Assembly: GCA_027923505.1 (NCBI GenBank)
Contig: BROI01000003.1
Coordinates: 868,001 to 932,000, forward strand
DNA: 64,000 bases
Direction of reading: 5' to 3'
DNA from: Mayamaea pseudoterrestris
Lineage: Eukaryota
Below, piece after piece: positions 1 through 64,000 of the stretch. The first letter of the stretch is position 1. Each line of letters starts with the position of its first letter. Position numbers and translations under genes: made by a program. Below the pieces are notes generated by a model that saw only the letters and a program-made list of their open reading frames with translations, had not been told where the DNA came from and searched no databases.

Positions 1-706
1 TCGAGCACTTCCAGCGTCTTGGATAGACTGCAACGCCAAGGTTGGATGTGTACAGTTGCCCAAGAACACATCAATTAATACGAATGGGGCAGGAGATGCT
101 TTTACCGCCGGACTTTTGGTAGCTGCAATGCTGCGACACACAGGCCTCACAATGCCGAGCGATATTTCGCCTTCTGTTGTAAGCAGTCCGCGTGCGCCGC
201 CTGCAAGTTCATTGACTCGAAAAGAAACCATTCCTGCAAGTGGCAAGTCCAAGCCTGACAAGAAACTTACACCCTACTCTCTATTCATGAGGGAGCACTA
301 CATCTCTTTGAAGAAGAAATGCAACGATGACAAGAAAGCTATCTTTTCGACATGTCATGAAATGTGGGAGAACTTGACGGAACACGAGAGAGATTTGTAT
401 GAACGAAAGGCGGCGGACGAAAATGAGGACACTGGCAAGCCGGATGCGGTTGCATTGAGTGTATTGACAGACATTAACGTATTAGACTCCACTGATCCGA
501 AGCACGCACCGAGCCCCAGGGAGTCGGACACTCCCCGCAGTATGTACATGACAAACCGATCATTGACCCTTGAATCGGCCGTAACATTTGCCAGCCTAGT
601 GGCGGCGTACCACGTTGACGAAAGTACGAGGAACCGACAGCACATTGACATGAGCAAGCTTATTGAGCGAGCTACAGTTGTACCGAAAGGTCTTGAAGAA
701 ATATAG
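1..706 (+). CDS. 3' part of a PfkB/ribokinase-family kinase with an inserted HMG-box-like domain (5' end outside window)
   Basis: PfkB signature NTNGAGDAFTAG; HMG-like LTPYSLFMRE...HEMWENLTEHERDLYERKA; terminal PfkB-type helix LESAVTFASLVAA. Confidence 0.7.
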   Translation, partial: RALPASWIDCNAKVGCVQLPKNTSINTNGAGDAFTAGLLVAAMLRHTGLTMPSDISPSVVSSPRAPPASSLTRKETIPASGKSKPDKKLTPYSLFMREHYISLKKKCNDDKKAIFSTCHEMWENLTEHERDLYERKAADENEDTGKPDAVALSVLTDINVLDSTDPKHAPSPRESDTPRSMYMTNRSLTLESAVTFASLVAAYHVDESTRNRQHIDMSKLIERATVVPKGLEEI

Positions 707-1093
707 CATGCCGAAGCAAAGATACAAATATGAGCTGTTGTTCTGGTTCAGGTCCCTTAGCGACTCATGCAATTATGTATGCCTTACTCATCCAGTTCGT
801 GAAAGGTGGCGTTTATTACTTAGTTTGCCGGCACAAGATTTGATTAGAGCATAATTTCGATTTACTTTGAAGGCTGCTCGTTGCAATGTTTGGAGCTTGC
901 CAATGTACGCTTTCACGGTTAAAGCGAATCAAACACGTTTAAATGTGTCGCACCGGCTTGAATAACGGTGATTGATACGTCGCGCCGAGCCGCGCTGTTC
1001 GTGAGGTTGATCCCGAAATGCATTTGATGCGATTCATCCAAGCGCCATCATATCCTTTCATCCGCAGGTACTTCTACATTTAGTATATACGGT

Positions 1094-2691
1094 ATGCTGC
1101 GATTCAAGAAATCTGGACAGAAACCATTGTCCCGCAAGACGACAGTGTGGCATTGGCGTGGCGCGCGAGCGGTGGCTCGAAGCAATTTGGCTGCAACGCA
1201 TGACAATCGATCCGCTTCGTATGGCAAACTAGCTTTCTACCAGCAGCTTGGTTCCAATGACGGCTGCCTCGATTCATCGTTGGTGAGCGTGAGCTCGTCG
1301 ACGAACAACGAATTGCTCGCACCATGGTCGACTGATGTCTCGTCGCAGCGTTGCTTGTTTGCGACACCGATCAGATCCGACGAATCGCGCGACGACCAAA
1401 ACACTCCTCCATCCTGCAACAACCACGAAACTGATTCTCTTGTTCAATTTGATCCTCGCCGCCACGACAAGTCTAAGCGTGTCATCTATGGAACGGTGCG
1501 AAGTCTTTTGCCTGGGCCTTTTCGCCCAGCGGCGGCGTCCATTGTTCGCGGCGATGACGTCTCAAATTCACCAAATGGTTGCGGGTCCTACTACGGCGAG
1601 TTTGATGTGACTGAGACCTTTTCGTCGCCGCCAATTCCTACTAAAACCACGACTTTGGAAGATCTTAAAAGTGTCCAGCAAGATCAGACACATTTCCGCT
1701 GCCGCGCCGACGATGAGTCCGCTGCGACGCCACAATCACGCCCCTCGGATGAGATCGCGCCGCCTCCAGCTGCGACTGGATTTACAACTACTACACATCT
1801 AGGGTTCAAGGTACAGTATGGAATGACACAAATAACTCGTTCGCGTCATTCAATGAGCACTGCTGACCTTTTCTCATTGCTCACTTTGCCATTCAGATTA
1901 CTGTCGTTTCCGAGCAACTAAAAATTTACGTTGTGAACTTGCTTTCGCCTCGCGGATGCGAATGCATCCGTCGGGCCATGCAGAAGCATGTGAATGTGAG
2001 TCATTTTAGGTTTTTGGTCGCGCCTTTCCCGTGTTATTTCTCACTTTTTCAAAAATTCCCCGCAATACAGCACCTGCAAGCCATGGGCCATAGCGACATG
2101 GGGTTTCGAGCGATATACACTTACTCCAAGATGGACATTCCGTGTTGCGAGATTACGGAAATTGTGCCATTCATGAGCCTGGTTGGCACTACAATCAACC
2201 AGATTCTTGCCCACGTGTTGGATGATCCTAAAGCAATTACCTTGGCGCCTCGCGATTGGAAGGAGCCACATATGCTTCTCTATGACTTCGACAATGAACA
2301 TACCGGCATTAAAATGCATCACGATGGAAGTGATTGGACGTGGAATATGATGCTGTCGCACAATGATGAGTACAAGGGAGGTGGAACGTACATTCGGGCG
2401 CTTCGCAAGACGATCGTTCTTCGTCAAGGGCAGGTGAGTATAACGATGTACTCGAGAGCTTGATGCGATGGAGCCTATCCTGCTAACACTTTTGAAATTC
2501 AACGCGCTTCTTGCCTGGTGCAACAGGTGCTGATTCATCCGGGAAATCTTTTTCACAAGGGCGTGGATATCACGAGTGGAACGCGGCTCCTAGTTGTTTC
2601 CTTTATGGACGGGCTACCCGCCAACGTGGATGACGCTTGGTTTGACCAGACAGAAGATGGCTTGTACGAAACTGATGTTGTTTGCTTATAA
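1094..2691 (+). CDS. 2OG-Fe(II) oxygenase (prolyl/lysyl-hydroxylase-like), 4 exons
   Basis: Introns ~1811-1896, 1996-2070, 2434-2526 (GT..AG) join a frame containing MHHD, YKGGGT, LFHKGVDITSGTR; stop TAA 2689-2691. Confidence 0.75.
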
Positions 2692-3517
2692 ACTGTTTGG
2701 TATGGTTGCGTGGACCCTCCTGTTACGCTGTACAGTAGCACGTGCTGGCTCCCTACGGCACTGTGCCTCATCGATGCGCCATAATGCGCAACGTTTGCCC
2801 GTTTTTTTCATTCGCAGGCATAGAAAGCTAGCTAATATACAAGATACTTGAATAGCGCTACATTTATTGTTGGCCCCTGCCTCGTACCATACTCTGTTCT
2901 ACTCTCCTTCGATGTACCATATATTATAATACTCACAAAAGGCAGCTTTAAGATCTGTCGCATATAGCAAGTGTGAAAATCTTGGTAGGCTTCTCTTCGC
3001 TGGCTACCTTACTTCGGCTATCTTCCTGCACCCGTGCATGCCTGATCAGGTTTCCAGTGAGCAACAGGTGGTCCAAGTGCACGACTATCATCTGATGTTT
3101 TGCATCGTCAGGTGCACATCGCGCCAGGCAGGCGAACACCTCCGTTTTTTTTGAATATGCCCTTGAGTCAGTTGTGACCACTGGTCAGCTTTGAAACGCG
3201 CCACGCATCTGATGTCCACGCCAGGTCTTCCATTCCATACCCGTTTCTAATATAGCCTTCGGAGAAACTCTAATTCACTCTACTATTGCCTGATGGATTT
3301 TGTACGTCATCAAGTGAAACGTATGCCGAATCTTTCGTACGTGGGCGCTCCAGTATTCTCGTCGGATGGCCTCTCCGGCATCTGCATTGTTTCCTTTGAG
3401 GAAGTGGACAACGATCGCCCGTCAAACGAATCATGTCGGATTGCGAAACCCTCCATTTGCTTTAGATTGCTACACTGAAATACATCAACGCTTAAGGCGA
3501 AAAGGCGACCGACCGGC

Positions 3518-4310
3518 ATGGAGAGTGCCGCTGAGAAATCCGAACGCAAACGCCAACGCGAGAAACAGCGGCGAAGCGATTTGGCATCGGCGTTCGACAT
3601 ATTAGCCAACGTACTTCTACAAATTGAGCCAGGCGCGCAAGATAAAGCTGACAATCAAAGATCTGGCAAGTTAAAAACACAAGGCACACACGAGGCTGAC
3701 CATGACCATTCCATTACCCGCCTCGATCTGATTGCCGAAACTGTTGACGCTTTAACAAGATTGCATTTGGAAAACACCAAGCTAAAGAATGCACTCAGAA
3801 CTAGAGGAGGTCAAGCCGCAATAGACGAAGCACTCCAGGTAGGTTCATAACCTGTTGCCTTCAAAGCAATATGCTCATTCGGATCTGTCTAAGTTCACAC
3901 GTTTTATTTGACAGAGTGCGCAGCCTGCTGCGTATTCAGCAGCCACTGTTTCATCAGCAGGACTGCAACAAGGGATGATATACCCGACATCAGCTGGTGG
4001 ACCATGCGGACAAATGTATTCGACAAGTACTTTCCCGGGGCACTTGTCGTTGACCCAATACAGTCAGGCAGCAGCGACGACTTCGGTCTATTCGCCTAAT
4101 TTAAAATTTGCAGGCGCTCCAAAGCCACCTCTCTTACAGCAACAAGGCATGAGCTACGAGCAATTGGCTCATATGGCGTTACAACAATTTAGTAGTACCA
4201 TGACCACTGGTTCATCGGCAAGGAATGCCGAGAAGATACCGTACTCTTCGTCACCGCCCAGGTCTGGGCAACCAGACAAGGAAAAGAAGCAAAGAAAAGA
4301 CGGGAGATAA
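3518..4310 (+). CDS. bHLH transcription factor, 2 exons
   Basis: Basic/helix1 ERKRQREKQRRSDLASAFDIL, helix2 TRLDLIAETVDAL; intron 3839-3914 joins in frame to ORF 3975-4310. Confidence 0.75.
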
Positions 4311-4563
4311 ATAAAGTAAGATAGAAAATGCTATCTTTCGCTTCCCTTTCGGCTTGCGGGAACACGCGTGCATTCTGACCCAGGCAACTTTCGCCCGAAA
4401 CAGTCACCTCACGGCGATAACGGCTGGGCAATTCGCATAGTGCATGTTTATGTAATCGCCGTTACGCTGTAATTTTATCTATGTATATGTATCTATCAAT
4501 AAAGGTTCAACATTTCGATATCCACGCACAACCATGAATCCAGAATATATTCCATACCCCTCA

Positions 4564-6788
4564 TTAAATCTCTTGACTTTCATTCATCGATATTTTCATG
4601 ACATGATTAAGCCGTCTGCATATGTCATGCAGAGACGAATCAATGGAAACATAAGCAGTACCCGTGTCATGCTGAGCAGCAAATTCAACGCATCTATCGC
4701 GATTCGAGGATAGCCATGTTTTATAAGCCAAAACTTGCCCCGGATTCAATATATCGACAAGATTGTGTGCCTCGCGTTGACCGATGGCGCGGCTAAGTGA
4801 ATCAGTTGCCTCACGAAGACTATCCGTCGAGATAACAGCTGCCGTCATTTGAGGGTAGCTGACGGGGATCGTCTCGTCGCCGCGTTGAGCCCTCTTGCGT
4901 AGCAACACGAATTTTTCTTCCTGATCAACGCCCAAGCCAATCTCATACGACAACAGCGGCCAGACGCGTGCAGCGTCGTTCGCATATGTAGTCAGATTGA
5001 CCTGAGGAGCCGGTTCCGGCGTTGGGGAATTCGTCGTCATCGTGTCTTGAAACGTGACTCGCTTCGTCCCAGCAGCGCGAAGATTCTCCCCATCCAATTC
5101 AAGAATCTTTGGACCGTTGGTAAGTTCGTCGCCAATTTGCTTCGAGCTCACCTTGGGCGTCGGTAGTTCAAGGCGTTCCATTCGACTTATATACTCTTCC
5201 TTGCCAGCAGTAAAGAACGTCTCCGGCTGAACTGTAAGCCAAAGTAGAAGCTTGTGGTAGCGTGGCAAGACAAGCTGCTTGAGTAAGCCATGCTGAAAGT
5301 CTTGCACTGAGCGGACAATGTCACTGCAAGGTCCTGTCGTCGCAATTACAAAAGCCAGCAATCCGGGATCCCTAACACCATCCAAGTCCGGAATAATACG
5401 GGCGAGTTCCGAAACACGAGCCTTGCGCAGCTTTGATACCATGGCAATGATCTGAGTCCTACGTTCCGCCTCAATCTTACCGTGGAGCTTGGATACTTGC
5501 GCTTCCAATGTTGAAAGGCGTTCCTTTTTGCGACGCCGACTCTTCCGGGCACTTTCACGATTTCGCTCCAACCTCTTGGCACGCTTCTCTGCCGTTTCCA
5601 CGGGCGGTACCTTTGTTTCTGGCGGTGACACAACAAAATCGGGAGGGAAGATCATTCCTTGCGGCAACATGTTTTGAAACGTAACCTGTTTTGGCGGACT
5701 TGATGGCGGTGGTCCAATGTGCGAGCGTGCATGACTACTGGTAGGTTGGGCTGAGGAAGCCTTGGCCATTGCATTCAAATCTCGTAGCCATGCCAGGTGA
5801 CGCTGCTGCTGATCCGACATGGAAGGTGCTCCGCTGCCGGCGACATGCCCATGATATTGCTGGAGAGGCGACTGTCCCTGTCGCGCCGGCGGCAGCATGA
5901 GATTCTCGTGCACTTGACCAATCAACGCCGCTGGAGAAATTGGCGACGGATGAGAACCAAACGAACCAGTACTTAAAGATGGTCGCAGACCTGCTAGTTG
6001 CGAATGCATCTGTGAAACGCGCATGTGCTGTTCATGCTGCTGTTGCAACTGTTGTTGGTGCTGGAGTTGATGCTGATGCGAGTGGGGAACGTATTGATGC
6101 GGCGCATGAACGGGTGGATATCCAGGCCCGCCTCCTCCAATAAGTGTCGCCGTCATGGAAGACAAGGAACTAGAGGAGCTTGCACTTGTCATTTCACCGG
6201 TTGGAGGAAGATGCATCTCATGTTGCTTTGGATAATGAGCCGTCCCCGTCGATGGCAAGGCAGGACGCGGATTGAAGGCACCGCTTAGAAAGGCGTGCGT
6301 CGGCGCATAAAAGTGTACAGCTGGAGTTGGCGGCGGAATGGCTTCGTCTTCCTCGTCCTCCTGCATTTGATCAAGGTGACTCAGCCCAGTGCGAGATTGC
6401 TGCGGTTGCTCTCGAGCAGGCGGCGCCAAGGTTTGAGGAACATTTCCAGTGTGATGGGTCGATGCAAAATCTGGAACGGCTGTTGTCGCCGCTTGCTCCC
6501 CACCGCCTCCCAGAAAGAAGCTCAAAATGTGATCTAGACGTAATGTAGACAGCATAATGAAATAGTTGGCCAGTCAGCAAACGTTTTTAGAAAACTCAAG
6601 CGCAGAAAAAGCGTTCGTTTTATTCGCTAAGCAACACAAGGTCACTCACCTGTTTCACTGTCCCATGGAGCGTTAGTGTTGGGAGAGACTGGATTCTGCG
6701 AGTCAATCGATCCAAGGCTCGTCGAGGAAAAGACGCTTCTCTTATGGCCGTCTTTTCGAGCGGCCGAGTAAAATGTTGGCGGTGACAT
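4564..6788 (-). CDS. bZIP transcription factor, 2 exons
   Basis: KRAKRLERNRESARKSRRRKKERLSTLEAQVSKL; Q/H-rich N-terminus; first exon ATG 6788 (MSPPTFY...WDSET) spliced via GTGAGT..CTAG intron ~6649-6534 in frame. Confidence 0.85.
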
Positions 6789-7225
6789 GCGAAAATGGAT
6801 TCGTTGGAGCGAGCGTTCTCAATCCTTCGTCCCGACAGCTACAAAAAGTCAAACTTGTTGTTTCTTCTCCCCTGGCCTTGGTCACTGCGACAGTTAAACG
6901 ATGGACGCTGCAAAAGGGCTGACGATTTTTGTTATATAGGCGATACAAAAGCTCAATGATGGAAAGAAAAGCGTGTGGAAAAGAAGTGTGACGGGCGGCT
7001 TTTCGTGATGTCGCTCACTGTGAGCGCGGCCAGCCGACAGACGTGTCGCAACGAAACCCAGTCCTAGCTATGCTCGAGCAACTCTCCACTACCTTGTAGC
7101 GACGATATGCTTCTCCATCAACCCAGGTTTCAGTTATCTATATGAAAGGATTGTTACTCACGAGTACTGCTAGATATATTACGTACACCTGGTGGCATGT
7201 CCGGTCGTAGGTAGCAAACCCTTGA

Positions 7226-10200
7226 TTATCGAGCCTTGCCATGCATCACGTCTTCCTCCAAGGACATGAGCATTCGATTTGTAACCTTTATTTGAAGCGC
7301 GCATGGAATCAATATATCCGGACTGAGCAGTGTAGCATCGGGAAAAGTATTCAAATAGCACATCATGCCCTCCAACTCATGGTTTAAAAGGATCGGCTGC
7401 GAGAGAAAGAGAATTGCGCATCCAACACGGAAAAAGATTTTAAAACTTCGCTCCACGAGGAAGATGTCCCACATGTGGCATACAGTCGCCGATGGCATGG
7501 ACGGAAGGTAAAGAAACATAGTTTGGAACCAACCAAGAGCAAACAGCCCGACATTTAACTCGTGGTGCTCAAAATGGTCAGCAAGAACTGGAAGCTTCGC
7601 TTGGACAAGGCGCTCAAAGACAAGACACGATGTCTTCAAGCACCGAAGCTCCGGCCAATAAAAATGGCGCAGTCCATATGACGTAAAAAGCGTGTTCATG
7701 ACACGGAAACAGGTCTCTTCAACGACCAAGCTCCGGTCAATCTCAGAGTAGACTCTGGTGAGTTGATCTGAGCTAACTTGCCGAGTTGGCAAATGTCTTG
7801 CCGCACTAGCAATACATTTTGGTAGTAGGCCTTGACTTGCTTTCCATCGGATCGTATCTTGTAATATTCGAAGTAAATGCGCGACAACGTAATCCTCACC
7901 TTGACAGTAACCAACGTCAGTGTGGACGGCGGCTAGGGCATGGAGAATAAAGCTCAACTTGTTCTGAAGAACTAGCTTCATATCATCAGTCATCGCATTT
8001 CCAAGAGCGAGTTCGGCAGGTTCGATTCTTCTGCGGTTTCGTTTTAATATTCTTTCACCCATGTCCGCGGAAGAACTAGCGAAACTTCCAACATTCGTCA
8101 CCCCGCTCCAGTCGCTGACGGTATCGGTTGGCCGAAGTTCGTAATCTTGCTCGAGCGATTCATTCGCTGAAACCGGCGGTGGATTACCAGAGCCTTTGAC
8201 TCCTATTTTTACAATCCGGCTCTTGCCCCAAGTTACCAAAGCCCGAACAATCGAGTCAGTCCGAAGCCGAGCTCCCGATTTATGTGGAGGTAGATTGCCG
8301 AAGGAGCGGGAGACATCTCGTTCAATAACGCTGTGCCACTTTCCCTCATCGTTACCCATCCGTTCAAGCTCAATTAGATCGGTAGACCTTTCAATTTCAG
8401 TGGCGTTGCCTAAGGGTAAAGAGTGGTCTTGCTGCGCTTTTTCTAATGTTAACCACAACCAAAAGCTTGGTCGAACGTTTCTGTTCAATCCACCTATTCG
8501 TACGGCATCCCTGATCAACCGCTGCTCCTGATAGTCAATATAATCTCGGCACTTCCTGCTCACCATTTTTAGTTGACAAATAATAACAGGATCGCCAAGA
8601 AATGAAAGGATATTCGAAATTATTCCAGGATCTTCAGCAATTGTGATTTCAAAGGGGCTAGGTTTTGATGTTGGTACTTCCCACAGTCGACTTGGATACA
8701 ATCGTGGTTGGTCTGTACCTGACCGACTAGATATTGCCGCAATTAAATGCTCCTGAGACGACGTTCGAGGCTGAATTTCGATACTTTCACGGTGTGAATG
8801 GGATACCTCCTCCTTTCTTTCGGCTTCAAAGGAACAGTATGCGCCAATCACAGGCTTGTCATAAATATCTGATGGCCCAAGCGCAACTTGATCCTCAAAC
8901 TTAAAAACAGCGGCCGATAAAGCAACATCAACCCTCTCTGCAAAGTTATTCTCGTGCAAAACCAAACCTGCTGACGCTGGAGCATCGACGATGGGATCTG
9001 ATGCATCAGCGCACGACAACAGTTCGCACTTCGACGGCAATGGGTCTTCCACATCATACATATCAGACATCATCACAGCGGTATCCGATAAGCATGGTGA
9101 TAGTACTGGAGTCGACAACCTTTTGTCAACAGCGGCCAGATGTGCGAAACCATCAGAAGCATTCGCGCTGAATGCAGCATTCTCGTGTGATCTCGATTCA
9201 AGCGCAGTTGTCCACGAATCGTAGCCAGAGCTTTTGAATTTCTCGGCAGTTGGCGGCGCAATGAGAGGAACTGGCCTGCTACTAGACTTTGCCCTGTGTC
9301 TCCTCTTAGCACTTTTGAAGCCGGGGGGAGGCGGAGGTGGTGGAGGGAGCACGCTAGGCTGCGAGCTCTGCTTTGGAACATCTTTGCTCAGGGTATCCAT
9401 CTCTTGTGTTTCTTCACCTTCATTCAGCTCCAAGGCAAAATCGTTGGCTGCTTCAAAAGTCGGAAAAAAATTTACACACAAGGCGGACGTAACGACCTTG
9501 TCGACTTCAGGAGTTGTCGCTACAAATTCTTGATCATCGTCATTAGCGCCCACGTAGGCCACCGTAACAGAATCACTTCCGTCAGTTGTACTAGCTTGAT
9601 CATCCTCCTGAGCGGACTGGTCTTCCAAGCTCGTTTCGTCACTTTCATTTCGGTAGTACTCGACGATCCTTTGATTTTTGGAAGGTACGGCGCTTGCAAA
9701 CGGTTGGTAGTCCATCGAATTTTCTGTTAATGGTGCTTCGCTCCTTGCAACAAATCCAAGCAAATTTTGGTCGTCGAAATCACCGTAATCGTCATCGTCG
9801 TCTCCTTTCTTTTGGTAGACGGCAAAATTATCCGGCGACAAAGACTTTCGCAAACCATCTGGCAGTTGTGGCCATCCAAGCGGGTCGAGTCCATCCCAGC
9901 TGGACCCTGTTATTTCTAATCCTTTGATTCTTTCAACGCAGGAATCTTTTTCCTTTTTCTCCTCATCCGGTTTAAAACTATCGTTCAAATCATCCAGCCA
10001 GCCGCCAGTATCAAGAACATTACTTGCAACCTCTTCGACGAAGGAGGAAGCCTTCGTTAATTCAAATTCATTAAAATACACCTTATGTGTGTTCCAAGAT
10101 GGGTCAATTTGAACGTCATTAGAAAATTCTGCAAGGTCGTGAATTGATCGGAAGTCAAACGAAGTCGACGCGCCAACAGCGCCGTCACTGTCAAGATCTT

Positions 10201-11851
10201 TCTCGACAGCTTCTGGGCGTTGATTAATATCATGCAATCCAGGTTGCTGTAAAGACAATGATTCTGTATTCGGTGTAGCAGGGCGTGACATTGTTGAGTC
10301 AGCGAGAGCATCATGCGAACCATGCTCCAAATGTTGCTCAGTTAATTGCGCGGCAAGTGGTATTGTCCCCTTTGTCAGATCAGCTACTGGAGCATCTTGC
10401 AAACCATGCATCATAAGTTGCCTTGCAACTGGTAACGTCGCGTTGTGGGCAAGACTTAATGAATCAATCTCCAGTGACTCGACGGCGACTGGACAGGCAC
10501 CAAGCCCGACATTAAAGGTAGTAGCATCTGCAGTGGTTTCTGGTTCGGCCACGACCGATTCCGCGGCAAGATCTGCACGACCCGCTTGAAGGGTATTTTC
10601 GTTAACCGAATGTAAGTCAGATACGGAGCCTGTTAGACTGTAACTGCCATGATTCTGTTCTATCATGGTAGGCTGAGAAACATCCCACTCGCCCGTGGGT
10701 AGATCTAAAGGTGCATTGGTTGGGGCCTTTTCATTTGGAAATTGCAATTGTTTGATAGCCTCGTCGTCTGTTGAATCGTCATGTTCAACAGTCGACGCAG
10801 CATCGCTTGTTAATGACCCATTCTGACCCTTCCGTACTTTTTGAAATAGATGAATTCGCCGTGACTTGGAATCTCTTGACGCATTGCTCGACTCAGTTTC
10901 ATTACTCAAAGTTTGTGCGAGAACGTGTGGCTGAAGCATCCTTTCGTTAGCTTCAGGCACAACCTTGTTTGGCTTCAGCTCTAAACGCAAAGAGTACAAC
11001 TCCTTTGCATTCATTGTTTCTCGTCCATCATTCGAGTAAATTGTTGTTTTATCATTCGCCGTCTCATGTTCCGTATGAGCTGATGGTTCACTCGCGTTGT
11101 TCGCCTGACCAAGGCGCCGTCTCATGTATCGACGCCTCACCAAACTACTCCCAAATCCAGACAGTATTCCTTCCGATGGAACTTGCAGACTATCTGTGAC
11201 TTCCATTTTCTTGATCGGTGGCGTCAAGCTTCGGCTGCGTTGCTCCAAGACAAAGGATGGCACAGGCGTTGCTCCATTCTTTGGTTTGGTAGGCGGCGTT
11301 GGTGGCCTTGCAAAAAAAGAAGACTTTGGAGACGGTGTCGTTAAGATGCGACTCGAGTAACGTGCGAGCCGTATGCCGGGTACTGGGCGTCCCACTTCAG
11401 TGTCCGATGCGTAGCTCAAAGTAGTCTGAGGACGCGTCGTGGTTGGACTGGCAGGTGGCGACGGAGCTGGACTTGATGGCGCAGAGCCGCCTGGACGTAG
11501 TTGAGCTCTTCTACGATGTATCCTTGCTGCATTGAAGTGATGTCTCAGACTAACAGGTGAAAGCTTCTCCGTTGATCGCGACGGTGATCCAGCAGGAACA
11601 TGAGCACCAGCTGTTTCGTCGAAGCCTTTGTAGTCGACGCTGGTGTCAATGGATGGTAGCTTGAGATCGCCTTTTCTGTCCATTACAATCGATGTCATAT
11701 CATTCGCTTGAGAACTTCCAGGGCTTTTGGAAAACCTTCGCTTCATAATGGCATCTCGCTTGCTACGCAAGGCATTCAGCTTCTCGCTTTGACTGCCGGT
11801 CGGTGAATCCTGCGCTCCGTTCATCACTTCCGATTCTATTCTCCAAATCAA
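7226..11851 (-). CDS. Rab-GAP TBC-domain protein with long disordered N-terminus and F-box-like segment (first ATG ~11824)
   Basis: IERDVSRSF (Arg finger), GYCQG (Gln finger), WFQTMF, HMWDIFL; F-box-like PGIISNILSFL...LKMVSRKCR precedes the TBC domain. Confidence 0.85.
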   Translation of the reverse strand: MIWRIESEVMNGAQDSPTGSQSEKLNALRSKRDAIMKRRFSKSPGSSQANDMTSIVMDRKGDLKLPSIDTSVDYKGFDETAGAHVPAGSPSRSTEKLSPVSLRHHFNAARIHRRRAQLRPGGSAPSSPAPSPPASPTTTRPQTTLSYASDTEVGRPVPGIRLARYSSRILTTPSPKSSFFARPPTPPTKPKNGATPVPSFVLEQRSRSLTPPIKKMEVTDSLQVPSEGILSGFGSSLVRRRYMRRRLGQANNASEPSAHTEHETANDKTTIYSNDGRETMNAKELYSLRLELKPNKVVPEANERMLQPHVLAQTLSNETESSNASRDSKSRRIHLFQKVRKGQNGSLTSDAASTVEHDDSTDDEAIKQLQFPNEKAPTNAPLDLPTGEWDVSQPTMIEQNHGSYSLTGSVSDLHSVNENTLQAGRADLAAESVVAEPETTADATTFNVGLGACPVAVESLEIDSLSLAHNATLPVARQLMMHGLQDAPVADLTKGTIPLAAQLTEQHLEHGSHDALADSTMSRPATPNTESLSLQQPGLHDINQRPEAVEKDLDSDGAVGASTSFDFRSIHDLAEFSNDVQIDPSWNTHKVYFNEFELTKASSFVEEVASNVLDTGGWLDDLNDSFKPDEEKKEKDSCVERIKGLEITGSSWDGLDPLGWPQLPDGLRKSLSPDNFAVYQKKGDDDDDYGDFDDQNLLGFVARSEAPLTENSMDYQPFASAVPSKNQRIVEYYRNESDETSLEDQSAQEDDQASTTDGSDSVTVAYVGANDDDQEFVATTPEVDKVVTSALCVNFFPTFEAANDFALELNEGEETQEMDTLSKDVPKQSSQPSVLPPPPPPPPGFKSAKRRHRAKSSSRPVPLIAPPTAEKFKSSGYDSWTTALESRSHENAAFSANASDGFAHLAAVDKRLSTPVLSPCLSDTAVMMSDMYDVEDPLPSKCELLSCADASDPIVDAPASAGLVLHENNFAERVDVALSAAVFKFEDQVALGPSDIYDKPVIGAYCSFEAERKEEVSHSHRESIEIQPRTSSQEHLIAAISSRSGTDQPRLYPSRLWEVPTSKPSPFEITIAEDPGIISNILSFLGDPVIICQLKMVSRKCRDYIDYQEQRLIRDAVRIGGLNRNVRPSFWLWLTLEKAQQDHSLPLGNATEIERSTDLIELERMGNDEGKWHSVIERDVSRSFGNLPPHKSGARLRTDSIVRALVTWGKSRIVKIGVKGSGNPPPVSANESLEQDYELRPTDTVSDWSGVTNVGSFASSSADMGERILKRNRRRIEPAELALGNAMTDDMKLVLQNKLSFILHALAAVHTDVGYCQGEDYVVAHLLRILQDTIRWKASQGLLPKCIASAARHLPTRQVSSDQLTRVYSEIDRSLVVEETCFRVMNTLFTSYGLRHFYWPELRCLKTSCLVFERLVQAKLPVLADHFEHHELNVGLFALGWFQTMFLYLPSMPSATVCHMWDIFLVERSFKIFFRVGCAILFLSQPILLNHELEGMMCYLNTFPDATLLSPDILIPCALQIKVTNRMLMSLEEDVMHGKAR

Positions 11852-12153
11852 TTGCAGTAATCTACAACCCTTGATCTATTGTTTACAATAGATACCAGCA
11901 GCGACCACAGAATAATGTATAGAACGATGGCTTGACGGCTACACTGTAACAAGTTGAGCGGAATGGTCGTCGTGATCGGCTGGCCCGACGCGATACGGTT
12001 CACAATCCGCCGAGAAACCGAGGTCTGACCTGACTGCGTGGCACCGAAGTGTACGGTATGCATGTATACACTCTACATTGCCATTGCATAGCAAAATCGC
12101 TTACAATTAACACATCTTGTATTGGTTTATTCGTAATCTTTCTATTAATGCGC

Positions 12154-14571
12154 CTAGCTACGCCGTTTTTGCAGCGATTCTTGCCTCTTCGTCTCGTTCT
12201 CAAAAATGCTCAAGTCAATTGGCTCGTTCGGAAAGTGCACAGACTCGTACAACTCTCCAACATTTTCGGGAGTTGCTATACATTCCTTCATTGTCGCAAC
12301 ATACATTTGGACAAGCTCCTTGTAAATCTCACCGGTCATCTTCTCTGGCTTTAACGACTCAGCACGAATTGAAGCATCAAAAACTCCAAAAGATGCATTG
12401 CTGTAACGAATGCCGCGAAGCGCTTCGTCCAAGGCAGCCATGCTGATTCCTGCATCAACCAAGATTTTGATATCTTCTGGATCAACAAACTTTTCCCAAT
12501 TGTTCAAGTCATCGAGAAGCTCCTCTGCGCTTCGGTCGGGTCGCTTTTCAGGACGCTTAAATGGAAGACCAGGTATATGCCTGTCTTTGACGAGCCGCAT
12601 GTTGGCGACCTTTTCTCCTAAAGACACCAAGCCGTTCAACGCCTTGACAGACGCTTCAGCTTCCCAAGGAATGTCAAAGCCAACGTAGGCCCGACCTGTC
12701 GCGAGTCCATTTGCGCATTTGACGAACTCCACCGAGCCCTTCACGTCGCGTGGTCTTGCCGAGTATGGCTGAAAGGCTACAGCAATCTCCTCTTTTGTCA
12801 CGGCCGGATCCAAGTTTCGCAGAGATATGACACGTGCGTGGGAAAGGTAAAACTTTTTTGATGGCATGTCCCCATCCACAAGCAATCGAGGTCCCATGAC
12901 ACGCTTCTCCTTCAACTTGTAAGGACCATCAAATCCTGCATGAACTAATTCTCGTCGGGCGCGGAACATACGAATTGGATATTCTCCGAGAGACTTGAGC
13001 TGCTCTTCGAGCACCTGGGATACAATGGCGGACTCGGCTTGTTCTTCCGACTCGAATCGAATTAACGCGCGCGTTGATGAAAGGAAATGAACCATTTCAG
13101 GACCAACGCCATACACCGTGCCTGCCTCGGTTCCCTGCGGGAAAAGCCTTTGGACCAGCGTCGCAGCAGTGTAGCCTGGAGGAATTTTGCGAATCTCCAC
13201 AGTCGTCTGCGGCGAAAGCTTGGCAAAATCAGACTTATTTATATCCTCGTCAGCATTATAAATCGAAATTGTGGCCGGAGCATACCAGACAGTCTCCTTG
13301 ATGTCAGAATCAAGCACGCCAGCAAGTTCTCTTGGAGACGAAAAGCCAACGTATCCGCTAGATGTGCTGCATGGAAAGACGCGACCAGAGTCTACACCAA
13401 AGAGGCGCGCGATAGTCTTTTGTATCGTGTCGCGATGCACCGGAATGCTTAAATCGCCCTCCTCTCCGTTAACTTCCAAGGGAGGAAGTCCTTCAACGAA
13501 AAGAAAGCGCGCGTGCGCCTCCACAAACTCTAATGGGGGATTTAGTCTCCATTTAGGAACAAACGGCTTTGGCTCTCGTCTGCTATCGGGGTGCAGCTGC
13601 TCGCTCATCAGCTGAGCGTATTTTGTTGGGTGATCCATCATGGCCTCCAGAAAATCATCCAAATTGGGCCCATGCGGTTTTAACGGTAAAGCCATATCAG
13701 GTACACCAATCGCCTTTTCCGCAAATAATTTCTCGTCAAGCGCAGCAATTTCAAAAATATCATTTTGGCCAAAGAAAAAGTGCTCCTCCAAATCAGTCGA
13801 GTCAGGTCCATCAGAACTCGAAGATGGCGGCTTTCGACGCCTATCGAAACGGCCATCCTCATTGCCAAAGTCGTTTTCAACACTCTCGTCGTCCTCCTCA
13901 TCGTTATCATAGTCTCCGAGGAGTGCTTTTCTGACCCTTGAATCAACCAGGTACGATGGTGCATCGGTGTCGTCATACTCAATTTCAAACGTGCCATCCT
14001 TGAGCTCCAAGTCTTCCATGTTTAAATCATTCCCAGCCAATGGCTCAAAATCTTCTTCGTTCCAAAAGTAACGGTCTTCGTCCATAAGTTCTGGCGCGTA
14101 GTAGTCGTCATGCATGCCAGATGGGTCAAGCTCAATGGTGGCTCCAGCGCGAGGGTCAAATGAGAAAGTCTTGGTCGCTGCCGTACTGCGAGCAATCATA
14201 TCATCCGAAAGAATATCATCATAATAATCGTCGTCGCGTATTCCTGGATCATCATTCTTAAGAATGCGCGTAAACCTTCCGCCCGATCGCTTGGGCGGCG
14301 GATGGAGGCGAGCCTTGTGACGACCAGCAAGTCGAGGAATACCAGAGTCATGCTTTCCTCGAAGCAGACCACGGGCAGCAGGCTGTAGAAACTCTTTGTC
14401 AAAGTTGTGTTTCTCTGGAGTCTTTCTCTTGTCCTTGTTTTTGTCATCAGTCGTCAAGAAGCGATGATGATCGTTAGAGGGTGACACCGAAAGGATGCCA
14501 GATTGGCGGATGCGATTGCCACGAAACGAATGCGCAAACAATCGTCGAGAGAGTACTTGGTAGGACCACAT
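12154..14571 (-). CDS. Probably mitochondrial RNA-binding protein with RRM-like domains
   Basis: 805-aa ORF; Arg/Ser-rich presequence-like N-terminus; RRM-like motifs LFVEGLP, ALIRFESEEQAESA, ISLRNL, GRAYVGF. Confidence 0.6.
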   Translation of the reverse strand: MWSYQVLSRRLFAHSFRGNRIRQSGILSVSPSNDHHRFLTTDDKNKDKRKTPEKHNFDKEFLQPAARGLLRGKHDSGIPRLAGRHKARLHPPPKRSGGRFTRILKNDDPGIRDDDYYDDILSDDMIARSTAATKTFSFDPRAGATIELDPSGMHDDYYAPELMDEDRYFWNEEDFEPLAGNDLNMEDLELKDGTFEIEYDDTDAPSYLVDSRVRKALLGDYDNDEEDDESVENDFGNEDGRFDRRRKPPSSSSDGPDSTDLEEHFFFGQNDIFEIAALDEKLFAEKAIGVPDMALPLKPHGPNLDDFLEAMMDHPTKYAQLMSEQLHPDSRREPKPFVPKWRLNPPLEFVEAHARFLFVEGLPPLEVNGEEGDLSIPVHRDTIQKTIARLFGVDSGRVFPCSTSSGYVGFSSPRELAGVLDSDIKETVWYAPATISIYNADEDINKSDFAKLSPQTTVEIRKIPPGYTAATLVQRLFPQGTEAGTVYGVGPEMVHFLSSTRALIRFESEEQAESAIVSQVLEEQLKSLGEYPIRMFRARRELVHAGFDGPYKLKEKRVMGPRLLVDGDMPSKKFYLSHARVISLRNLDPAVTKEEIAVAFQPYSARPRDVKGSVEFVKCANGLATGRAYVGFDIPWEAEASVKALNGLVSLGEKVANMRLVKDRHIPGLPFKRPEKRPDRSAEELLDDLNNWEKFVDPEDIKILVDAGISMAALDEALRGIRYSNASFGVFDASIRAESLKPEKMTGEIYKELVQMYVATMKECIATPENVGELYESVHFPNEPIDLSIFENETKRQESLQKRRS

Positions 14572-14731
14572 GACTAGTATATCTTATCAATATATTGAAT
14601 GATCCGAACCGAGCTGTTGGTCGCAAATTCCATGATGATTGTTCCAAGTGAATGGGCGGCTGTCGCTGGAAATAATATTGACGGTAGATGTCGTTCGTGA
14701 ATAACATGACGGAAGAGTCCTGCGTTAGAAA

Positions 14732-14941
14732 AGGCAATACTGTGAAACGAGTGCCAGTGTCAATAAGGTCACAAGGCTATAATACGAAACAAGTGCCAGT
14801 GTCAATTACGCTAGAAGGCAATAATATGAAACGAGTGCCTGTGTCAATTACGTCATGAGGCAATAGTATGAAACGAGTGCCAGTGTCAATTACGTGGGAA
14901 GGCAATAGTACGAAACGACTGTTAATCTCAATTACGTCATG
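14732..14941. repeat. 42-bp tandem array, 5 units (family shared with 27.1 and 62.2 kb)
   Basis: Units start at 14732, 14774, 14816, 14858, 14900; consensus AGGCAATAGTATGAAACGAGTGCCAGTGTCAATTACGTCANN. Confidence 0.95.
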
Positions 14942-15162
14942 AAAAGTCATACCGGTACGCGAGGAGGTGGCATTCGCCTTTCCATTGCTGCATTTACGGG
15001 AGACTGTAGCTCCGTAGTAGCTTCTTCAGAGCTATTGCACAATTGATAATAAGAATTGCACCTTACAAATATTTTGTTTACTTCTTATAGCAATGAGTGT
15101 GAAGCGCGAGAATGGGCATCAAACCAGAAGGTCTTAAATTCACTTACTGAGTACAGAGTTTT

Positions 15163-15920
15163 TCACTCGTAAATCCAGCCGAACGAATGACTCTTGTAAT
15201 TTAAAAGCTCCGACTCGTCAAACCATAGTGCAATCTCCTTCTTGGCGTTCTCAACACTGTCGCTGCCATGGCAAATGTTGCGGCCAACTTCGAGGCAGAA
15301 ATCTCCACGAATCGTTCCAGGTGCACTCTCCAGTGGATTGGTTGCACCAAGCATCTTGCGTCCTGTCGATACTGCTTCTCGGCCTTCCCAAATCTAAACA
15401 CGAGACATTGAAGTTGGGTCAGGGAATCCGAAGCTGCTGCACGCTGTAACGACACTAACAACCAACATCAAGCAAACACATGAACCAACTTACCATACAC
15501 ACGACTGGACCACTAAGCATGTAATCTCTCAACTTCGGAAAGAAAGGTTTCTCAACCAAGTCCTTGTAATGTTCCTCCAGGAGCTCTTTAGAAGCTTGCT
15601 TTGTCTTTAAAGCGGCGAGCTTGTATCCCTTCGTTTCGAATCGCTGAATGATTTGTCCGACTAAACCACGCTGGACACCGTCGGGCTTGATCTGGAACCA
15701 TGCGATAGAAAAAACGTTAAGAAACATTACAAAAGTCATTAAAGCATCTGCAGTTTCGAAATATCTCTTGCATAAATGGCGGGTCGCATACCATAATGTA
15801 TGTTTGTTCTTCAGCCGCCGACATGCTGAGCGAGCTGCTTCCGCCTCGTACTCTTAATAGCGGAGTCGCGTGAAATGCCAGCGCCGACGTTACGAGTAAG
15901 CTCAATAGAAAGGATCTCAT
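15163..15920 (-). CDS. NDK: Nucleoside diphosphate kinase with bipartite presequence, 3 exons
   Basis: [42 protein letters not shown]; introns ~15791-15692 and 15493-15394; signal peptide ending ALA-FHA. Confidence 0.92.
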
Positions 15921-16051
15921 TATACTATAGATAGCTACGGCGTTGTAATGTACGGTCTGATGGGTCGCAGCGGATTTGTGAGAGGTGCCCATCCATCATC
16001 CGACTCTTCGTTGTTTGTGCGTCAGTGTTCCCGTTTGTGCAAGTCACCATT

Positions 16052-16069
16052 GGTCATGAGCTCATGACC
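16052..16069. promoter_or_regulatory. Perfect 18-bp palindrome in the divergent NDK/CDV3-like promoter
   Basis: GGTCATGAGCTCATGACC is its own reverse complement; regulatory role is inferred from position only. Confidence 0.4.
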
Positions 16070-16192
16070 CGAGAACCGCTCGTGGTTGCGAGGGGAGAAA
16101 CCACGATGACAAGAATCGGATCTGCATTGCATCGGTCGAGCTGACAATCATCCCTCCGTAGTTACTCCTCCTCTAATAAATACCGAGTCATC

Positions 16193-17247
16193 ATGTCTAA
16201 CGATACGGCAGCATTCTTTGCCAACAAGAAGAAGAAAAAGGGCTTCAAATTTAACGCTAATCTCGTCGATGCCGAGGCGCTCGCGCCTCAGAGTCATGTG
16301 TAAGTTCTTCCTGCTTTTTACGCAACTGCTCTTTATAGCAATATATTTATGCTCACGCTTCTATTAAATCCAAACTACATAATAGTGACGCTCCCGCAGT
16401 CTCGACTGATGGCAAGATTATGGCTGATGGAACAGCGTTTTCGGCTGATCCGTCGACCGTTTCCGTCAAGAAGCCTCAGCAGGATGAAGAATGGGACGAT
16501 GGTTTGGCTTCTGATTTCGCGCGCAAGGCGAATACCGCATCGGAAGCTACTGTGAGAGATATAAAGTCATTGGATGCCGGCAAGCATCATTCTGGAAACA
16601 TTGCGGAAAAGCTTCGTGTTGAGGAAACCAAGGCGGCTCTAGCGGCCGCGAGGGAAGGAATGGAACGAGAAGCGCGACTATTAAAGGAAAAGAAAGAAAC
16701 CGACGAAGCCAAGAAGCAGGAGGCAGCAACGCGTTTTTCGGGTGCATCGGCAACTGTTGGAGTTACGGCTAGCAAATGGACGCCGCCAAGTTTAGCCAGG
16801 GTCAAGTTGGGTGCTGCGAGTGCGACAAAGGGCGTCAATCGACGATTCAATGCGGAAGACGAAGAACTATTTCCAGATTTGGCTTCTGCTGATAAAATAA
16901 TAGAACAAAAGGAAAAGGAGCAGCAAAATGCATTCAGACCGCTCAAGAAAACGCCGGTCGGTGGAGGTGCCAGCTGGGCTAACAAGCCAACCTTGTCATC
17001 AACTATTAGAGCTGTCGCGCCAGAGTTCGAAACTGAAGCACCGGTCACATCTTATACAGAGAGTACTGCTCAAGGAGCTTCGCCAGACGAGTTGTCTGCT
17101 GCTGCTACTCCGTCACCAGCATCGACCACTGCTGCACCCATACTACCCGCCAGCGATACTTCTGGCTTCGCAGCATCTAGTACATCAAAGATTGCACCCG
17201 TCAAGAAAAAGAAGAAGGATCTATCAACATTCAAGCCCAAAGCCTAA
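16193..17247 (+). CDS. CDV3-like low-complexity protein, 2 exons
   Basis: N-terminus MSNDTAAFFANKKKKK, internal DEEWDD and ELFPDL motifs; intron 16300-16385 joins in frame. Confidence 0.55.
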
Positions 17248-17806
17248 TGTTAAATAAATGTTTCTTTGACGCTTACACACCGGTAGGATTTACTTGCATG
17301 TATCTGCGTTTTTCAGCGTACGTGTCCACCGACAATGTAGATGACGAAGTACTCGTACTCACAAATTGGAGAGTACATCTTGCTACCCAATAGGATAACT
17401 TGGTGCGCCTGGCTAAACACTTGCGCGTAAACTGCTTGACAATGATCGAAACCGCTGCAGCGGTATAGATAATGAACCATGCGCAGTAAGGATGATGCTC
17501 GCGCACCTCAGTTTCCTCGCCAACATGGCGCACCCTTTTAATGTCATGGCGCACCTCTTTAACATAGCATACGAAAATATAAGCGGCCGACCTTTCTTTT
17601 CGCGCACCCGACTGCGCTTAACGCAGGTGTTTCGGCCTCAACGCCTCGTGGTCTCCATTATTTGCGAGCCATTGCATGTTGTGCGCCAAAGCAAACATTC
17701 GGCTCAGTATTATCACAACACACTGTTCCAGTCGGTGCTCTTTATCACCGTTTCTTCGAGATTTCGATAACCTGTACCGCCGCATTTGTAAAGTCTAATC
17801 AGCGTC

Positions 17807-19099
17807 ATGAAGTTTTGGGCTGCTGGGTATGACGACCAGAAAAGTCCCGCGGCGGAATATCCTGAAGATCGACCATCGACTGAAATCTTTGAGTCCATCT
17901 TTGGCCGAAAAAAGCCTGCCTCACCGCGTCGCGTCCGATTTGACAAGTTTGTCATTCGTAAGGACAGCTTTGAAAAGGAACAAGTTGATGGAAATTCGGC
18001 ACAGCAAGCACCCAACTCATCCAGTCCACGAACGCCGCCGCATCATTCCCCTGTCGCCGTTAGCGAAAATGGCTCTCCGGTCTCACCACCACCAATGCTA
18101 CCATCTCTCCAGATGGCACGGCCAACGCGTATGTATAGTGAATTTCCGCAGCGGCCCAGTATTCCTCTTCGATCGGGTTCTAAACACGAGGACATCAGAG
18201 TCGAACCGTACAATCGCGCCGCGGCAATGGAGGAAGGCAAGCATCTTGAGCACATTGAACGGGTCGCCAAGCGCCGATTCTGGGCTGTAGTATGTATTGC
18301 AGTGCTATTAATGATTGGAATCATTCTTGCTGTCACACTCCCAAAGGTCAGAGATGCGGAGGAGACGACACATAATTTGACACGAAAGCGTAGCAAGGCA
18401 CCAGGTACCGCGGTTCCTACTCCGTCTAAGCCAGTTAACACTAGAGCCAGAGCCAAAAGCAAACACCAGTGCATTGCGAGGTTAACAGAGCTTTACAAGG
18501 CTGTTGACACGTACTTGGTGGACCCAACCAATTCGTCACGAGTTGCACGAACGTACGGCCATCCGATTGGGAGCTGGTGTTTCAACGAAACGCTCACTGA
18601 CATGACGGCCGTATTTTCGGCTCATCGCAACGAGTTAGCTGCCACCTTCAACGAAAATCTTTCTGAATGGGACGTATCTTACGTCAAAAATATGGGTTCA
18701 CTTTTCTATGGGGCAGCTTCCTTTAATCAACCTTTGCCTTGGAATGTCAGTCGAGTTTACAACATGGCAAATATGTTTCGCGGCGCGACAAGTTTCAACT
18801 CTGATATCAGCACATGGGATGTGTCTAATGTGATGGTGTTTGAGCGCATTTTTCAAAACGCCGTCTCATTTAATGTTGATATCTCAACCTGGAATCTGAG
18901 CTCGGCGCTCACCACACGGTCCATGTTCAAAGGAGCCACCAGTCTACGAAGAAACCTTTGCTCATTTGGTGCGACATTAAACAAGATTGCGGATGTCTCC
19001 AAAATGTTTGCTGATACGCCCAAGTGCAAGATCACTTCTCCAGATGCGCCAGTGTTGTCGGCTTCGTCCTACGGGCCGTTTTGCTTTCCATGCGCGTAG
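17807..19099 (+). CDS. Type II membrane protein with DUF285/BspA-like (WDVSxV..M..MF) repeats
   Basis: TM FWAVVCIAVLLMIGIILAVTL; repeats FNENLSEWDVSYVKNM, FNQPLPWNVSRVYNMANMF, FNSDISTWDVSNV. Confidence 0.85.
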   Translation: MKFWAAGYDDQKSPAAEYPEDRPSTEIFESIFGRKKPASPRRVRFDKFVIRKDSFEKEQVDGNSAQQAPNSSSPRTPPHHSPVAVSENGSPVSPPPMLPSLQMARPTRMYSEFPQRPSIPLRSGSKHEDIRVEPYNRAAAMEEGKHLEHIERVAKRRFWAVVCIAVLLMIGIILAVTLPKVRDAEETTHNLTRKRSKAPGTAVPTPSKPVNTRARAKSKHQCIARLTELYKAVDTYLVDPTNSSRVARTYGHPIGSWCFNETLTDMTAVFSAHRNELAATFNENLSEWDVSYVKNMGSLFYGAASFNQPLPWNVSRVYNMANMFRGATSFNSDISTWDVSNVMVFERIFQNAVSFNVDISTWNLSSALTTRSMFKGATSLRRNLCSFGATLNKIADVSKMFADTPKCKITSPDAPVLSASSYGPFCFPCA

Positions 19100-19457
19100 A
19101 AAGAGACAAGTCCACTACATCAATACATACCTTGAATATAAGTCGTGCGAGTGAATACTTAGCTGCATCTTACATGTGACTTATCAGCAAAGTGCATTGC
19201 ATAATGTACGAATAGGCAGTACGGTCAGGGCATAAAGAGTAAGCTAAGACCTATCGCAGGCTCCCGCGCCGTGCCCAGCTTTTCGTTGCCGACCATCATG
19301 ACGAATCTCGGCCTCCGCCAAATAATGGCGACAAATACGAAATCAAATAACTATATATCGCGCCTTGACGCGCACCGGCAGTAAGAGCACCTATACACGT
19401 GGATGTCGCAGCGTCGCATTTCAGCAATCTTACTTGGCGACAGTTGTACACCACCAA

Positions 19458-21718
19458 TTACGATGATGCCTTTCGATGGCCGAGCGCCTTGTGAAAGATG
19501 TCAATGCCAGTCTCGAGATTCCTCCAGCTGGTCGGGAATTCCCGAGCCCAAAAGGATTGCTTGACTGGGACAAACGACTGCATCTGATCGAAGCGATCTT
19601 CCATAACATAATACCAACTAGGAATTATGCCATTCTCGTGGCCCAGATATTTGTCCTGAGTCGCATGGTATCCTCGCATTCGGTTGATGAACCCCTATCG
19701 TGGGCAGAATCATAAAAGCAATGAGTGAAACGTAGCAAGCATGGAGTTTCTGGCAAAGTACTACGACTTACCGTGAATGTAGAGAACCAGCAACCAAAAA
19801 AGTACCTTCCTCTAGATGCTACCAGCTGATCGATCATGCCGTACTGCAGATAAGCGAAGTGAGAGATAAACCAATGCCACGGAAGATGCCCGCAAGTTTG
19901 CACAGCACTGACTTACGTAGTTTGTGTTGACGTCGCCCAACTCTGCGAGCAAGTCATCCATGAAAACAGTATTGTAATGATCAGAAAGCACTTTAAAAAA
20001 CGATTTGTCGCGTTCGTCCGTGGCAATGTACACCGTCGCTCCCTCGGCAAATGTGCGTTTTGTCACTGAGTATATCGCGTCTGCGTCTACTCGCGTCATT
20101 TTGTACTGGAAATCACCCCGTCGGATGTGCATCGTATCAAACAGTCCCTCGGAATTTGTCGCGTTTCGTTCCCGTGCTCGCTTTCGAATGGCCGTGACGA
20201 GTCTTGCGGCAGCACATTGGATCTCATCGATGTAGCGCATATGGTCGCGCATGAAACGCTTCAACCATAAATCGTGGTGCCAGTCCTGCAACGAGAAGAT
20301 ACAAGAAGTTGAGAGTAGTCAAAACTGCCATCTGCTACTTGGAAGTCAAATACCTGAAAGAACAAAAAGGCGTAAAAGTGTACTGACACCCCACAATAAC
20401 ATGCAGATTGCGTGAGCAAATGAAAGGTTTGGTAAAGCAAACGTTCGATAAACTTGACGAATTGACTCACCAAGTAAACGTCCACCTGGTTCGTTCTGAA
20501 TGGCTGCAAAGTGCACCAGCGTTGAATCCTGCATGGTCTGATCATAGATACAAAGCTGCCTGCGACCAGCCCGCATTTCTTTCATGCGTTCCATCGACGA
20601 CGAGTCTACGGGTATTGGTTTCCCAACGTAGTCTTCCCAACTGAATGGTATACCAAAGAAATCATGAGATTGAATGATACTCCTTCAGCCTAATTACAAC
20701 AGGCTCATTTGACGACTACATACATTGGCAGTCCCTCAGTCTGAACGGTCGCATTCAATTCTAGTATGTGAGCCATGTCTTCCTTGCTCGTCGACGACGG
20801 GAAGGCAGCCATGCAGGTGTCTGGATCCCACTTGGCCACGATACCGACTTGGCGCAGATATGGGTAGATGACTTCTGGCTCTCCGTCAAAATTGGTCCTG
20901 TTTGTCCCGGGTGGAAGGAGAATTTTACCATTGTCATCGCGAAATCGACCTGCAAGTGCCTCGCGTCGAATAAACTCGTCCATAGAGATAATATCAATGC
21001 CTGGATGCTCTTCGTGAATTGCTTGCATGTGGAAAAAGTGAGAGAAAGAGAACTTGTTGCGTTGGCCATTTTTTTGCGCGCCAATGAGATACATTTTGCT
21101 CTCTGGTGGCTGTGTAAATGGAGGATTCGATCAGTTCATCCGACGACAAATACTCGGAAAACGATACCCAAATCGCTTACCAGTACCAAAGTGCGTCCCA
21201 TTGCAAAAGCGAGGGCGACTACTGTCTCCATGCCCTGTAGAGAAAAAAGCCGTGAGCAGTAGCCGTAGTTGCAGATTGCAGACGAGAGGTTCATGAAATA
21301 CACGAAGGCCCAAAACGATGCAGAAATCGCATAGACATACACAGCAGACTCTTACCATTCGAATATTGTTCCATCCTCCAAAATCCGGTTCAAACGTCAG
21401 ATACTGCACACTGCCACCATTTCGACGAAAGGGAGAAAGGTGTTGACTGTCGGCCGGAATGTCACGCCAATACACCATTTCCTTGGCTTCTGCATCGGGC
21501 GGACCGCCATACTTTCGACAAGACAGTCCAGCCAATTGATTCTTGTTGCTTTTGCTACTGCTGCTTTGCAAAAAGCCATCCAATGCGGCAGCTGGAGCCG
21601 CCAAGTTGCTTGCCCCTGTTGTTGCTGCCAAAATGGTCGGATCAAGTTTGCCATTCAAGAATAGCGTCAGCATAGCGAATATACATAATACAATTAAGAA
21701 ATAGTTGGCAAGCTGCAT
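19458..21718 (-). CDS. GDP-fucose protein O-fucosyltransferase family protein, multi-exon
   Basis: Type II anchor MQLANYFLIVLCIF; YLTFEPDFGGWNNIRM, HIRRGDF, VYIATD motifs spread over several ORF fragments separated by GT..AG introns. Confidence 0.8.
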
Positions 21719-21962
21719 TATGACTGCGATTGTACGCTTGCGATGAGCAGAAGAGGATGGTTCGAATATGGTCAAATGAATGATGGCAGTCGCTAGCAAT
21801 CGTTGCTGTGGAAAATGAGTTTCGGTGCGACTCTTGGGTAACGCTACGACACTTTCAGAGCATGAAATTCACCGTCGACCCGATTCAGCAAACATCGACC
21901 GCCTGTTGTCCAAAGTCCTTTTATGTACACGCACATTACAACAGATACATAACAATTACACC

Positions 21963-22865
21963 ATGGCAAATAGAACTGACCCACTCGCGAATGTTATTTC
22001 AGGAACGGACCCGCAAAATCTTATGGAATACATTACTCGGCAGAAAATTTACGATTCTCGCTACTGGAAGGAAGATTGCTTTGGAATCAATGTTGCCGAC
22101 GTTTTAACCAAAGCAGCCCAGTTGGAATGCGTTGGAAACTTGCCGACCAAATTTTTGAGTCTAGTTTTGAAGCTTTTGCAGCTGCAGCCTGAAATGGAGC
22201 TAATATTGGAAACGTTTGTGGAGCAGGAGCAGTTCAAATACGCGCGAGCGCTTGGTGCTGTGTATTTGCGGCTGACGGGCCGACCATTAGAGATATATCA
22301 AGCGCTCGAGCCGCTTTACAAGGACTATCGTAAGCTACGAGTCTGGAACAACCTGACGCAAGAGTGGTCCATACTGCACATGGACGAGTGGATTCATCAG
22401 TTGCTTCGCGAGACGCACATTTTGGGAATCGCCTTGCCTAGACTTGCGAATCGACGGACGCTTGTTGAATCAGCCTATCTACCTGATGGACCGCGACAGA
22501 CCACACTTGAGAACCTTTTGACGGAGCATGGAGGGCCGTTAGAGTATCTGAAGCATAAAGTGCAGGTGGAAAAGAGTGAGGCGGCGCGTGTTGCCTGGGA
22601 CGAAAGGAATTGTCGACTTGGTAAATATGATATTGCAGCGACGAGGGATGCATCAAACGAAGAGGAGACCGACGAAAAAGATCAAGAGAAACCAAAGAAG
22701 AAGAGGAAAAAGACGATTGAGGCAAAATACGACGCGCTCTTCAAGTCAAGCAAGAAGCCAGCCACAGTACCAATAAATAAATTTGTGACGAAGGATGATG
22801 TAAAGGACGATGCGTATTGGGACGACGAACGAGCAAAGCTTGGACTCAAACCGTTAAAGAAGTAA
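21963..22865 (+). CDS. PRP38: Pre-mRNA splicing factor Prp38
   Basis: MANRTDP...GTDPQNLMEYITRQKIYDSRYWKEDCFG; FKYARALGAVYLRL; C-terminal RAKLGLKPLK. Confidence 0.92.
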   Translation: MANRTDPLANVISGTDPQNLMEYITRQKIYDSRYWKEDCFGINVADVLTKAAQLECVGNLPTKFLSLVLKLLQLQPEMELILETFVEQEQFKYARALGAVYLRLTGRPLEIYQALEPLYKDYRKLRVWNNLTQEWSILHMDEWIHQLLRETHILGIALPRLANRRTLVESAYLPDGPRQTTLENLLTEHGGPLEYLKHKVQVEKSEAARVAWDERNCRLGKYDIAATRDASNEEETDEKDQEKPKKKRKKTIEAKYDALFKSSKKPATVPINKFVTKDDVKDDAYWDDERAKLGLKPLKK

Positions 22866-22913
22866 TCAATAATACTATAATCATTATATCACATTAAGTC
22901 AGTAGCAAACTCG

Positions 22914-24638
22914 TCAAGGCAATGAACAGCAGGCAGCATTGGCGATGCGCAGTACATCAACAAAAGCAGTGTCAGTTTCACCACCGCGGTCTGCCTCATA
23001 CTTTACTACGCGTTGAAGCGCATCTACAGCCGACTCGTCACCTTGTTGGGCAGCCAAACCAAACAATGTAGCCGCTAATTGCCGTCTTGGTATATCGTCC
23101 TGTTCAATTCCCTCAAGCATAAGTTCACCTGCCAGTGCTGATTGGGCGAGATGATTTCCGCGAATAGCTCCTTCAAGCCAACATCGCTTGGCGAGATTTG
23201 TGTGCAAGGCAGATCTCTCACTTTCGACAGCAGCATGAAGATCCTCACGCAATTTTTGCAGTTGGTCAAGAAGAAGACTCAACTCGGATAACATTGATAC
23301 AGGCAAGTCACCTTCCTCGCACAAGCTACCAAGCCGAGTTAGCGCAAATGCGTTCCCCTTTGACGCGCTTTGAAAGTATAAATTGCATGGTTGTAAATTG
23401 AGGCGTTGTTTATTTCCATAAGCATGGTAAGATGGCGTCGCTCCCTGTGCATCAGCATCTCCCGTCGTAGTTATCGACAAACTTTCCAAAGCACTGGCCA
23501 AAACGAACTGTGTCGTGGCACTGGTATCTACATCTTTTCCTTTCAGTAGCCAAGGAGCATCAAGATGCTGAAGAGGTGACTCTGCCTCATCATTTGGCCT
23601 TTCTTCAGTGTTGGAAGAGAACCAAACAATAAGACTTGTTCTTGTCTGATTACCTCGCACATCGACCCCATGTAAAACGTCCCATGAATGAAGAACTGCA
23701 TCGCCACACTGTAACGGAAAGAAGCGACGAAGTGACGCATGGTTGGACGTCTTTCCCATAATGGGCTCATCGACCTGCGAAATGACTTCCGTCGTATACA
23801 AACCGTTCATTCCAGTTGCCGCCGAGTCATCCAAGGCGCAGACGGCTGTCAATTGCGAGTACACGTCATAGTGCGCCGATATACCACTGCGTGACTGACC
23901 ATCTATAACGTCGTCTCCGTAGCGACGAAGAAAGACGTCCTGCACATTCAAGGAGGACGTCTTCGAAAGCTTTTGCGCCAGCGGAAGCAACTCCTCGTAG
24001 ATGTAAGGTTTAACCAGATGAATCAAGTAGCGCAAATTGCGTTCGAAGTCGTCATCATTGTCGCCATCATAACTGTTGGTTTCTGATAAAATGGGCACGC
24101 CATTACTTATCAAATTTAGATGAAAGCTTGGCAGTCCGTCAACCGAATCAGGGTTTGTCGACCACCAGCCTTGTAGCGTCATGAAATCCAACCGCTCAGC
24201 GATTGCCTGCGTGACGGCTTTTGGAAGCAAGCTTGGGACGTGGCGAACAAGGCTGTCAGAGTTGTGACTCGCGAATTTAAACTGGTAAGGAAGACGCTGC
24301 TGGCAAAGCTGTGCGAGTGATTGCAGTGCTTCCAATCCCCGTTCACCGTTGAAATGGCGTAGCGCCGTAGTTATTTGCTGATGAACGAGTGCATACGATG
24401 AAGTTGCAGTTGCTGTTCTTAGCCAACTGTGATGAGTATGTCCAATATCGTCTTCTGTGCCCAAAGAAGCTTTTGTAATCGACAAGCCAATCGATTGACT
24501 ACCAGCGATTGCTCGATTGTTGTCTGTGAATCTCGGTGTCGGTGTTGCATGCTGATGCTGGACGCCGAAGGAATTGATTCGACGAGCCAGAAGGAGGATC
24601 GCAACAAGTGTCGCATGGAAAACAAACAGTCGACGCAT
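22914..24638 (-). CDS. 2OG-Fe(II) oxygenase with C-terminal Sel1-like repeats, signal/bipartite presequence
   Basis: FLRRY, AHYD, VLHGV, RTSLIVW; Sel1-like SASKGNAFALTRLG, AAQQGDESA; hydrophobic N-terminus with INS-FGV. Confidence 0.7.
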   Translation of the reverse strand: MRRLFVFHATLVAILLLARRINSFGVQHQHATPTPRFTDNNRAIAGSQSIGLSITKASLGTEDDIGHTHHSWLRTATATSSYALVHQQITTALRHFNGERGLEALQSLAQLCQQRLPYQFKFASHNSDSLVRHVPSLLPKAVTQAIAERLDFMTLQGWWSTNPDSVDGLPSFHLNLISNGVPILSETNSYDGDNDDDFERNLRYLIHLVKPYIYEELLPLAQKLSKTSSLNVQDVFLRRYGDDVIDGQSRSGISAHYDVYSQLTAVCALDDSAATGMNGLYTTEVISQVDEPIMGKTSNHASLRRFFPLQCGDAVLHSWDVLHGVDVRGNQTRTSLIVWFSSNTEERPNDEAESPLQHLDAPWLLKGKDVDTSATTQFVLASALESLSITTTGDADAQGATPSYHAYGNKQRLNLQPCNLYFQSASKGNAFALTRLGSLCEEGDLPVSMLSELSLLLDQLQKLREDLHAAVESERSALHTNLAKRCWLEGAIRGNHLAQSALAGELMLEGIEQDDIPRRQLAATLFGLAAQQGDESAVDALQRVVKYEADRGGETDTAFVDVLRIANAACCSLP

Positions 24639-25000
24639 TACTCTTCAAAACTATTACAAACTTAGCTTGTCGATGGCCTCACCAGAGCGATGGCGTTGCT
24701 TGGCGCAACAAATAATTCACGTCGACGAATACAATCGGTCTGACTCATCAGCACGTTTATCATTTGTGACAAGTTTAATATTGCCCTTGACTTGACACGA
24801 GTGGCGAGAGATTTAGACTTATTTTTTCAATGACGGAGTACTTTTAGGATCCCTGCTTTGTTTGCATTGGCAATGAGCGTAAATTTGACGTTAGAATTAC
24901 GGAATATGTATTGAGCCAACCACTAACAAGGCGTACTACAATTAAATGAGTGAAAAATGTTTCTGCACACCAAAAGGCTGTACTTGTGATGACTGAGAGT

Positions 25001-26959
25001 TTAAGCAAGGTTTCGCCAAGGGCCCTGTGGAAAGACATCATCAGGGAGCTCAATGTAGTGGCGGAATGCATTGTTTGTGAATTGATCGCCAGTCTCCTCA
25101 TCGTCGACGAACACAAATGCATGCTGTGGAACATTCCTGAGGTACATGGCTGTACCCGTCGTCGTATCTTCATACTTGAGAGTATATAAAACCTTGCCGC
25201 CACTTGCTCCATTGTCAGTTCTCTCCAAGATAATTGGCTCCACCAGAACGCTGCTCGTGTACAGTGTTTGATCATTTGGTTCCGAGAATATGTAGGGATT
25301 CTCTTTTGATCCATCACCCAACGAGCCATCGTCGTTAGACATGGCAAATACTTTCAGTAATATCCCCGACGGATATGGATTACTTTGCTGTTCATCTTCC
25401 GTGCGCAAGTGTTCCTTCTCCAACTCGGTGTTCAAATCAGACGCGCGGAGCGGCCATGTTCCGGCAACTTGCTTGCCTGTCAGCTCATTCACATATTTCT
25501 TGGCATGCTCATCCCAGGCATCCTTCCAACGCTTGCCGTAGTTAATGGTGATCTCCTCACCTTCAGCAATGTCGCGCAAGGCGACAATGTCAATGACGAG
25601 TCCAATCGATTGGTCGTGCAGCAGTTCAGAGGGTGAGACTTTAAAATACTTGTCTGTATGCAACGGGTGCTTGGACCACTGCATTCTCGCATTGGGCTCT
25701 GGGCTATGATTGATCAAATTGACGTTAGAGCCCATTGGGATAAAACCCATGGTTGATTCCGGATGCGAGTAAATGTAATTCATCAGTAGCTGTTTTCCGC
25801 GAAGGAGTTGATCCTCTTGACGGTACATGACGCCGTTTTCATCCTCGGCTAGCTCATACATGTTTAGGGTCAACTTGTCGGTCAACAAAAGCGGGGTAGG
25901 AGCGACAAGCCCACCTTGCTGAATCTTGCGGTTAGCAAACGCCCCGCGACCAGCATTTGGTATATTAGAAGGACCAGCTCGAATGTTATCCATGCACATG
26001 CCATTTGCGGCAAGCCACTCTAGAGGCTTGGATCGTGCCGCAGTCAATTTTGACGTTTGGCTATACTTCTCAATGCCTCCTGCCTTTTTGACGTACGCTA
26101 AGCCACTTGGATGTGCTGGTAACAGAGCTTCGATCAGTTTCGCTTTGACAGGACCAACAGCGGCCTCCAAAAAGTCATCCGTCATGAAGCGGTAGATTTG
26201 CAGCTTGCCGCTCTCGTCAACTGCCTGGTCATGCTTCTGAAAAAACTCGAGTAGCTGGTCGACCGTCTGATCAATGCGTGTGTAGTCCTCCTGGCCCAGA
26301 GTGTCAACCTCATCGTCATCGTCGTCATCCTCTTCTTCTTCCTTGTCGTGCTCGTCGTTCACCGTGCCGTAATTGAGAATTATTTCATCTCCAGGTTTAA
26401 CGTCCTTTGTCGCCAGCAAAATCTGATTGTAGAAAGGACTGGTGGCTCCTCGTCCAGGATGCGCTTGGCCAGGAGCCTCACCAACTGTGACTCGTTGATA
26501 GCTGGCGCGCACGTCAAAGTATGCATTGTCTGACTTGGTGTTAAAGTCTGCAAGCAATCCTGCACCAGGAATAATGACGGCGCCACTATCCTCCTCGTCA
26601 AACTCATCTCCGGCACCAGCAATCGCGGGCTGCCATGTGTTGTGGATGAGTGAATCTGCAATGGCGAGTAGATAATCATGCTCAACTTCATCCTCATCGG
26701 GGTCCTCCGTATTGTGCGCTCGTAAGGCGTGCAAGTTAATGGCAACATCTGGAGAACCAATCGCGTCGTTCTTACTATAATCTTTGCCAGCGTACATACC
26801 CCATTGAGAAAAGGAGTCCGCGGATGTCCGGCGAGGATTGCTGGAAGGAGCGAGATAGAGACCGCATGTTAAGGTCGGTTGATCGGCATCAGTGTCAAGA
26901 TTTCCGTGTGCGGTTTGCGCAACCAAAGTAGCCACGACGAGTACTACCAGCGCATTCAT
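25001..26959 (-). CDS. Signal-peptide tandem SET-domain methyltransferase (diatom BacSET-like)
   Basis: Signal peptide MNALVVLVVATLVAQTAHG; SET1 WGMYAG...ATKDVKPGDEIILNYG; SET2 AGRGAFA...LINHSPEPN...ALRDIAEGEEITINYG. Confidence 0.85.
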   Translation of the reverse strand: MNALVVLVVATLVAQTAHGNLDTDADQPTLTCGLYLAPSSNPRRTSADSFSQWGMYAGKDYSKNDAIGSPDVAINLHALRAHNTEDPDEDEVEHDYLLAIADSLIHNTWQPAIAGAGDEFDEEDSGAVIIPGAGLLADFNTKSDNAYFDVRASYQRVTVGEAPGQAHPGRGATSPFYNQILLATKDVKPGDEIILNYGTVNDEHDKEEEEDDDDDDEVDTLGQEDYTRIDQTVDQLLEFFQKHDQAVDESGKLQIYRFMTDDFLEAAVGPVKAKLIEALLPAHPSGLAYVKKAGGIEKYSQTSKLTAARSKPLEWLAANGMCMDNIRAGPSNIPNAGRGAFANRKIQQGGLVAPTPLLLTDKLTLNMYELAEDENGVMYRQEDQLLRGKQLLMNYIYSHPESTMGFIPMGSNVNLINHSPEPNARMQWSKHPLHTDKYFKVSPSELLHDQSIGLVIDIVALRDIAEGEEITINYGKRWKDAWDEHAKKYVNELTGKQVAGTWPLRASDLNTELEKEHLRTEDEQQSNPYPSGILLKVFAMSNDDGSLGDGSKENPYIFSEPNDQTLYTSSVLVEPIILERTDNGASGGKVLYTLKYEDTTTGTAMYLRNVPQHAFVFVDDEETGDQFTNNAFRHYIELPDDVFPQGPWRNLA

Positions 26960-27105
26960 AATGTTGTTTAAAGCCTTCAATAGACTCTTAAATGCAAAGA
27001 CGTGGACAGAGGATTAAATTCTGGTGATGGTAGGAGGTGCAAGTGCCACCAGTTTGGCGAGGCGTCGGTGGCAGTGGAAGCCGCACCATCAACGAGCACG
27101 TTTTG

Positions 27106-27302
27106 AGTTTTCACTGGCACTCGTTTCAGGCATATTTAATGTGACGCAGTTATCACTGGCACCCGTTTCAGGCGTAACTGTTGTGACGCAGTTATCACTG
27201 GCACCCGTTTCAGGCATATATATTGTGACGCAGTTCTCACTGGCACTTGTTTCAGGCATACTAAGAGTGACGCAGTTTTCACTGGCACTTGTTTCAGGCA
27301 TA
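27106..27302. repeat. 42-bp tandem array, ~4.7 units (variant of the family)
   Basis: Units at 27141, 27183, 27225, 27267 plus a partial at 27106; GTGACGCAGTTNTCACTGGCACYYGTTTCAGGCRTA + 6 variable nt. Confidence 0.95.
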
Positions 27303-27480
27303 ATTCTTTCAGAAGCACGGTCGTAAGGAACCTCTGATCCAAGAAACGTGACGACAATGGCGGTCATCGAGCGGCTGCGCCGAGTTGAGCACGACGAAGC
27401 TTCCACTGCAGCAGTCTGTATCATAACTACAACACTTCATTGGAGGCTTCATTGAATCGACCAAATATCTTACTGGAGTC

Positions 27481-28898
27481 ATGGTTTTAACTGATCGACA
27501 GCGGTCCGATCTGCACGCTGGCATATTCGAGTACCTCAAGAGTCGACCAGGCGATGCGTTTGCCAAGGTGGCCGATGCATTGCGAGAGGCTGACCCATCG
27601 ATACACGACACTTTGAATGGAAGTAGTAATGGGAGTAGCAAGTCCTCGACGCCCTTGTTGGAGAAGAAATGGACGGCGATTCCTCGACTGCAAAAAAAGG
27701 TGCTTGAATTGGAACGAACGCTGGCACAATCCGCAAAAATTCACGCGCATCGAACCGGCTTGGACGAAGCGACAGGAACAGCTCGACGAATGCTACCAAG
27801 GCAACCTTGCAACTACAAACTAGCGGGTCATTCGCAGGTTGTAACAGCCGTTGCTTTACATCCAGTCTTCACCATGGTGGCGAGTGGATCCGAAGATGGA
27901 ACCATCAAGGTATGCAATGCACATGAATGAGATGCAGAATGGAAATGAATGAATCTAAGTATCATGTCACTGACTACATATTCAATTTGCCTCTCCAGCT
28001 CTGGGACCACGAGAGTGGGGAATATATGCGGACCCTGAAAGGTCATACGAACACTGTCAATTCCGTCACCTTCACACCTCGCGGCACGCACTTGGCGTCC
28101 TGCAGTACTGATTTATCCATTAAACTTTTTGACATGCAAACATTCTCCTGCGTCAGAACATTGAGAGGCCATGATCATACTATTTCATGTATTCGATTTT
28201 TACCATCGCTTGAAGTGGAACAATCAGGCGGAACGGCCACGACGGAATCCACCACGACTGGCTTGACGGCGGCGGCTGCTGGGTGTAGACAATTAATCTC
28301 GGCATCAAGGGACACAACTGTGAAACTTTGGGATGTTGAAACTGGGTTTTGCGACCATACATTTACGGATCATTCGGATTGGGTACGGTGCTTGGCGGTT
28401 CGGCAGTGTGATGGGAGTCTTTGGGCGTCATCGGGAAATGATACTGTCATTAATGTTTACAGCAACCACCGAAATAAAGTGGTGGACCTACGAGGCCATG
28501 AACATGTTGTTGAGACGTTGGCTTTTATCACGGAGGATGCGCTCAAGGGAATCGGTCGAGACTCCAAGCACACTGAACTGGTTAGGGATTATTTGGCGTC
28601 TGGTTCGCGAGACCGTACAGTAAGGCTATGGAAGCTTTCTGAAGCATCTTGTCTGGCCGTTTTTAAAGCACACGAGAATTGGGTGCGGAGCGTGGTAATT
28701 CATCCTAGTGGCAATTACGTCATCAGTTCATCCGATGACAAGACAATTCGCGTGTTTGACATCAAAAACAATAGATGCTTACGGACGCTGGAGAAGGCGC
28801 ATGACCATTTCGTAACGTGCCTCGATATGCATAGCACGTTGCCGGTTCTCGTATCTGGAGGAGTTGATCAGGTGGTCCGGTGCTGGATGCTGGATTGA
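27481..28898 (+). CDS. LIS1: Lissencephaly-1 homolog (LisH, coiled coil, WD40), 2 exons
   Basis: [41 protein letters not shown]40 repeats; intron 27910-27998. Confidence 0.92.
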
Positions 28899-29126
28899 GT
28901 GGGTGCGGCGTTGAGTGATATATCTGCGTATTTGTAGTTTTAATAGAATTGAGTGTTATTAAGTAAAAGCGTTGTCCTATAGCTAATAATGTGCTGGGGC
29001 ACGGCGCGAGACACTCAGTATCGTGCTATTGTACAGTTGTTGGCAAAAAACTGGGATTCAAAAACTGACGGCTCGTTTAAGCAGCGCCGATAAGGTTTTT
29101 ATTTGCAATTTTTAATGTGAAGTGGG

Positions 29127-32100
29127 TTATCGATCCTGCTTGCCTCGGCGCCGCACAATGCTGGGACATGGCAATGGTTCGTCAGGGTCAATGGGTGCAA
29201 AGATTTCGTTTTCTGCATCATCAATCTCAATGGACAGATTGCTCACATGAGATCCACCTCCATCAGTGTCAGTCATGCTTTGATCAGTCTCGGACGCTCG
29301 TTCGCCCAATGCGTCATGCCCGCGTAGGTTCCGCTCGTTCATTCTCAAATCAACGACAACTGATGCCATCATCTTCAGCTTGTCAGGATTAGTTGTTTCG
29401 GCGTCAGGATCGTCAAAGCCGTCTTGTACCGTGACATCACCCAGCGGTGCACGAGACCGTTTCCATATCAGATACGCTACAAACAAAGCTAGAAGACCGC
29501 CAAAGGTGACGGCGACAATCTCCCAGTCACCCAGCAATGGGCTACTTTCATTCTGTAGTTGACGAGCTGTAGGAACGTAATAGTCGGACAGTGGGCTGTC
29601 CTGCCCAGGCAAATTAGATGCATTCGTCGGATGGTAAAATGGATCGTCAAGTTCGCCGTCGCAATCCATATCCTGCAGTAGCGATCCATCGCAAACACAC
29701 TTTCCCTGGTCGTAGTCGCAAACGCGCTTGGTACCCAAACAGTCTAGAACACAGTAAAATGTTGGACAAACGCGCACCGGATCAGGGCAAATGACGCGGT
29801 CGCCACTTTTCGTGACAATAACAGTTCCATTCCGCGCGCAAGAACGCCAAACACCATCCACTTGGATGCGAAAGCTTTGATCTTCCACAACGCATGCAAT
29901 TCGCAGGCACAAGGCAGTGCTCTGCAGTTGTCTCTTGCCTGATATGCATCTCGAGTTGCGATCACCAAATCGTTCCATTTGATCCACGCGAATGAGTGCC
30001 TCATTGTTGGGATCGGCGCAAAGACCGTTCGTAAACCCGGCGTAAACTGGGCAATAGTCCATATAGCGATCACTGCCGCCGACATTGGATCCGTAAGTAA
30101 AATTAAAGTATTGGTACTCAAACGGTAGCGATCCAGAATACTGGCCCATGGAGCATGTGGCTTTTCTAGTCAAATCAGACGTACAACCGTCCAGCTGCGT
30201 CGCATATCCATCAGCGTCAAAGGATGGACTCTCGTTGCAGAAGAAAGCCTCATATCCGGTTGGTACCTTGCCTTCTGAGTCAATGCAGGTTGATTCGATA
30301 AAAGGACAACCAGCTCCTCTACCCCAGCCTGCGGCGTGCGTCGCTCGTGATAGGTCTACCTGGTACCAACCAGAGTCGGCGAAGTATGCCAGGGTAATAG
30401 TAGATATGCGCGGCGTATATTCCAAGTCTTCAATCAATGGATTCATAATGTCCATCTTGAACAAGCGCCGCTCCCAGTGATCACCAATGCAATACGATGA
30501 ATTTTCATATAAAGGGAGAAATTCGCCACTCTCCAGCTCGGCGCCGGGAAGTTCCTGACAGTTGAAGTGATTGCGAACAACTTGTCGGACCGACGGGCTC
30601 ACAACTTCGGCGACGCGAACACCCCCTCGAACCGTTCGAAACTGCAAAATGTCAGCCGATGGCAGGGTAATATTCGCAAACGTGCGACCATATTCTCCAG
30701 GTCCGGTGCACTCCACCAGCGTCTCTGGTACGGATCCATTAACGCGCGGTGTAATTGGAGTCCCGTCGGATCGTCGAAAGTGTGCCAGACTGACAGAGTT
30801 GAAACCAAGAGCATGCCCCAGTTCGTGCATGACTGTCATAATATTGAGTTTGATATTCTTGACATCGAAAAAGTCATCTCCAATGCAAATGTGAAGAATG
30901 GCAGCCGTCGGCCGGTCGTATTGATCCGTCGAACAAAAGGACGATGCGGCCAAGTACTCGCCCGTGCATTGCTGCGGTGGACGAATATGTAAAAAGGCAT
31001 CATCCCGTGTCACATTTTCACCAGATTCAAACTCGGCGAGCTTGCTAGAAGTCAGATTGGACAAGTCACTCCAATACGATGTCATGTTTTCGAGAGTTGA
31101 CGTTGCGTTCCATTCCGCTGACTCGCGAGGAATGCCTCGCTCAACATTGACAAAGCCCAGGTCCAAGTAAACAATCATATCCGTCCGTTCAATGCCTTGC
31201 GTCAAATGTTTCTTCGGAACAACAACGCTCGGCAATCCAGTGTCCAGTCCAGGTCCACAACTCACCGAGTCAATCAACTGCGACTTGTCAACTGTCAAAT
31301 TACCTCGGACTGGATCGACCCGAAGAGCCGCACTCCAAGCCAACAAGGCTGGCTTGACAATGTTTTGCATGAGTATTTCATGTTCTTCGTTCGACAAGTA
31401 CTGGGCGCCTCCTTCCTGTTCGGATAAAAAGGCTCGAATGCGAATTGGATGGAAGCGTTCATCGTGTCCATTGGTCGCATTAACGATCCGCTCCGAGTCC
31501 GTGTAAATGATCGTTGCAATGTCTTGCTCTTGGTCAAACGTTTGGTTAAGTGCACGCAAGTCGGCAGTAGTATAGTCTGATACATTGAAGACTGTGGTGC
31601 TGGTAATGTTAAAGTCAGTGGCATTGGGTGCAGACTCTCCATCAATGTTTGCATTGACAAAGTCACCGGCCCGCTCATTAATCTCGTCTTGCTGCTGCAC
31701 GGAAGCTGTCCTGGAAGCAGCTTTATCATAATCAGTCGGCTCGTTGATTGCATTCTTCGCGGCGTCATTCTCAAGCTGTCGCAACGAGCTTGTCCGGCGA
31801 GACGCATGTTTCACCGGTTCATGCTTGCTGCTGCGAAGTTGCTCCTTGCCTAGCTGATAAAAGACGTCATCTGGATGTTCAATTGTAGCATCTGCAACAA
31901 TTTCTGATGCTCGACTATTGGCTTGAATCAATCTCCGATCATCCAATGCTGCAATGCGCTCGCCAATCAATGGAGCAAAGAACGGCTCTAGCAATCGCCG
32001 TTCGCCATTTTGAAGCGTGTGCATATATGAGACTTGTCTTGAAGCGGGAGGAACTCGATGCTGTCTCGACATGGGACTCGCCTGATGCATTGGCATGCTC

Positions 32101-32177
32101 ATGAAAGCAGTCAAGCCAATGAATGTCAATGCGCGCTTCCGCGAAACGACGAGTGGTTTGAACGTAGCGTTCGCCAT
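29127..32177 (-). CDS. Leishmanolysin/GP63-like metalloprotease (peptidase M8), membrane-anchored
   Basis: HELGHALGF, DHWERR, Met-turn DIMN, GWGRGAGC, Cys-rich region, C-terminal TM; start inferred at MANATFK. Confidence 0.88.
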   Translation of the reverse strand: MANATFKPLVVSRKRALTFIGLTAFMSMPMHQASPMSRQHRVPPASRQVSYMHTLQNGERRLLEPFFAPLIGERIAALDDRRLIQANSRASEIVADATIEHPDDVFYQLGKEQLRSSKHEPVKHASRRTSSLRQLENDAAKNAINEPTDYDKAASRTASVQQQDEINERAGDFVNANIDGESAPNATDFNITSTTVFNVSDYTTADLRALNQTFDQEQDIATIIYTDSERIVNATNGHDERFHPIRIRAFLSEQEGGAQYLSNEEHEILMQNIVKPALLAWSAALRVDPVRGNLTVDKSQLIDSVSCGPGLDTGLPSVVVPKKHLTQGIERTDMIVYLDLGFVNVERGIPRESAEWNATSTLENMTSYWSDLSNLTSSKLAEFESGENVTRDDAFLHIRPPQQCTGEYLAASSFCSTDQYDRPTAAILHICIGDDFFDVKNIKLNIMTVMHELGHALGFNSVSLAHFRRSDGTPITPRVNGSVPETLVECTGPGEYGRTFANITLPSADILQFRTVRGGVRVAEVVSPSVRQVVRNHFNCQELPGAELESGEFLPLYENSSYCIGDHWERRLFKMDIMNPLIEDLEYTPRISTITLAYFADSGWYQVDLSRATHAAGWGRGAGCPFIESTCIDSEGKVPTGYEAFFCNESPSFDADGYATQLDGCTSDLTRKATCSMGQYSGSLPFEYQYFNFTYGSNVGGSDRYMDYCPVYAGFTNGLCADPNNEALIRVDQMERFGDRNSRCISGKRQLQSTALCLRIACVVEDQSFRIQVDGVWRSCARNGTVIVTKSGDRVICPDPVRVCPTFYCVLDCLGTKRVCDYDQGKCVCDGSLLQDMDCDGELDDPFYHPTNASNLPGQDSPLSDYYVPTARQLQNESSPLLGDWEIVAVTFGGLLALFVAYLIWKRSRAPLGDVTVQDGFDDPDAETTNPDKLKMMASVVVDLRMNERNLRGHDALGERASETDQSMTDTDGGGSHVSNLSIEIDDAENEIFAPIDPDEPLPCPSIVRRRGKQDR

Positions 32178-32608
32178 GGTTGAAACTACAGAGTACGATG
32201 TTGTGCGTGTCCGCTGCTTCCTGACCTCGCACCGAAACTCATGTTGGCGGCTGTGCTTCCTTGTGTGCGCGCGCCAGTCGACCTTCCGTTTCTCCGTCGG
32301 TTGAGCCTTCGCCGAACGTTCCATTTGAAAATCATCGGACAGCAACAAGAGGTTCCTGGGTTTTCTGATCGACTAAAATACAATTTGATTTGCAGGGACA
32401 GGATTTGAATGAAACAAGGGAGAGGCTGACTTGGATTTGACTGAGGAGTGGCTTTACAGGACCAAATCTCTTCACGACATATCTCGTCCTTCCATCTCTT
32501 GTTCTTCCACTTCAGCACCATCATCGATTCAAGAATTGTACAGCAGTTCAGCCAGTTTCACCTTTAAAAATACAGTTACACCCACGGTCTACTTTCCACG
32601 CTCGCTTA

Positions 32609-34929
32609 ATGACCATGGCAGCAATACCTTTTATAGTCCTGCTAATAGCATCGGCGCATGGCTACGCAGTCCGAGATGATCAATCCAACAGTAACAGTCA
32701 TAATCAACTGCTTCTTCGATCCAAAAACAGCACGCCGCGATGGGAACGAGTCAATGTCATTCGACGACTCTACGGACCCGACAATCGAAGCGCTCGTAGA
32801 GAGATTGCGCAACTGGAAAATCGAATGGAACGATATACGACTGGCTACAACGCTGATCCCAATCATCGCATTCATTACGACAATCATCCATACGACAAGA
32901 AGAATAAGAGACGATCTTTGGCGTATGGCAATGAAACATTGGTATCATCGGCCAGTCTATTCAAACCAATGCGATTCACCTTTTATACCGATGCTTTGGA
33001 AAAGGCGCGAGACGGAACGAACGACGACAAGATTTCTTGGTTTATCAAGACTATTCTACCAAAGACGGCAAACTTTTGGTCCTCGGCATTGAAAGTCGTA
33101 CCTATCAGTGGCAATCTGATAATCAGTGCGGCCGAGCTGGACGGCGGCGCCTATTGCGGTGATTCAGTCTTTACACAAGTACCGGATGAACACTTGTCCG
33201 AGGGAGTGGAAAACACAGATTTGCTGTTGTATGTTTCGGGATCGCCGGATTCAAGATTTTGTCCGCCACAAACGCTGGCAGTGGCTGTCCCATGTAACTT
33301 TGACCAGTTTGATCGACCAATTGCGGGCGCAATTAATGTTTGCCTCGATAATATTGTGTTGAAGGACGATGGTACAGCTTCTGATGCAGTTGTGGGAGAT
33401 TATACGGATGTTACTATTCACGAAGTCGGTCGTAAGTAACAAATTATGTGTATACGCAATCACTTTCTGACAATCAGCTTGATGACTTACGCTCGTTTCA
33501 TTTTTGCAGACGTTCTTGGTATGTCATCAAACAGCTTTCGATTCTTTTGGAACCCAGAGACGGGCGAGCCGCGAACTTCTCGCCCTTTTGAAAAATCCAC
33601 GGTCACTTGCGTGGATGGAACGGAACAAGACATAGTTCTTCCAGCTCAAAATACTCTTAAACTATCCACCAACGAGAACGGTGATCGGCATGCTAGTATT
33701 GTGACTGAGAAGGTAAGAGCAATCGCTCGAAACCAGTTTGATTGCCAGTCGCTGGCCGGGGCACAACTCGAGAATCAGCAAGACTCTTGCATTGGGGATC
33801 ACTTTGACGAAAGGCTCTTTTATTTGGATGCCATGTCGCCCGTCATTGCACCAACGAGTAATGTTTTCTCATCGCTGACATTGGCATTAATGGAGGACTC
33901 TGGCTGGTACAAGGCAAACTATACAATGAGCAAAATGTCGTCATGGGGGCTCGGCGCAGGATGCGACTTTGTCACGGGCAAGTGCCTCAAGGTGACGAGC
34001 AATGGCCCGGTGTTGCCGAACTATTCAAAAGGCTATTTTTGTAACAAGGAGAGTGAAAAAGGATGTTCTCCCGAACTAACGAATAAGCTGGCCTGCACGG
34101 TCGTCGATTACTATCATCTCGTGCCCCAAAACCTTCCGTCGCAAAATGAGCAATACTTTGCGAACGAGCCGACTAAGGGTGGTTTGGCACAGACAGACTA
34201 CTGTCCTGTGTATGGAAGTCCGTATAAGAGCAAGACTGTGGACCAGTTGAGCTGCAAGGATCCCGACAATGCCGATTCCTTCAATGTGTATAACGAAGTG
34301 TATGGCGCCGACAGTCTATGCTTTCCGTCAAACATGGGCGAAGGCTTGTGCTATCGCACAGCTTGCGTCCAAGACGAAATGGCTTTACGAATAAACGTGC
34401 GAGGCGAGTGGCTTACTTGGTAGGTCGTCATTGTATAAGTGCAATTTTGTTGCTCATCTCCTAGCCTTTCTGACCGCACCATTTTGATTCTTCGCCCAGC
34501 GACTACGACTTTCAAAAGCTTACCTTTAAAGTAGGCCAAGGTTTACTTCCGGTTACTGTCACGTGTCCTCGTTTGTCTCAGGCTTGTCCTGACTTATTTT
34601 GTCCCTTCAACTGTGCTGGTCGTGGCGTGTGTAACTACGGCAGCAACAACACCTTGCGACCTCAATGTGAATGCTTTGATCGAAACGACACATCAGCAGG
34701 CTGCTCTAATTCCCAAATTCCTAACGGTGGCTTCCTTTCTGACTCGAGTGGTTTATTCGACAATGTGGAAGAAAACTTTTTTGACCCACTGATAGCCGTC
34801 TTTGTCGACAACCCGAGCACATGGACCACCGCTTCGTGGGCATGGGCGGCTGGTCTACTTGTAGTCTTTCTCATTTTGCTACTGTGCATATGCTCCAGTT
34901 TCTGTCCATCGAATCGCAAGCGACTATAG
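32609..34929 (+). CDS. Second leishmanolysin-like M8 metalloprotease, 3 exons
   Basis: Signal peptide; HEVGH split by intron 33432-33509; DHFDER, DAMS, WGLGAGC; intron 34420-34499; EGF-like Cys region and C-terminal TM. Confidence 0.88.
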
Positions 34930-35040
34930 CCGCCGTTACACAATTTAAAGAAACATTTATAGAACCGTCCATTTAGTTAATTATGTACAGGTGTGGTTTT
35001 TCAAATTAAGGAATATATACATAAGCTTGATGATATCCAA

Positions 35041-37747
35041 CTACGCTCTCTCTACCGAATCTATTTCATCGGCCGTGTCGCAATCGCCAACATCATCTTG
35101 AAAGGAGTAAGGTTCATCCTCGGCAGTCCCCTCTTCTTCATCGTCCTCGGCTGCCTCTTGGTCCGCTCGGTCGGAGCACGATCCTCCTTCAAAACCAGTC
35201 TCCGAGTTATCTGCTTCCTGCGTTGCATCATTCATCTTCTTTGTTAGTACTGGCAAATGAGTCTCTCCATCAACACTCAAAAGCATAAGTAAAAGGCTCT
35301 CAGTAACCGGTCCTGGCGACTCGGTCGTTGGAGGGGAGTCGGTCAATACGCAGTGAAAACAACGCTTGCGAGGATCGACATCTGACATGAAAGTCACCTA
35401 CAGAGGAAACGATTGAGCGACAACATTAGATTTTGCAAAAAAGGGCGTGGAAACTCTTCATTGCGTACATACCGTAATGTAGAGCTGCCTCTGATCGCAG
35501 GCATGGAATTTGATGCAAGGAAGGGTCGTCGCGAGGTAGTTGCCAACGGGCTGCGATTTGTTACGAAGTGCCTTGGCAACAATCTCGAACAAATTTGCAA
35601 GCTTGCTGCATTTTACCAATCCAAATATCGTCGCCTTCTTTATCGTCTCTTCGTTAAAACCCGTAGCCCTCAGAAAAAAATCATTCCAAGCAAGGATGCG
35701 ACCATCGGTTGTGGCCAGAAGCTGCGGTATGTTTGAGTTGATAAACACTTCCTTGAAATCAAGATCGAATCCTTGTCGTGCCAATGATAGCTCGGCTGAA
35801 GTCATATGTTTTCGTTTATGAACGTGCCTGTTGGAATACTCGCGCTGCTCTTCGGCTTTGCGTTTAGCGACGGCAGCATCCGAAGCTTCGTCATCTGAAT
35901 AGTTTTCATTGTTGTCGTCATTCGAGCACTCTTGAACCTGCTCAGAGGCTGCTTCGTCTGACCCACTCCCGCTATTTGACCCTCCCGTAGAGCCCTTATT
36001 GCTGTCTGTAAGATCGGAGACACTCTCCATGTTTCTCATTTTCACCGTATCGTCAGGATCTGATCCATTCGACGACGTTCCAGTTGATGTGCTCGATTCT
36101 TGGTACCTCAATCGCTTCGCTTGATGCTTGTGCTCGGAATGGTTCAGTTCCGCATCACAAGCAGACGCGTGCCGCTTCTTGTCGTCGCTGCACGCAGCAG
36201 AAGGAGTACTATCGCTGTCTTGATCGTTCTTTTTCTCGTGTGCCGATGCCGAGCCCGACGAGACGGTCAAAGATGACGTTGTGCTTTCAGGTTCCGACCG
36301 ATCGCTCTGGTTCTTGACGTCCTCCAGCTTTTTCCTCTCAGCCTCAAGATCACATTGTGTCTTCTTGACTGTTGCCTCCTTATCCTCGTTTATCTTTACA
36401 AGATGACGAATGTAATCAGCGCAACTGTAACGAATCAAATGAAAGGTGATGATACAAGTTAGCAACACAAATTAGCCGCTCTTGCAGACCCAACCATCTC
36501 CTTAGCACGACGTACCAGGATAAAGTATTAAACTTGCTCTTGTTCAAACCAACTTGCCACCCGTCCTTTTCCATTTTCATGCGCAAGTTTTCAATCAGCG
36601 TTGTAATTTTTTGCGCGCGACGCTGCTCCTTAACATTCTTCGTGTTGTTCTTGGTGTTTGCCATACGAAGATTACCCAAAAGCGGTTGTGGCAAGCCCAT
36701 GTTGTGCTGAGGATGGAATCCGTTAACGGCAATGCCAAACGGGTACTGTTGAAAATCTTGTAGCATCTGCGACGGCGTTCCTGTTACACCAGCTGTCTGC
36801 TGCGAACTCAGAAAGTTGGCTCGTAACTCTGCCGAAGCGTCCACTGAAAATAGTGGCGCAAGCGGGTTCGAAAAGTTATTGGTCGCCGTGTTTTGGGACG
36901 CGATATGAGTCGCCGCAACCGCTGCAGGCTTGGTGAACGTGTACGGAGCTGGCGAGCCAGTTGCTTGTTGTTGTGCGCGACTGGCTGGAACGGGATACGT
37001 ACACTGCTGCTGCAAATTTTGTGTCTGTTGTTGAGCCGTGTTTTTAAAGTGAAGTGCTTGCTGCGCCGCTTGCAAAACTAACGGCAACGGAAGCGTCACA
37101 CCCGCCGCTAAAGCATTCATTGCCAGCGGCAAAAGAGCCGCACTTGTGAGGTCAAACTGAGACTGCTGTTGTTGAGACATTGAGCTGTCGTCGTGGCTAA
37201 TGGATGATAAATCCGCGTTTTCCGCAGAAGGCCCTGCTGCGCCATGAGGAGGGCAGTTCGCTGACGAGAGAATCGCGCGCGGATCCATAGATCGCTGATG
37301 ATGCGACAGTGGCATGTTAGCAATGCTTGAAAGCATCTGCTGGAAGGAGCTGGTGGTAGAAGATGAACCTGCATCTGATACAGATACTGTAGTTGCGCCT
37401 TGATATTGCTGAGCGTTTGCCTCAGACGACATTCCAGGAAACATCATCATGTGATCCGATGTTGCGCCCGGCTGCTGCATGGAGGAAGAGTCGCTTCCTG
37501 CTACCCAAAGATATTTACTCGTCGATGGCTTTGCATGCTGTAAACCATCGTTGGTATAACTGATGCGAGACTGGCGATGAACATTTGCTTGTGATGTTCT
37601 TTCCTGGTCGATACTTTCCCTCAAGGTGTGTGCCGCATTCGTTCCAGCAGGTTCATGATCCTGTTCGGCTGCAGTGTCCCAGCAGTCGAAGAGCTCCGAG
37701 TCAAAGTCCCCATTTAGGGCGAGATCCATTTCATTGTTGTCATCCAT
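35041..37747 (-). CDS. bHLH-PAS transcription factor, 3 exons
   Basis: bHLH KNVKEQRRAQKITTLIENLR...SKFNTLSC|CADYIRHL (intron ~36515-36425); PAS DFKEVFINSNIPQLLATTDGRILAWNDFFLRATGF; intron ~35472-35398. Confidence 0.8.
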
Positions 37748-38465
37748 AACAGTGGAGTAAATGGTTTTTTGGCTGATGTGACGATGTGACTGGGCTACCA
37801 ATAGTTCGTTCTCCCACAGTGATGGCTTGTGTTCGTTAGCGCGTTCTGCATGCAGGCACCGAGATAGGATGAACGTAAGATGATTGCTTCTTGGATTGTA
37901 ATGTTGTAAACTTGCCTACTCTGGCGGACAATTTTATGCATATCGATCGATGGCTTTTGTGGTCCATGCCTGCTGGTCAACCCGCCATCTTGATTCGAAG
38001 TCGGCCGAGCAGATGGAGGAAGCAGAGGGCAATAGTAAGGGTCTGCATGCGTGGCACGATCAAATAAAGTCAACTTAACCCTCGCCTTCTCAGAAGGCTA
38101 GAAGGCAGATGGCTTAGCATGGAGGTGACTCATGTATTTAAGCCACACATTCGTTTGGAAAATAGAGTTGCCGTGAAAACGTTGACGTTTTTCGGTTGTG
38201 ACTCCGAATTCGCACCGACGATGGTCGAGTACATATTATGTACAGTACCGTAAATCTGCCGTCCTACCGATGGCTGTACAGACGTGAAGTATTCTCCGTA
38301 CAGCTTTAAGCAATATGCTATCTATTGATTAGAGTACACTTTGTTTGATCTAACACATTCCCGGGGCGGGAGGTGGTAGGAACAAAGGTTTGACAATGAC
38401 CGCAAAGCATTATCTTGCATGCTGCATGCTTCACATGCGCAAGCCCTGCCAAGCTAAGTCTCAAA

Positions 38466-39995
38466 CTACAGATAATCGTGTTCATTAGCTTCTTCATCAT
38501 CGTCGAGCGGCGAATCTACCAGTGCTTCAAGACCAGCGTCAAATTTGTACAAACATGTCGATTCCTCGCCTTGCATCTGGGGTGGAATAAAAGTGGAGAC
38601 CACTAATAGCTCCGCATCGTCCCGACTCTCCCAAGTAGCTCCCTTGCTGAGAAATGGAAGGTGTATCCGCTCCCGTTTTGCTTCGTCAAGGTCTTCCAAG
38701 GCCGACACATTGTGCTCAGCGACCAGAAGCGCCGCAAACGCGAGATTATCGAAGGAGATTGGATTTGATATACTTGCCGTCTCATGATGTGACATTACAT
38801 GCGTTCGTATACGATCGTCAAGAGGCTGCACACCAGCGGGATGATGCCCTATCCAAAGGTTGACCAGAAACGTGATTCGGTACTCAATGTCAGTGGCCGA
38901 CGTTGTCTCATCTCGAGATGGTTTTCGAAGCGCGTAGTGCGACGGGGCGCCATGCAGCAGTGATCCATCAAAGACAATGTGTTTTCCTCGTCGAGGATGC
39001 GACAAATACATGGTGGATATTGGATCGTCATCTGGCTGGTCATAGCGTCTTGACAGGACAACAGTTGGCGACGCTCCTTGCGATTGCGTCAAATAGGTAA
39101 CAGTTGCCAGTTTCGGAAACAGGCCAAGCCCAAAGGACTCGGCCAAGACTTCATCCTTGTCGTAGTGTAAATCGATTGCTTCCGCACCATCCGTGTGAGG
39201 TGAAACATCGTCGTCCGCTGTTGGATGCGAGACTGGCTTGACTTGCACCCACCACTCGGCTCCGCAAATAGTGGAGTTGTTTGTTTTCAAATTGTAGTTT
39301 TGCGCGTGGCGCTGATAGATGGCCCATGCTATCTCTTCCAACACGCAAAGGTGTTTTGAGGATTCTGCGATATATTGGTCCACCCAAAAGGTTTCTCGAG
39401 AATGCTGAACCAATTCGCGCGCTTCAAGGCAAAGTTTATTGTGCAAATCATCATTTTGTTTCAAGATGGGAATGCAGTAGGCGTCTAGATTACACTGGAA
39501 GTCTTGGCAATTGTCCGAGTCGGATGCAATGTCATCGTTTAACTCAGTGCACTGTAAGATGCTATTGTTCGCATTTCCTGCCATGACTCGAGCTGCCTCC
39601 TCCAATGAAGATTGTTGTATATCGCATCCTTTGCTTAGTGAATTACAGTCACAATATGACGGTCCCATTCCTGGCAAAGGAGCAAAGAAAATAATGAGAA
39701 AAATGACCGTCCAAGCGAGCAATGTGTACATCTAGTCGAGATGCAAGGCAAACCGAAACGCAGTACACAGTCTCACACATGGCATCTTACCAATATATTC
39801 CAGTCCTTCACATTCGGCATGACAAGAGTCGGCGCAGCCTTGACAGACACAAAGAACATTGGTTTCGTCTGTGCAACAGGTTCTGCAAATGTAAATGGCC
39901 TGCAAGCTTTGGTGCGCTCCGGTGACGGCAAATGAACAAAACTGAGACCATTCAGAGTCGCCTTCGACAGCAATGTTTCCGATTGTAGCGTTCAT
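38466..39995 (-). CDS. UBR-type zinc finger fused to a 2OG-Fe(II) oxygenase-like domain, 2 exons
   Basis: CSF...QAIYICRTC...VCQGCADSCH...G|MGPSYCDC (intron 39790-39671); LHYDKDE, LLHGAP, RITFLVNLW. Confidence 0.7.
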
Positions 39996-40263
39996 AGCGA
40001 CAAGAAGCTGAATGATCGCTAGTTGCAGGCTGCAAGTGATTTTTACGTGGATGCGAGATCAATGAGTCTTTATCGCAGCGGTAATGAGTGCGACACGCAT
40101 TATTTCATCTCCATGGCACCTCGTCGCGCCATCACACTCATCGACGATCGACGTCAAACAACTCCATAATCAATCAACCTTTATCGACGCCACCTTCGCT
40201 CAGTTGGAAGGGAAGGACTGAGTTTTCCAGGAAGCGATAAAAAATCGAGACCAATCAATTATC

Positions 40264-40824
40264 ATGCGACGACTGCCGCTTCTACCTCCTGCAATGTTGC
40301 AGACTAATGGCTCCTTCTACAACAGTTTGTCGAGGACGAGCCGGCTGCTTTTCTTGGTCTTGTCGTTGAAACTGCTTGGACCTTGCTCGTCCTTCTTCAT
40401 TCAATCTCAATCAAGAAATCCCAGCAATATAGCGCTATCCATGGCGACCAAGACTGGAGCGAAACGAATCAAATCGTCTGATGACTTCCAGGAGTATGTC
40501 CTCGACACCGATGGAACAAAACCAGTCATGGTCTTCTTTACCGCTCCTTGGTGCGGACCTTGCAGTCTAAGCATTCCTGTGGTAAAGGACTGCATTAAGC
40601 AATACACCGACAAGATTCTGGCCTACGAAATTTGTACCGACGATACGCCAGAAATTGCAGAGTCTTCCGGCGTTTTGAGTATACCTACAATTCAGATGTA
40701 TTGCAAAGGAAAGCTAACGGAAACGATTGTCGGTGCTGTAGCAAAGTCAGTTCTTTGTAACGCTATTGACGATTTAATAGACGACACTGCCAAACTCTTT
40801 GGCGTTGATGCGGATCGGCAATGA
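40264..40824 (+). CDS. Thioredoxin, probably plastid-targeted (m-like)
   Basis: PVMVFFTAPWCGPC, SIPT; presequence with CSS-FFI. Confidence 0.85.
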   Translation: MRRLPLLPPAMLQTNGSFYNSLSRTSRLLFLVLSLKLLGPCSSFFIQSQSRNPSNIALSMATKTGAKRIKSSDDFQEYVLDTDGTKPVMVFFTAPWCGPCSLSIPVVKDCIKQYTDKILAYEICTDDTPEIAESSGVLSIPTIQMYCKGKLTETIVGAVAKSVLCNAIDDLIDDTAKLFGVDADRQ

Positions 40825-40922
40825 TAACATGCTAAACAGTCACGCAAGCTACCGGTACACTTACTGTAAATTGAACATTCACTGCGCCATTGCTTTATCT
40901 CAATCGCAAACTACATAAAATT

Positions 40923-42785
40923 CTAGGAACGAAGGTCACGCCAGTGCTGAGGAAATCGTTGGTCGTCAATCTCAATCCAGTGTCGAAAGGCACCAGGAGC
41001 GTGCATGTCCGACGTGTAGGGTCGATCGGTCAAGGTAACGGCTGCGTGAGCAACTCCCTCGACCTGCGCAATCTCGTTGGTTCCTTTCACTCGAGCCTTG
41101 ACCGTGTACGTGTAGCTTCCCTTTTCGTCCATGTCACGATCCACCAAGTCACAAATGACAAGATCCATTCCATTCATATCAGCATCAGTGCGAGGGCCCG
41201 TCCATTGCAAAATTTGCTGATCTTGAGTGTTGACCTTTGGACGACCATCTTCCACCTCCTCCGCCTTGATGAAACAGGCGGTGATGACTCCCTCTGGATA
41301 TGGAATCTTTCCAACCTTTAGGTCGACTGGATACGGCTTGTCCGCATATTCCTTGGCAACATCCATTGCCCTTTGGGTCCACGAGGTCTTCCTTCGTGCA
41401 CGCTTGTACTTTTGCCATGCTTCTTCCCACTTTGCACCATAGTTGATTAAAACTTCGTCGCCCTTTTTAATGTCTTGCACCGCCACTATTTGAAAGACGG
41501 CGGAAAGCTGCGGGCTGTATTTGAGCTCCTGTAGCGTTCCAGCTGTAAGCTCATCTCTACTGACAACGTCATCATGCTCCGACCAGTCGACGTAGGCATT
41601 GAACTCCTCTGAGTCATGATTCATGTATGCCACGTACGGAGACGTCGGCAGAAAGACGACGGACGACTCCGAGTGTCCAAACGCATAGTTCATGGCAAGT
41701 TGCTCTCCTATTTTTGTGTCAAGATCAAACTCGATGACTTTTTTCTCGTCGTCTTTGCTATTAACCTCCTCACTCCTGTACATGTCGAACATGTCCTTGT
41801 ACATAGTGATCATGGGCGACACGGAAATGATATCGCCGACGTCAAAGTCGCGCGTGGCAAACGCTCCAAACCCAGCGTCCTTTTTGGTGCTTGGCTTAAC
41901 TTCAAGCGTGTCGACACAGACTCCTCTATCCTCGAGCCAATCTGGCGATTTAATCATGTCTTGGTTGCGATACAAAAAGGTGCCTCCGAGTTGGGATGCC
42001 TCATGAATCTTCTTTGGTGTCGCCGGAAGCAACGATCGGATCGACTTGGCCCTCCGACCATGGTGCGGTCCAAGAATCGACTCACGCATAAAGTCCACCA
42101 CTTCCAGTCCCAGTTCTCCACTTAAATTTTCCTTGTACAGTGTCAAGTAGTCATTCATTCGCTTCATTATCGCATCAGCTCCTTGGTAGTCCCAACGAGT
42201 CAGTAATTGCTCGTAAACATCGTCTTTGTTGATTTCCGGATCCCAAACCTCCCCAAAGTTGGCAAAGAGCTCCATTCCCACAGGTATATCAGCAGATGCT
42301 CGCATGGTCATGTTAAAGTAGGAACTGGTGGCACCTCGACTCGGATGTGGCTGGCTAGATGGCCTCGTCCAAGCCTCTGGATACTGTCGGTTGAAAACGG
42401 CCGATTGCACCCAGTCAATGTTCGAGTATCCTGCATGGTAGTTGGCCAAAACTCCAACGCCAGGCACCAATATGGTTGATGAGTGATTTCCCTCCCATTT
42501 GGCAGTGCCAGCGTAGTCGGCTGTCCAAAAGAATGTTTCGAGCGCCTGCATGATTTCCGGATAGGTGCTCGAATGCGGACCGTCCTGAAAATCGACCATG
42601 GGAATGCCAATTTCCATATTGGGGAGTGTGTCATTGACTTTGAAAGTAACTCCGGCGTAGAGACCATACTTGGGAGCATCTGATTCGTAAAGGTGCGACC
42701 GAGCAAGCCAAAGACGACATGGCTCGTCATCTTGCATTGCGGCTTGAGCGAGGCCAACGAGAAGCCAGCAAACAGCAATCCTCAT
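40923..42785 (-). CDS. Second signal-peptide tandem SET-domain methyltransferase (BacSET-like)
   Basis: Signal peptide; ASADIPVGMELFANFG; AYMNHDS...AVQDIKKGDEVLINYG; shares HPxRGA and AFRHxIE motifs with the 25-kb gene. Confidence 0.85.
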   Translation of the reverse strand: MRIAVCWLLVGLAQAAMQDDEPCRLWLARSHLYESDAPKYGLYAGVTFKVNDTLPNMEIGIPMVDFQDGPHSSTYPEIMQALETFFWTADYAGTAKWEGNHSSTILVPGVGVLANYHAGYSNIDWVQSAVFNRQYPEAWTRPSSQPHPSRGATSSYFNMTMRASADIPVGMELFANFGEVWDPEINKDDVYEQLLTRWDYQGADAIMKRMNDYLTLYKENLSGELGLEVVDFMRESILGPHHGRRAKSIRSLLPATPKKIHEASQLGGTFLYRNQDMIKSPDWLEDRGVCVDTLEVKPSTKKDAGFGAFATRDFDVGDIISVSPMITMYKDMFDMYRSEEVNSKDDEKKVIEFDLDTKIGEQLAMNYAFGHSESSVVFLPTSPYVAYMNHDSEEFNAYVDWSEHDDVVSRDELTAGTLQELKYSPQLSAVFQIVAVQDIKKGDEVLINYGAKWEEAWQKYKRARRKTSWTQRAMDVAKEYADKPYPVDLKVGKIPYPEGVITACFIKAEEVEDGRPKVNTQDQQILQWTGPRTDADMNGMDLVICDLVDRDMDEKGSYTYTVKARVKGTNEIAQVEGVAHAAVTLTDRPYTSDMHAPGAFRHWIEIDDQRFPQHWRDLRS

Positions 42786-43129
42786 TGTTTTGAGTTCTTC
42801 GGTAATGCGAGAGGTCTAGAGGAATGATATTAGCACCTTTTGTCGCTACGAAAGATCGTCGAGCTTCACTCGGCTGTTCCACTTCCGTTCATCCATGGCA
42901 ATGGCGAATGAGGCTTTGGATGCCACACGTATCTCAGCGGTTATGAGAATGTCTGACCGTTACTGACGTTCTCTCGTGAGTGCGTCAGCTTTCTTCTCCG
43001 CTCAAACAACATGGCTGCCCTCCGTTTTTCCAAGCGCTTCGAGTTGATGTCAGCTCCCAGATGGTCGTGTGATGGATGATCGACCATCAGCGCATAATTG
43101 ATAGTGATTTATAGAAGATCAGCAATAAC

Positions 43130-43549
43130 ATGATTCAATCCCCTTTCATCATCCTTCTTTCCGCTCTGTTTGTATGTACATATTCTTTCACATCGCAACC
43201 ATGCTTTGCCTCGCGGACAAGGCAACTACAAATACCCAACTATTCACACGCTTCATTCACGCGATCAATGTCAGAACAAAAGCAACAAGAAGGTATTATT
43301 GAGCTTGACGACGAAGTAGAGAGCACACGCGACACCAAGACAGACGCGGCGACTCCAGGAGCAGTCCCATTCTTATCACAAGGCGAGATTCTACCCGAGT
43401 CACTCAATCCAGATTTGTCTGATCCCAAACAGGCGAGAGTAATAATCTACATCATTTTGTCACTGCTTCCCGTTTTGTTTTTGATACCATTCATGCTTGG
43501 GTCGCGAGATTTGATACCGCTGGAGGATCTGCCACCAGTGCAAATGTAA
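43130..43549 (+). CDS. Hypothetical plastid-targeted single-TM protein, copy 1
   Basis: Signal peptide with TYS-FTS; TM VIIYIILSLLPVLFLIPFML. Confidence 0.7.
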   Translation: MIQSPFIILLSALFVCTYSFTSQPCFASRTRQLQIPNYSHASFTRSMSEQKQQEGIIELDDEVESTRDTKTDAATPGAVPFLSQGEILPESLNPDLSDPKQARVIIYIILSLLPVLFLIPFMLGSRDLIPLEDLPPVQM

Positions 43550-43728
43550 ACTGATGGATTGAACAACTATTGATAGGGACAACGACGCGCATGCTATGGC
43601 AAAGGTCATTATAACTTTTAAACATTAAATCAAGTATAGATACTTCAGTAGAATGCGACTTCTTCCAGTCGTTTGCCTCGCCCTCACGCACCAACTCTGA
43701 CATTCACCGTCGGCCAACTGTCAGCAAG

Positions 43729-43977
43729 CTAATTGTCGCCCTTGACCTTCTTCAAAGCATCCTCAAACTTTTCATCCTTCTCGGCAGCATCAAACATGCT
43801 AAACATTTCTCCCAAGTCCAGGTCAAGACCGCCTTCATCGTCGTCGCTTGGTGCTGGTTCAGAAAACAGTCGCATCGATAAACGCGCACTACCAGTAGCC
43901 GGCAAAGGTACCACCGTGAACGCCGAAGCGCTTGATACGAGCATTGTCAGTAGGACTACAACACTAGTGGACTTCAT
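43729..43977 (-). CDS. Small hypothetical plastid protein, copy 1
   Basis: MKSTSVVVLLTMLVSSASA-FTV presequence and short acidic mature part; frame conserved in both copies. Confidence 0.7.
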   Translation of the reverse strand: MKSTSVVVLLTMLVSSASAFTVVPLPATGSARLSMRLFSEPAPSDDDEGGLDLDLGEMFSMFDAAEKDEKFEDALKKVKGDN

Positions 43978-44223
43978 TGTTCTGGTCTTGTGGTAGTGGT
44001 GATAAGGTTCCTGTTGACTGTGAGTTGGGTGATTGATGGGACGTGAGACGTCACTGCGCGCCCCGCGCCGCTTCAACTTATGCGTCATACATGTCGCAGC
44101 GACACATGACAGAATGACTGCAACTATGGTCATACAAGTAGTATAGTGCTTGTCATTCTGCTAACCTTTGCTCGCAATAAGGTACCTTTAGATTTAATTA
44201 TATGCATTATGTAATAAAGGCGC

Positions 44224-45240
44224 CTACTTGGCATTCGCGGCCAGCGATCGCCACCGGTTCACATTGAATGGCTTTCCAATGGCGTTTGTTTCAAGCATGC
44301 GCCCCGTACGTCCATCCAAAACGGCTAGCTGAGGAATCCCTTTAACCTGTAGGAAGCCCATCAACTGCTCTCGTGTATCATCATCAAATTCAACTGCTAG
44401 CCATGGCATGCTCTTGTAGTAGTCACGAAACGACGACTCATCATGGTCGGCCGACAGAAAGACCACTTCAATTGTCTTGCTAGCTCCCAGCGAGTTGTAC
44501 CAATTCACTAGCATGGAAGTGGCTTGTCGACAAGGGCCGCACCAATGTGCCGACGCGTACAATAGCACAAACTCTTTACCGCCTAAGGCGTCGGCAAGAG
44601 AAACGTGCGTTTCGCCTCGAAGCAAACTGCCTTTTTCAAGCGAGTTGAACAAGTTCTTGAGGCCTTGCGACAGCCCCAAGGCTACCACAGGTTCTGATGG
44701 CAGCGAGAATGGCAACTCAACGCCATCTAGTGCAACTGGTCGCACACGAAATTGATAACCCTGCGTGGATGTCAAGTTCTTCTTTCGGACCTCCGTTCCC
44801 GAAACCGACGCCGCAATCGTTTTCCACGGTTCACCGCCAACATTTTCTCGCATTTGAAGCTCGTAGGCAGTAGTGTTGTCAGCTGCACTCCATTGAACCT
44901 GCAAGGCTTGGTTGCTTCCTCCAAGCGTCACAACAGGGCAGGGCAACCGTTTCAATTCGTCGTCGTCCGAAAGCAAATGAAAAGGCTCGGAATGAATCAT
45001 CCATGGAGCATCGTCATCGTTACTGCTTGCAGACTTTGCTCTGAAGATAAATCCAACTTTGTTGGCGTCCTTCAAATGTTTTTTCCGAGCTTGTGTCGTT
45101 GTTAAACCATCAGAGAGTGTTTGGAAGGCTGACTCGTCTTGGTCGGCTCTGCGATACTGCAGAACGTACTTTGTCGTGCCATCTAATGGTCCCGGCCACG
45201 AAATGGTAATAGAGTCATTGGTGGCATCAATCAAGGGCAT
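44224..45240 (-). CDS. FN3-FN3-nucleoredoxin protein, copy 1 (start codon lies in Copia sequence)
   Basis: Two FN3 repeats (SITISW..YVLQYR; LQVQW..YELQMR..YQFRVR); LYASAHWCGPC, IEVVFLSAD, MPWLA. Confidence 0.8.
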   Translation of the reverse strand: MPLIDATNDSITISWPGPLDGTTKYVLQYRRADQDESAFQTLSDGLTTTQARKKHLKDANKVGFIFRAKSASSNDDDAPWMIHSEPFHLLSDDDELKRLPCPVVTLGGSNQALQVQWSAADNTTAYELQMRENVGGEPWKTIAASVSGTEVRKKNLTSTQGYQFRVRPVALDGVELPFSLPSEPVVALGLSQGLKNLFNSLEKGSLLRGETHVSLADALGGKEFVLLYASAHWCGPCRQATSMLVNWYNSLGASKTIEVVFLSADHDESSFRDYYKSMPWLAVEFDDDTREQLMGFLQVKGIPQLAVLDGRTGRMLETNAIGKPFNVNRWRSLAANAK

Positions 45241-47493
45241 CGATTGGGATCTTGACACCCCAAGAGGTGCGACTCACGACGCGCAAGCCAGCCGACAGTG
45301 AGGAAGAGGAGAGCGTCAACGGTGACGTTGACAACGTGGCATCAGCAAACGAGCTAGCTGTCACAAAGATGACCATGGGGGAAGGAAAGAACAATAACTC
45401 GATCCGGGCGTTGCAAACCAAGGCAACGATTGATCGAGCAAGTAACGCTGGCGTATCAGCTGGCGACCCAAGAATGCGCGTTGGCGATGCTGGACTGTGA
45501 GCTTACGCTCAACGCGGCAATCATCGAGGAGATGGAGGATGGCGAGATGCTACGCGCCGCGCGCGGACGAGTTAGCGCTCGTTGGCGCAGGGATTGGCGA
45601 TGGCATTGCGCATACATCAGAGCTACAAGTAATGAAGTTCAACGAGGCAATGGCGAAGGGACCAGTCGCTGAATGGCAGAAGGCGGTTGACGACGAGCAT
45701 GATCGAATGCTCAAGTACAAATGCTTCAAAGAAATCCCACGCTCGCAGCTTCCTGAAGGAACGAAGCTGATCGACACGACATGGGCAATGAAGCAAAAGG
45801 CAAACGGAACAAAGCGAGCAAGAATGGCGGTCAGGGGATTCCAGCAGATCGAAGGAGTCCATTATGACCCCAAGTCGGTGTCGGCGCCTGTCGTGAATCT
45901 ATCGACGAAGCGCATCAGATTGGGTTTGATGTTGATGGAACGCGGGGACGCGCACATTGCGACGAGCGAGGAGCATTCTTGCAAGAGAACGAGTTCAAGG
46001 ACGAAAAAATTAAGATACCACAAGGAATTCGAAAAAGTTATCAAGCAGACAGCGTGTTGCAGCTGTTGGCGCCAGTGTACGGATTTGATACAAGCGGCGA
46101 TGTGTTTCTATTTGGTGTTGGTCAGAGCGTTCGACAACCAAGGATACGGAAGGAGCAAGGCCGATCCATGCCTCTATTATCAATGGGGCGAACAAGGATT
46201 ACATCTTTGGGGAGTCATACGGATGACTGCTTGTCGGCCGGAAAGGATATCATCACAGCGAAGAACAAGTTCATGAGCGAACTCGACTGCGAGGACATTG
46301 GCGAGTTGAAAGAGCACATCGGCTGCAAGATCGATATCAACAAGGAAGAAGGATGGTTGAAGATAACTCAACCAGTCGCAATTCAAAGACTCAAAGACGA
46401 GTTCAATATACCCGACGAGCTCGATGAGGAGAGGCTTCCGGCGTCACCGGGAAGCAAGTTAAAGAGCGGCGAAACAATCGTTGGAGCGCAGGAGCATCAC
46501 GAGTTTCGCAGCGGCGTTGGCATTGTTCAATGGATTAAAAGAGGCTCGAGACCAGAGATAAGCAACGCTGTTAGAGACGTTGCAAGGCGTCTACAAGGAC
46601 CAACGGAAGCGCATGTGAAAGCGAACCATCGAATCATGCGCTACTTAACGAGGACTCCGGAGCGTGGACTCGTCCTCAAGCCATCGAGGCAATGGGATGG
46701 CACACCAAGCTTTAAGTTCAGATTGAAAGTGATTACGGACTCATCATACGCGTCGGATCCAGACACAAGAAGGAGTCCAGGAGGCTACAGCACGTTTCTA
46801 GAGGACGCGCCAATCGTTCAATGCTCAAAGATGCAAGACTTTGTCACGCTGTCGCCCACGGAGGCGGAGTTAGTGGAGATGACGAACGGAGCGCGCGAGC
46901 TGTTAAGCCACAAGCGATTACTGGAGTCGATTGGATTACAAGTCGAGCTCCCAATGAAAGTTATAGGAGACAACAAGGGCGCGTTTGATCTAACGAACAA
47001 TTGGTCGACGGCCGGCAAGACGCGTCATATTGACGTGCGATATTATTTCCTTCGAGAGTTGAAGGAGAAAAAGATTATAGACATTGAATGGATTGGAACC
47101 GACGACAATTGCGCCGATATCTTTACAAAGAATCTGGGCGTGAAGGCGTTTAACAAGCACGCAAAGGTGTTCGTCGGCAACGATGAGTACTTTGAAGATT
47201 AAGTACATCGGATCAGAGGAGAGTGCTGAGAATCGGTGATTAAACAGGTGATCCTCAGTACTATGGCCTACATCCCAGGGCATTGGTAAAGATGCGGGAT
47301 CGACTGGCTGCGTTGCAATGAACAGGACAGTTAGCTATAGAGACTCGGAGACACTCTTGGAGAGGCCAAGATTCCAAGAGCTACGACGGTCGCTTAGGAT
47401 AGAATAAGCTCACTCTTTTATAGCGGATCTTTTGCAAGCGAATAGGAGAGGTTTATATCGTAAATTACAAGTACATTTGGAGCAATCTCAGCA
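45235..47493 (+). mobile_element. 5'-truncated, frameshifted Ty1/Copia LTR retrotransposon (RT, RNase H, PPT, 3' LTR)
   Basis: KRARMAVRGFQQ, SAPVV, SKADPCLYY, HTDD, DSSYA, SPTEAE, KTRHIDVRYYFLRE, ADIFTK split over two frames; purine tract AGAGGAGAG before the LTR. Confidence 0.93.
47224..47493 (+). repeat. Copia 3' LTR (270 bp)
   Basis: Starts TG right after the PPT, ends CA; 8-bp terminal inverted repeat TGCTGAGA...TCTCAGCA. Confidence 0.88.
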
Positions 47494-47620
47494 AACATGG
47501 CTGCCCTCCGTTTTTCCAAGCGCTTCGAGATGATGTCAGCTCCCAGATGGTCGTGTGATGGATGATCGACCAGCAGCGCACATCTGATCGTGATTTACGT
47601 TGAGAAGATCAGCCGATAGC

Positions 47621-48040
47621 ATGATTCAATCCCCCTTCATCATCCTTCTTTCCGCTCTGTTTGTATGTACATATTCTTTCACATCGCAACCATGCTTTGC
47701 CTCGCGGACAAGGCAACTACAAATACCCAACTATTCACATGCTTCATTCACACGATCAATGTCAGAACAAAAGCAACAAGAAGGCATTATTGAGCTTGAC
47801 GACGAAGTAGAGAGCACACCCGACACCAAGACAGACGCGGCGACTCCAGGAGCAGTCCCATTCTTATCACAAGGCGAGATTCTACCCGAGTCACTCAATC
47901 CAGATTTGTCCGATCCCAAACAAGCGAGAGTTATAATCTACATCATTTTGTCACTGCTTCCCGTTTTGTTTTTGATACCATTCATGCTTGGGTCGCGAGA
48001 TTTGATACCGCTGGAGGATCTGCCACCAGTGCAAATGTAA
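47621..48040 (+). CDS. Hypothetical plastid-targeted single-TM protein, copy 2
   Basis: One amino-acid difference (R/P) from copy 1. Confidence 0.7.
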   Translation: MIQSPFIILLSALFVCTYSFTSQPCFASRTRQLQIPNYSHASFTRSMSEQKQQEGIIELDDEVESTPDTKTDAATPGAVPFLSQGEILPESLNPDLSDPKQARVIIYIILSLLPVLFLIPFMLGSRDLIPLEDLPPVQM

Positions 48041-48224
48041 ACTGATGGATTGAACAACTATTGATAGGGACAACGACGCGCATGCTATTGGTAAAAGTAA
48101 AACTTATCTTTATTAATTTCATCAAGTTTAGATACTTCTGTAGGATGCGACTTCTTCTAGTCGTTTGCCTCGCCCATCGTCACGACCCAACTCTGACATT
48201 CACCCTCGGCCAACCGTCGGCAAG

Positions 48225-48473
48225 CTAATTGTCGCCCTTGACCTTCTTCAAAGCATCCTCAAACTTTTCATCCTTCTCGGCAGCATCAAACATGCTAAAC
48301 ATTTCTCCCAAGTCAAGGTCAAGTCCGCCTTCATCGTCGTCGCTTGGCGCTGGTTCAGAAAACAGTCGCATTGATATACGCGCACTACCAGTAGCCGGCA
48401 AAGGTACCACCGTGAACGCCGAAGCGCTTGATACGAGCATTGTCAATACGACTACTACACTAGTGGACTTCAT
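48225..48473 (-). CDS. Small hypothetical plastid protein, copy 2
   Basis: Two amino-acid differences from copy 1, both in the presequence. Confidence 0.7.
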   Translation of the reverse strand: MKSTSVVVVLTMLVSSASAFTVVPLPATGSARISMRLFSEPAPSDDDEGGLDLDLGEMFSMFDAAEKDEKFEDALKKVKGDN

Positions 48474-48733
48474 TGTACTGGTCTTGTGGTAGTGGTGATA
48501 AGGTTCCTGTTGACTGTGAGTTGGGTGAGTGATGGGTGATGGGACGTGAGCCTGACGAGTCACTGCGCGCCCCGCGGCGCTTCAACTTCTGCGTCATGCA
48601 TGTCGCAGCGACACAAGACATCATGACTGTCACAAATGGTACAAGTACGTAGTAGTGCTTGTCGTTGTGCTAACCTTTGCTCGCAAAAAGGTACCTTTAG
48701 AATTTAATTATATGCATTATGTAATAAAGGCGC

Positions 48734-49756
48734 CTACTTGGCATTCGCAGCCAGCGATCGCCACCGGTTCACATCGAATGGTTTTCCAATGGCGTTTGTT
48801 TCAAGCATGCGCCCCGTACGCCCATCCAAAACGGCTAGCTGAGGAATCCCTTTGACCTGTAGGAAACCCATCAGCTGCTCTCGTGTATCATCTTCAAACT
48901 CAACTGCTAACCATGGCATGCTCTTGTAGTAGTCACGAAACGACGACTCATTATGGTCGGCCGACAGAAAGACCACTTCAATTGTCTTGCTAGCTCCCAG
49001 CGAGTTGTACCAATTCACTAGCATGGGAGTGGCTTGTCGACAAGGGCCGCACCAATGTGCCGACGCGTACAATAGCACAAACTCTTTACCGCCTAAGGCG
49101 TCGGCAAGAGAAACGTGCGTTTCGCCTCGAAGCAAACTGCCTTTTTCAAGCGAGTTGAACAAGTTCTTGAGGCCTTGCGACAGCCCCAAGGCTACCACAG
49201 GTTCTGATGGCAGCGAGAATGGAAACTCAACGCCATTTAGTGCAATAGGTCGCACGCGAAATTGATAACCCTGCGTGGATGTCAGGTTCTTCTTTCGGAC
49301 CTCCGTTCCCGAAACCGACGCCGCAATCGTTTTCCACGGCTCACCGCCAACATTTTCTCGCATTTGAAGCTCGTAGGCCGTAAGATTTGCAGCTGCACTC
49401 CATTGAACCTGCAAGGCTTGGTTGCTTCCTCCAAGCGTCACGACAGGGCTGGGCAACCGTTTCAATTCGTCCTCGTCCGAGAGCAAATGAAAAGGCTCGG
49501 AATGAGTCACCCATGAAGCATCGTCATCTTTACTGCTTGCAGACTTTGCTCTAAAGATATATCCAACTTTGTTGTCGTCCTTCAAATGTTTCTTCCGAGC
49601 TTGTGTCGTTGTTAAACCATCAGAGAGTGTTTGGAAGGCTGACTCGTCTTGGTCGGCTCTGCGATACTGCAGAACGTACTTTGTCGTGCCATCTAATGGT
49701 CCCGGCCACGAAATGGTAATAGAGTCATTGGTGGCATCAATCAAAGTCAAACTCAT
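48734..49756 (-). CDS. FN3-FN3-nucleoredoxin protein, copy 2 (native start MSLTLID)
   Basis: Two FN3 repeats plus WCGPCRQATP thioredoxin-like domain. Confidence 0.85.
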   Translation of the reverse strand: MSLTLIDATNDSITISWPGPLDGTTKYVLQYRRADQDESAFQTLSDGLTTTQARKKHLKDDNKVGYIFRAKSASSKDDDASWVTHSEPFHLLSDEDELKRLPSPVVTLGGSNQALQVQWSAAANLTAYELQMRENVGGEPWKTIAASVSGTEVRKKNLTSTQGYQFRVRPIALNGVEFPFSLPSEPVVALGLSQGLKNLFNSLEKGSLLRGETHVSLADALGGKEFVLLYASAHWCGPCRQATPMLVNWYNSLGASKTIEVVFLSADHNESSFRDYYKSMPWLAVEFEDDTREQLMGFLQVKGIPQLAVLDGRTGRMLETNAIGKPFDVNRWRSLAANAK

Positions 49757-50080
49757 GATGACACAACGTAGATAATGACAATGCAATGCAAGTAATTGCA
49801 AATTGCAGCGAATGCGCAATGCGATGAGCGAAGGCGCCCGATGTTCTTCGAACAAGGGCTACTATAGCCTCTTTTGGCGTCCGTTCGGCGGCCGTTTCTT
49901 ACTCATGCGTTCGTTAAAAATTTCGCAGAATAAGGTCGAACTGTACTCGTTGCGTGCCACGCTCCCATTTACAAACGCCGCGAAGTAACAAGTGTCATGA
50001 CCGGCCAACGAGATTTTTGGGAAGTCGTCACAAATCGACCGCGAGTCACACCCACACCGACCTTTCTTCTCCTATACCAA

Positions 50081-50356
50081 ATGGCCAGCAACCTTATCGA
50101 GAGCGCGCAAGAAACCGCGACAGCCGCTCCCTCCATCATTATCAATCCTCGCAAGCGCAGCCCGAGCTGGGGCTCGCAGCCGCTTGAGCCAGTTCCGGCT
50201 ATTGCTTTGCGCGGACACCGTCACTCTGTGTCGTTGTCAAATTGCTCTGATGTCCGCGAGATTTACGGCGAATGTCTAGCGACACACAATTCTGATCAAC
50301 TATGCAAGACGGCTGTAAGCTACTTTAGCGTCTGCTCAAGCCTTGGGCGCGAGTAA
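50081..50356 (+). CDS. Small twin-CX9C (CHCH-like) protein
   Basis: C-terminal CSDVREIYGEC-LATHNSDQL-CKTAVSYFSVC; ATG at 50081. Confidence 0.55.
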   Translation: MASNLIESAQETATAAPSIIINPRKRSPSWGSQPLEPVPAIALRGHRHSVSLSNCSDVREIYGECLATHNSDQLCKTAVSYFSVCSSLGRE

Positions 50357-50842
50357 TGAAGCAAGAGTTCCGGTCGTGACACCTCCATGGTCGAGTTCCG
50401 AACGCATACCCGCACTTTTGGTTGCCGAAGGCTTTTTGCGACTGGGACTGCTCCCGTTACTTGCCTCCTTCTTTTTTGTAAAAATGATAGCATAACATTC
50501 TCTTATAAGAATCAATTTGTAACTTGAAAACGTTGCTTTTCGTCGTAATTTCTCTTGTCCGTCATAGTGACGCGCCGGAACTTCGCTTCAAGTTCGACTT
50601 GTCGTGAAATGTCGTAACGCGACTGAATTGTTGCTCCTCGCCGCGCATCATTATTGCACGGTCGAAAAAGTTTTTGCTTGGCCATAGAATAAAGAGCTTC
50701 TTTCCATTGTCTACCCTCTATTTACACTGTGTAAGCGGTTGGTTAGTCTGAAAGGAACGAAAGTAAATTGCAACAAAGTAAGAAACGTGCGGAGTCACTC
50801 CTAGTGGCTGTCGCTCACCGAAAGAGGACATTTTCGCTCAGC

Positions 50843-53800
50843 ATGGAGGACGACGCAGAAATGTCTGACCTTGCCACCATTTCCGTGGCCTTGCGGGCCG
50901 CCAATGTAAGTGACAAAAAAGTTTAGCAAAATTTGTGGATATGTCATGCGTGGAGCCGGTCAAGATACATCAAGAAAATAGACAAAGACGACGTGATGGC
51001 TTGATGAGCAAATCTTCCGTACGCACACTCGCTTGTGATTCTAAACATTTTATTAACAATTTGCGCGTCACAGGACGAAGACACGAGGCAGGCCTTGAAT
51101 GTTCAGTCTTTAAGAATCAATGTCGAGGCATTTGTTTGGTACGTCGTTCCGTCGGCCTGGATGAGGAAGGCCGTGTCGTTTTTACTTGCTGTGAATCCGC
51201 AAGCTCAGCCCCCAGCAACTTGGCGACAAGACTTGGCCATTGAAAATAAGCACCTAGTTGCGGGAGTCAATTTACCTCATTCAGGAACGAATGGCGACCA
51301 GCGGCAGCAGTTTGAGCAAAAGAATGCACTACTTTCGGAGCTAAAGCATAAGAACAAACAGGAACAACAATCAGCATCCTTGCGGCTCAAGTCGAACAGC
51401 GTCCATGGACGAGATTTCGTGCTCTTGGGACCAAGCGCATGGCTTCTATGTCGAAAAAAGTTTGGATTTGACTATGAGGTAGCTTGTCCGACGCTGGTAA
51501 GTCGAAGCGATCCTCGCCAGCAACTCGTTGTCAGCGTGCCATTGGCGGGCGACGAAGTTATTAAAATACCATTTCCAACGACGGGACGATTTCCAGTTGA
51601 AGCTTTGGTGAAAACGAATGGCGATCAAGGTGTTGACGAAATGGAAACAAGCGTTGTTCATCCCGGAAATGTGTCGGATGACGAGGGAGATGATTTGGTA
51701 CGTTTGTACGGTGGTTTTATTCAATGCTTTAACTCTCGATGTATGACGCTAACTTACTATGGATTCGCAATATCGCCACAAGGTTCCGCTTATTGTGTCG
51801 GATGACATGGCTAATCCGCAAGATGTTGATAGTGGTACGGTGTTTCTCTTGCCACCGTCGACGACGTCAACATCCCCGTTGTCGTTTGGTGACAACATGC
51901 AGGGCGACGACGACGGCTTACTCGGTAGCGATATAGTCCGACGCAAGCCGTATGGATCGGGTCTAGGGAATCTTGGTAACACTTGTTTCATGGTACGTGT
52001 TAAGTTGGAACTGATACGGGTTTGGTACTTTGTCGCAGCCCTGCTCACACTCTCGTCACATCTTTTTCTCGAAACAGAATTCGACACTGCAATGCCTCGC
52101 ACACACAGATCCTCTCCGTAAATACTTTCTGTCCGGCGAGTATGTAAATGATTTAAACCGTGACAATCCACTGGGAACTCACGGTGAGCTAGCTGTGCAA
52201 TTCGCGTCCTTGCTAGGCGAAATGTGGGCTGACACTGGACGAGCAAGTAGCACCGACCAAAACTCAAGGTATTGGAGTGGTTCAGCGGTGTATCCACGCG
52301 TCTTTAAACAGACTCTTGGTCGATATACGCAGCAATTTGCTGGCTATGACCAGCATGACTCTCAGGAGCTTGCTGTTTACTTGTTGGACAAGCTTCATGA
52401 GGACACGAATCGAATCACCGTCAAGCCGTACGTAGAGACGCCTGAACTGGAAGTGGCTGAATCCGATGAACACGCCGCAAAAAAGGCATGGGAGCTCCAT
52501 TTGAAGCGCGATGACAGCAAGGTCCTCTCATTCTTTATGGGTCAAGTGAAGAGCCGCGTACAATGCTGCAAACCTGAATGCGGTCGAGTGTCAACTACCT
52601 TTGACCCCTTCATGTTTCTTTCTGTGCCGATTCCTGGAACGTCTGAGAGAACGCTTGCCCTGACTTTTGTGCCGCTTGACCCAAGTGCCCTTCCATGTGC
52701 GTTACAGATTACGGTGAGCAAGATGGCAACAATCAAGGACGTTCTGAATAAAATGGTGACGGACTTGAAGACTCAGTCTGTCATCAATTCGGACGACTCC
52801 CTACCATTGGAAGATTTATGCGCGGTTGATGTTTTCAAAGGTAATATTTACAAATGGTACACGGAGGTCGATCACGTCGATCAAATAGGCGTAAATGACA
52901 TTACGTTTGTTTACCAACTTTCAAGCTTGGCGGAGGTTCGGGCAAATGCGGTCCAGAGCGCCATTCACGAAATCGATATTTCGCATCTTGGACTGCATGA
53001 ATGGGGATTAGAAATCCGACGCTTTTTCCTTGATGTGTCGACGCGAGAGAAATTGGAATTTGGTGATGCTTGGAAAAATCAATTTGAACGATACTTGTGC
53101 TCGAATGTTTTGTTAGGTTTCCAACGGGCGTTCAATCCATCGAGAGGCGAATCGAAGGCTCGTGCTGATTGGTATAACAAGACGCACACATTTCTTTCGC
53201 GCAGCTACAAAGCCATGGCGTCGGATGGTGTCATTGGACCAGACACTTCTGACGCTAGCCTTTCCCCGGTCATCGATGAGCAACCTTTAGATCTACTCGA
53301 AGATGCGAGCAATTTGTCAACAACTTTTAAAAACGCTCATTGCCGGTTTGATATCGCGGTCCTTGACTTTTGTTTAGACAAGATGCGAGCAGAAATCGTG
53401 CGGCTCGAACGGCCAGTGACATGTGCATCACCCGATGGTGCGCTCATTCAGATCCGAATGTCGAAATCGGGTCACTCAAAGACGACGGATATTACTATGC
53501 CGCTTGTGCTACGCTGTCCCTCGGACGCGACAGTTTTTAATTTGCGTGAAAGCCTTGGTAAGCGGCTCATCCGTTGCCTTCGAATAGATAGTTCATTTGA
53601 TGTCAACGAGCCAACGTCGGACAGCAATTATAAATCAAACAGCGACTTTGAGCCGTCCAAAGACTTCGGATCACCTGGGCTTTTTATCCTTCGCCAAGTA
53701 CCGCTTAAGTATGAACGCAAGTCTTCGATGAGCTCAAATTATTTGCTGAAACCGCTTGGTTGCGTTGAAAGCCCGTCTTGGAGTGAGACGCCTGTTGTCT

Positions 53801-54720
53801 CTGTCGCAAAAGTAAGCGATACTGCAGAGAAGGCCTTTGTTGCCGGAGTAGTAGGCGACCAAGGGTCTGTGGTCTTGGAATGGCCGTCGGGATTACTTGA
53901 GAAGCATTTCAATATGATGGAGTACGAGACCGTCAACAAACAGCCTGAAGCAGCGGATATTAATACAGCCAGTGGGCCCAAGCATACTACTATTCTCGAT
54001 TGCATAGAGAGGTTCGGTCGGATGGAACAGCTTGAGGAGTCGGAAATGTGGTTCTGCAATCGTTGTCACGAACACGTACAGGCTTGGAAGAGCGTTGCCA
54101 CGTATGCTGCTCCCCCAATCCTCATCATTCACCTCAAGCGCTTTCACTACTCAGCTACGACACATCGAAGAGACAAAATTGGAGTTTTTATTGATTTTCC
54201 ATTAGAAGGCTTGGATTTGAAAGAGCACGTTCTTCATTGGAAAGTGAACGAGGAACCTATATACGATTGCTACGCTGTCAGCAACCATTTTGGGGGACTT
54301 GGCGGAGGACATTATACCGCGTATTGTTTAAATGATGATGGGTCGTGGGCGTACTATGACGATAGTCGTATTACTACGAATGTCGACCCACAAGAGGTCG
54401 TTTCAGCTGCTGCCTATTGTTTGTATTACCGTCGCCGCGATGTAATGCTGGGCGAAGATTATCCGATTACCTTGCAGACGCCCAGTCTGCATAAACCTGT
54501 TGTAATATCTGATACATTGAACAGTCACGACAGCGCTCGTGACGATCAAGCGGAAGTATCAAGTACTACAGCGGCAATGATTGACGACGAAGAAGGAATG
54601 GAGCTGGACGTTCCTGACAACGGCAGCCGCTGTACGTCTCCTATGGAATCCGTCGAAGAAAATATGGACCAGGAGCCGCTCGAAGAACGTGACGAAGGCT
54701 ATTTCCCGCTTCCACAGTAA
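50843..54720 (+). CDS. Ubiquitin-specific protease (USP4/11/15-like, with DUSP), 4 exons
   Basis: Cys box GLGNLGNTCFM|NSTLQCL, QHDSQE, His box NHFGGLGGGHYTAY; introns 50906-51073, 51698-51782, 51993-52077. Confidence 0.92.
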
Positions 54721-54843
54721 GGCGATGGACGCTATAATTTGTATTTAGAATGAAATAGACTCATACAACACTTGCCATACCAATTAATCATTTAAGTAGA
54801 GCACCATCTTCATGGTCCCGTGGTGACAGGATCACGATCGTTG

Positions 54844-56469
<1,626 letters not shown>

Positions 56470-56504
56470 TCACTTCCTCAATCAAGAAGCTGCAAATTTA
56501 TAGA

Positions 56505-57528
56505 ATGAGGCAACTAAGACTGATAGTGCTGCCAGCCGTAATCGTCATGGTCGCGACATCACTCTCGATCGACAAGATTCCATTGCAGCCGTGCAGGACT
56601 TCTGCATTGCAGGTCGACTCGCATCCATTATCCATGCACAACAACAACAAAAAGCGGGAAACAATACACACTGTGACGAGGAGAAATATGCTGACTATTA
56701 CAGGCACCCTATCAGCCATGCTCATTCGCCAAATAGCCAATGCCGCCGATAACAATGCACCAAAAGTCCTTGCCACCAAGAATAAGCGAGTTGGCGGACT
56801 AGCCGATAAGATTCGAGGCATCGGATACATCATGGTACGTAAGCAACAGAAACGAGCGAAAGTTGTCAAACCAAAGTTTTCACATAATTTCATTTTTTTG
56901 TCAAACATAGGACGAACTGCAGCGCGACTTGATGCAAGAGCGATGGGCCGACGTTGAAACCTATCCGCAGCAACTTCGGAGCTACGTTCCTTTACTGACC
57001 ACTTATACTGATTCTGCATTTCCGTCAGACGCTCCAACTGATAAGGGATTGCGAGTGGCACTCAGATATGAAGTTGGTCGCTTTTTTGCATCACTGGAGC
57101 GATTCAAGCAAGCAACCTCGCGACAAGCTTTGGACGAGGCCTACGTGGCATACTCGGACATGGCACTCCACTTTGATCGCTATCTGCGTGTCGGTGGGCT
57201 ATATAGCTATTATGACTCGACGATTGATTTGGAGCGATACTATCAAGACATTGATGACAAGGCATTGGTGTATGCGAATCCCAAAAAGGATCCACCTCTT
57301 GTACGCGACTTGATTATTTTGATCAAAGGACCCGACAAGGGACGGACAGGGATCATGATTGGCAAATACGCGGATGGTAGTGGCAAAATCGCCATTAAAC
57401 TGGATCGATTCAAGGGCATTCGTGAGATTCGGTTGGTGCCAGAAGCTTGGGTAGCAAAACGTTTGGGGGAGCAGGAACCAGATGATGTCTTCTTGATCCC
57501 AAGGAAACCAGAAAAGGCTACTAGTTAG
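56505..57528 (+). CDS. Putative thylakoid-lumen PsbQ-like protein with C-terminal KOW-like motif, 2 exons
   Basis: Signal peptide, Tat-like TRRNML, ANA-AD site; intron 56835-56910; helical domain; DLIILIKGPDKGRTGIMI. Confidence 0.55.
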
Positions 57529-57580
57529 AACGCTAACTTATCCACCAGTAAGAAAATAATAGAGCTTGCTACTTTAGACG

Positions 57581-58570
57581 CTACTTGGAATTATGTGGAC
57601 CATAAGCATTGGAGTCGCTGCCACGCAGCCTTGGGAATTCCATTGTTGATTCCTTGACAATCATCCCTTGTGACCGTGTCATGAGCGCCAGAGTGGATAG
57701 ACGGAGCCACATGCGTCGCTCCACAATTTCAAAGAGAGGATAATCCCGTTGCACATACATCCATTCAACGCGTAACATGCGCGAACCATTCTCCCATGTT
57801 TCTGTCAAGATTGCTAGCGCCCCAAGGGTTATTGTTGGTTCGGCGGACGGGGACGAACGAGCTTCTGGATTGGTCAGTGGTTGCTTGTCATCATCGTTGT
57901 CCAGATTCTCGACTGCTGCATCAGTGTGCTCATGAATGTCGGCAATCAATGCGTACGCCGAGGGCGGAATGTCTTCGTTTCCGAATGCATCTGCCAGCCA
58001 TACCTCCAAATCATCCGCTGCAGGGGCTGTAGCACCGTCATCTTTTCGTTGTACTTTAGTGTATGTCTTGTCACTCGCTTTGGTGGGCGACTTTCCAGCT
58101 GTCGGTCGTTCCGGAACACTTGGTTCAGTGTCGGCGCGTTGACTCATTCGATAGAGTTCCGCAATAGCGGAAGCGTCGCCTCCATGACCCATTCGAAAAT
58201 GGAGACTTGAAGTCGGCGTCAGACATTCAATTACGTCTTGCATTTTAGAGTCGTCGTCGGGCAGCTCCTGCGTCGTCGTGCATGGCGATGATCCGACGCG
58301 AACCAGTCGATGCAACGCACTCTCCAGATTCCAACATCGCAACCGCTTCTCCAGACGCGCCGATACCGTCACAATGCTTTCTGTGTCTTTTTCGGCATCT
58401 TCTTCTGCTAATGTACCAATCTCCTGTGACTGTACTTGTTGCATTGAATCATTATCGGCATCGTCACGTTGAGGAAGAACGGATCGCATCTTTTTTGGAG
58501 GCAGAATCGTCTCATCCTTGTTGACTTCCGAGTCTCTCTTCTTGCGTGCTTCGTCCTTTGCGTTTTCCAT
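57581..58570 (-). CDS. Hypothetical protein, possible degenerate GNAT fold
   Basis: Long ORF; FRMGHGGDASAIAELY and LRVEWMYV resemble GNAT strands. Confidence 0.45.
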   Translation of the reverse strand: MENAKDEARKKRDSEVNKDETILPPKKMRSVLPQRDDADNDSMQQVQSQEIGTLAEEDAEKDTESIVTVSARLEKRLRCWNLESALHRLVRVGSSPCTTTQELPDDDSKMQDVIECLTPTSSLHFRMGHGGDASAIAELYRMSQRADTEPSVPERPTAGKSPTKASDKTYTKVQRKDDGATAPAADDLEVWLADAFGNEDIPPSAYALIADIHEHTDAAVENLDNDDDKQPLTNPEARSSPSAEPTITLGALAILTETWENGSRMLRVEWMYVQRDYPLFEIVERRMWLRLSTLALMTRSQGMIVKESTMEFPRLRGSDSNAYGPHNSK

Positions 58571-58804
58571 ACTTTGAAGCAGAAGTTGCACTATGTTTAG
58601 CTCGCGTCTAAGCTTCTGGCCAAGTTCATTTATTTGTCTCACAACAGATGATGCGAGAGAAAAGTGTGACATGGACAATGGATACCGGTAAGACTATCTT
58701 ATAACGCTACGACCTCGACACAGCGTGACATCTCTCATCTTCGTCAACCATGAGATTATGATGCTTGCGATCGGCACACGGTCAACTCCTTTTCCATTGA
58801 GGCC

Positions 58805-60508
58805 ATGCAGCGATCGCCGTGCATTAACGTATGTTTTCAACCCTTGACAAGGATGCGCTGGTTGAGTTTATTTTTAATTCCGCTCTCAACAATTCGCCAA
58901 ACGACAGCCTTTACCTTTGTACGTCAGTCGTCTCCTTTTAAATCGACGTTTCCGTCAAATGCCGAGACGTCGACATGCCTATCATCAGCATCAACAGCAA
59001 ACAATCTGCAATCTCTTGCACAAGATCTCAACGACGCCTTGGCTGGTTGCCAAGCTGATTTGACGCGCACCTGCCATGTTCGCGTCGCAGCAATTGACAA
59101 TGCCGATGGAATTGCCTATCGACTCGGCATGGTTGCAACGCGCGACTTGAAAGCTGGCGAAACCGTGCTGCAAATGCCTTTTGATGAAAGATTTATGTTG
59201 ACGGCTGACGTTGCACGTAAATACGTCTTATCGCCAACATTGCATGCGAGTGACAGCAGCACTAATTTTGACGAATACACTGGCTGGACCGGAGACGCTG
59301 GTTTGATTGCCCTGCAGCTGCTGCAGGAATTGGCCCGCGCATCTGGTGTGTACGATAGCGCATCAATCAATAAACATTTGCCAGTCCGAGACGCGAGCCT
59401 GCAAGCTTTTATGAATCGCTGGGTGATGGCCTTGCCCACAACGCGCGAGCTGAGCAAGCATCATCCATTATTGTGGCCGGAAGAGGATCAAGAAATCTTG
59501 CAGTCATCGTCGACCAACAAAATTTATCGGCGACTTGATGACTTGGAGGAAGATTTTGGTTGGCTCGCGGAAAATATCTTTGTCAAGCATCGGAAGCAGT
59601 ATCCCGAAGCAGTGGTGGCAGCGAATGGCGAAACAATGGATTGTTTCAACCTCAAAGGATTCAAGTGGGCACTGGCCAATACACTGTCGCGCACGGTCTT
59701 TGTAGATGGCGCGTTGCGGTTATTGCCGATTTTCGATTTCTTCAATCACCATGACGAGGACGGTAAGGAGGTGGAGCTAGGATACATGGGCGCCTTTAAA
59801 ACCATGAAAGGCGCGCAGGTTGCCGTACCAGTACGCTGTCGAGCCGGTGAGCAGGTTTTTTGCTCGTATGGTCCAAAAAGCGCCGCCGAGTACTTGCTTG
59901 AGCATGGTTTTTGTTCAAAGCAGGCTTTAAAGACAGCCGTCGCGGAAGTTACATTGGAGCTAGATCCGGACGATCGATTCTACGACGACAAGCTTGATAT
60001 ATTGGAATTTGAAACGTACGACCAAGCTCCTATGGACCCGGTCCAGAAATTTGACCTCATTAGTGCTCCTGGACGTGATGGAGATCCCGATCCGGCCATG
60101 ATACAGTTTGTAAGGCTTTGCAAGCTTGGAGGTGCCGACGCTTTCTTACTGGAATCCATTTTTCGGAAAGAGGCTTGGGATTTCATGGCATTGCCAGTCT
60201 CGGAGGCCAACGAGCTTCAAGTCATCAATGCCGTGACAGCGGTCTGCCAAGCAGCACTCGATGAATTCGACACATGTTCTGAAGGTGGACCTGAAATATG
60301 TACCAAAATTAGACAGCTAGAACGAAAAGCGCTTTCTGGCACTATGGAGTACTTGCTGAGAGAAAAGGAGGCGCTGGATTTGAAAGAATACTACCAACAA
60401 AGGCGGCTCAAAGATTTGGGTCTTGATAGTCCATGGACACCTGAGGATGACCCCGACATTGGCTATGGGCAAACGAGAGCACCGGGTAGTGCCGATTACG
60501 ACTGGTAG
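58805..60508 (+). CDS. Plastid Rubisco LSMT-type SET methyltransferase
   Basis: TTA-FTF presequence; LGMVATRDL, LPIFDFFNH, GEQVFCSYG, LLEHGF; DRFYDDKLDILE in the substrate-binding domain. Confidence 0.88.
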   Translation: MQRSPCINVCFQPLTRMRWLSLFLIPLSTIRQTTAFTFVRQSSPFKSTFPSNAETSTCLSSASTANNLQSLAQDLNDALAGCQADLTRTCHVRVAAIDNADGIAYRLGMVATRDLKAGETVLQMPFDERFMLTADVARKYVLSPTLHASDSSTNFDEYTGWTGDAGLIALQLLQELARASGVYDSASINKHLPVRDASLQAFMNRWVMALPTTRELSKHHPLLWPEEDQEILQSSSTNKIYRRLDDLEEDFGWLAENIFVKHRKQYPEAVVAANGETMDCFNLKGFKWALANTLSRTVFVDGALRLLPIFDFFNHHDEDGKEVELGYMGAFKTMKGAQVAVPVRCRAGEQVFCSYGPKSAAEYLLEHGFCSKQALKTAVAEVTLELDPDDRFYDDKLDILEFETYDQAPMDPVQKFDLISAPGRDGDPDPAMIQFVRLCKLGGADAFLLESIFRKEAWDFMALPVSEANELQVINAVTAVCQAALDEFDTCSEGGPEICTKIRQLERKALSGTMEYLLREKEALDLKEYYQQRRLKDLGLDSPWTPEDDPDIGYGQTRAPGSADYDW

Positions 60509-60533
60509 ATATTTTCATCTATTTATTTGCTGA

Positions 60534-62123
60534 TTACGCTTCTTGTAAGTTAGTGATGCGGCCGTCGACGAGTGGTTCAATAGCAAATTGATCAATGCTG
60601 TCATCATGCAGAGCTCGTTCAAACATGTTCGCAGCTTTTTGTAATGCCGAAGTGGTAAGGCCTTCCCATTGGCGCACCACTGAAAGTTCCGTAAAATAGT
60701 TTCGTACCAACGTCGGAAGCGGTGGGCAAAGTTCGTCGTCAAGAATAATTGGTGCACCTAGAAACGCATCATAACCATCCTTACCCGCAAGCAAGTACGT
60801 TTTCGTGACGACATGATATGTCTTGTTCAGATCAATAGCCTCAAATATAATACCGTCCCCATTACGAGAAGAAGCATGGTACTCTTCCCCGCGTCGATGG
60901 ACTAAATGGTCCACTCGCTTTCTCACAAAGACGGATCCGTCCACCACGCGAGATCCGGCTGGACGGCTGGGATCAAACTTGAATCGAATTCCGTCGACGC
61001 ATGGAAATCTACCTTCCATGGCTGGGTATTGCGATACACCATTCTCCAGTGCTGCGACAAGCTTGAAGCCCGTAAGAGCAACAACTGCAACTGGATCAGC
61101 AACCGGTAGCAAATCACATAAATCCTGTACCTTGAGTATACCTTTGTGAATCATGCGATCTGCTCGAATGGAGCCAGAGTTGAGGATCGTGACATCGGCG
61201 TTGGTCGCATGAGTCAAAATGGATGCAAAAAAGTTCGATATATTGGTTTCCTTGGTTCTAATTTCGGAGAAGCGGGCATCCAAATCCACTTTCGTAGAGC
61301 CAATGATTATCTCCATGTTCTTGGCAGCTTCGTCACTAAAATGCCGAACAATCTCGGCAGTGGCAGCATCCTCCTCCATGTCCTTGGTGATTGTGACTCG
61401 CTGCGTCGACAAATCATCCTTGGCGTTAACCTTGACAAGCGTAAAGTCGCTAAAATCCGATCCCGAGTTCAAAATATGAAGGTGATTTATGATCGTATCT
61501 TCGTAATGATGGTCATGTCCGCCAAGGATAATGTCAATCAATTCTCCGCATTGTTCCGCCAAGACGTAATCGTTGGGCATTCGCATGTGGCTCGCCGCAA
61601 TCACCATGTCAAAGGGACCTTGTTCCTGAGTGATCTCCGGCACTCGTCACTTAACATAGTCAGAAAATTCTTCAAACTCAATGTCATCCGGTTCCACGCC
61701 GCAAAGCGTTTCAATCCATCCATACTCGATCAAGCCAATTACCAGAAACCTTAGTCCTTTTCTTTCTATAATGACGAATTCCTCGCAGCCTCCAAGAGGT
61801 TGATTATCATCAACGGATCGAACGTTGCTGCAAATCCACGGAAAGTTGCAGACTGCCTTGAGGTGACCGAATTCCACCAAGCCAAAATCTAAGTCGTGGT
61901 TTCCAAGACAAGCGCAATCAATCTTGAGCGCATTCAATATTGGAATCATTTGCATACCCCTCAAGCTGGTCGAAAGGCTTGAAGGAGAAAATGCATCACC
62001 CGAAAAGATGGTGAGACAAGGGCAGCCATCAGCATCGCTCTGTGCGGCTCGAACAGCGGCGATGAAGCGAGGCGACTTTTCCACATTGTACAAGTCATTA
62101 AAATGAATTAAAGTTGTGTTCAT
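60534..62123 (-). pseudogene. 5'-nucleotidase/apyrase family gene with one in-frame TGA (61647-61649)
   Basis: HFNDLY, FSGDAF, LGNHDLDFG, SHM, ILGGHDH, LNSGSIR; both ORFs lie in one frame: GAC TAT GTT AAG TGA CGA GTG CCG. Pseudogene status is not established. Confidence 0.7.
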
Positions 62124-62235
62124 CGTATGAGTATCTTGTGCTATCGCAGGTAACTAAATGCAGTATGCTTGTCAACTTACGCAATTTGCTGTGGCTGATG
62201 TCGGCAAATTATTGACCGCATCAAACGGAGCTTTC

Positions 62236-62648
62236 TGCCTTGTGACGTAATTGACATTGGCACTCGTTGCGTATTATTGCCTTGTGACGTCATTGACACT
62301 GGCACTCGTTGCGTACTATCGCCTTGTGACGTAATTGACACTGGCACTCGTTTCTTACTATTGCCTTGTTACGTAGTTTTCACTGGCACTCGTTTCATGC
62401 TATTGCCTTGTGACGCTGTTTTCACTGGCACTCGTTTCATAATAATGCCTGATGACGCAGTTTTCACTGGCACTTGTTTCATACTATTGCCTGATGACGC
62501 AGTTTTCACTGGCATCCGTTTCATGCTATTGCCTTGTGACGCTGTTTTCACTGGCATTCGTTTCATACTATTGCCTGATGACGTTATTGACACTGGCACT
62601 CGTTTCGTACTATTGCCTGGTGACGTTTTTGACACTGGCACTCGTTTC
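62236..62648. repeat. 42-bp tandem array, ~10 units
   Basis: Units every 42 nt from 62236; consensus TGCCTTGTGACG-N7-CACTGGCACTCGTTTC-ATACTAT. Confidence 0.97.
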
Positions 62649-63162
62649 GACGCTTGACAATGGATGGAGGCTGCGACGCATTCACAGTCAATTTGGTTGC
62701 TTTGCACAACACGAGAGCTGTGCTTCTCGACGAGTGTACATTGGATCTCATGCATTGCATACAAAACATTTAAACGCTTCCGCCATGTCGGAGATGGCGA
62801 TGCAGCGCGAATCTTTGCCGAATGCATGCAGTGCGAAGTGTTGACGGCCCATTTTGTGATCAGCAAGCCAAATCTCATCGTGGCAATCCGACGAATGTAG
62901 AAAGATAGCGCTGCGCCATTGACGACAAAGTATCAACTAAACTCAATTCAAAATTGCATCGAAACGGTTCACTCACAGACGCTGCGAAAGTTGCTGCAGC
63001 AGGGGCTAGTATTGTTGCTGATACCATTCTGGAGAAGCTGTCTCTTGGAGAAGGGTCTACACATTTGTCGTCATTTAGGATGCCGCAAAACGAACGGTCG
63101 AGGCTTGTAAGGATAAATAGACTCCCGTATTTCATTGTCAAGAGCTATTAAATTATCACACC

Positions 63163-64000
63163 TCAGATCATTAACTTCTTCTTGACGGATCGGTGCACAG
63201 GCGGAACGGATATCTTTGACTTCTTCTCAACAGCCGCGTCGGCACTCTTGGTCGCACTTGGTTTGCGCTTTTTGCCATTTTGCTTAGTTTTTGGCTTTGC
63301 CGTGAGTTTAAACTTTGCATCTTTGCTTGTCGTCACGTCAGCCTCGTTCGTTATATCTGGCTTGGAATCAACAGGTTCGCCAGGCCGCTTGTCGCTTAGT
63401 TTTTGAATCTTGCAAACGTAAAAACCATCCATATTGTGAACGTGTGGGTAGAAACGGCGTGTTAGTGCCAAAGATGGATGAAAACGCTTCTGCTGGTAGC
63501 GCGTAAAACCTGGTGTGCCAAAGTCAAGTCCAGACTCAACGATGCGAATGTCGCGCTTTGATAGGGCGTAATTGACAACTTCTTCATTCTCAGCAACAGC
63601 CACGCTGCAAGTAGAGTATACCATGAAACCACCTGTCGTGCCCTTGCATTTTAAAGCGTCAATTGCAACTAAAATAAGCTCCTTTTGGAGGTGAGAGCAT
63701 TGGTTGATCTCCTCCATTGTTCGCTGCACCTTCACACTTGGGTCCCGGCTAATGACTCCCAAACCGGAACAAGGTGCGTCCAACAGAATACGATCAAATC
63801 GATTCTTGAACAAGACCCCAAGCTTTCTGCCGTCATGCTTGCAAGCAACGACATTCTTCACTCCAAGCCGATGCATGTTTGCCACAGTAGCCTTCTGGCG
63901 GTCCGCCTTCAAATCATTCGCAAATATCACGCCAGTGTTCCGCATCAGCTGAGCAATGTAGGAAGTCTTGCCACCAGGTGCCGCGGCCATGTCAAGCACG
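63163..64000 (-). CDS. NOP2: NOP2/NSUN1 rRNA m5C methyltransferase, 3' part
   Basis: LDMAAAPGGKT, FDRILLDAPCSG, VYSTCS, RFYPHVHNMDGFY. Confidence 0.95.
   Translation of the reverse strand, partial: VLDMAAAPGGKTSYIAQLMRNTGVIFANDLKADRQKATVANMHRLGVKNVVACKHDGRKLGVLFKNRFDRILLDAPCSGLGVISRDPSVKVQRTMEEINQCSHLQKELILVAIDALKCKGTTGGFMVYSTCSVAVAENEEVVNYALSKRDIRIVESGLDFGTPGFTRYQQKRFHPSLALTRRFYPHVHNMDGFYVCKIQKLSDKRPGEPVDSKPDITNEADVTTSKDAKFKLTAKPKTKQNGKKRKPSATKSADAAVEKKSKISVPPVHRSVKKKLMI

What the first reader, a model, noticed from the sequence alone, without database searches (positions are those of the whole stretch)
14732..62648. Dispersed family of promoter-proximal 42-bp modular tandem arrays
Seen: three arrays (14732-14941, 27106-27302, 62236-62648) share an exact 42-bp period with no indels and the core CACTGGCACTCGTTTC plus TGACG. 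All are intergenic and end about 110-160 bp upstream of a start codon (RRM gene, SET gene, 5'-nucleotidase), in either orientation. I saw no shared flanks, TIRs or TSDs. Each unit alternates conserved blocks with AT-rich variable linkers. Known: 42 bp is four helical turns, and TGACG(T) is the bZIP/CRE core also bound by stramenopile aureochromes. Inference: a helically phased multi-site protein-binding or chromatin element, or the internal minisatellite of an unrecognised non-autonomous mobile element. Three copies in 64 kb suggests many more genome-wide.
Basis: partly seen in the sequence, partly recalled or inferred. Interest (0 to 1): 0.8.

Follow-up and report, generated by a model that had tools for sequence, protein, structure and literature searches.

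The report
Abundant dispersed 42-bp minisatellite family in a diatom
Three spacers between genes in this diatom-like genome carry arrays of one exact 42-base repeat that is very abundant elsewhere in the genome, with an unchanging 16-base core and a bZIP-type TGACG box, so it may bind proteins, though no function is shown.

Summary
Three intergenic arrays (about 14718-14941, 27106-27302, 62236-62648) have an exact 42-bp period with 0% indels. The 16-nt core occurs 19 times in them, against 0.7 expected in the whole window.

No flanks, TIRs or TSDs are shared. The proximal edges lie 113-179 bp from four start codons.

New here:
- **Abundance.** More than 1,000 contigs in each of two DNA runs match the arrays. 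The depth excess suggests roughly 100-150 kb, or 2,500-3,500 units, genome-wide (crude).
- **Modular conservation.** In the A/C subfamily the core differs from consensus at 4.7% of positions, the TGACG box at 6.7% and the 14-nt linker at 14.3%. The B subfamily has an unalignable linker of the same length.
- **Box sequence.** It reads TGACGT 8 times and TGACGC 8 times, which is the diatom 'TGACGT/C' bZIP motif.

Best reading: a dispersed euchromatic minisatellite family (near certain) whose units are phased composite protein-binding sites (about 0.4, inferred). A selfish or neutral satellite and a decayed mobile-element origin remain open. With three loci in a compact genome, promoter proximity cannot be told from chance. 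No description was found in print. I rate it a new member of a known kind, of moderate interest.

The parts
14718..14941 (-). Array A: about 5 units of 42 bp, with the core on the - strand. Units 2-4 are intact and both end units are degenerate. An 84-bp higher-order period is also scored. It lies between the NDK-like gene stop (15163-15165) and the RRM gene ATG (14571).
27106..27302 (+). Array B: 4.7 units of 42 bp. This is a separate subfamily with the same core and TGACGCAG box but a different 14-nt linker. It lies between the divergent SET gene (ATG 26959, -) and the LIS1-like WD40 gene (ATG 27481, +).
62236..62648 (+). Array C: 9.8 units of 42 bp of the same subfamily as A. It has a 126-bp (3-unit) higher-order repeat, with units 4-6 resembling units 7-9, and a degenerate tail to about 62670. 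It lies between the 5'-nucleotidase ATG (62123, -) and the stop of the RsmB/F-type methyltransferase gene (63163-63165, -).
12154..14571 (-). RRM-domain gene. Its ATG is 147-161 bp from array A. The core strand of the array is the gene's own strand.
15163..15958 (-). Nucleoside-diphosphate-kinase-like gene, named from reading the translation rather than from a Pfam test. It has two 100-bp introns (15394-15493 and 15692-15791) that are skipped in X4 and X5 contigs. Its stop is 222 bp from array A.
25001..26959 (-). SET-domain gene. Its in-frame ATG at 26959 is 147 bp from array B.
27481..28898 (+). LIS1-like WD40 gene, made of ORF 27481-27930 plus ORF 27927-28898 and presumably joined by an intron. 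Its ATG is 179 bp from array B.
60534..62123 (-). 5'-nucleotidase gene. The C-terminal domain is a Pfam hit, and the N-terminal ORF shows metallophosphoesterase-like motifs by eye. Its ATG at 62123 is 113 bp from array C, and the array core is on the opposite strand.
63163..63999 (-). 3' part of an RsmB/F (NSUN-type) RNA methyltransferase gene. Its stop is about 515 bp from array C.

Best explanation
The three arrays belong to one abundant, dispersed minisatellite (short satellite-DNA) family of a pennate-diatom-like nuclear genome. The unit is a fixed 42-bp module made of four parts:
- a nearly invariant 16-bp core (CACTGGCACTCGTTTC);
- a 14-bp linker whose length is fixed but whose sequence differs between subfamilies;
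- a TGACG(T/C) box;
- a short tail with an invariant TT.

Shown here: the family exists, is exact in period, is present at three unrelated loci in intergenic spacers, is highly repeated elsewhere in the genome, grows in place by multi-unit duplication (84- and 126-bp higher-order periods), and has decayed edges.

Inferred: the two conserved blocks at fixed spacing are a composite protein-binding site. The box would bind a bZIP factor of the 'TGACGT/C' or aureo-box type, and the 16-bp core an unidentified factor. Because 42 bp is four helical turns, each array would present 4-10 such sites on one face of the DNA, directly upstream of core promoters. It would then act as a multi-site regulatory or chromatin platform (enhancer-like or boundary-like).

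Spread is most simply explained by reinsertion of array fragments (extrachromosomal circles or ectopic recombination, as proposed for beetle euchromatic satellites) rather than by a transposon with defined ends.

I put the identity as a dispersed minisatellite family at about 0.95. The confidence below is for the binding-platform mechanism.
For: Exact period and chance control.

No shared flanks. The arrays are the only dispersed repeat in the window (27 array-array HSPs and one unrelated 2.25-kb duplication).

Genome-wide abundance:
- 1185 contigs (X1) and 1607 contigs (X2) laid at 80% likeness or more, while only a few dozen are needed for the 13 kb of unique DNA.
- Array bins reach depth 590-1930 (X1) and 12,000-42,600 (X2), against about 12.7 and about 200 in single-copy bins.
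- At 14840, 82 and 84 contigs carry the family's consensus base rather than this copy's variant.
- Loose ends leaving the arrays are heterogeneous (agreement 0.45-0.67), as expected for many different flanks.

Modular constraint:
- In the 12 intact A/C units, mismatches to consensus are core 9/192, TGACG box 4/60, linker 24/168 and tail 26/84. Core against linker gives Fisher p=0.002.
- The A/C consensus differs from B at 9/14 linker positions against 4/28 elsewhere, p=0.003.
- In one search table 5c, five inserts from other genomic copies bridge a core end to a TGACG start. Four imply a 14-nt linker of yet other sequence, and one implies 15.

Period constraint: 78 mismatches to the subfamily consensus with 0 indels. 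In the flanking unique DNA, the eight listed X2 pieces show 17 gaps to 63 substitutions (table 8).

Box identity: 8 TGACGT and 8 TGACGC, which matches the 'TGACGT/C' target of PtbZIP11 and the aureo box TGACGT (PMC11142338 and PMC4937327, passages read). PMC4937327 also notes multiple such motifs at fixed distances in diatom promoters.

No single-strand structure (z from -1.2 to +1.3) and no Rfam family, which argues against an RNA or hairpin role.
Against: There are no binding, accessibility or expression data.

Only three loci have context. Their promoter proximity is what a compact genome forces on any tolerated insertion.

The core strand is the same as the downstream gene at A but opposite at C, so orientation is inconsistent.

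The neighbouring genes (RRM protein, SET, LIS1-like, 5'-nucleotidase) share no obvious theme.

Half of the boxes (TGACGC) lack the ACGT core that aureochromes recognise, and TGACG is a short motif (3.5 per kb in the rest of the window).

The units are not independent, because duplicated blocks share changes, so the Fisher tests overstate significance.

Other genomic copies were found through their likeness to the core, which biases towards seeing a conserved core.

A conserved core could equally serve propagation or recombination rather than gene regulation.

The copy-number estimate rests on summed contig depth, which the tool itself warns is not a copy number. Part of the excess could come from one or a few long arrays elsewhere.
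Confidence: 0.4

Rival explanations
1. This is a selfish or neutral euchromatic satellite. The arrays spread by reinsertion of extrachromosomal circles or by ectopic recombination and persist only where they do no harm, in non-transcribed spacers beyond the core promoter. The conserved core reflects what the spreading or homogenising machinery needs (for example a nick, recombination or replication-start site) or recent common ancestry. It does not reflect gene regulation.
For: The arrays start and end in different phases of the unit and have decayed edges. Expansion in place is by multi-unit blocks (periods 84 and 126; C4 matches C7 at 40/42). A and C units are as alike between arrays (0.80) as within them (0.82), which fits seeding from a common heterogeneous pool. 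Copy number is high. Orientation relative to genes is inconsistent. Close precedents exist in print: Tribolium Cast satellites in gene-rich regions, with eccDNA and mobile elements proposed as vehicles (PMC11610590, passages read).
Against: It does not by itself explain why the linker keeps its length while its sequence is replaced, why the TGACG box is held as well as the core, or why no indel is seen among 78 substitutions.
Confidence: 0.35
2. The arrays are the internal minisatellite of a non-autonomous mobile element (Helitron/Helentron-, MITE- or foldback-like) whose terminal sequences have decayed or are too short to see in three copies. Its insertion preference for open promoter chromatin explains the position.
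For: Dispersed satellite-like arrays carried by Helentron-type non-autonomous elements are known (PMC7492417, search listing and start of abstract only). Non-autonomous elements and MITEs are annotated in a model diatom (PMC5859163, passages read). The family is abundant and dispersed. A degraded copia-type RT fragment shows that mobile elements are present in the window, though it is not near any array.
Against: Outside the arrays, 3 of 3 loci share nothing longer than 10-14 nt at E of 1.2 or more within 600 bp on either side. No TIR pair is common to the loci; the best is an 11-nt pair around B only, and about 0.1 such pairs are expected per kb-sized region. No TSD was seen on reading the junctions. 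The arrays begin and end in different phases. Loose ends of other genomic copies are heterogeneous (table 7).
Confidence: 0.15
3. This is a core-sharing recombinogenic minisatellite in the sense of Jeffreys. The 16-bp core would be a recombination-initiating or hotspot motif that generates arrays de novo at many sites.
For: A shared core with a variable remainder of the unit at unrelated loci. Unequal-exchange signatures in the form of higher-order periods.
Against: Unit length is constant at 42 bp at all three loci and in 4 of 5 other copies seen (table 5c), unlike core-sharing minisatellites, whose unit lengths differ (recalled, not checked in a paper). A second conserved block, the TGACG box, is not needed by this model. 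Hypervariability could not be tested because contigs break at the arrays.
Confidence: 0.07

Closest known systems
Euchromatic dispersed satellite DNAs of the beetle Tribolium castaneum (Cast1-9, TCAST1). PMC11610590: passages read. PMC4537270 and PMC3411249: search listing and start of abstract only.
   Same: Short tandem arrays of one family are scattered through gene-rich DNA without obligatory mobile-element flanks. Spread is proposed via eccDNA or mobile elements. An influence on neighbouring genes has been proposed, and for TCAST1 reported after heat stress.
   Different: The beetle units are about 170-360 bp, with a large heterochromatic reservoir. Here the unit is 42 bp, exact in period, and has a modular core-linker-box layout. 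No heterochromatic reservoir is known, and the organism is a diatom.
bZIP sites of diatoms: the aureo box TGACGT (PMC4937327) and the CO2/cAMP-responsive 'TGACGT/C' elements bound by PtbZIP11 (PMC11142338, citing Ohno et al. 2012). Passages read for both.
   Same: The second conserved block of every unit is TGACGT or TGACGC. There are several copies within about 100-600 bp upstream of start codons. Multiple motifs at fixed distances have been noted in diatom promoters.
   Different: The known elements are 2-6 motifs in unique promoter sequence, often on both strands as inverted pairs. Here 4-10 same-strand copies sit in a satellite-like repeat, each coupled to a 16-bp core of unknown meaning. 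Binding has not been tested.
Satellite-like arrays carried by Helentron/Helitron-type non-autonomous elements (Pacific oyster, PMC7492417: listing and start of abstract only)
   Same: Short satellite-like arrays are dispersed genome-wide.
   Different: Those arrays sit between conserved element ends. None were found here in 3 of 3 loci.
Core-sharing hypervariable minisatellites of vertebrates (Jeffreys and co-workers, 1985; recalled, no paper seen)
   Same: Many unlinked minisatellite loci share a short core while the rest of the unit varies.
   Different: Their unit length varies between loci and the core is G-rich. Here the length is fixed at 42 bp and there are two conserved blocks.

Membership tests
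Dispersed euchromatic minisatellite / short satellite-DNA family | Head-to-tail units of constant period | tested here: met
   Period 42 with 0% indels in three arrays. Core starts are exactly 42 bp apart.
Dispersed euchromatic minisatellite / short satellite-DNA family | Several unlinked loci with unrelated flanks | tested here: met
   Three loci spread over 48 kb. Nothing is shared outside the arrays within 600 bp on either side. Loose ends of other genomic copies are heterogeneous (table 7).
Dispersed euchromatic minisatellite / short satellite-DNA family | High copy number in the genome | tested here: met
   1185 and 1607 contigs were laid. Array depth is 60-200 times single copy, and 550-730 copy equivalents cover position 14840. 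The estimate of 100-150 kb is crude, and the split between many short arrays and a few long ones is unknown.
Dispersed euchromatic minisatellite / short satellite-DNA family | Growth in place by unequal exchange (higher-order repeats, decayed edges) | tested here: met
   Periods of 84 bp in A and 126 bp in C score above 42. C4 and C7 match at 40/42, and terminal units are degenerate.
Non-autonomous mobile element with internal array (MITE, Helitron/Helentron, foldback) | Conserved terminal sequences flanking the array in different copies | tested here: not met
   blastn-short of the three arrays with 600 bp of flank on each side gives only 10-14-nt matches at E of 1.2 or more outside the arrays.
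Non-autonomous mobile element with internal array (MITE, Helitron/Helentron, foldback) | Terminal inverted repeats, or a 3' hairpin, at the element ends | tested here: not met
   No inverted pair is common to the loci. The best is an 11-nt pair around B only, which is within chance. A Helitron-style 3' hairpin with CTRR end was not scanned for separately.
Non-autonomous mobile element with internal array (MITE, Helitron/Helentron, foldback) | Target-site duplication | tested here: inconclusive
   None was seen on reading the junctions. The array edges are degenerate, so the true junctions are uncertain.
bZIP (aureo box / TGACGT/C CO2-cAMP element) cis-regulatory site | Presence of the TGACGT or TGACGC motif upstream of a gene | tested here: met
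   There are 8 TGACGT and 8 TGACGC in 834 bp of arrays, 113-179 bp and further from four ATGs.
bZIP (aureo box / TGACGT/C CO2-cAMP element) cis-regulatory site | ACGT core or palindromic context as recognised by aureochromes | tested here: inconclusive
   Only 8 of 16 boxes contain ACGT. One full TGACGTCA is present.
bZIP (aureo box / TGACGT/C CO2-cAMP element) cis-regulatory site | Binding by a bZIP protein and an effect on transcription | not testable with these tools
   Needs EMSA, DAP-seq or ChIP, and reporter assays.
Core-sharing (Jeffreys-type) hypervariable minisatellites | Shared short core with a variable rest of the unit | tested here: met
   The core is conserved and the linker is replaced between the A/C and B subfamilies.
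Core-sharing (Jeffreys-type) hypervariable minisatellites | Unit length differs between loci; copy number is hypervariable between individuals | tested here: not met
   Unit length is 42 bp at all three loci. Copy-number variation could not be read because contigs of X1 and X2 stop at the array edges (table 8).

The most novel reading that the evidence does not exclude
The 42-bp unit is a diatom-specific, helically phased composite regulatory module. An unknown factor reads the 16-bp core and a bZIP factor of the CO2/cAMP or blue-light (aureochrome) pathways reads the TGACG(T/C) box, held 14 bp apart. Arrays of it have been seeded at hundreds of promoters without a transposon, wiring many unrelated genes into one environmental regulon or insulating neighbours in a very compact genome.
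Probability: 0.15. Interest if true: 0.8.

Novelty: new member of a known kind. Interest (0 to 1): 0.5.

Why it matters
Diatom promoters and their long-range control are poorly understood, and the few known cis-elements are single short motifs.

This family would supply thousands of phased copies of a bZIP-type box coupled to a long invariant core, sitting next to gene starts. That would make it a ready-made handle for three things:
- finding the factor that reads the core;
- testing whether repeat number tunes expression;
- engineering promoters.

If it proves inert, it is still a clean case of a satellite spreading through gene-rich DNA in a compact protist genome without recognisable transposon ends. 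That bears on how satellites move.

Tried and rejected
- **Whole genome.** None is held for this window, so no genome-wide placement test was possible.
- **Metagenome scan with the 16-mer.** All are single chance matches. None of the 117 has the 42-nt unit at up to 12 substitutions, and one (L021) has a second core-like site 894 bp away.
- **Two-core pattern in prokaryote genomes and viral contigs.** It gave 17 loci and 1 locus. The automated check flagged 2 of the 18 (L120, L135). I read L120, L121, L129, L130 and L135. They are unrelated repeats, apparently bacterial or phage coding repeats, sharing only the searched letters.
- **Earlier findings of this scan.** Nothing by place, by sequence or by words.
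- **Literature.** The core string and its complement gave 6 irrelevant papers. Searches for diatom with tandem repeat, 42 bp, minisatellite or satellite DNA found no description of this family. PMC10833087 and PMC8147415 hold no relevant passage. Supplements were not opened. Repeat libraries in the supplements of diatom genome papers might list this family.
- **Single-strand folding.** Three-unit stretches gave z from -1.2 to +1.3, so there is no structure.
- **Rfam over the whole window.** No match.
- **CpG depletion as a sign of methylation.** Arrays give 1.14, 0.76 and 1.09 against 1.10 for the window, which is not informative.
- **Coding repeat.** Frames are open through A and C only because the unit lacks stops in some frames. 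B is closed in the corresponding - strand frame (read by eye, no call). There is no Pfam hit for 62369-62878(-).
- **Expression.** No RNA holder is listed. X4 and X5 are not on record as RNA. Their contigs skip two 100-bp segments with CT..AC ends that X1 and X2 contigs run through, so they look like transcript assemblies. On them the array bins show no excess depth (4-21, against 4-64 on neighbouring genes). I take this only as a weak hint that most arrays lie outside mature transcripts, because contig depth is a poor measure and contigs cannot show absence.
- **Copy-number variation between runs.** It could not be read because listed contigs end at the array edges.
- **Taxon.** The Atlas search was not decisive. 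The named homologues of the PRP38 ORF are raphid pennate diatoms at 47-54% identity. That supports 'diatom-like' and no more.
Full report
**1. The observation**

Tandem Repeats Finder reports three arrays with period 42 and 0% indels. They lie at 14731-14942 (5.0 copies, 80% matches), 27106-27302 (4.7 copies, 87%) and 62236-62648 (9.8 copies, 87%). These are the only period-42 rows among 27 rows. Multiples of 84 bp (array A) and 126 bp (array C) score even higher.

Laid in register, successive core starts are exactly 42 bp apart in all three arrays. The core CACTGGCACTCGTTTC with up to 3 mismatches is found 20 times in the window. Nineteen hits are in the arrays: 8 exact, 9 with one mismatch and 2 with two. 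The other is a 3-mismatch hit at 40720. Dinucleotide-preserving shuffles give a mean of 0.70 and at most 4, and 0 of 100 reach 20.

There are no isolated single units in the window. A self-comparison of the whole window finds only array-to-array matches (27 HSPs) and one unrelated 2.25-kb duplication.

**2. Anatomy of the unit**

Registered at the core, the 16 intact units are nearly invariant at three places: positions 1-16 (core), 31-35 (TGACG) and 39-40 (TT). Positions 17-30 (linker), 36-38 and 41-42 vary.

Arrays A and C carry the same unit type. Their units are as alike between arrays (mean 0.80) as within them (0.82 and 0.82). The best partner of A2 is C8, at 39/42.

Array B is a separate subfamily (0.85 within; 0.58 and 0.65 to A and C). 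It has the same core and box, but its 14-nt linker matches the A/C linker at only 5 of 14 positions. Counted across the unit, that is 9 of 14 linker mismatches against 4 of 28 elsewhere (Fisher p=0.003).

Within the 12 intact A/C units, mismatches to consensus are as follows:

| Block | Mismatches | Share |
|---|---|---|
| Core (1-16) | 9/192 | 4.7% |
| TGACG box (31-35) | 4/60 | 6.7% |
| Linker (17-30) | 24/168 | 14.3% |
| Tail (36-42) | 26/84 | 31% |

Core against linker gives p=0.002. The units are not independent, because duplicated blocks share changes, so these p-values are generous.

Other features:
- The box reads TGACGT 8 times and TGACGC 8 times.
- Terminal units are degenerate, and the three arrays begin and end in different phases of the unit.
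- In C, units 4-6 are repeated as units 7-9, with C4 and C7 matching at 40/42. The arrays therefore grow in place by multi-unit duplication.
- Among 78 mismatches to the subfamily consensus there is not one indel.
- In the neighbouring unique DNA, the eight listed pieces of run X2 differ from the window by 63 substitutions and 17 gaps (table 8). Indels are therefore not rare in this genome, and the period looks constrained.

**3. Surroundings**

The window is a gene-dense eukaryotic stretch with 48.5% G+C. The named homologues of its PRP38 ORF are raphid pennate diatoms (Fistulifera, Amphora, Nitzschia, Cylindrotheca) at 47-54% identity, and unnamed ones reach 72%. This supports 'diatom-like' and no more.

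- **Array A** lies between the stop of an NDK-like gene on the - strand (15163-15165, 222 bp away) and the ATG of an RRM gene (14571, 147-161 bp away).
- **Array B** lies between divergent genes. One is a SET gene (in-frame ATG at 26959, 147 bp away). The other is a LIS1-like WD40 gene (ATG 27481, 179 bp away).
- **Array C** lies between the ATG of a 5'-nucleotidase gene (62123, 113 bp away) and the stop of an RsmB/F-type methyltransferase gene (63163, about 515 bp away).

All three arrays thus adjoin a gene start at 113-179 bp. I do not regard this as evidence of targeting, for three reasons:
- By ORF ends, convergent spacers in this window are only 26-229 bp. Any tolerated intergenic insertion must therefore lie in a spacer with a promoter, within a few hundred bp of an ATG.
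- Three loci give no statistical power.
- The core strand agrees with the downstream gene at A and opposes it at C.

**4. Mobile-element hallmarks**

With 600 bp of flank on each side, the three loci share only 10-14-nt matches outside the arrays, at E of 1.2 or more. No inverted-repeat pair is common to them. The best is an 11-nt perfect pair around B only, which is within chance. I saw no target-site duplication on reading the junctions, although the decayed edges make the junctions uncertain. A degraded copia-type reverse-transcriptase fragment lies at 45497-47202, far from any array.

**5. Genome-wide abundance**

No genome is held, so I laid the contigs of four public runs on 14400-27600 at 80% likeness or more.

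X1 and X2 behave as DNA, because their contigs run through introns. 1185 contigs of X1 and 1607 of X2 were laid, far more than the few dozen that 13 kb of unique sequence needs.

| Run | Single-copy bins | Bins holding A and B |
|---|---|---|
| X1 | about 12.7 | 590, 1930 and 569 |
| X2 | about 200 | 12,497, 42,575 and 12,017 |

At position 14840, 82 contigs (X1) and 84 contigs (X2) carry the family's consensus base instead of this copy's variant. Summed depth there equals about 550 and 730 single copies.

Summing the excess over the four array bins and dividing by the single-copy depth gives about 105 kb for X1 and 147 kb for X2, or about 2,500-3,500 units. This is my own arithmetic. The tool warns that summed contig depth is not a copy number, so I treat the figure as an order of magnitude. 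It cannot tell many short arrays from a few long ones.

Loose ends leaving the arrays are heterogeneous (agreement 0.45-0.67, table 7), as many different flanks would give.

Table 5c shows other genomic copies in which the same core and the same TGACG start are joined by yet other linkers. Of five such inserts, four imply a 14-nt linker and one implies 15.

X2 comes from another study and differs from the window by about 1% in unique DNA. Its contigs end inside A (from 14913) and inside B (to 27158). Both arrays are therefore present at the same places there.

**6. Other searches**

- The 16-mer scan of metagenome contigs gave 117 single chance matches, none with the unit.
- The two-core pattern in prokaryote genomes and viral contigs gave 18 loci, all unrelated repeats sharing only the searched letters.
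- Rfam gives nothing in the window.
- Three-unit stretches fold no better than shuffles as single strands.
- CpG observed/expected in the arrays (1.14, 0.76, 1.09) does not differ consistently from the window (1.10).
- X4 and X5 are not on record as RNA. Their contigs skip two 100-bp segments with GT..AG ends on the - strand, so they look like transcript assemblies. On them the arrays show no excess depth. I take this only as a weak hint that most arrays lie outside mature transcripts.

**7. What it is and how it may work**

The identity is secure. This is a dispersed, abundant minisatellite (short satellite) family with an exact 42-bp modular unit.

For mechanism, the features that call for explanation are these:
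- two blocks are held while the linker between them is replaced but keeps its length;
- indels are absent;
- the period is constant across subfamilies and loci.

The simplest reading is a composite protein-binding site with a spacing constraint, repeated every four helical turns so that all sites face one side of the DNA.

The box equals the 'TGACGT/C' motif reported as the target of PtbZIP11 in CO2/cAMP-responsive diatom promoters (PMC11142338, passages). It also equals the aureo box TGACGT (PMC4937327, abstract and passages). The same paper remarks on several such motifs at fixed distances in diatom promoters. The 16-bp core matches nothing I could test.

I put this binding-platform reading at about 0.4.

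The main rival (0.35) is a selfish or neutral satellite that spreads by circles or ectopic recombination and survives only in harmless spacer positions. In that case the conserved core would serve spread or homogenisation. Arbitrary end phases, decayed edges, intermixed A and C units, inconsistent orientation and the beetle precedent (PMC11610590, passages) all fit it. The two readings are not exclusive.

A decayed mobile-element origin (0.15) lacks any hallmark in three loci. A Jeffreys-type recombinogenic core (0.07) does not fit the constant unit length.

**8. Comparison and novelty**

The closest known kinds are:
- euchromatic dispersed satellites (Tribolium Cast and TCAST1);
- satellite-like arrays inside Helentron-type elements (PMC7492417, listing only);
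- core-sharing minisatellites (recalled);
- diatom bZIP elements.

The family passes the tests for a dispersed minisatellite family. It fails the tested hallmarks of an element-borne array. It meets only the motif-level criterion of a bZIP element.

I found no description of this repeat in print (searches; PMC5859163 passages list 'unclassified repeats' and MITEs in a model diatom without sequences; supplements not opened). I file it as a new member of a known kind.

Its unusual features are the exact short period and the core-linker-box modularity. Interest is moderate (0.5).

Noticed in passing
window 43008-45234 and 47494-49744; 45497-47202: A 2.25-kb direct duplication at 94% identity. Each copy holds a thioredoxin-like/fn3 gene (44224-45258 and 48734-49855, - strand). 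The copies flank a degraded copia-type reverse-transcriptase fragment (RVT_2, E=1.5e-9 and 1.3e-3). This may be a duplication linked to a retroelement insertion.
   Followed up: partly
window 4564-6555 (-): A 663-aa ORF with a bZIP_1 domain (E=5.9e-8) lies 8 kb from array A. There is no evidence linking it to the TGACG boxes.
   Followed up: no
window 15394-15493 and 15692-15791: Two introns of exactly 100 bp (GT..AG on the - strand) in the NDK-like gene. They are skipped in contigs of runs X4 and X5 but present in X1 and X2.
   Followed up: partly
window 25001-26959, 40923-42785, 58805-60508: Three SET-domain genes lie within 64 kb. One has a Rubisco-LSMT substrate-binding domain.
   Followed up: no
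window 29127-32348 (-) and 32609-34423 (+): Divergently arranged leishmanolysin (peptidase M8) paralogues.
   Followed up: no
window 62369-62932 (-) and 62199-62657 (+): Long open frames run through array C only because the unit lacks stop codons in those frames. There is no Pfam match. A gene caller could mistake them for repeat proteins.
   Followed up: partly
window 17807-19099 (+): A 430-aa ORF with DUF285 repeats (E=2.8e-36).
   Followed up: no
L135 about 1620-2170 (viral contig), L121, L129/L130 (prokaryote MAG contigs): Unrelated 21- or 42-bp tandem repeats, apparently coding, were picked up by the two-core pattern. They share only the searched letters with the diatom unit.
   Followed up: partly
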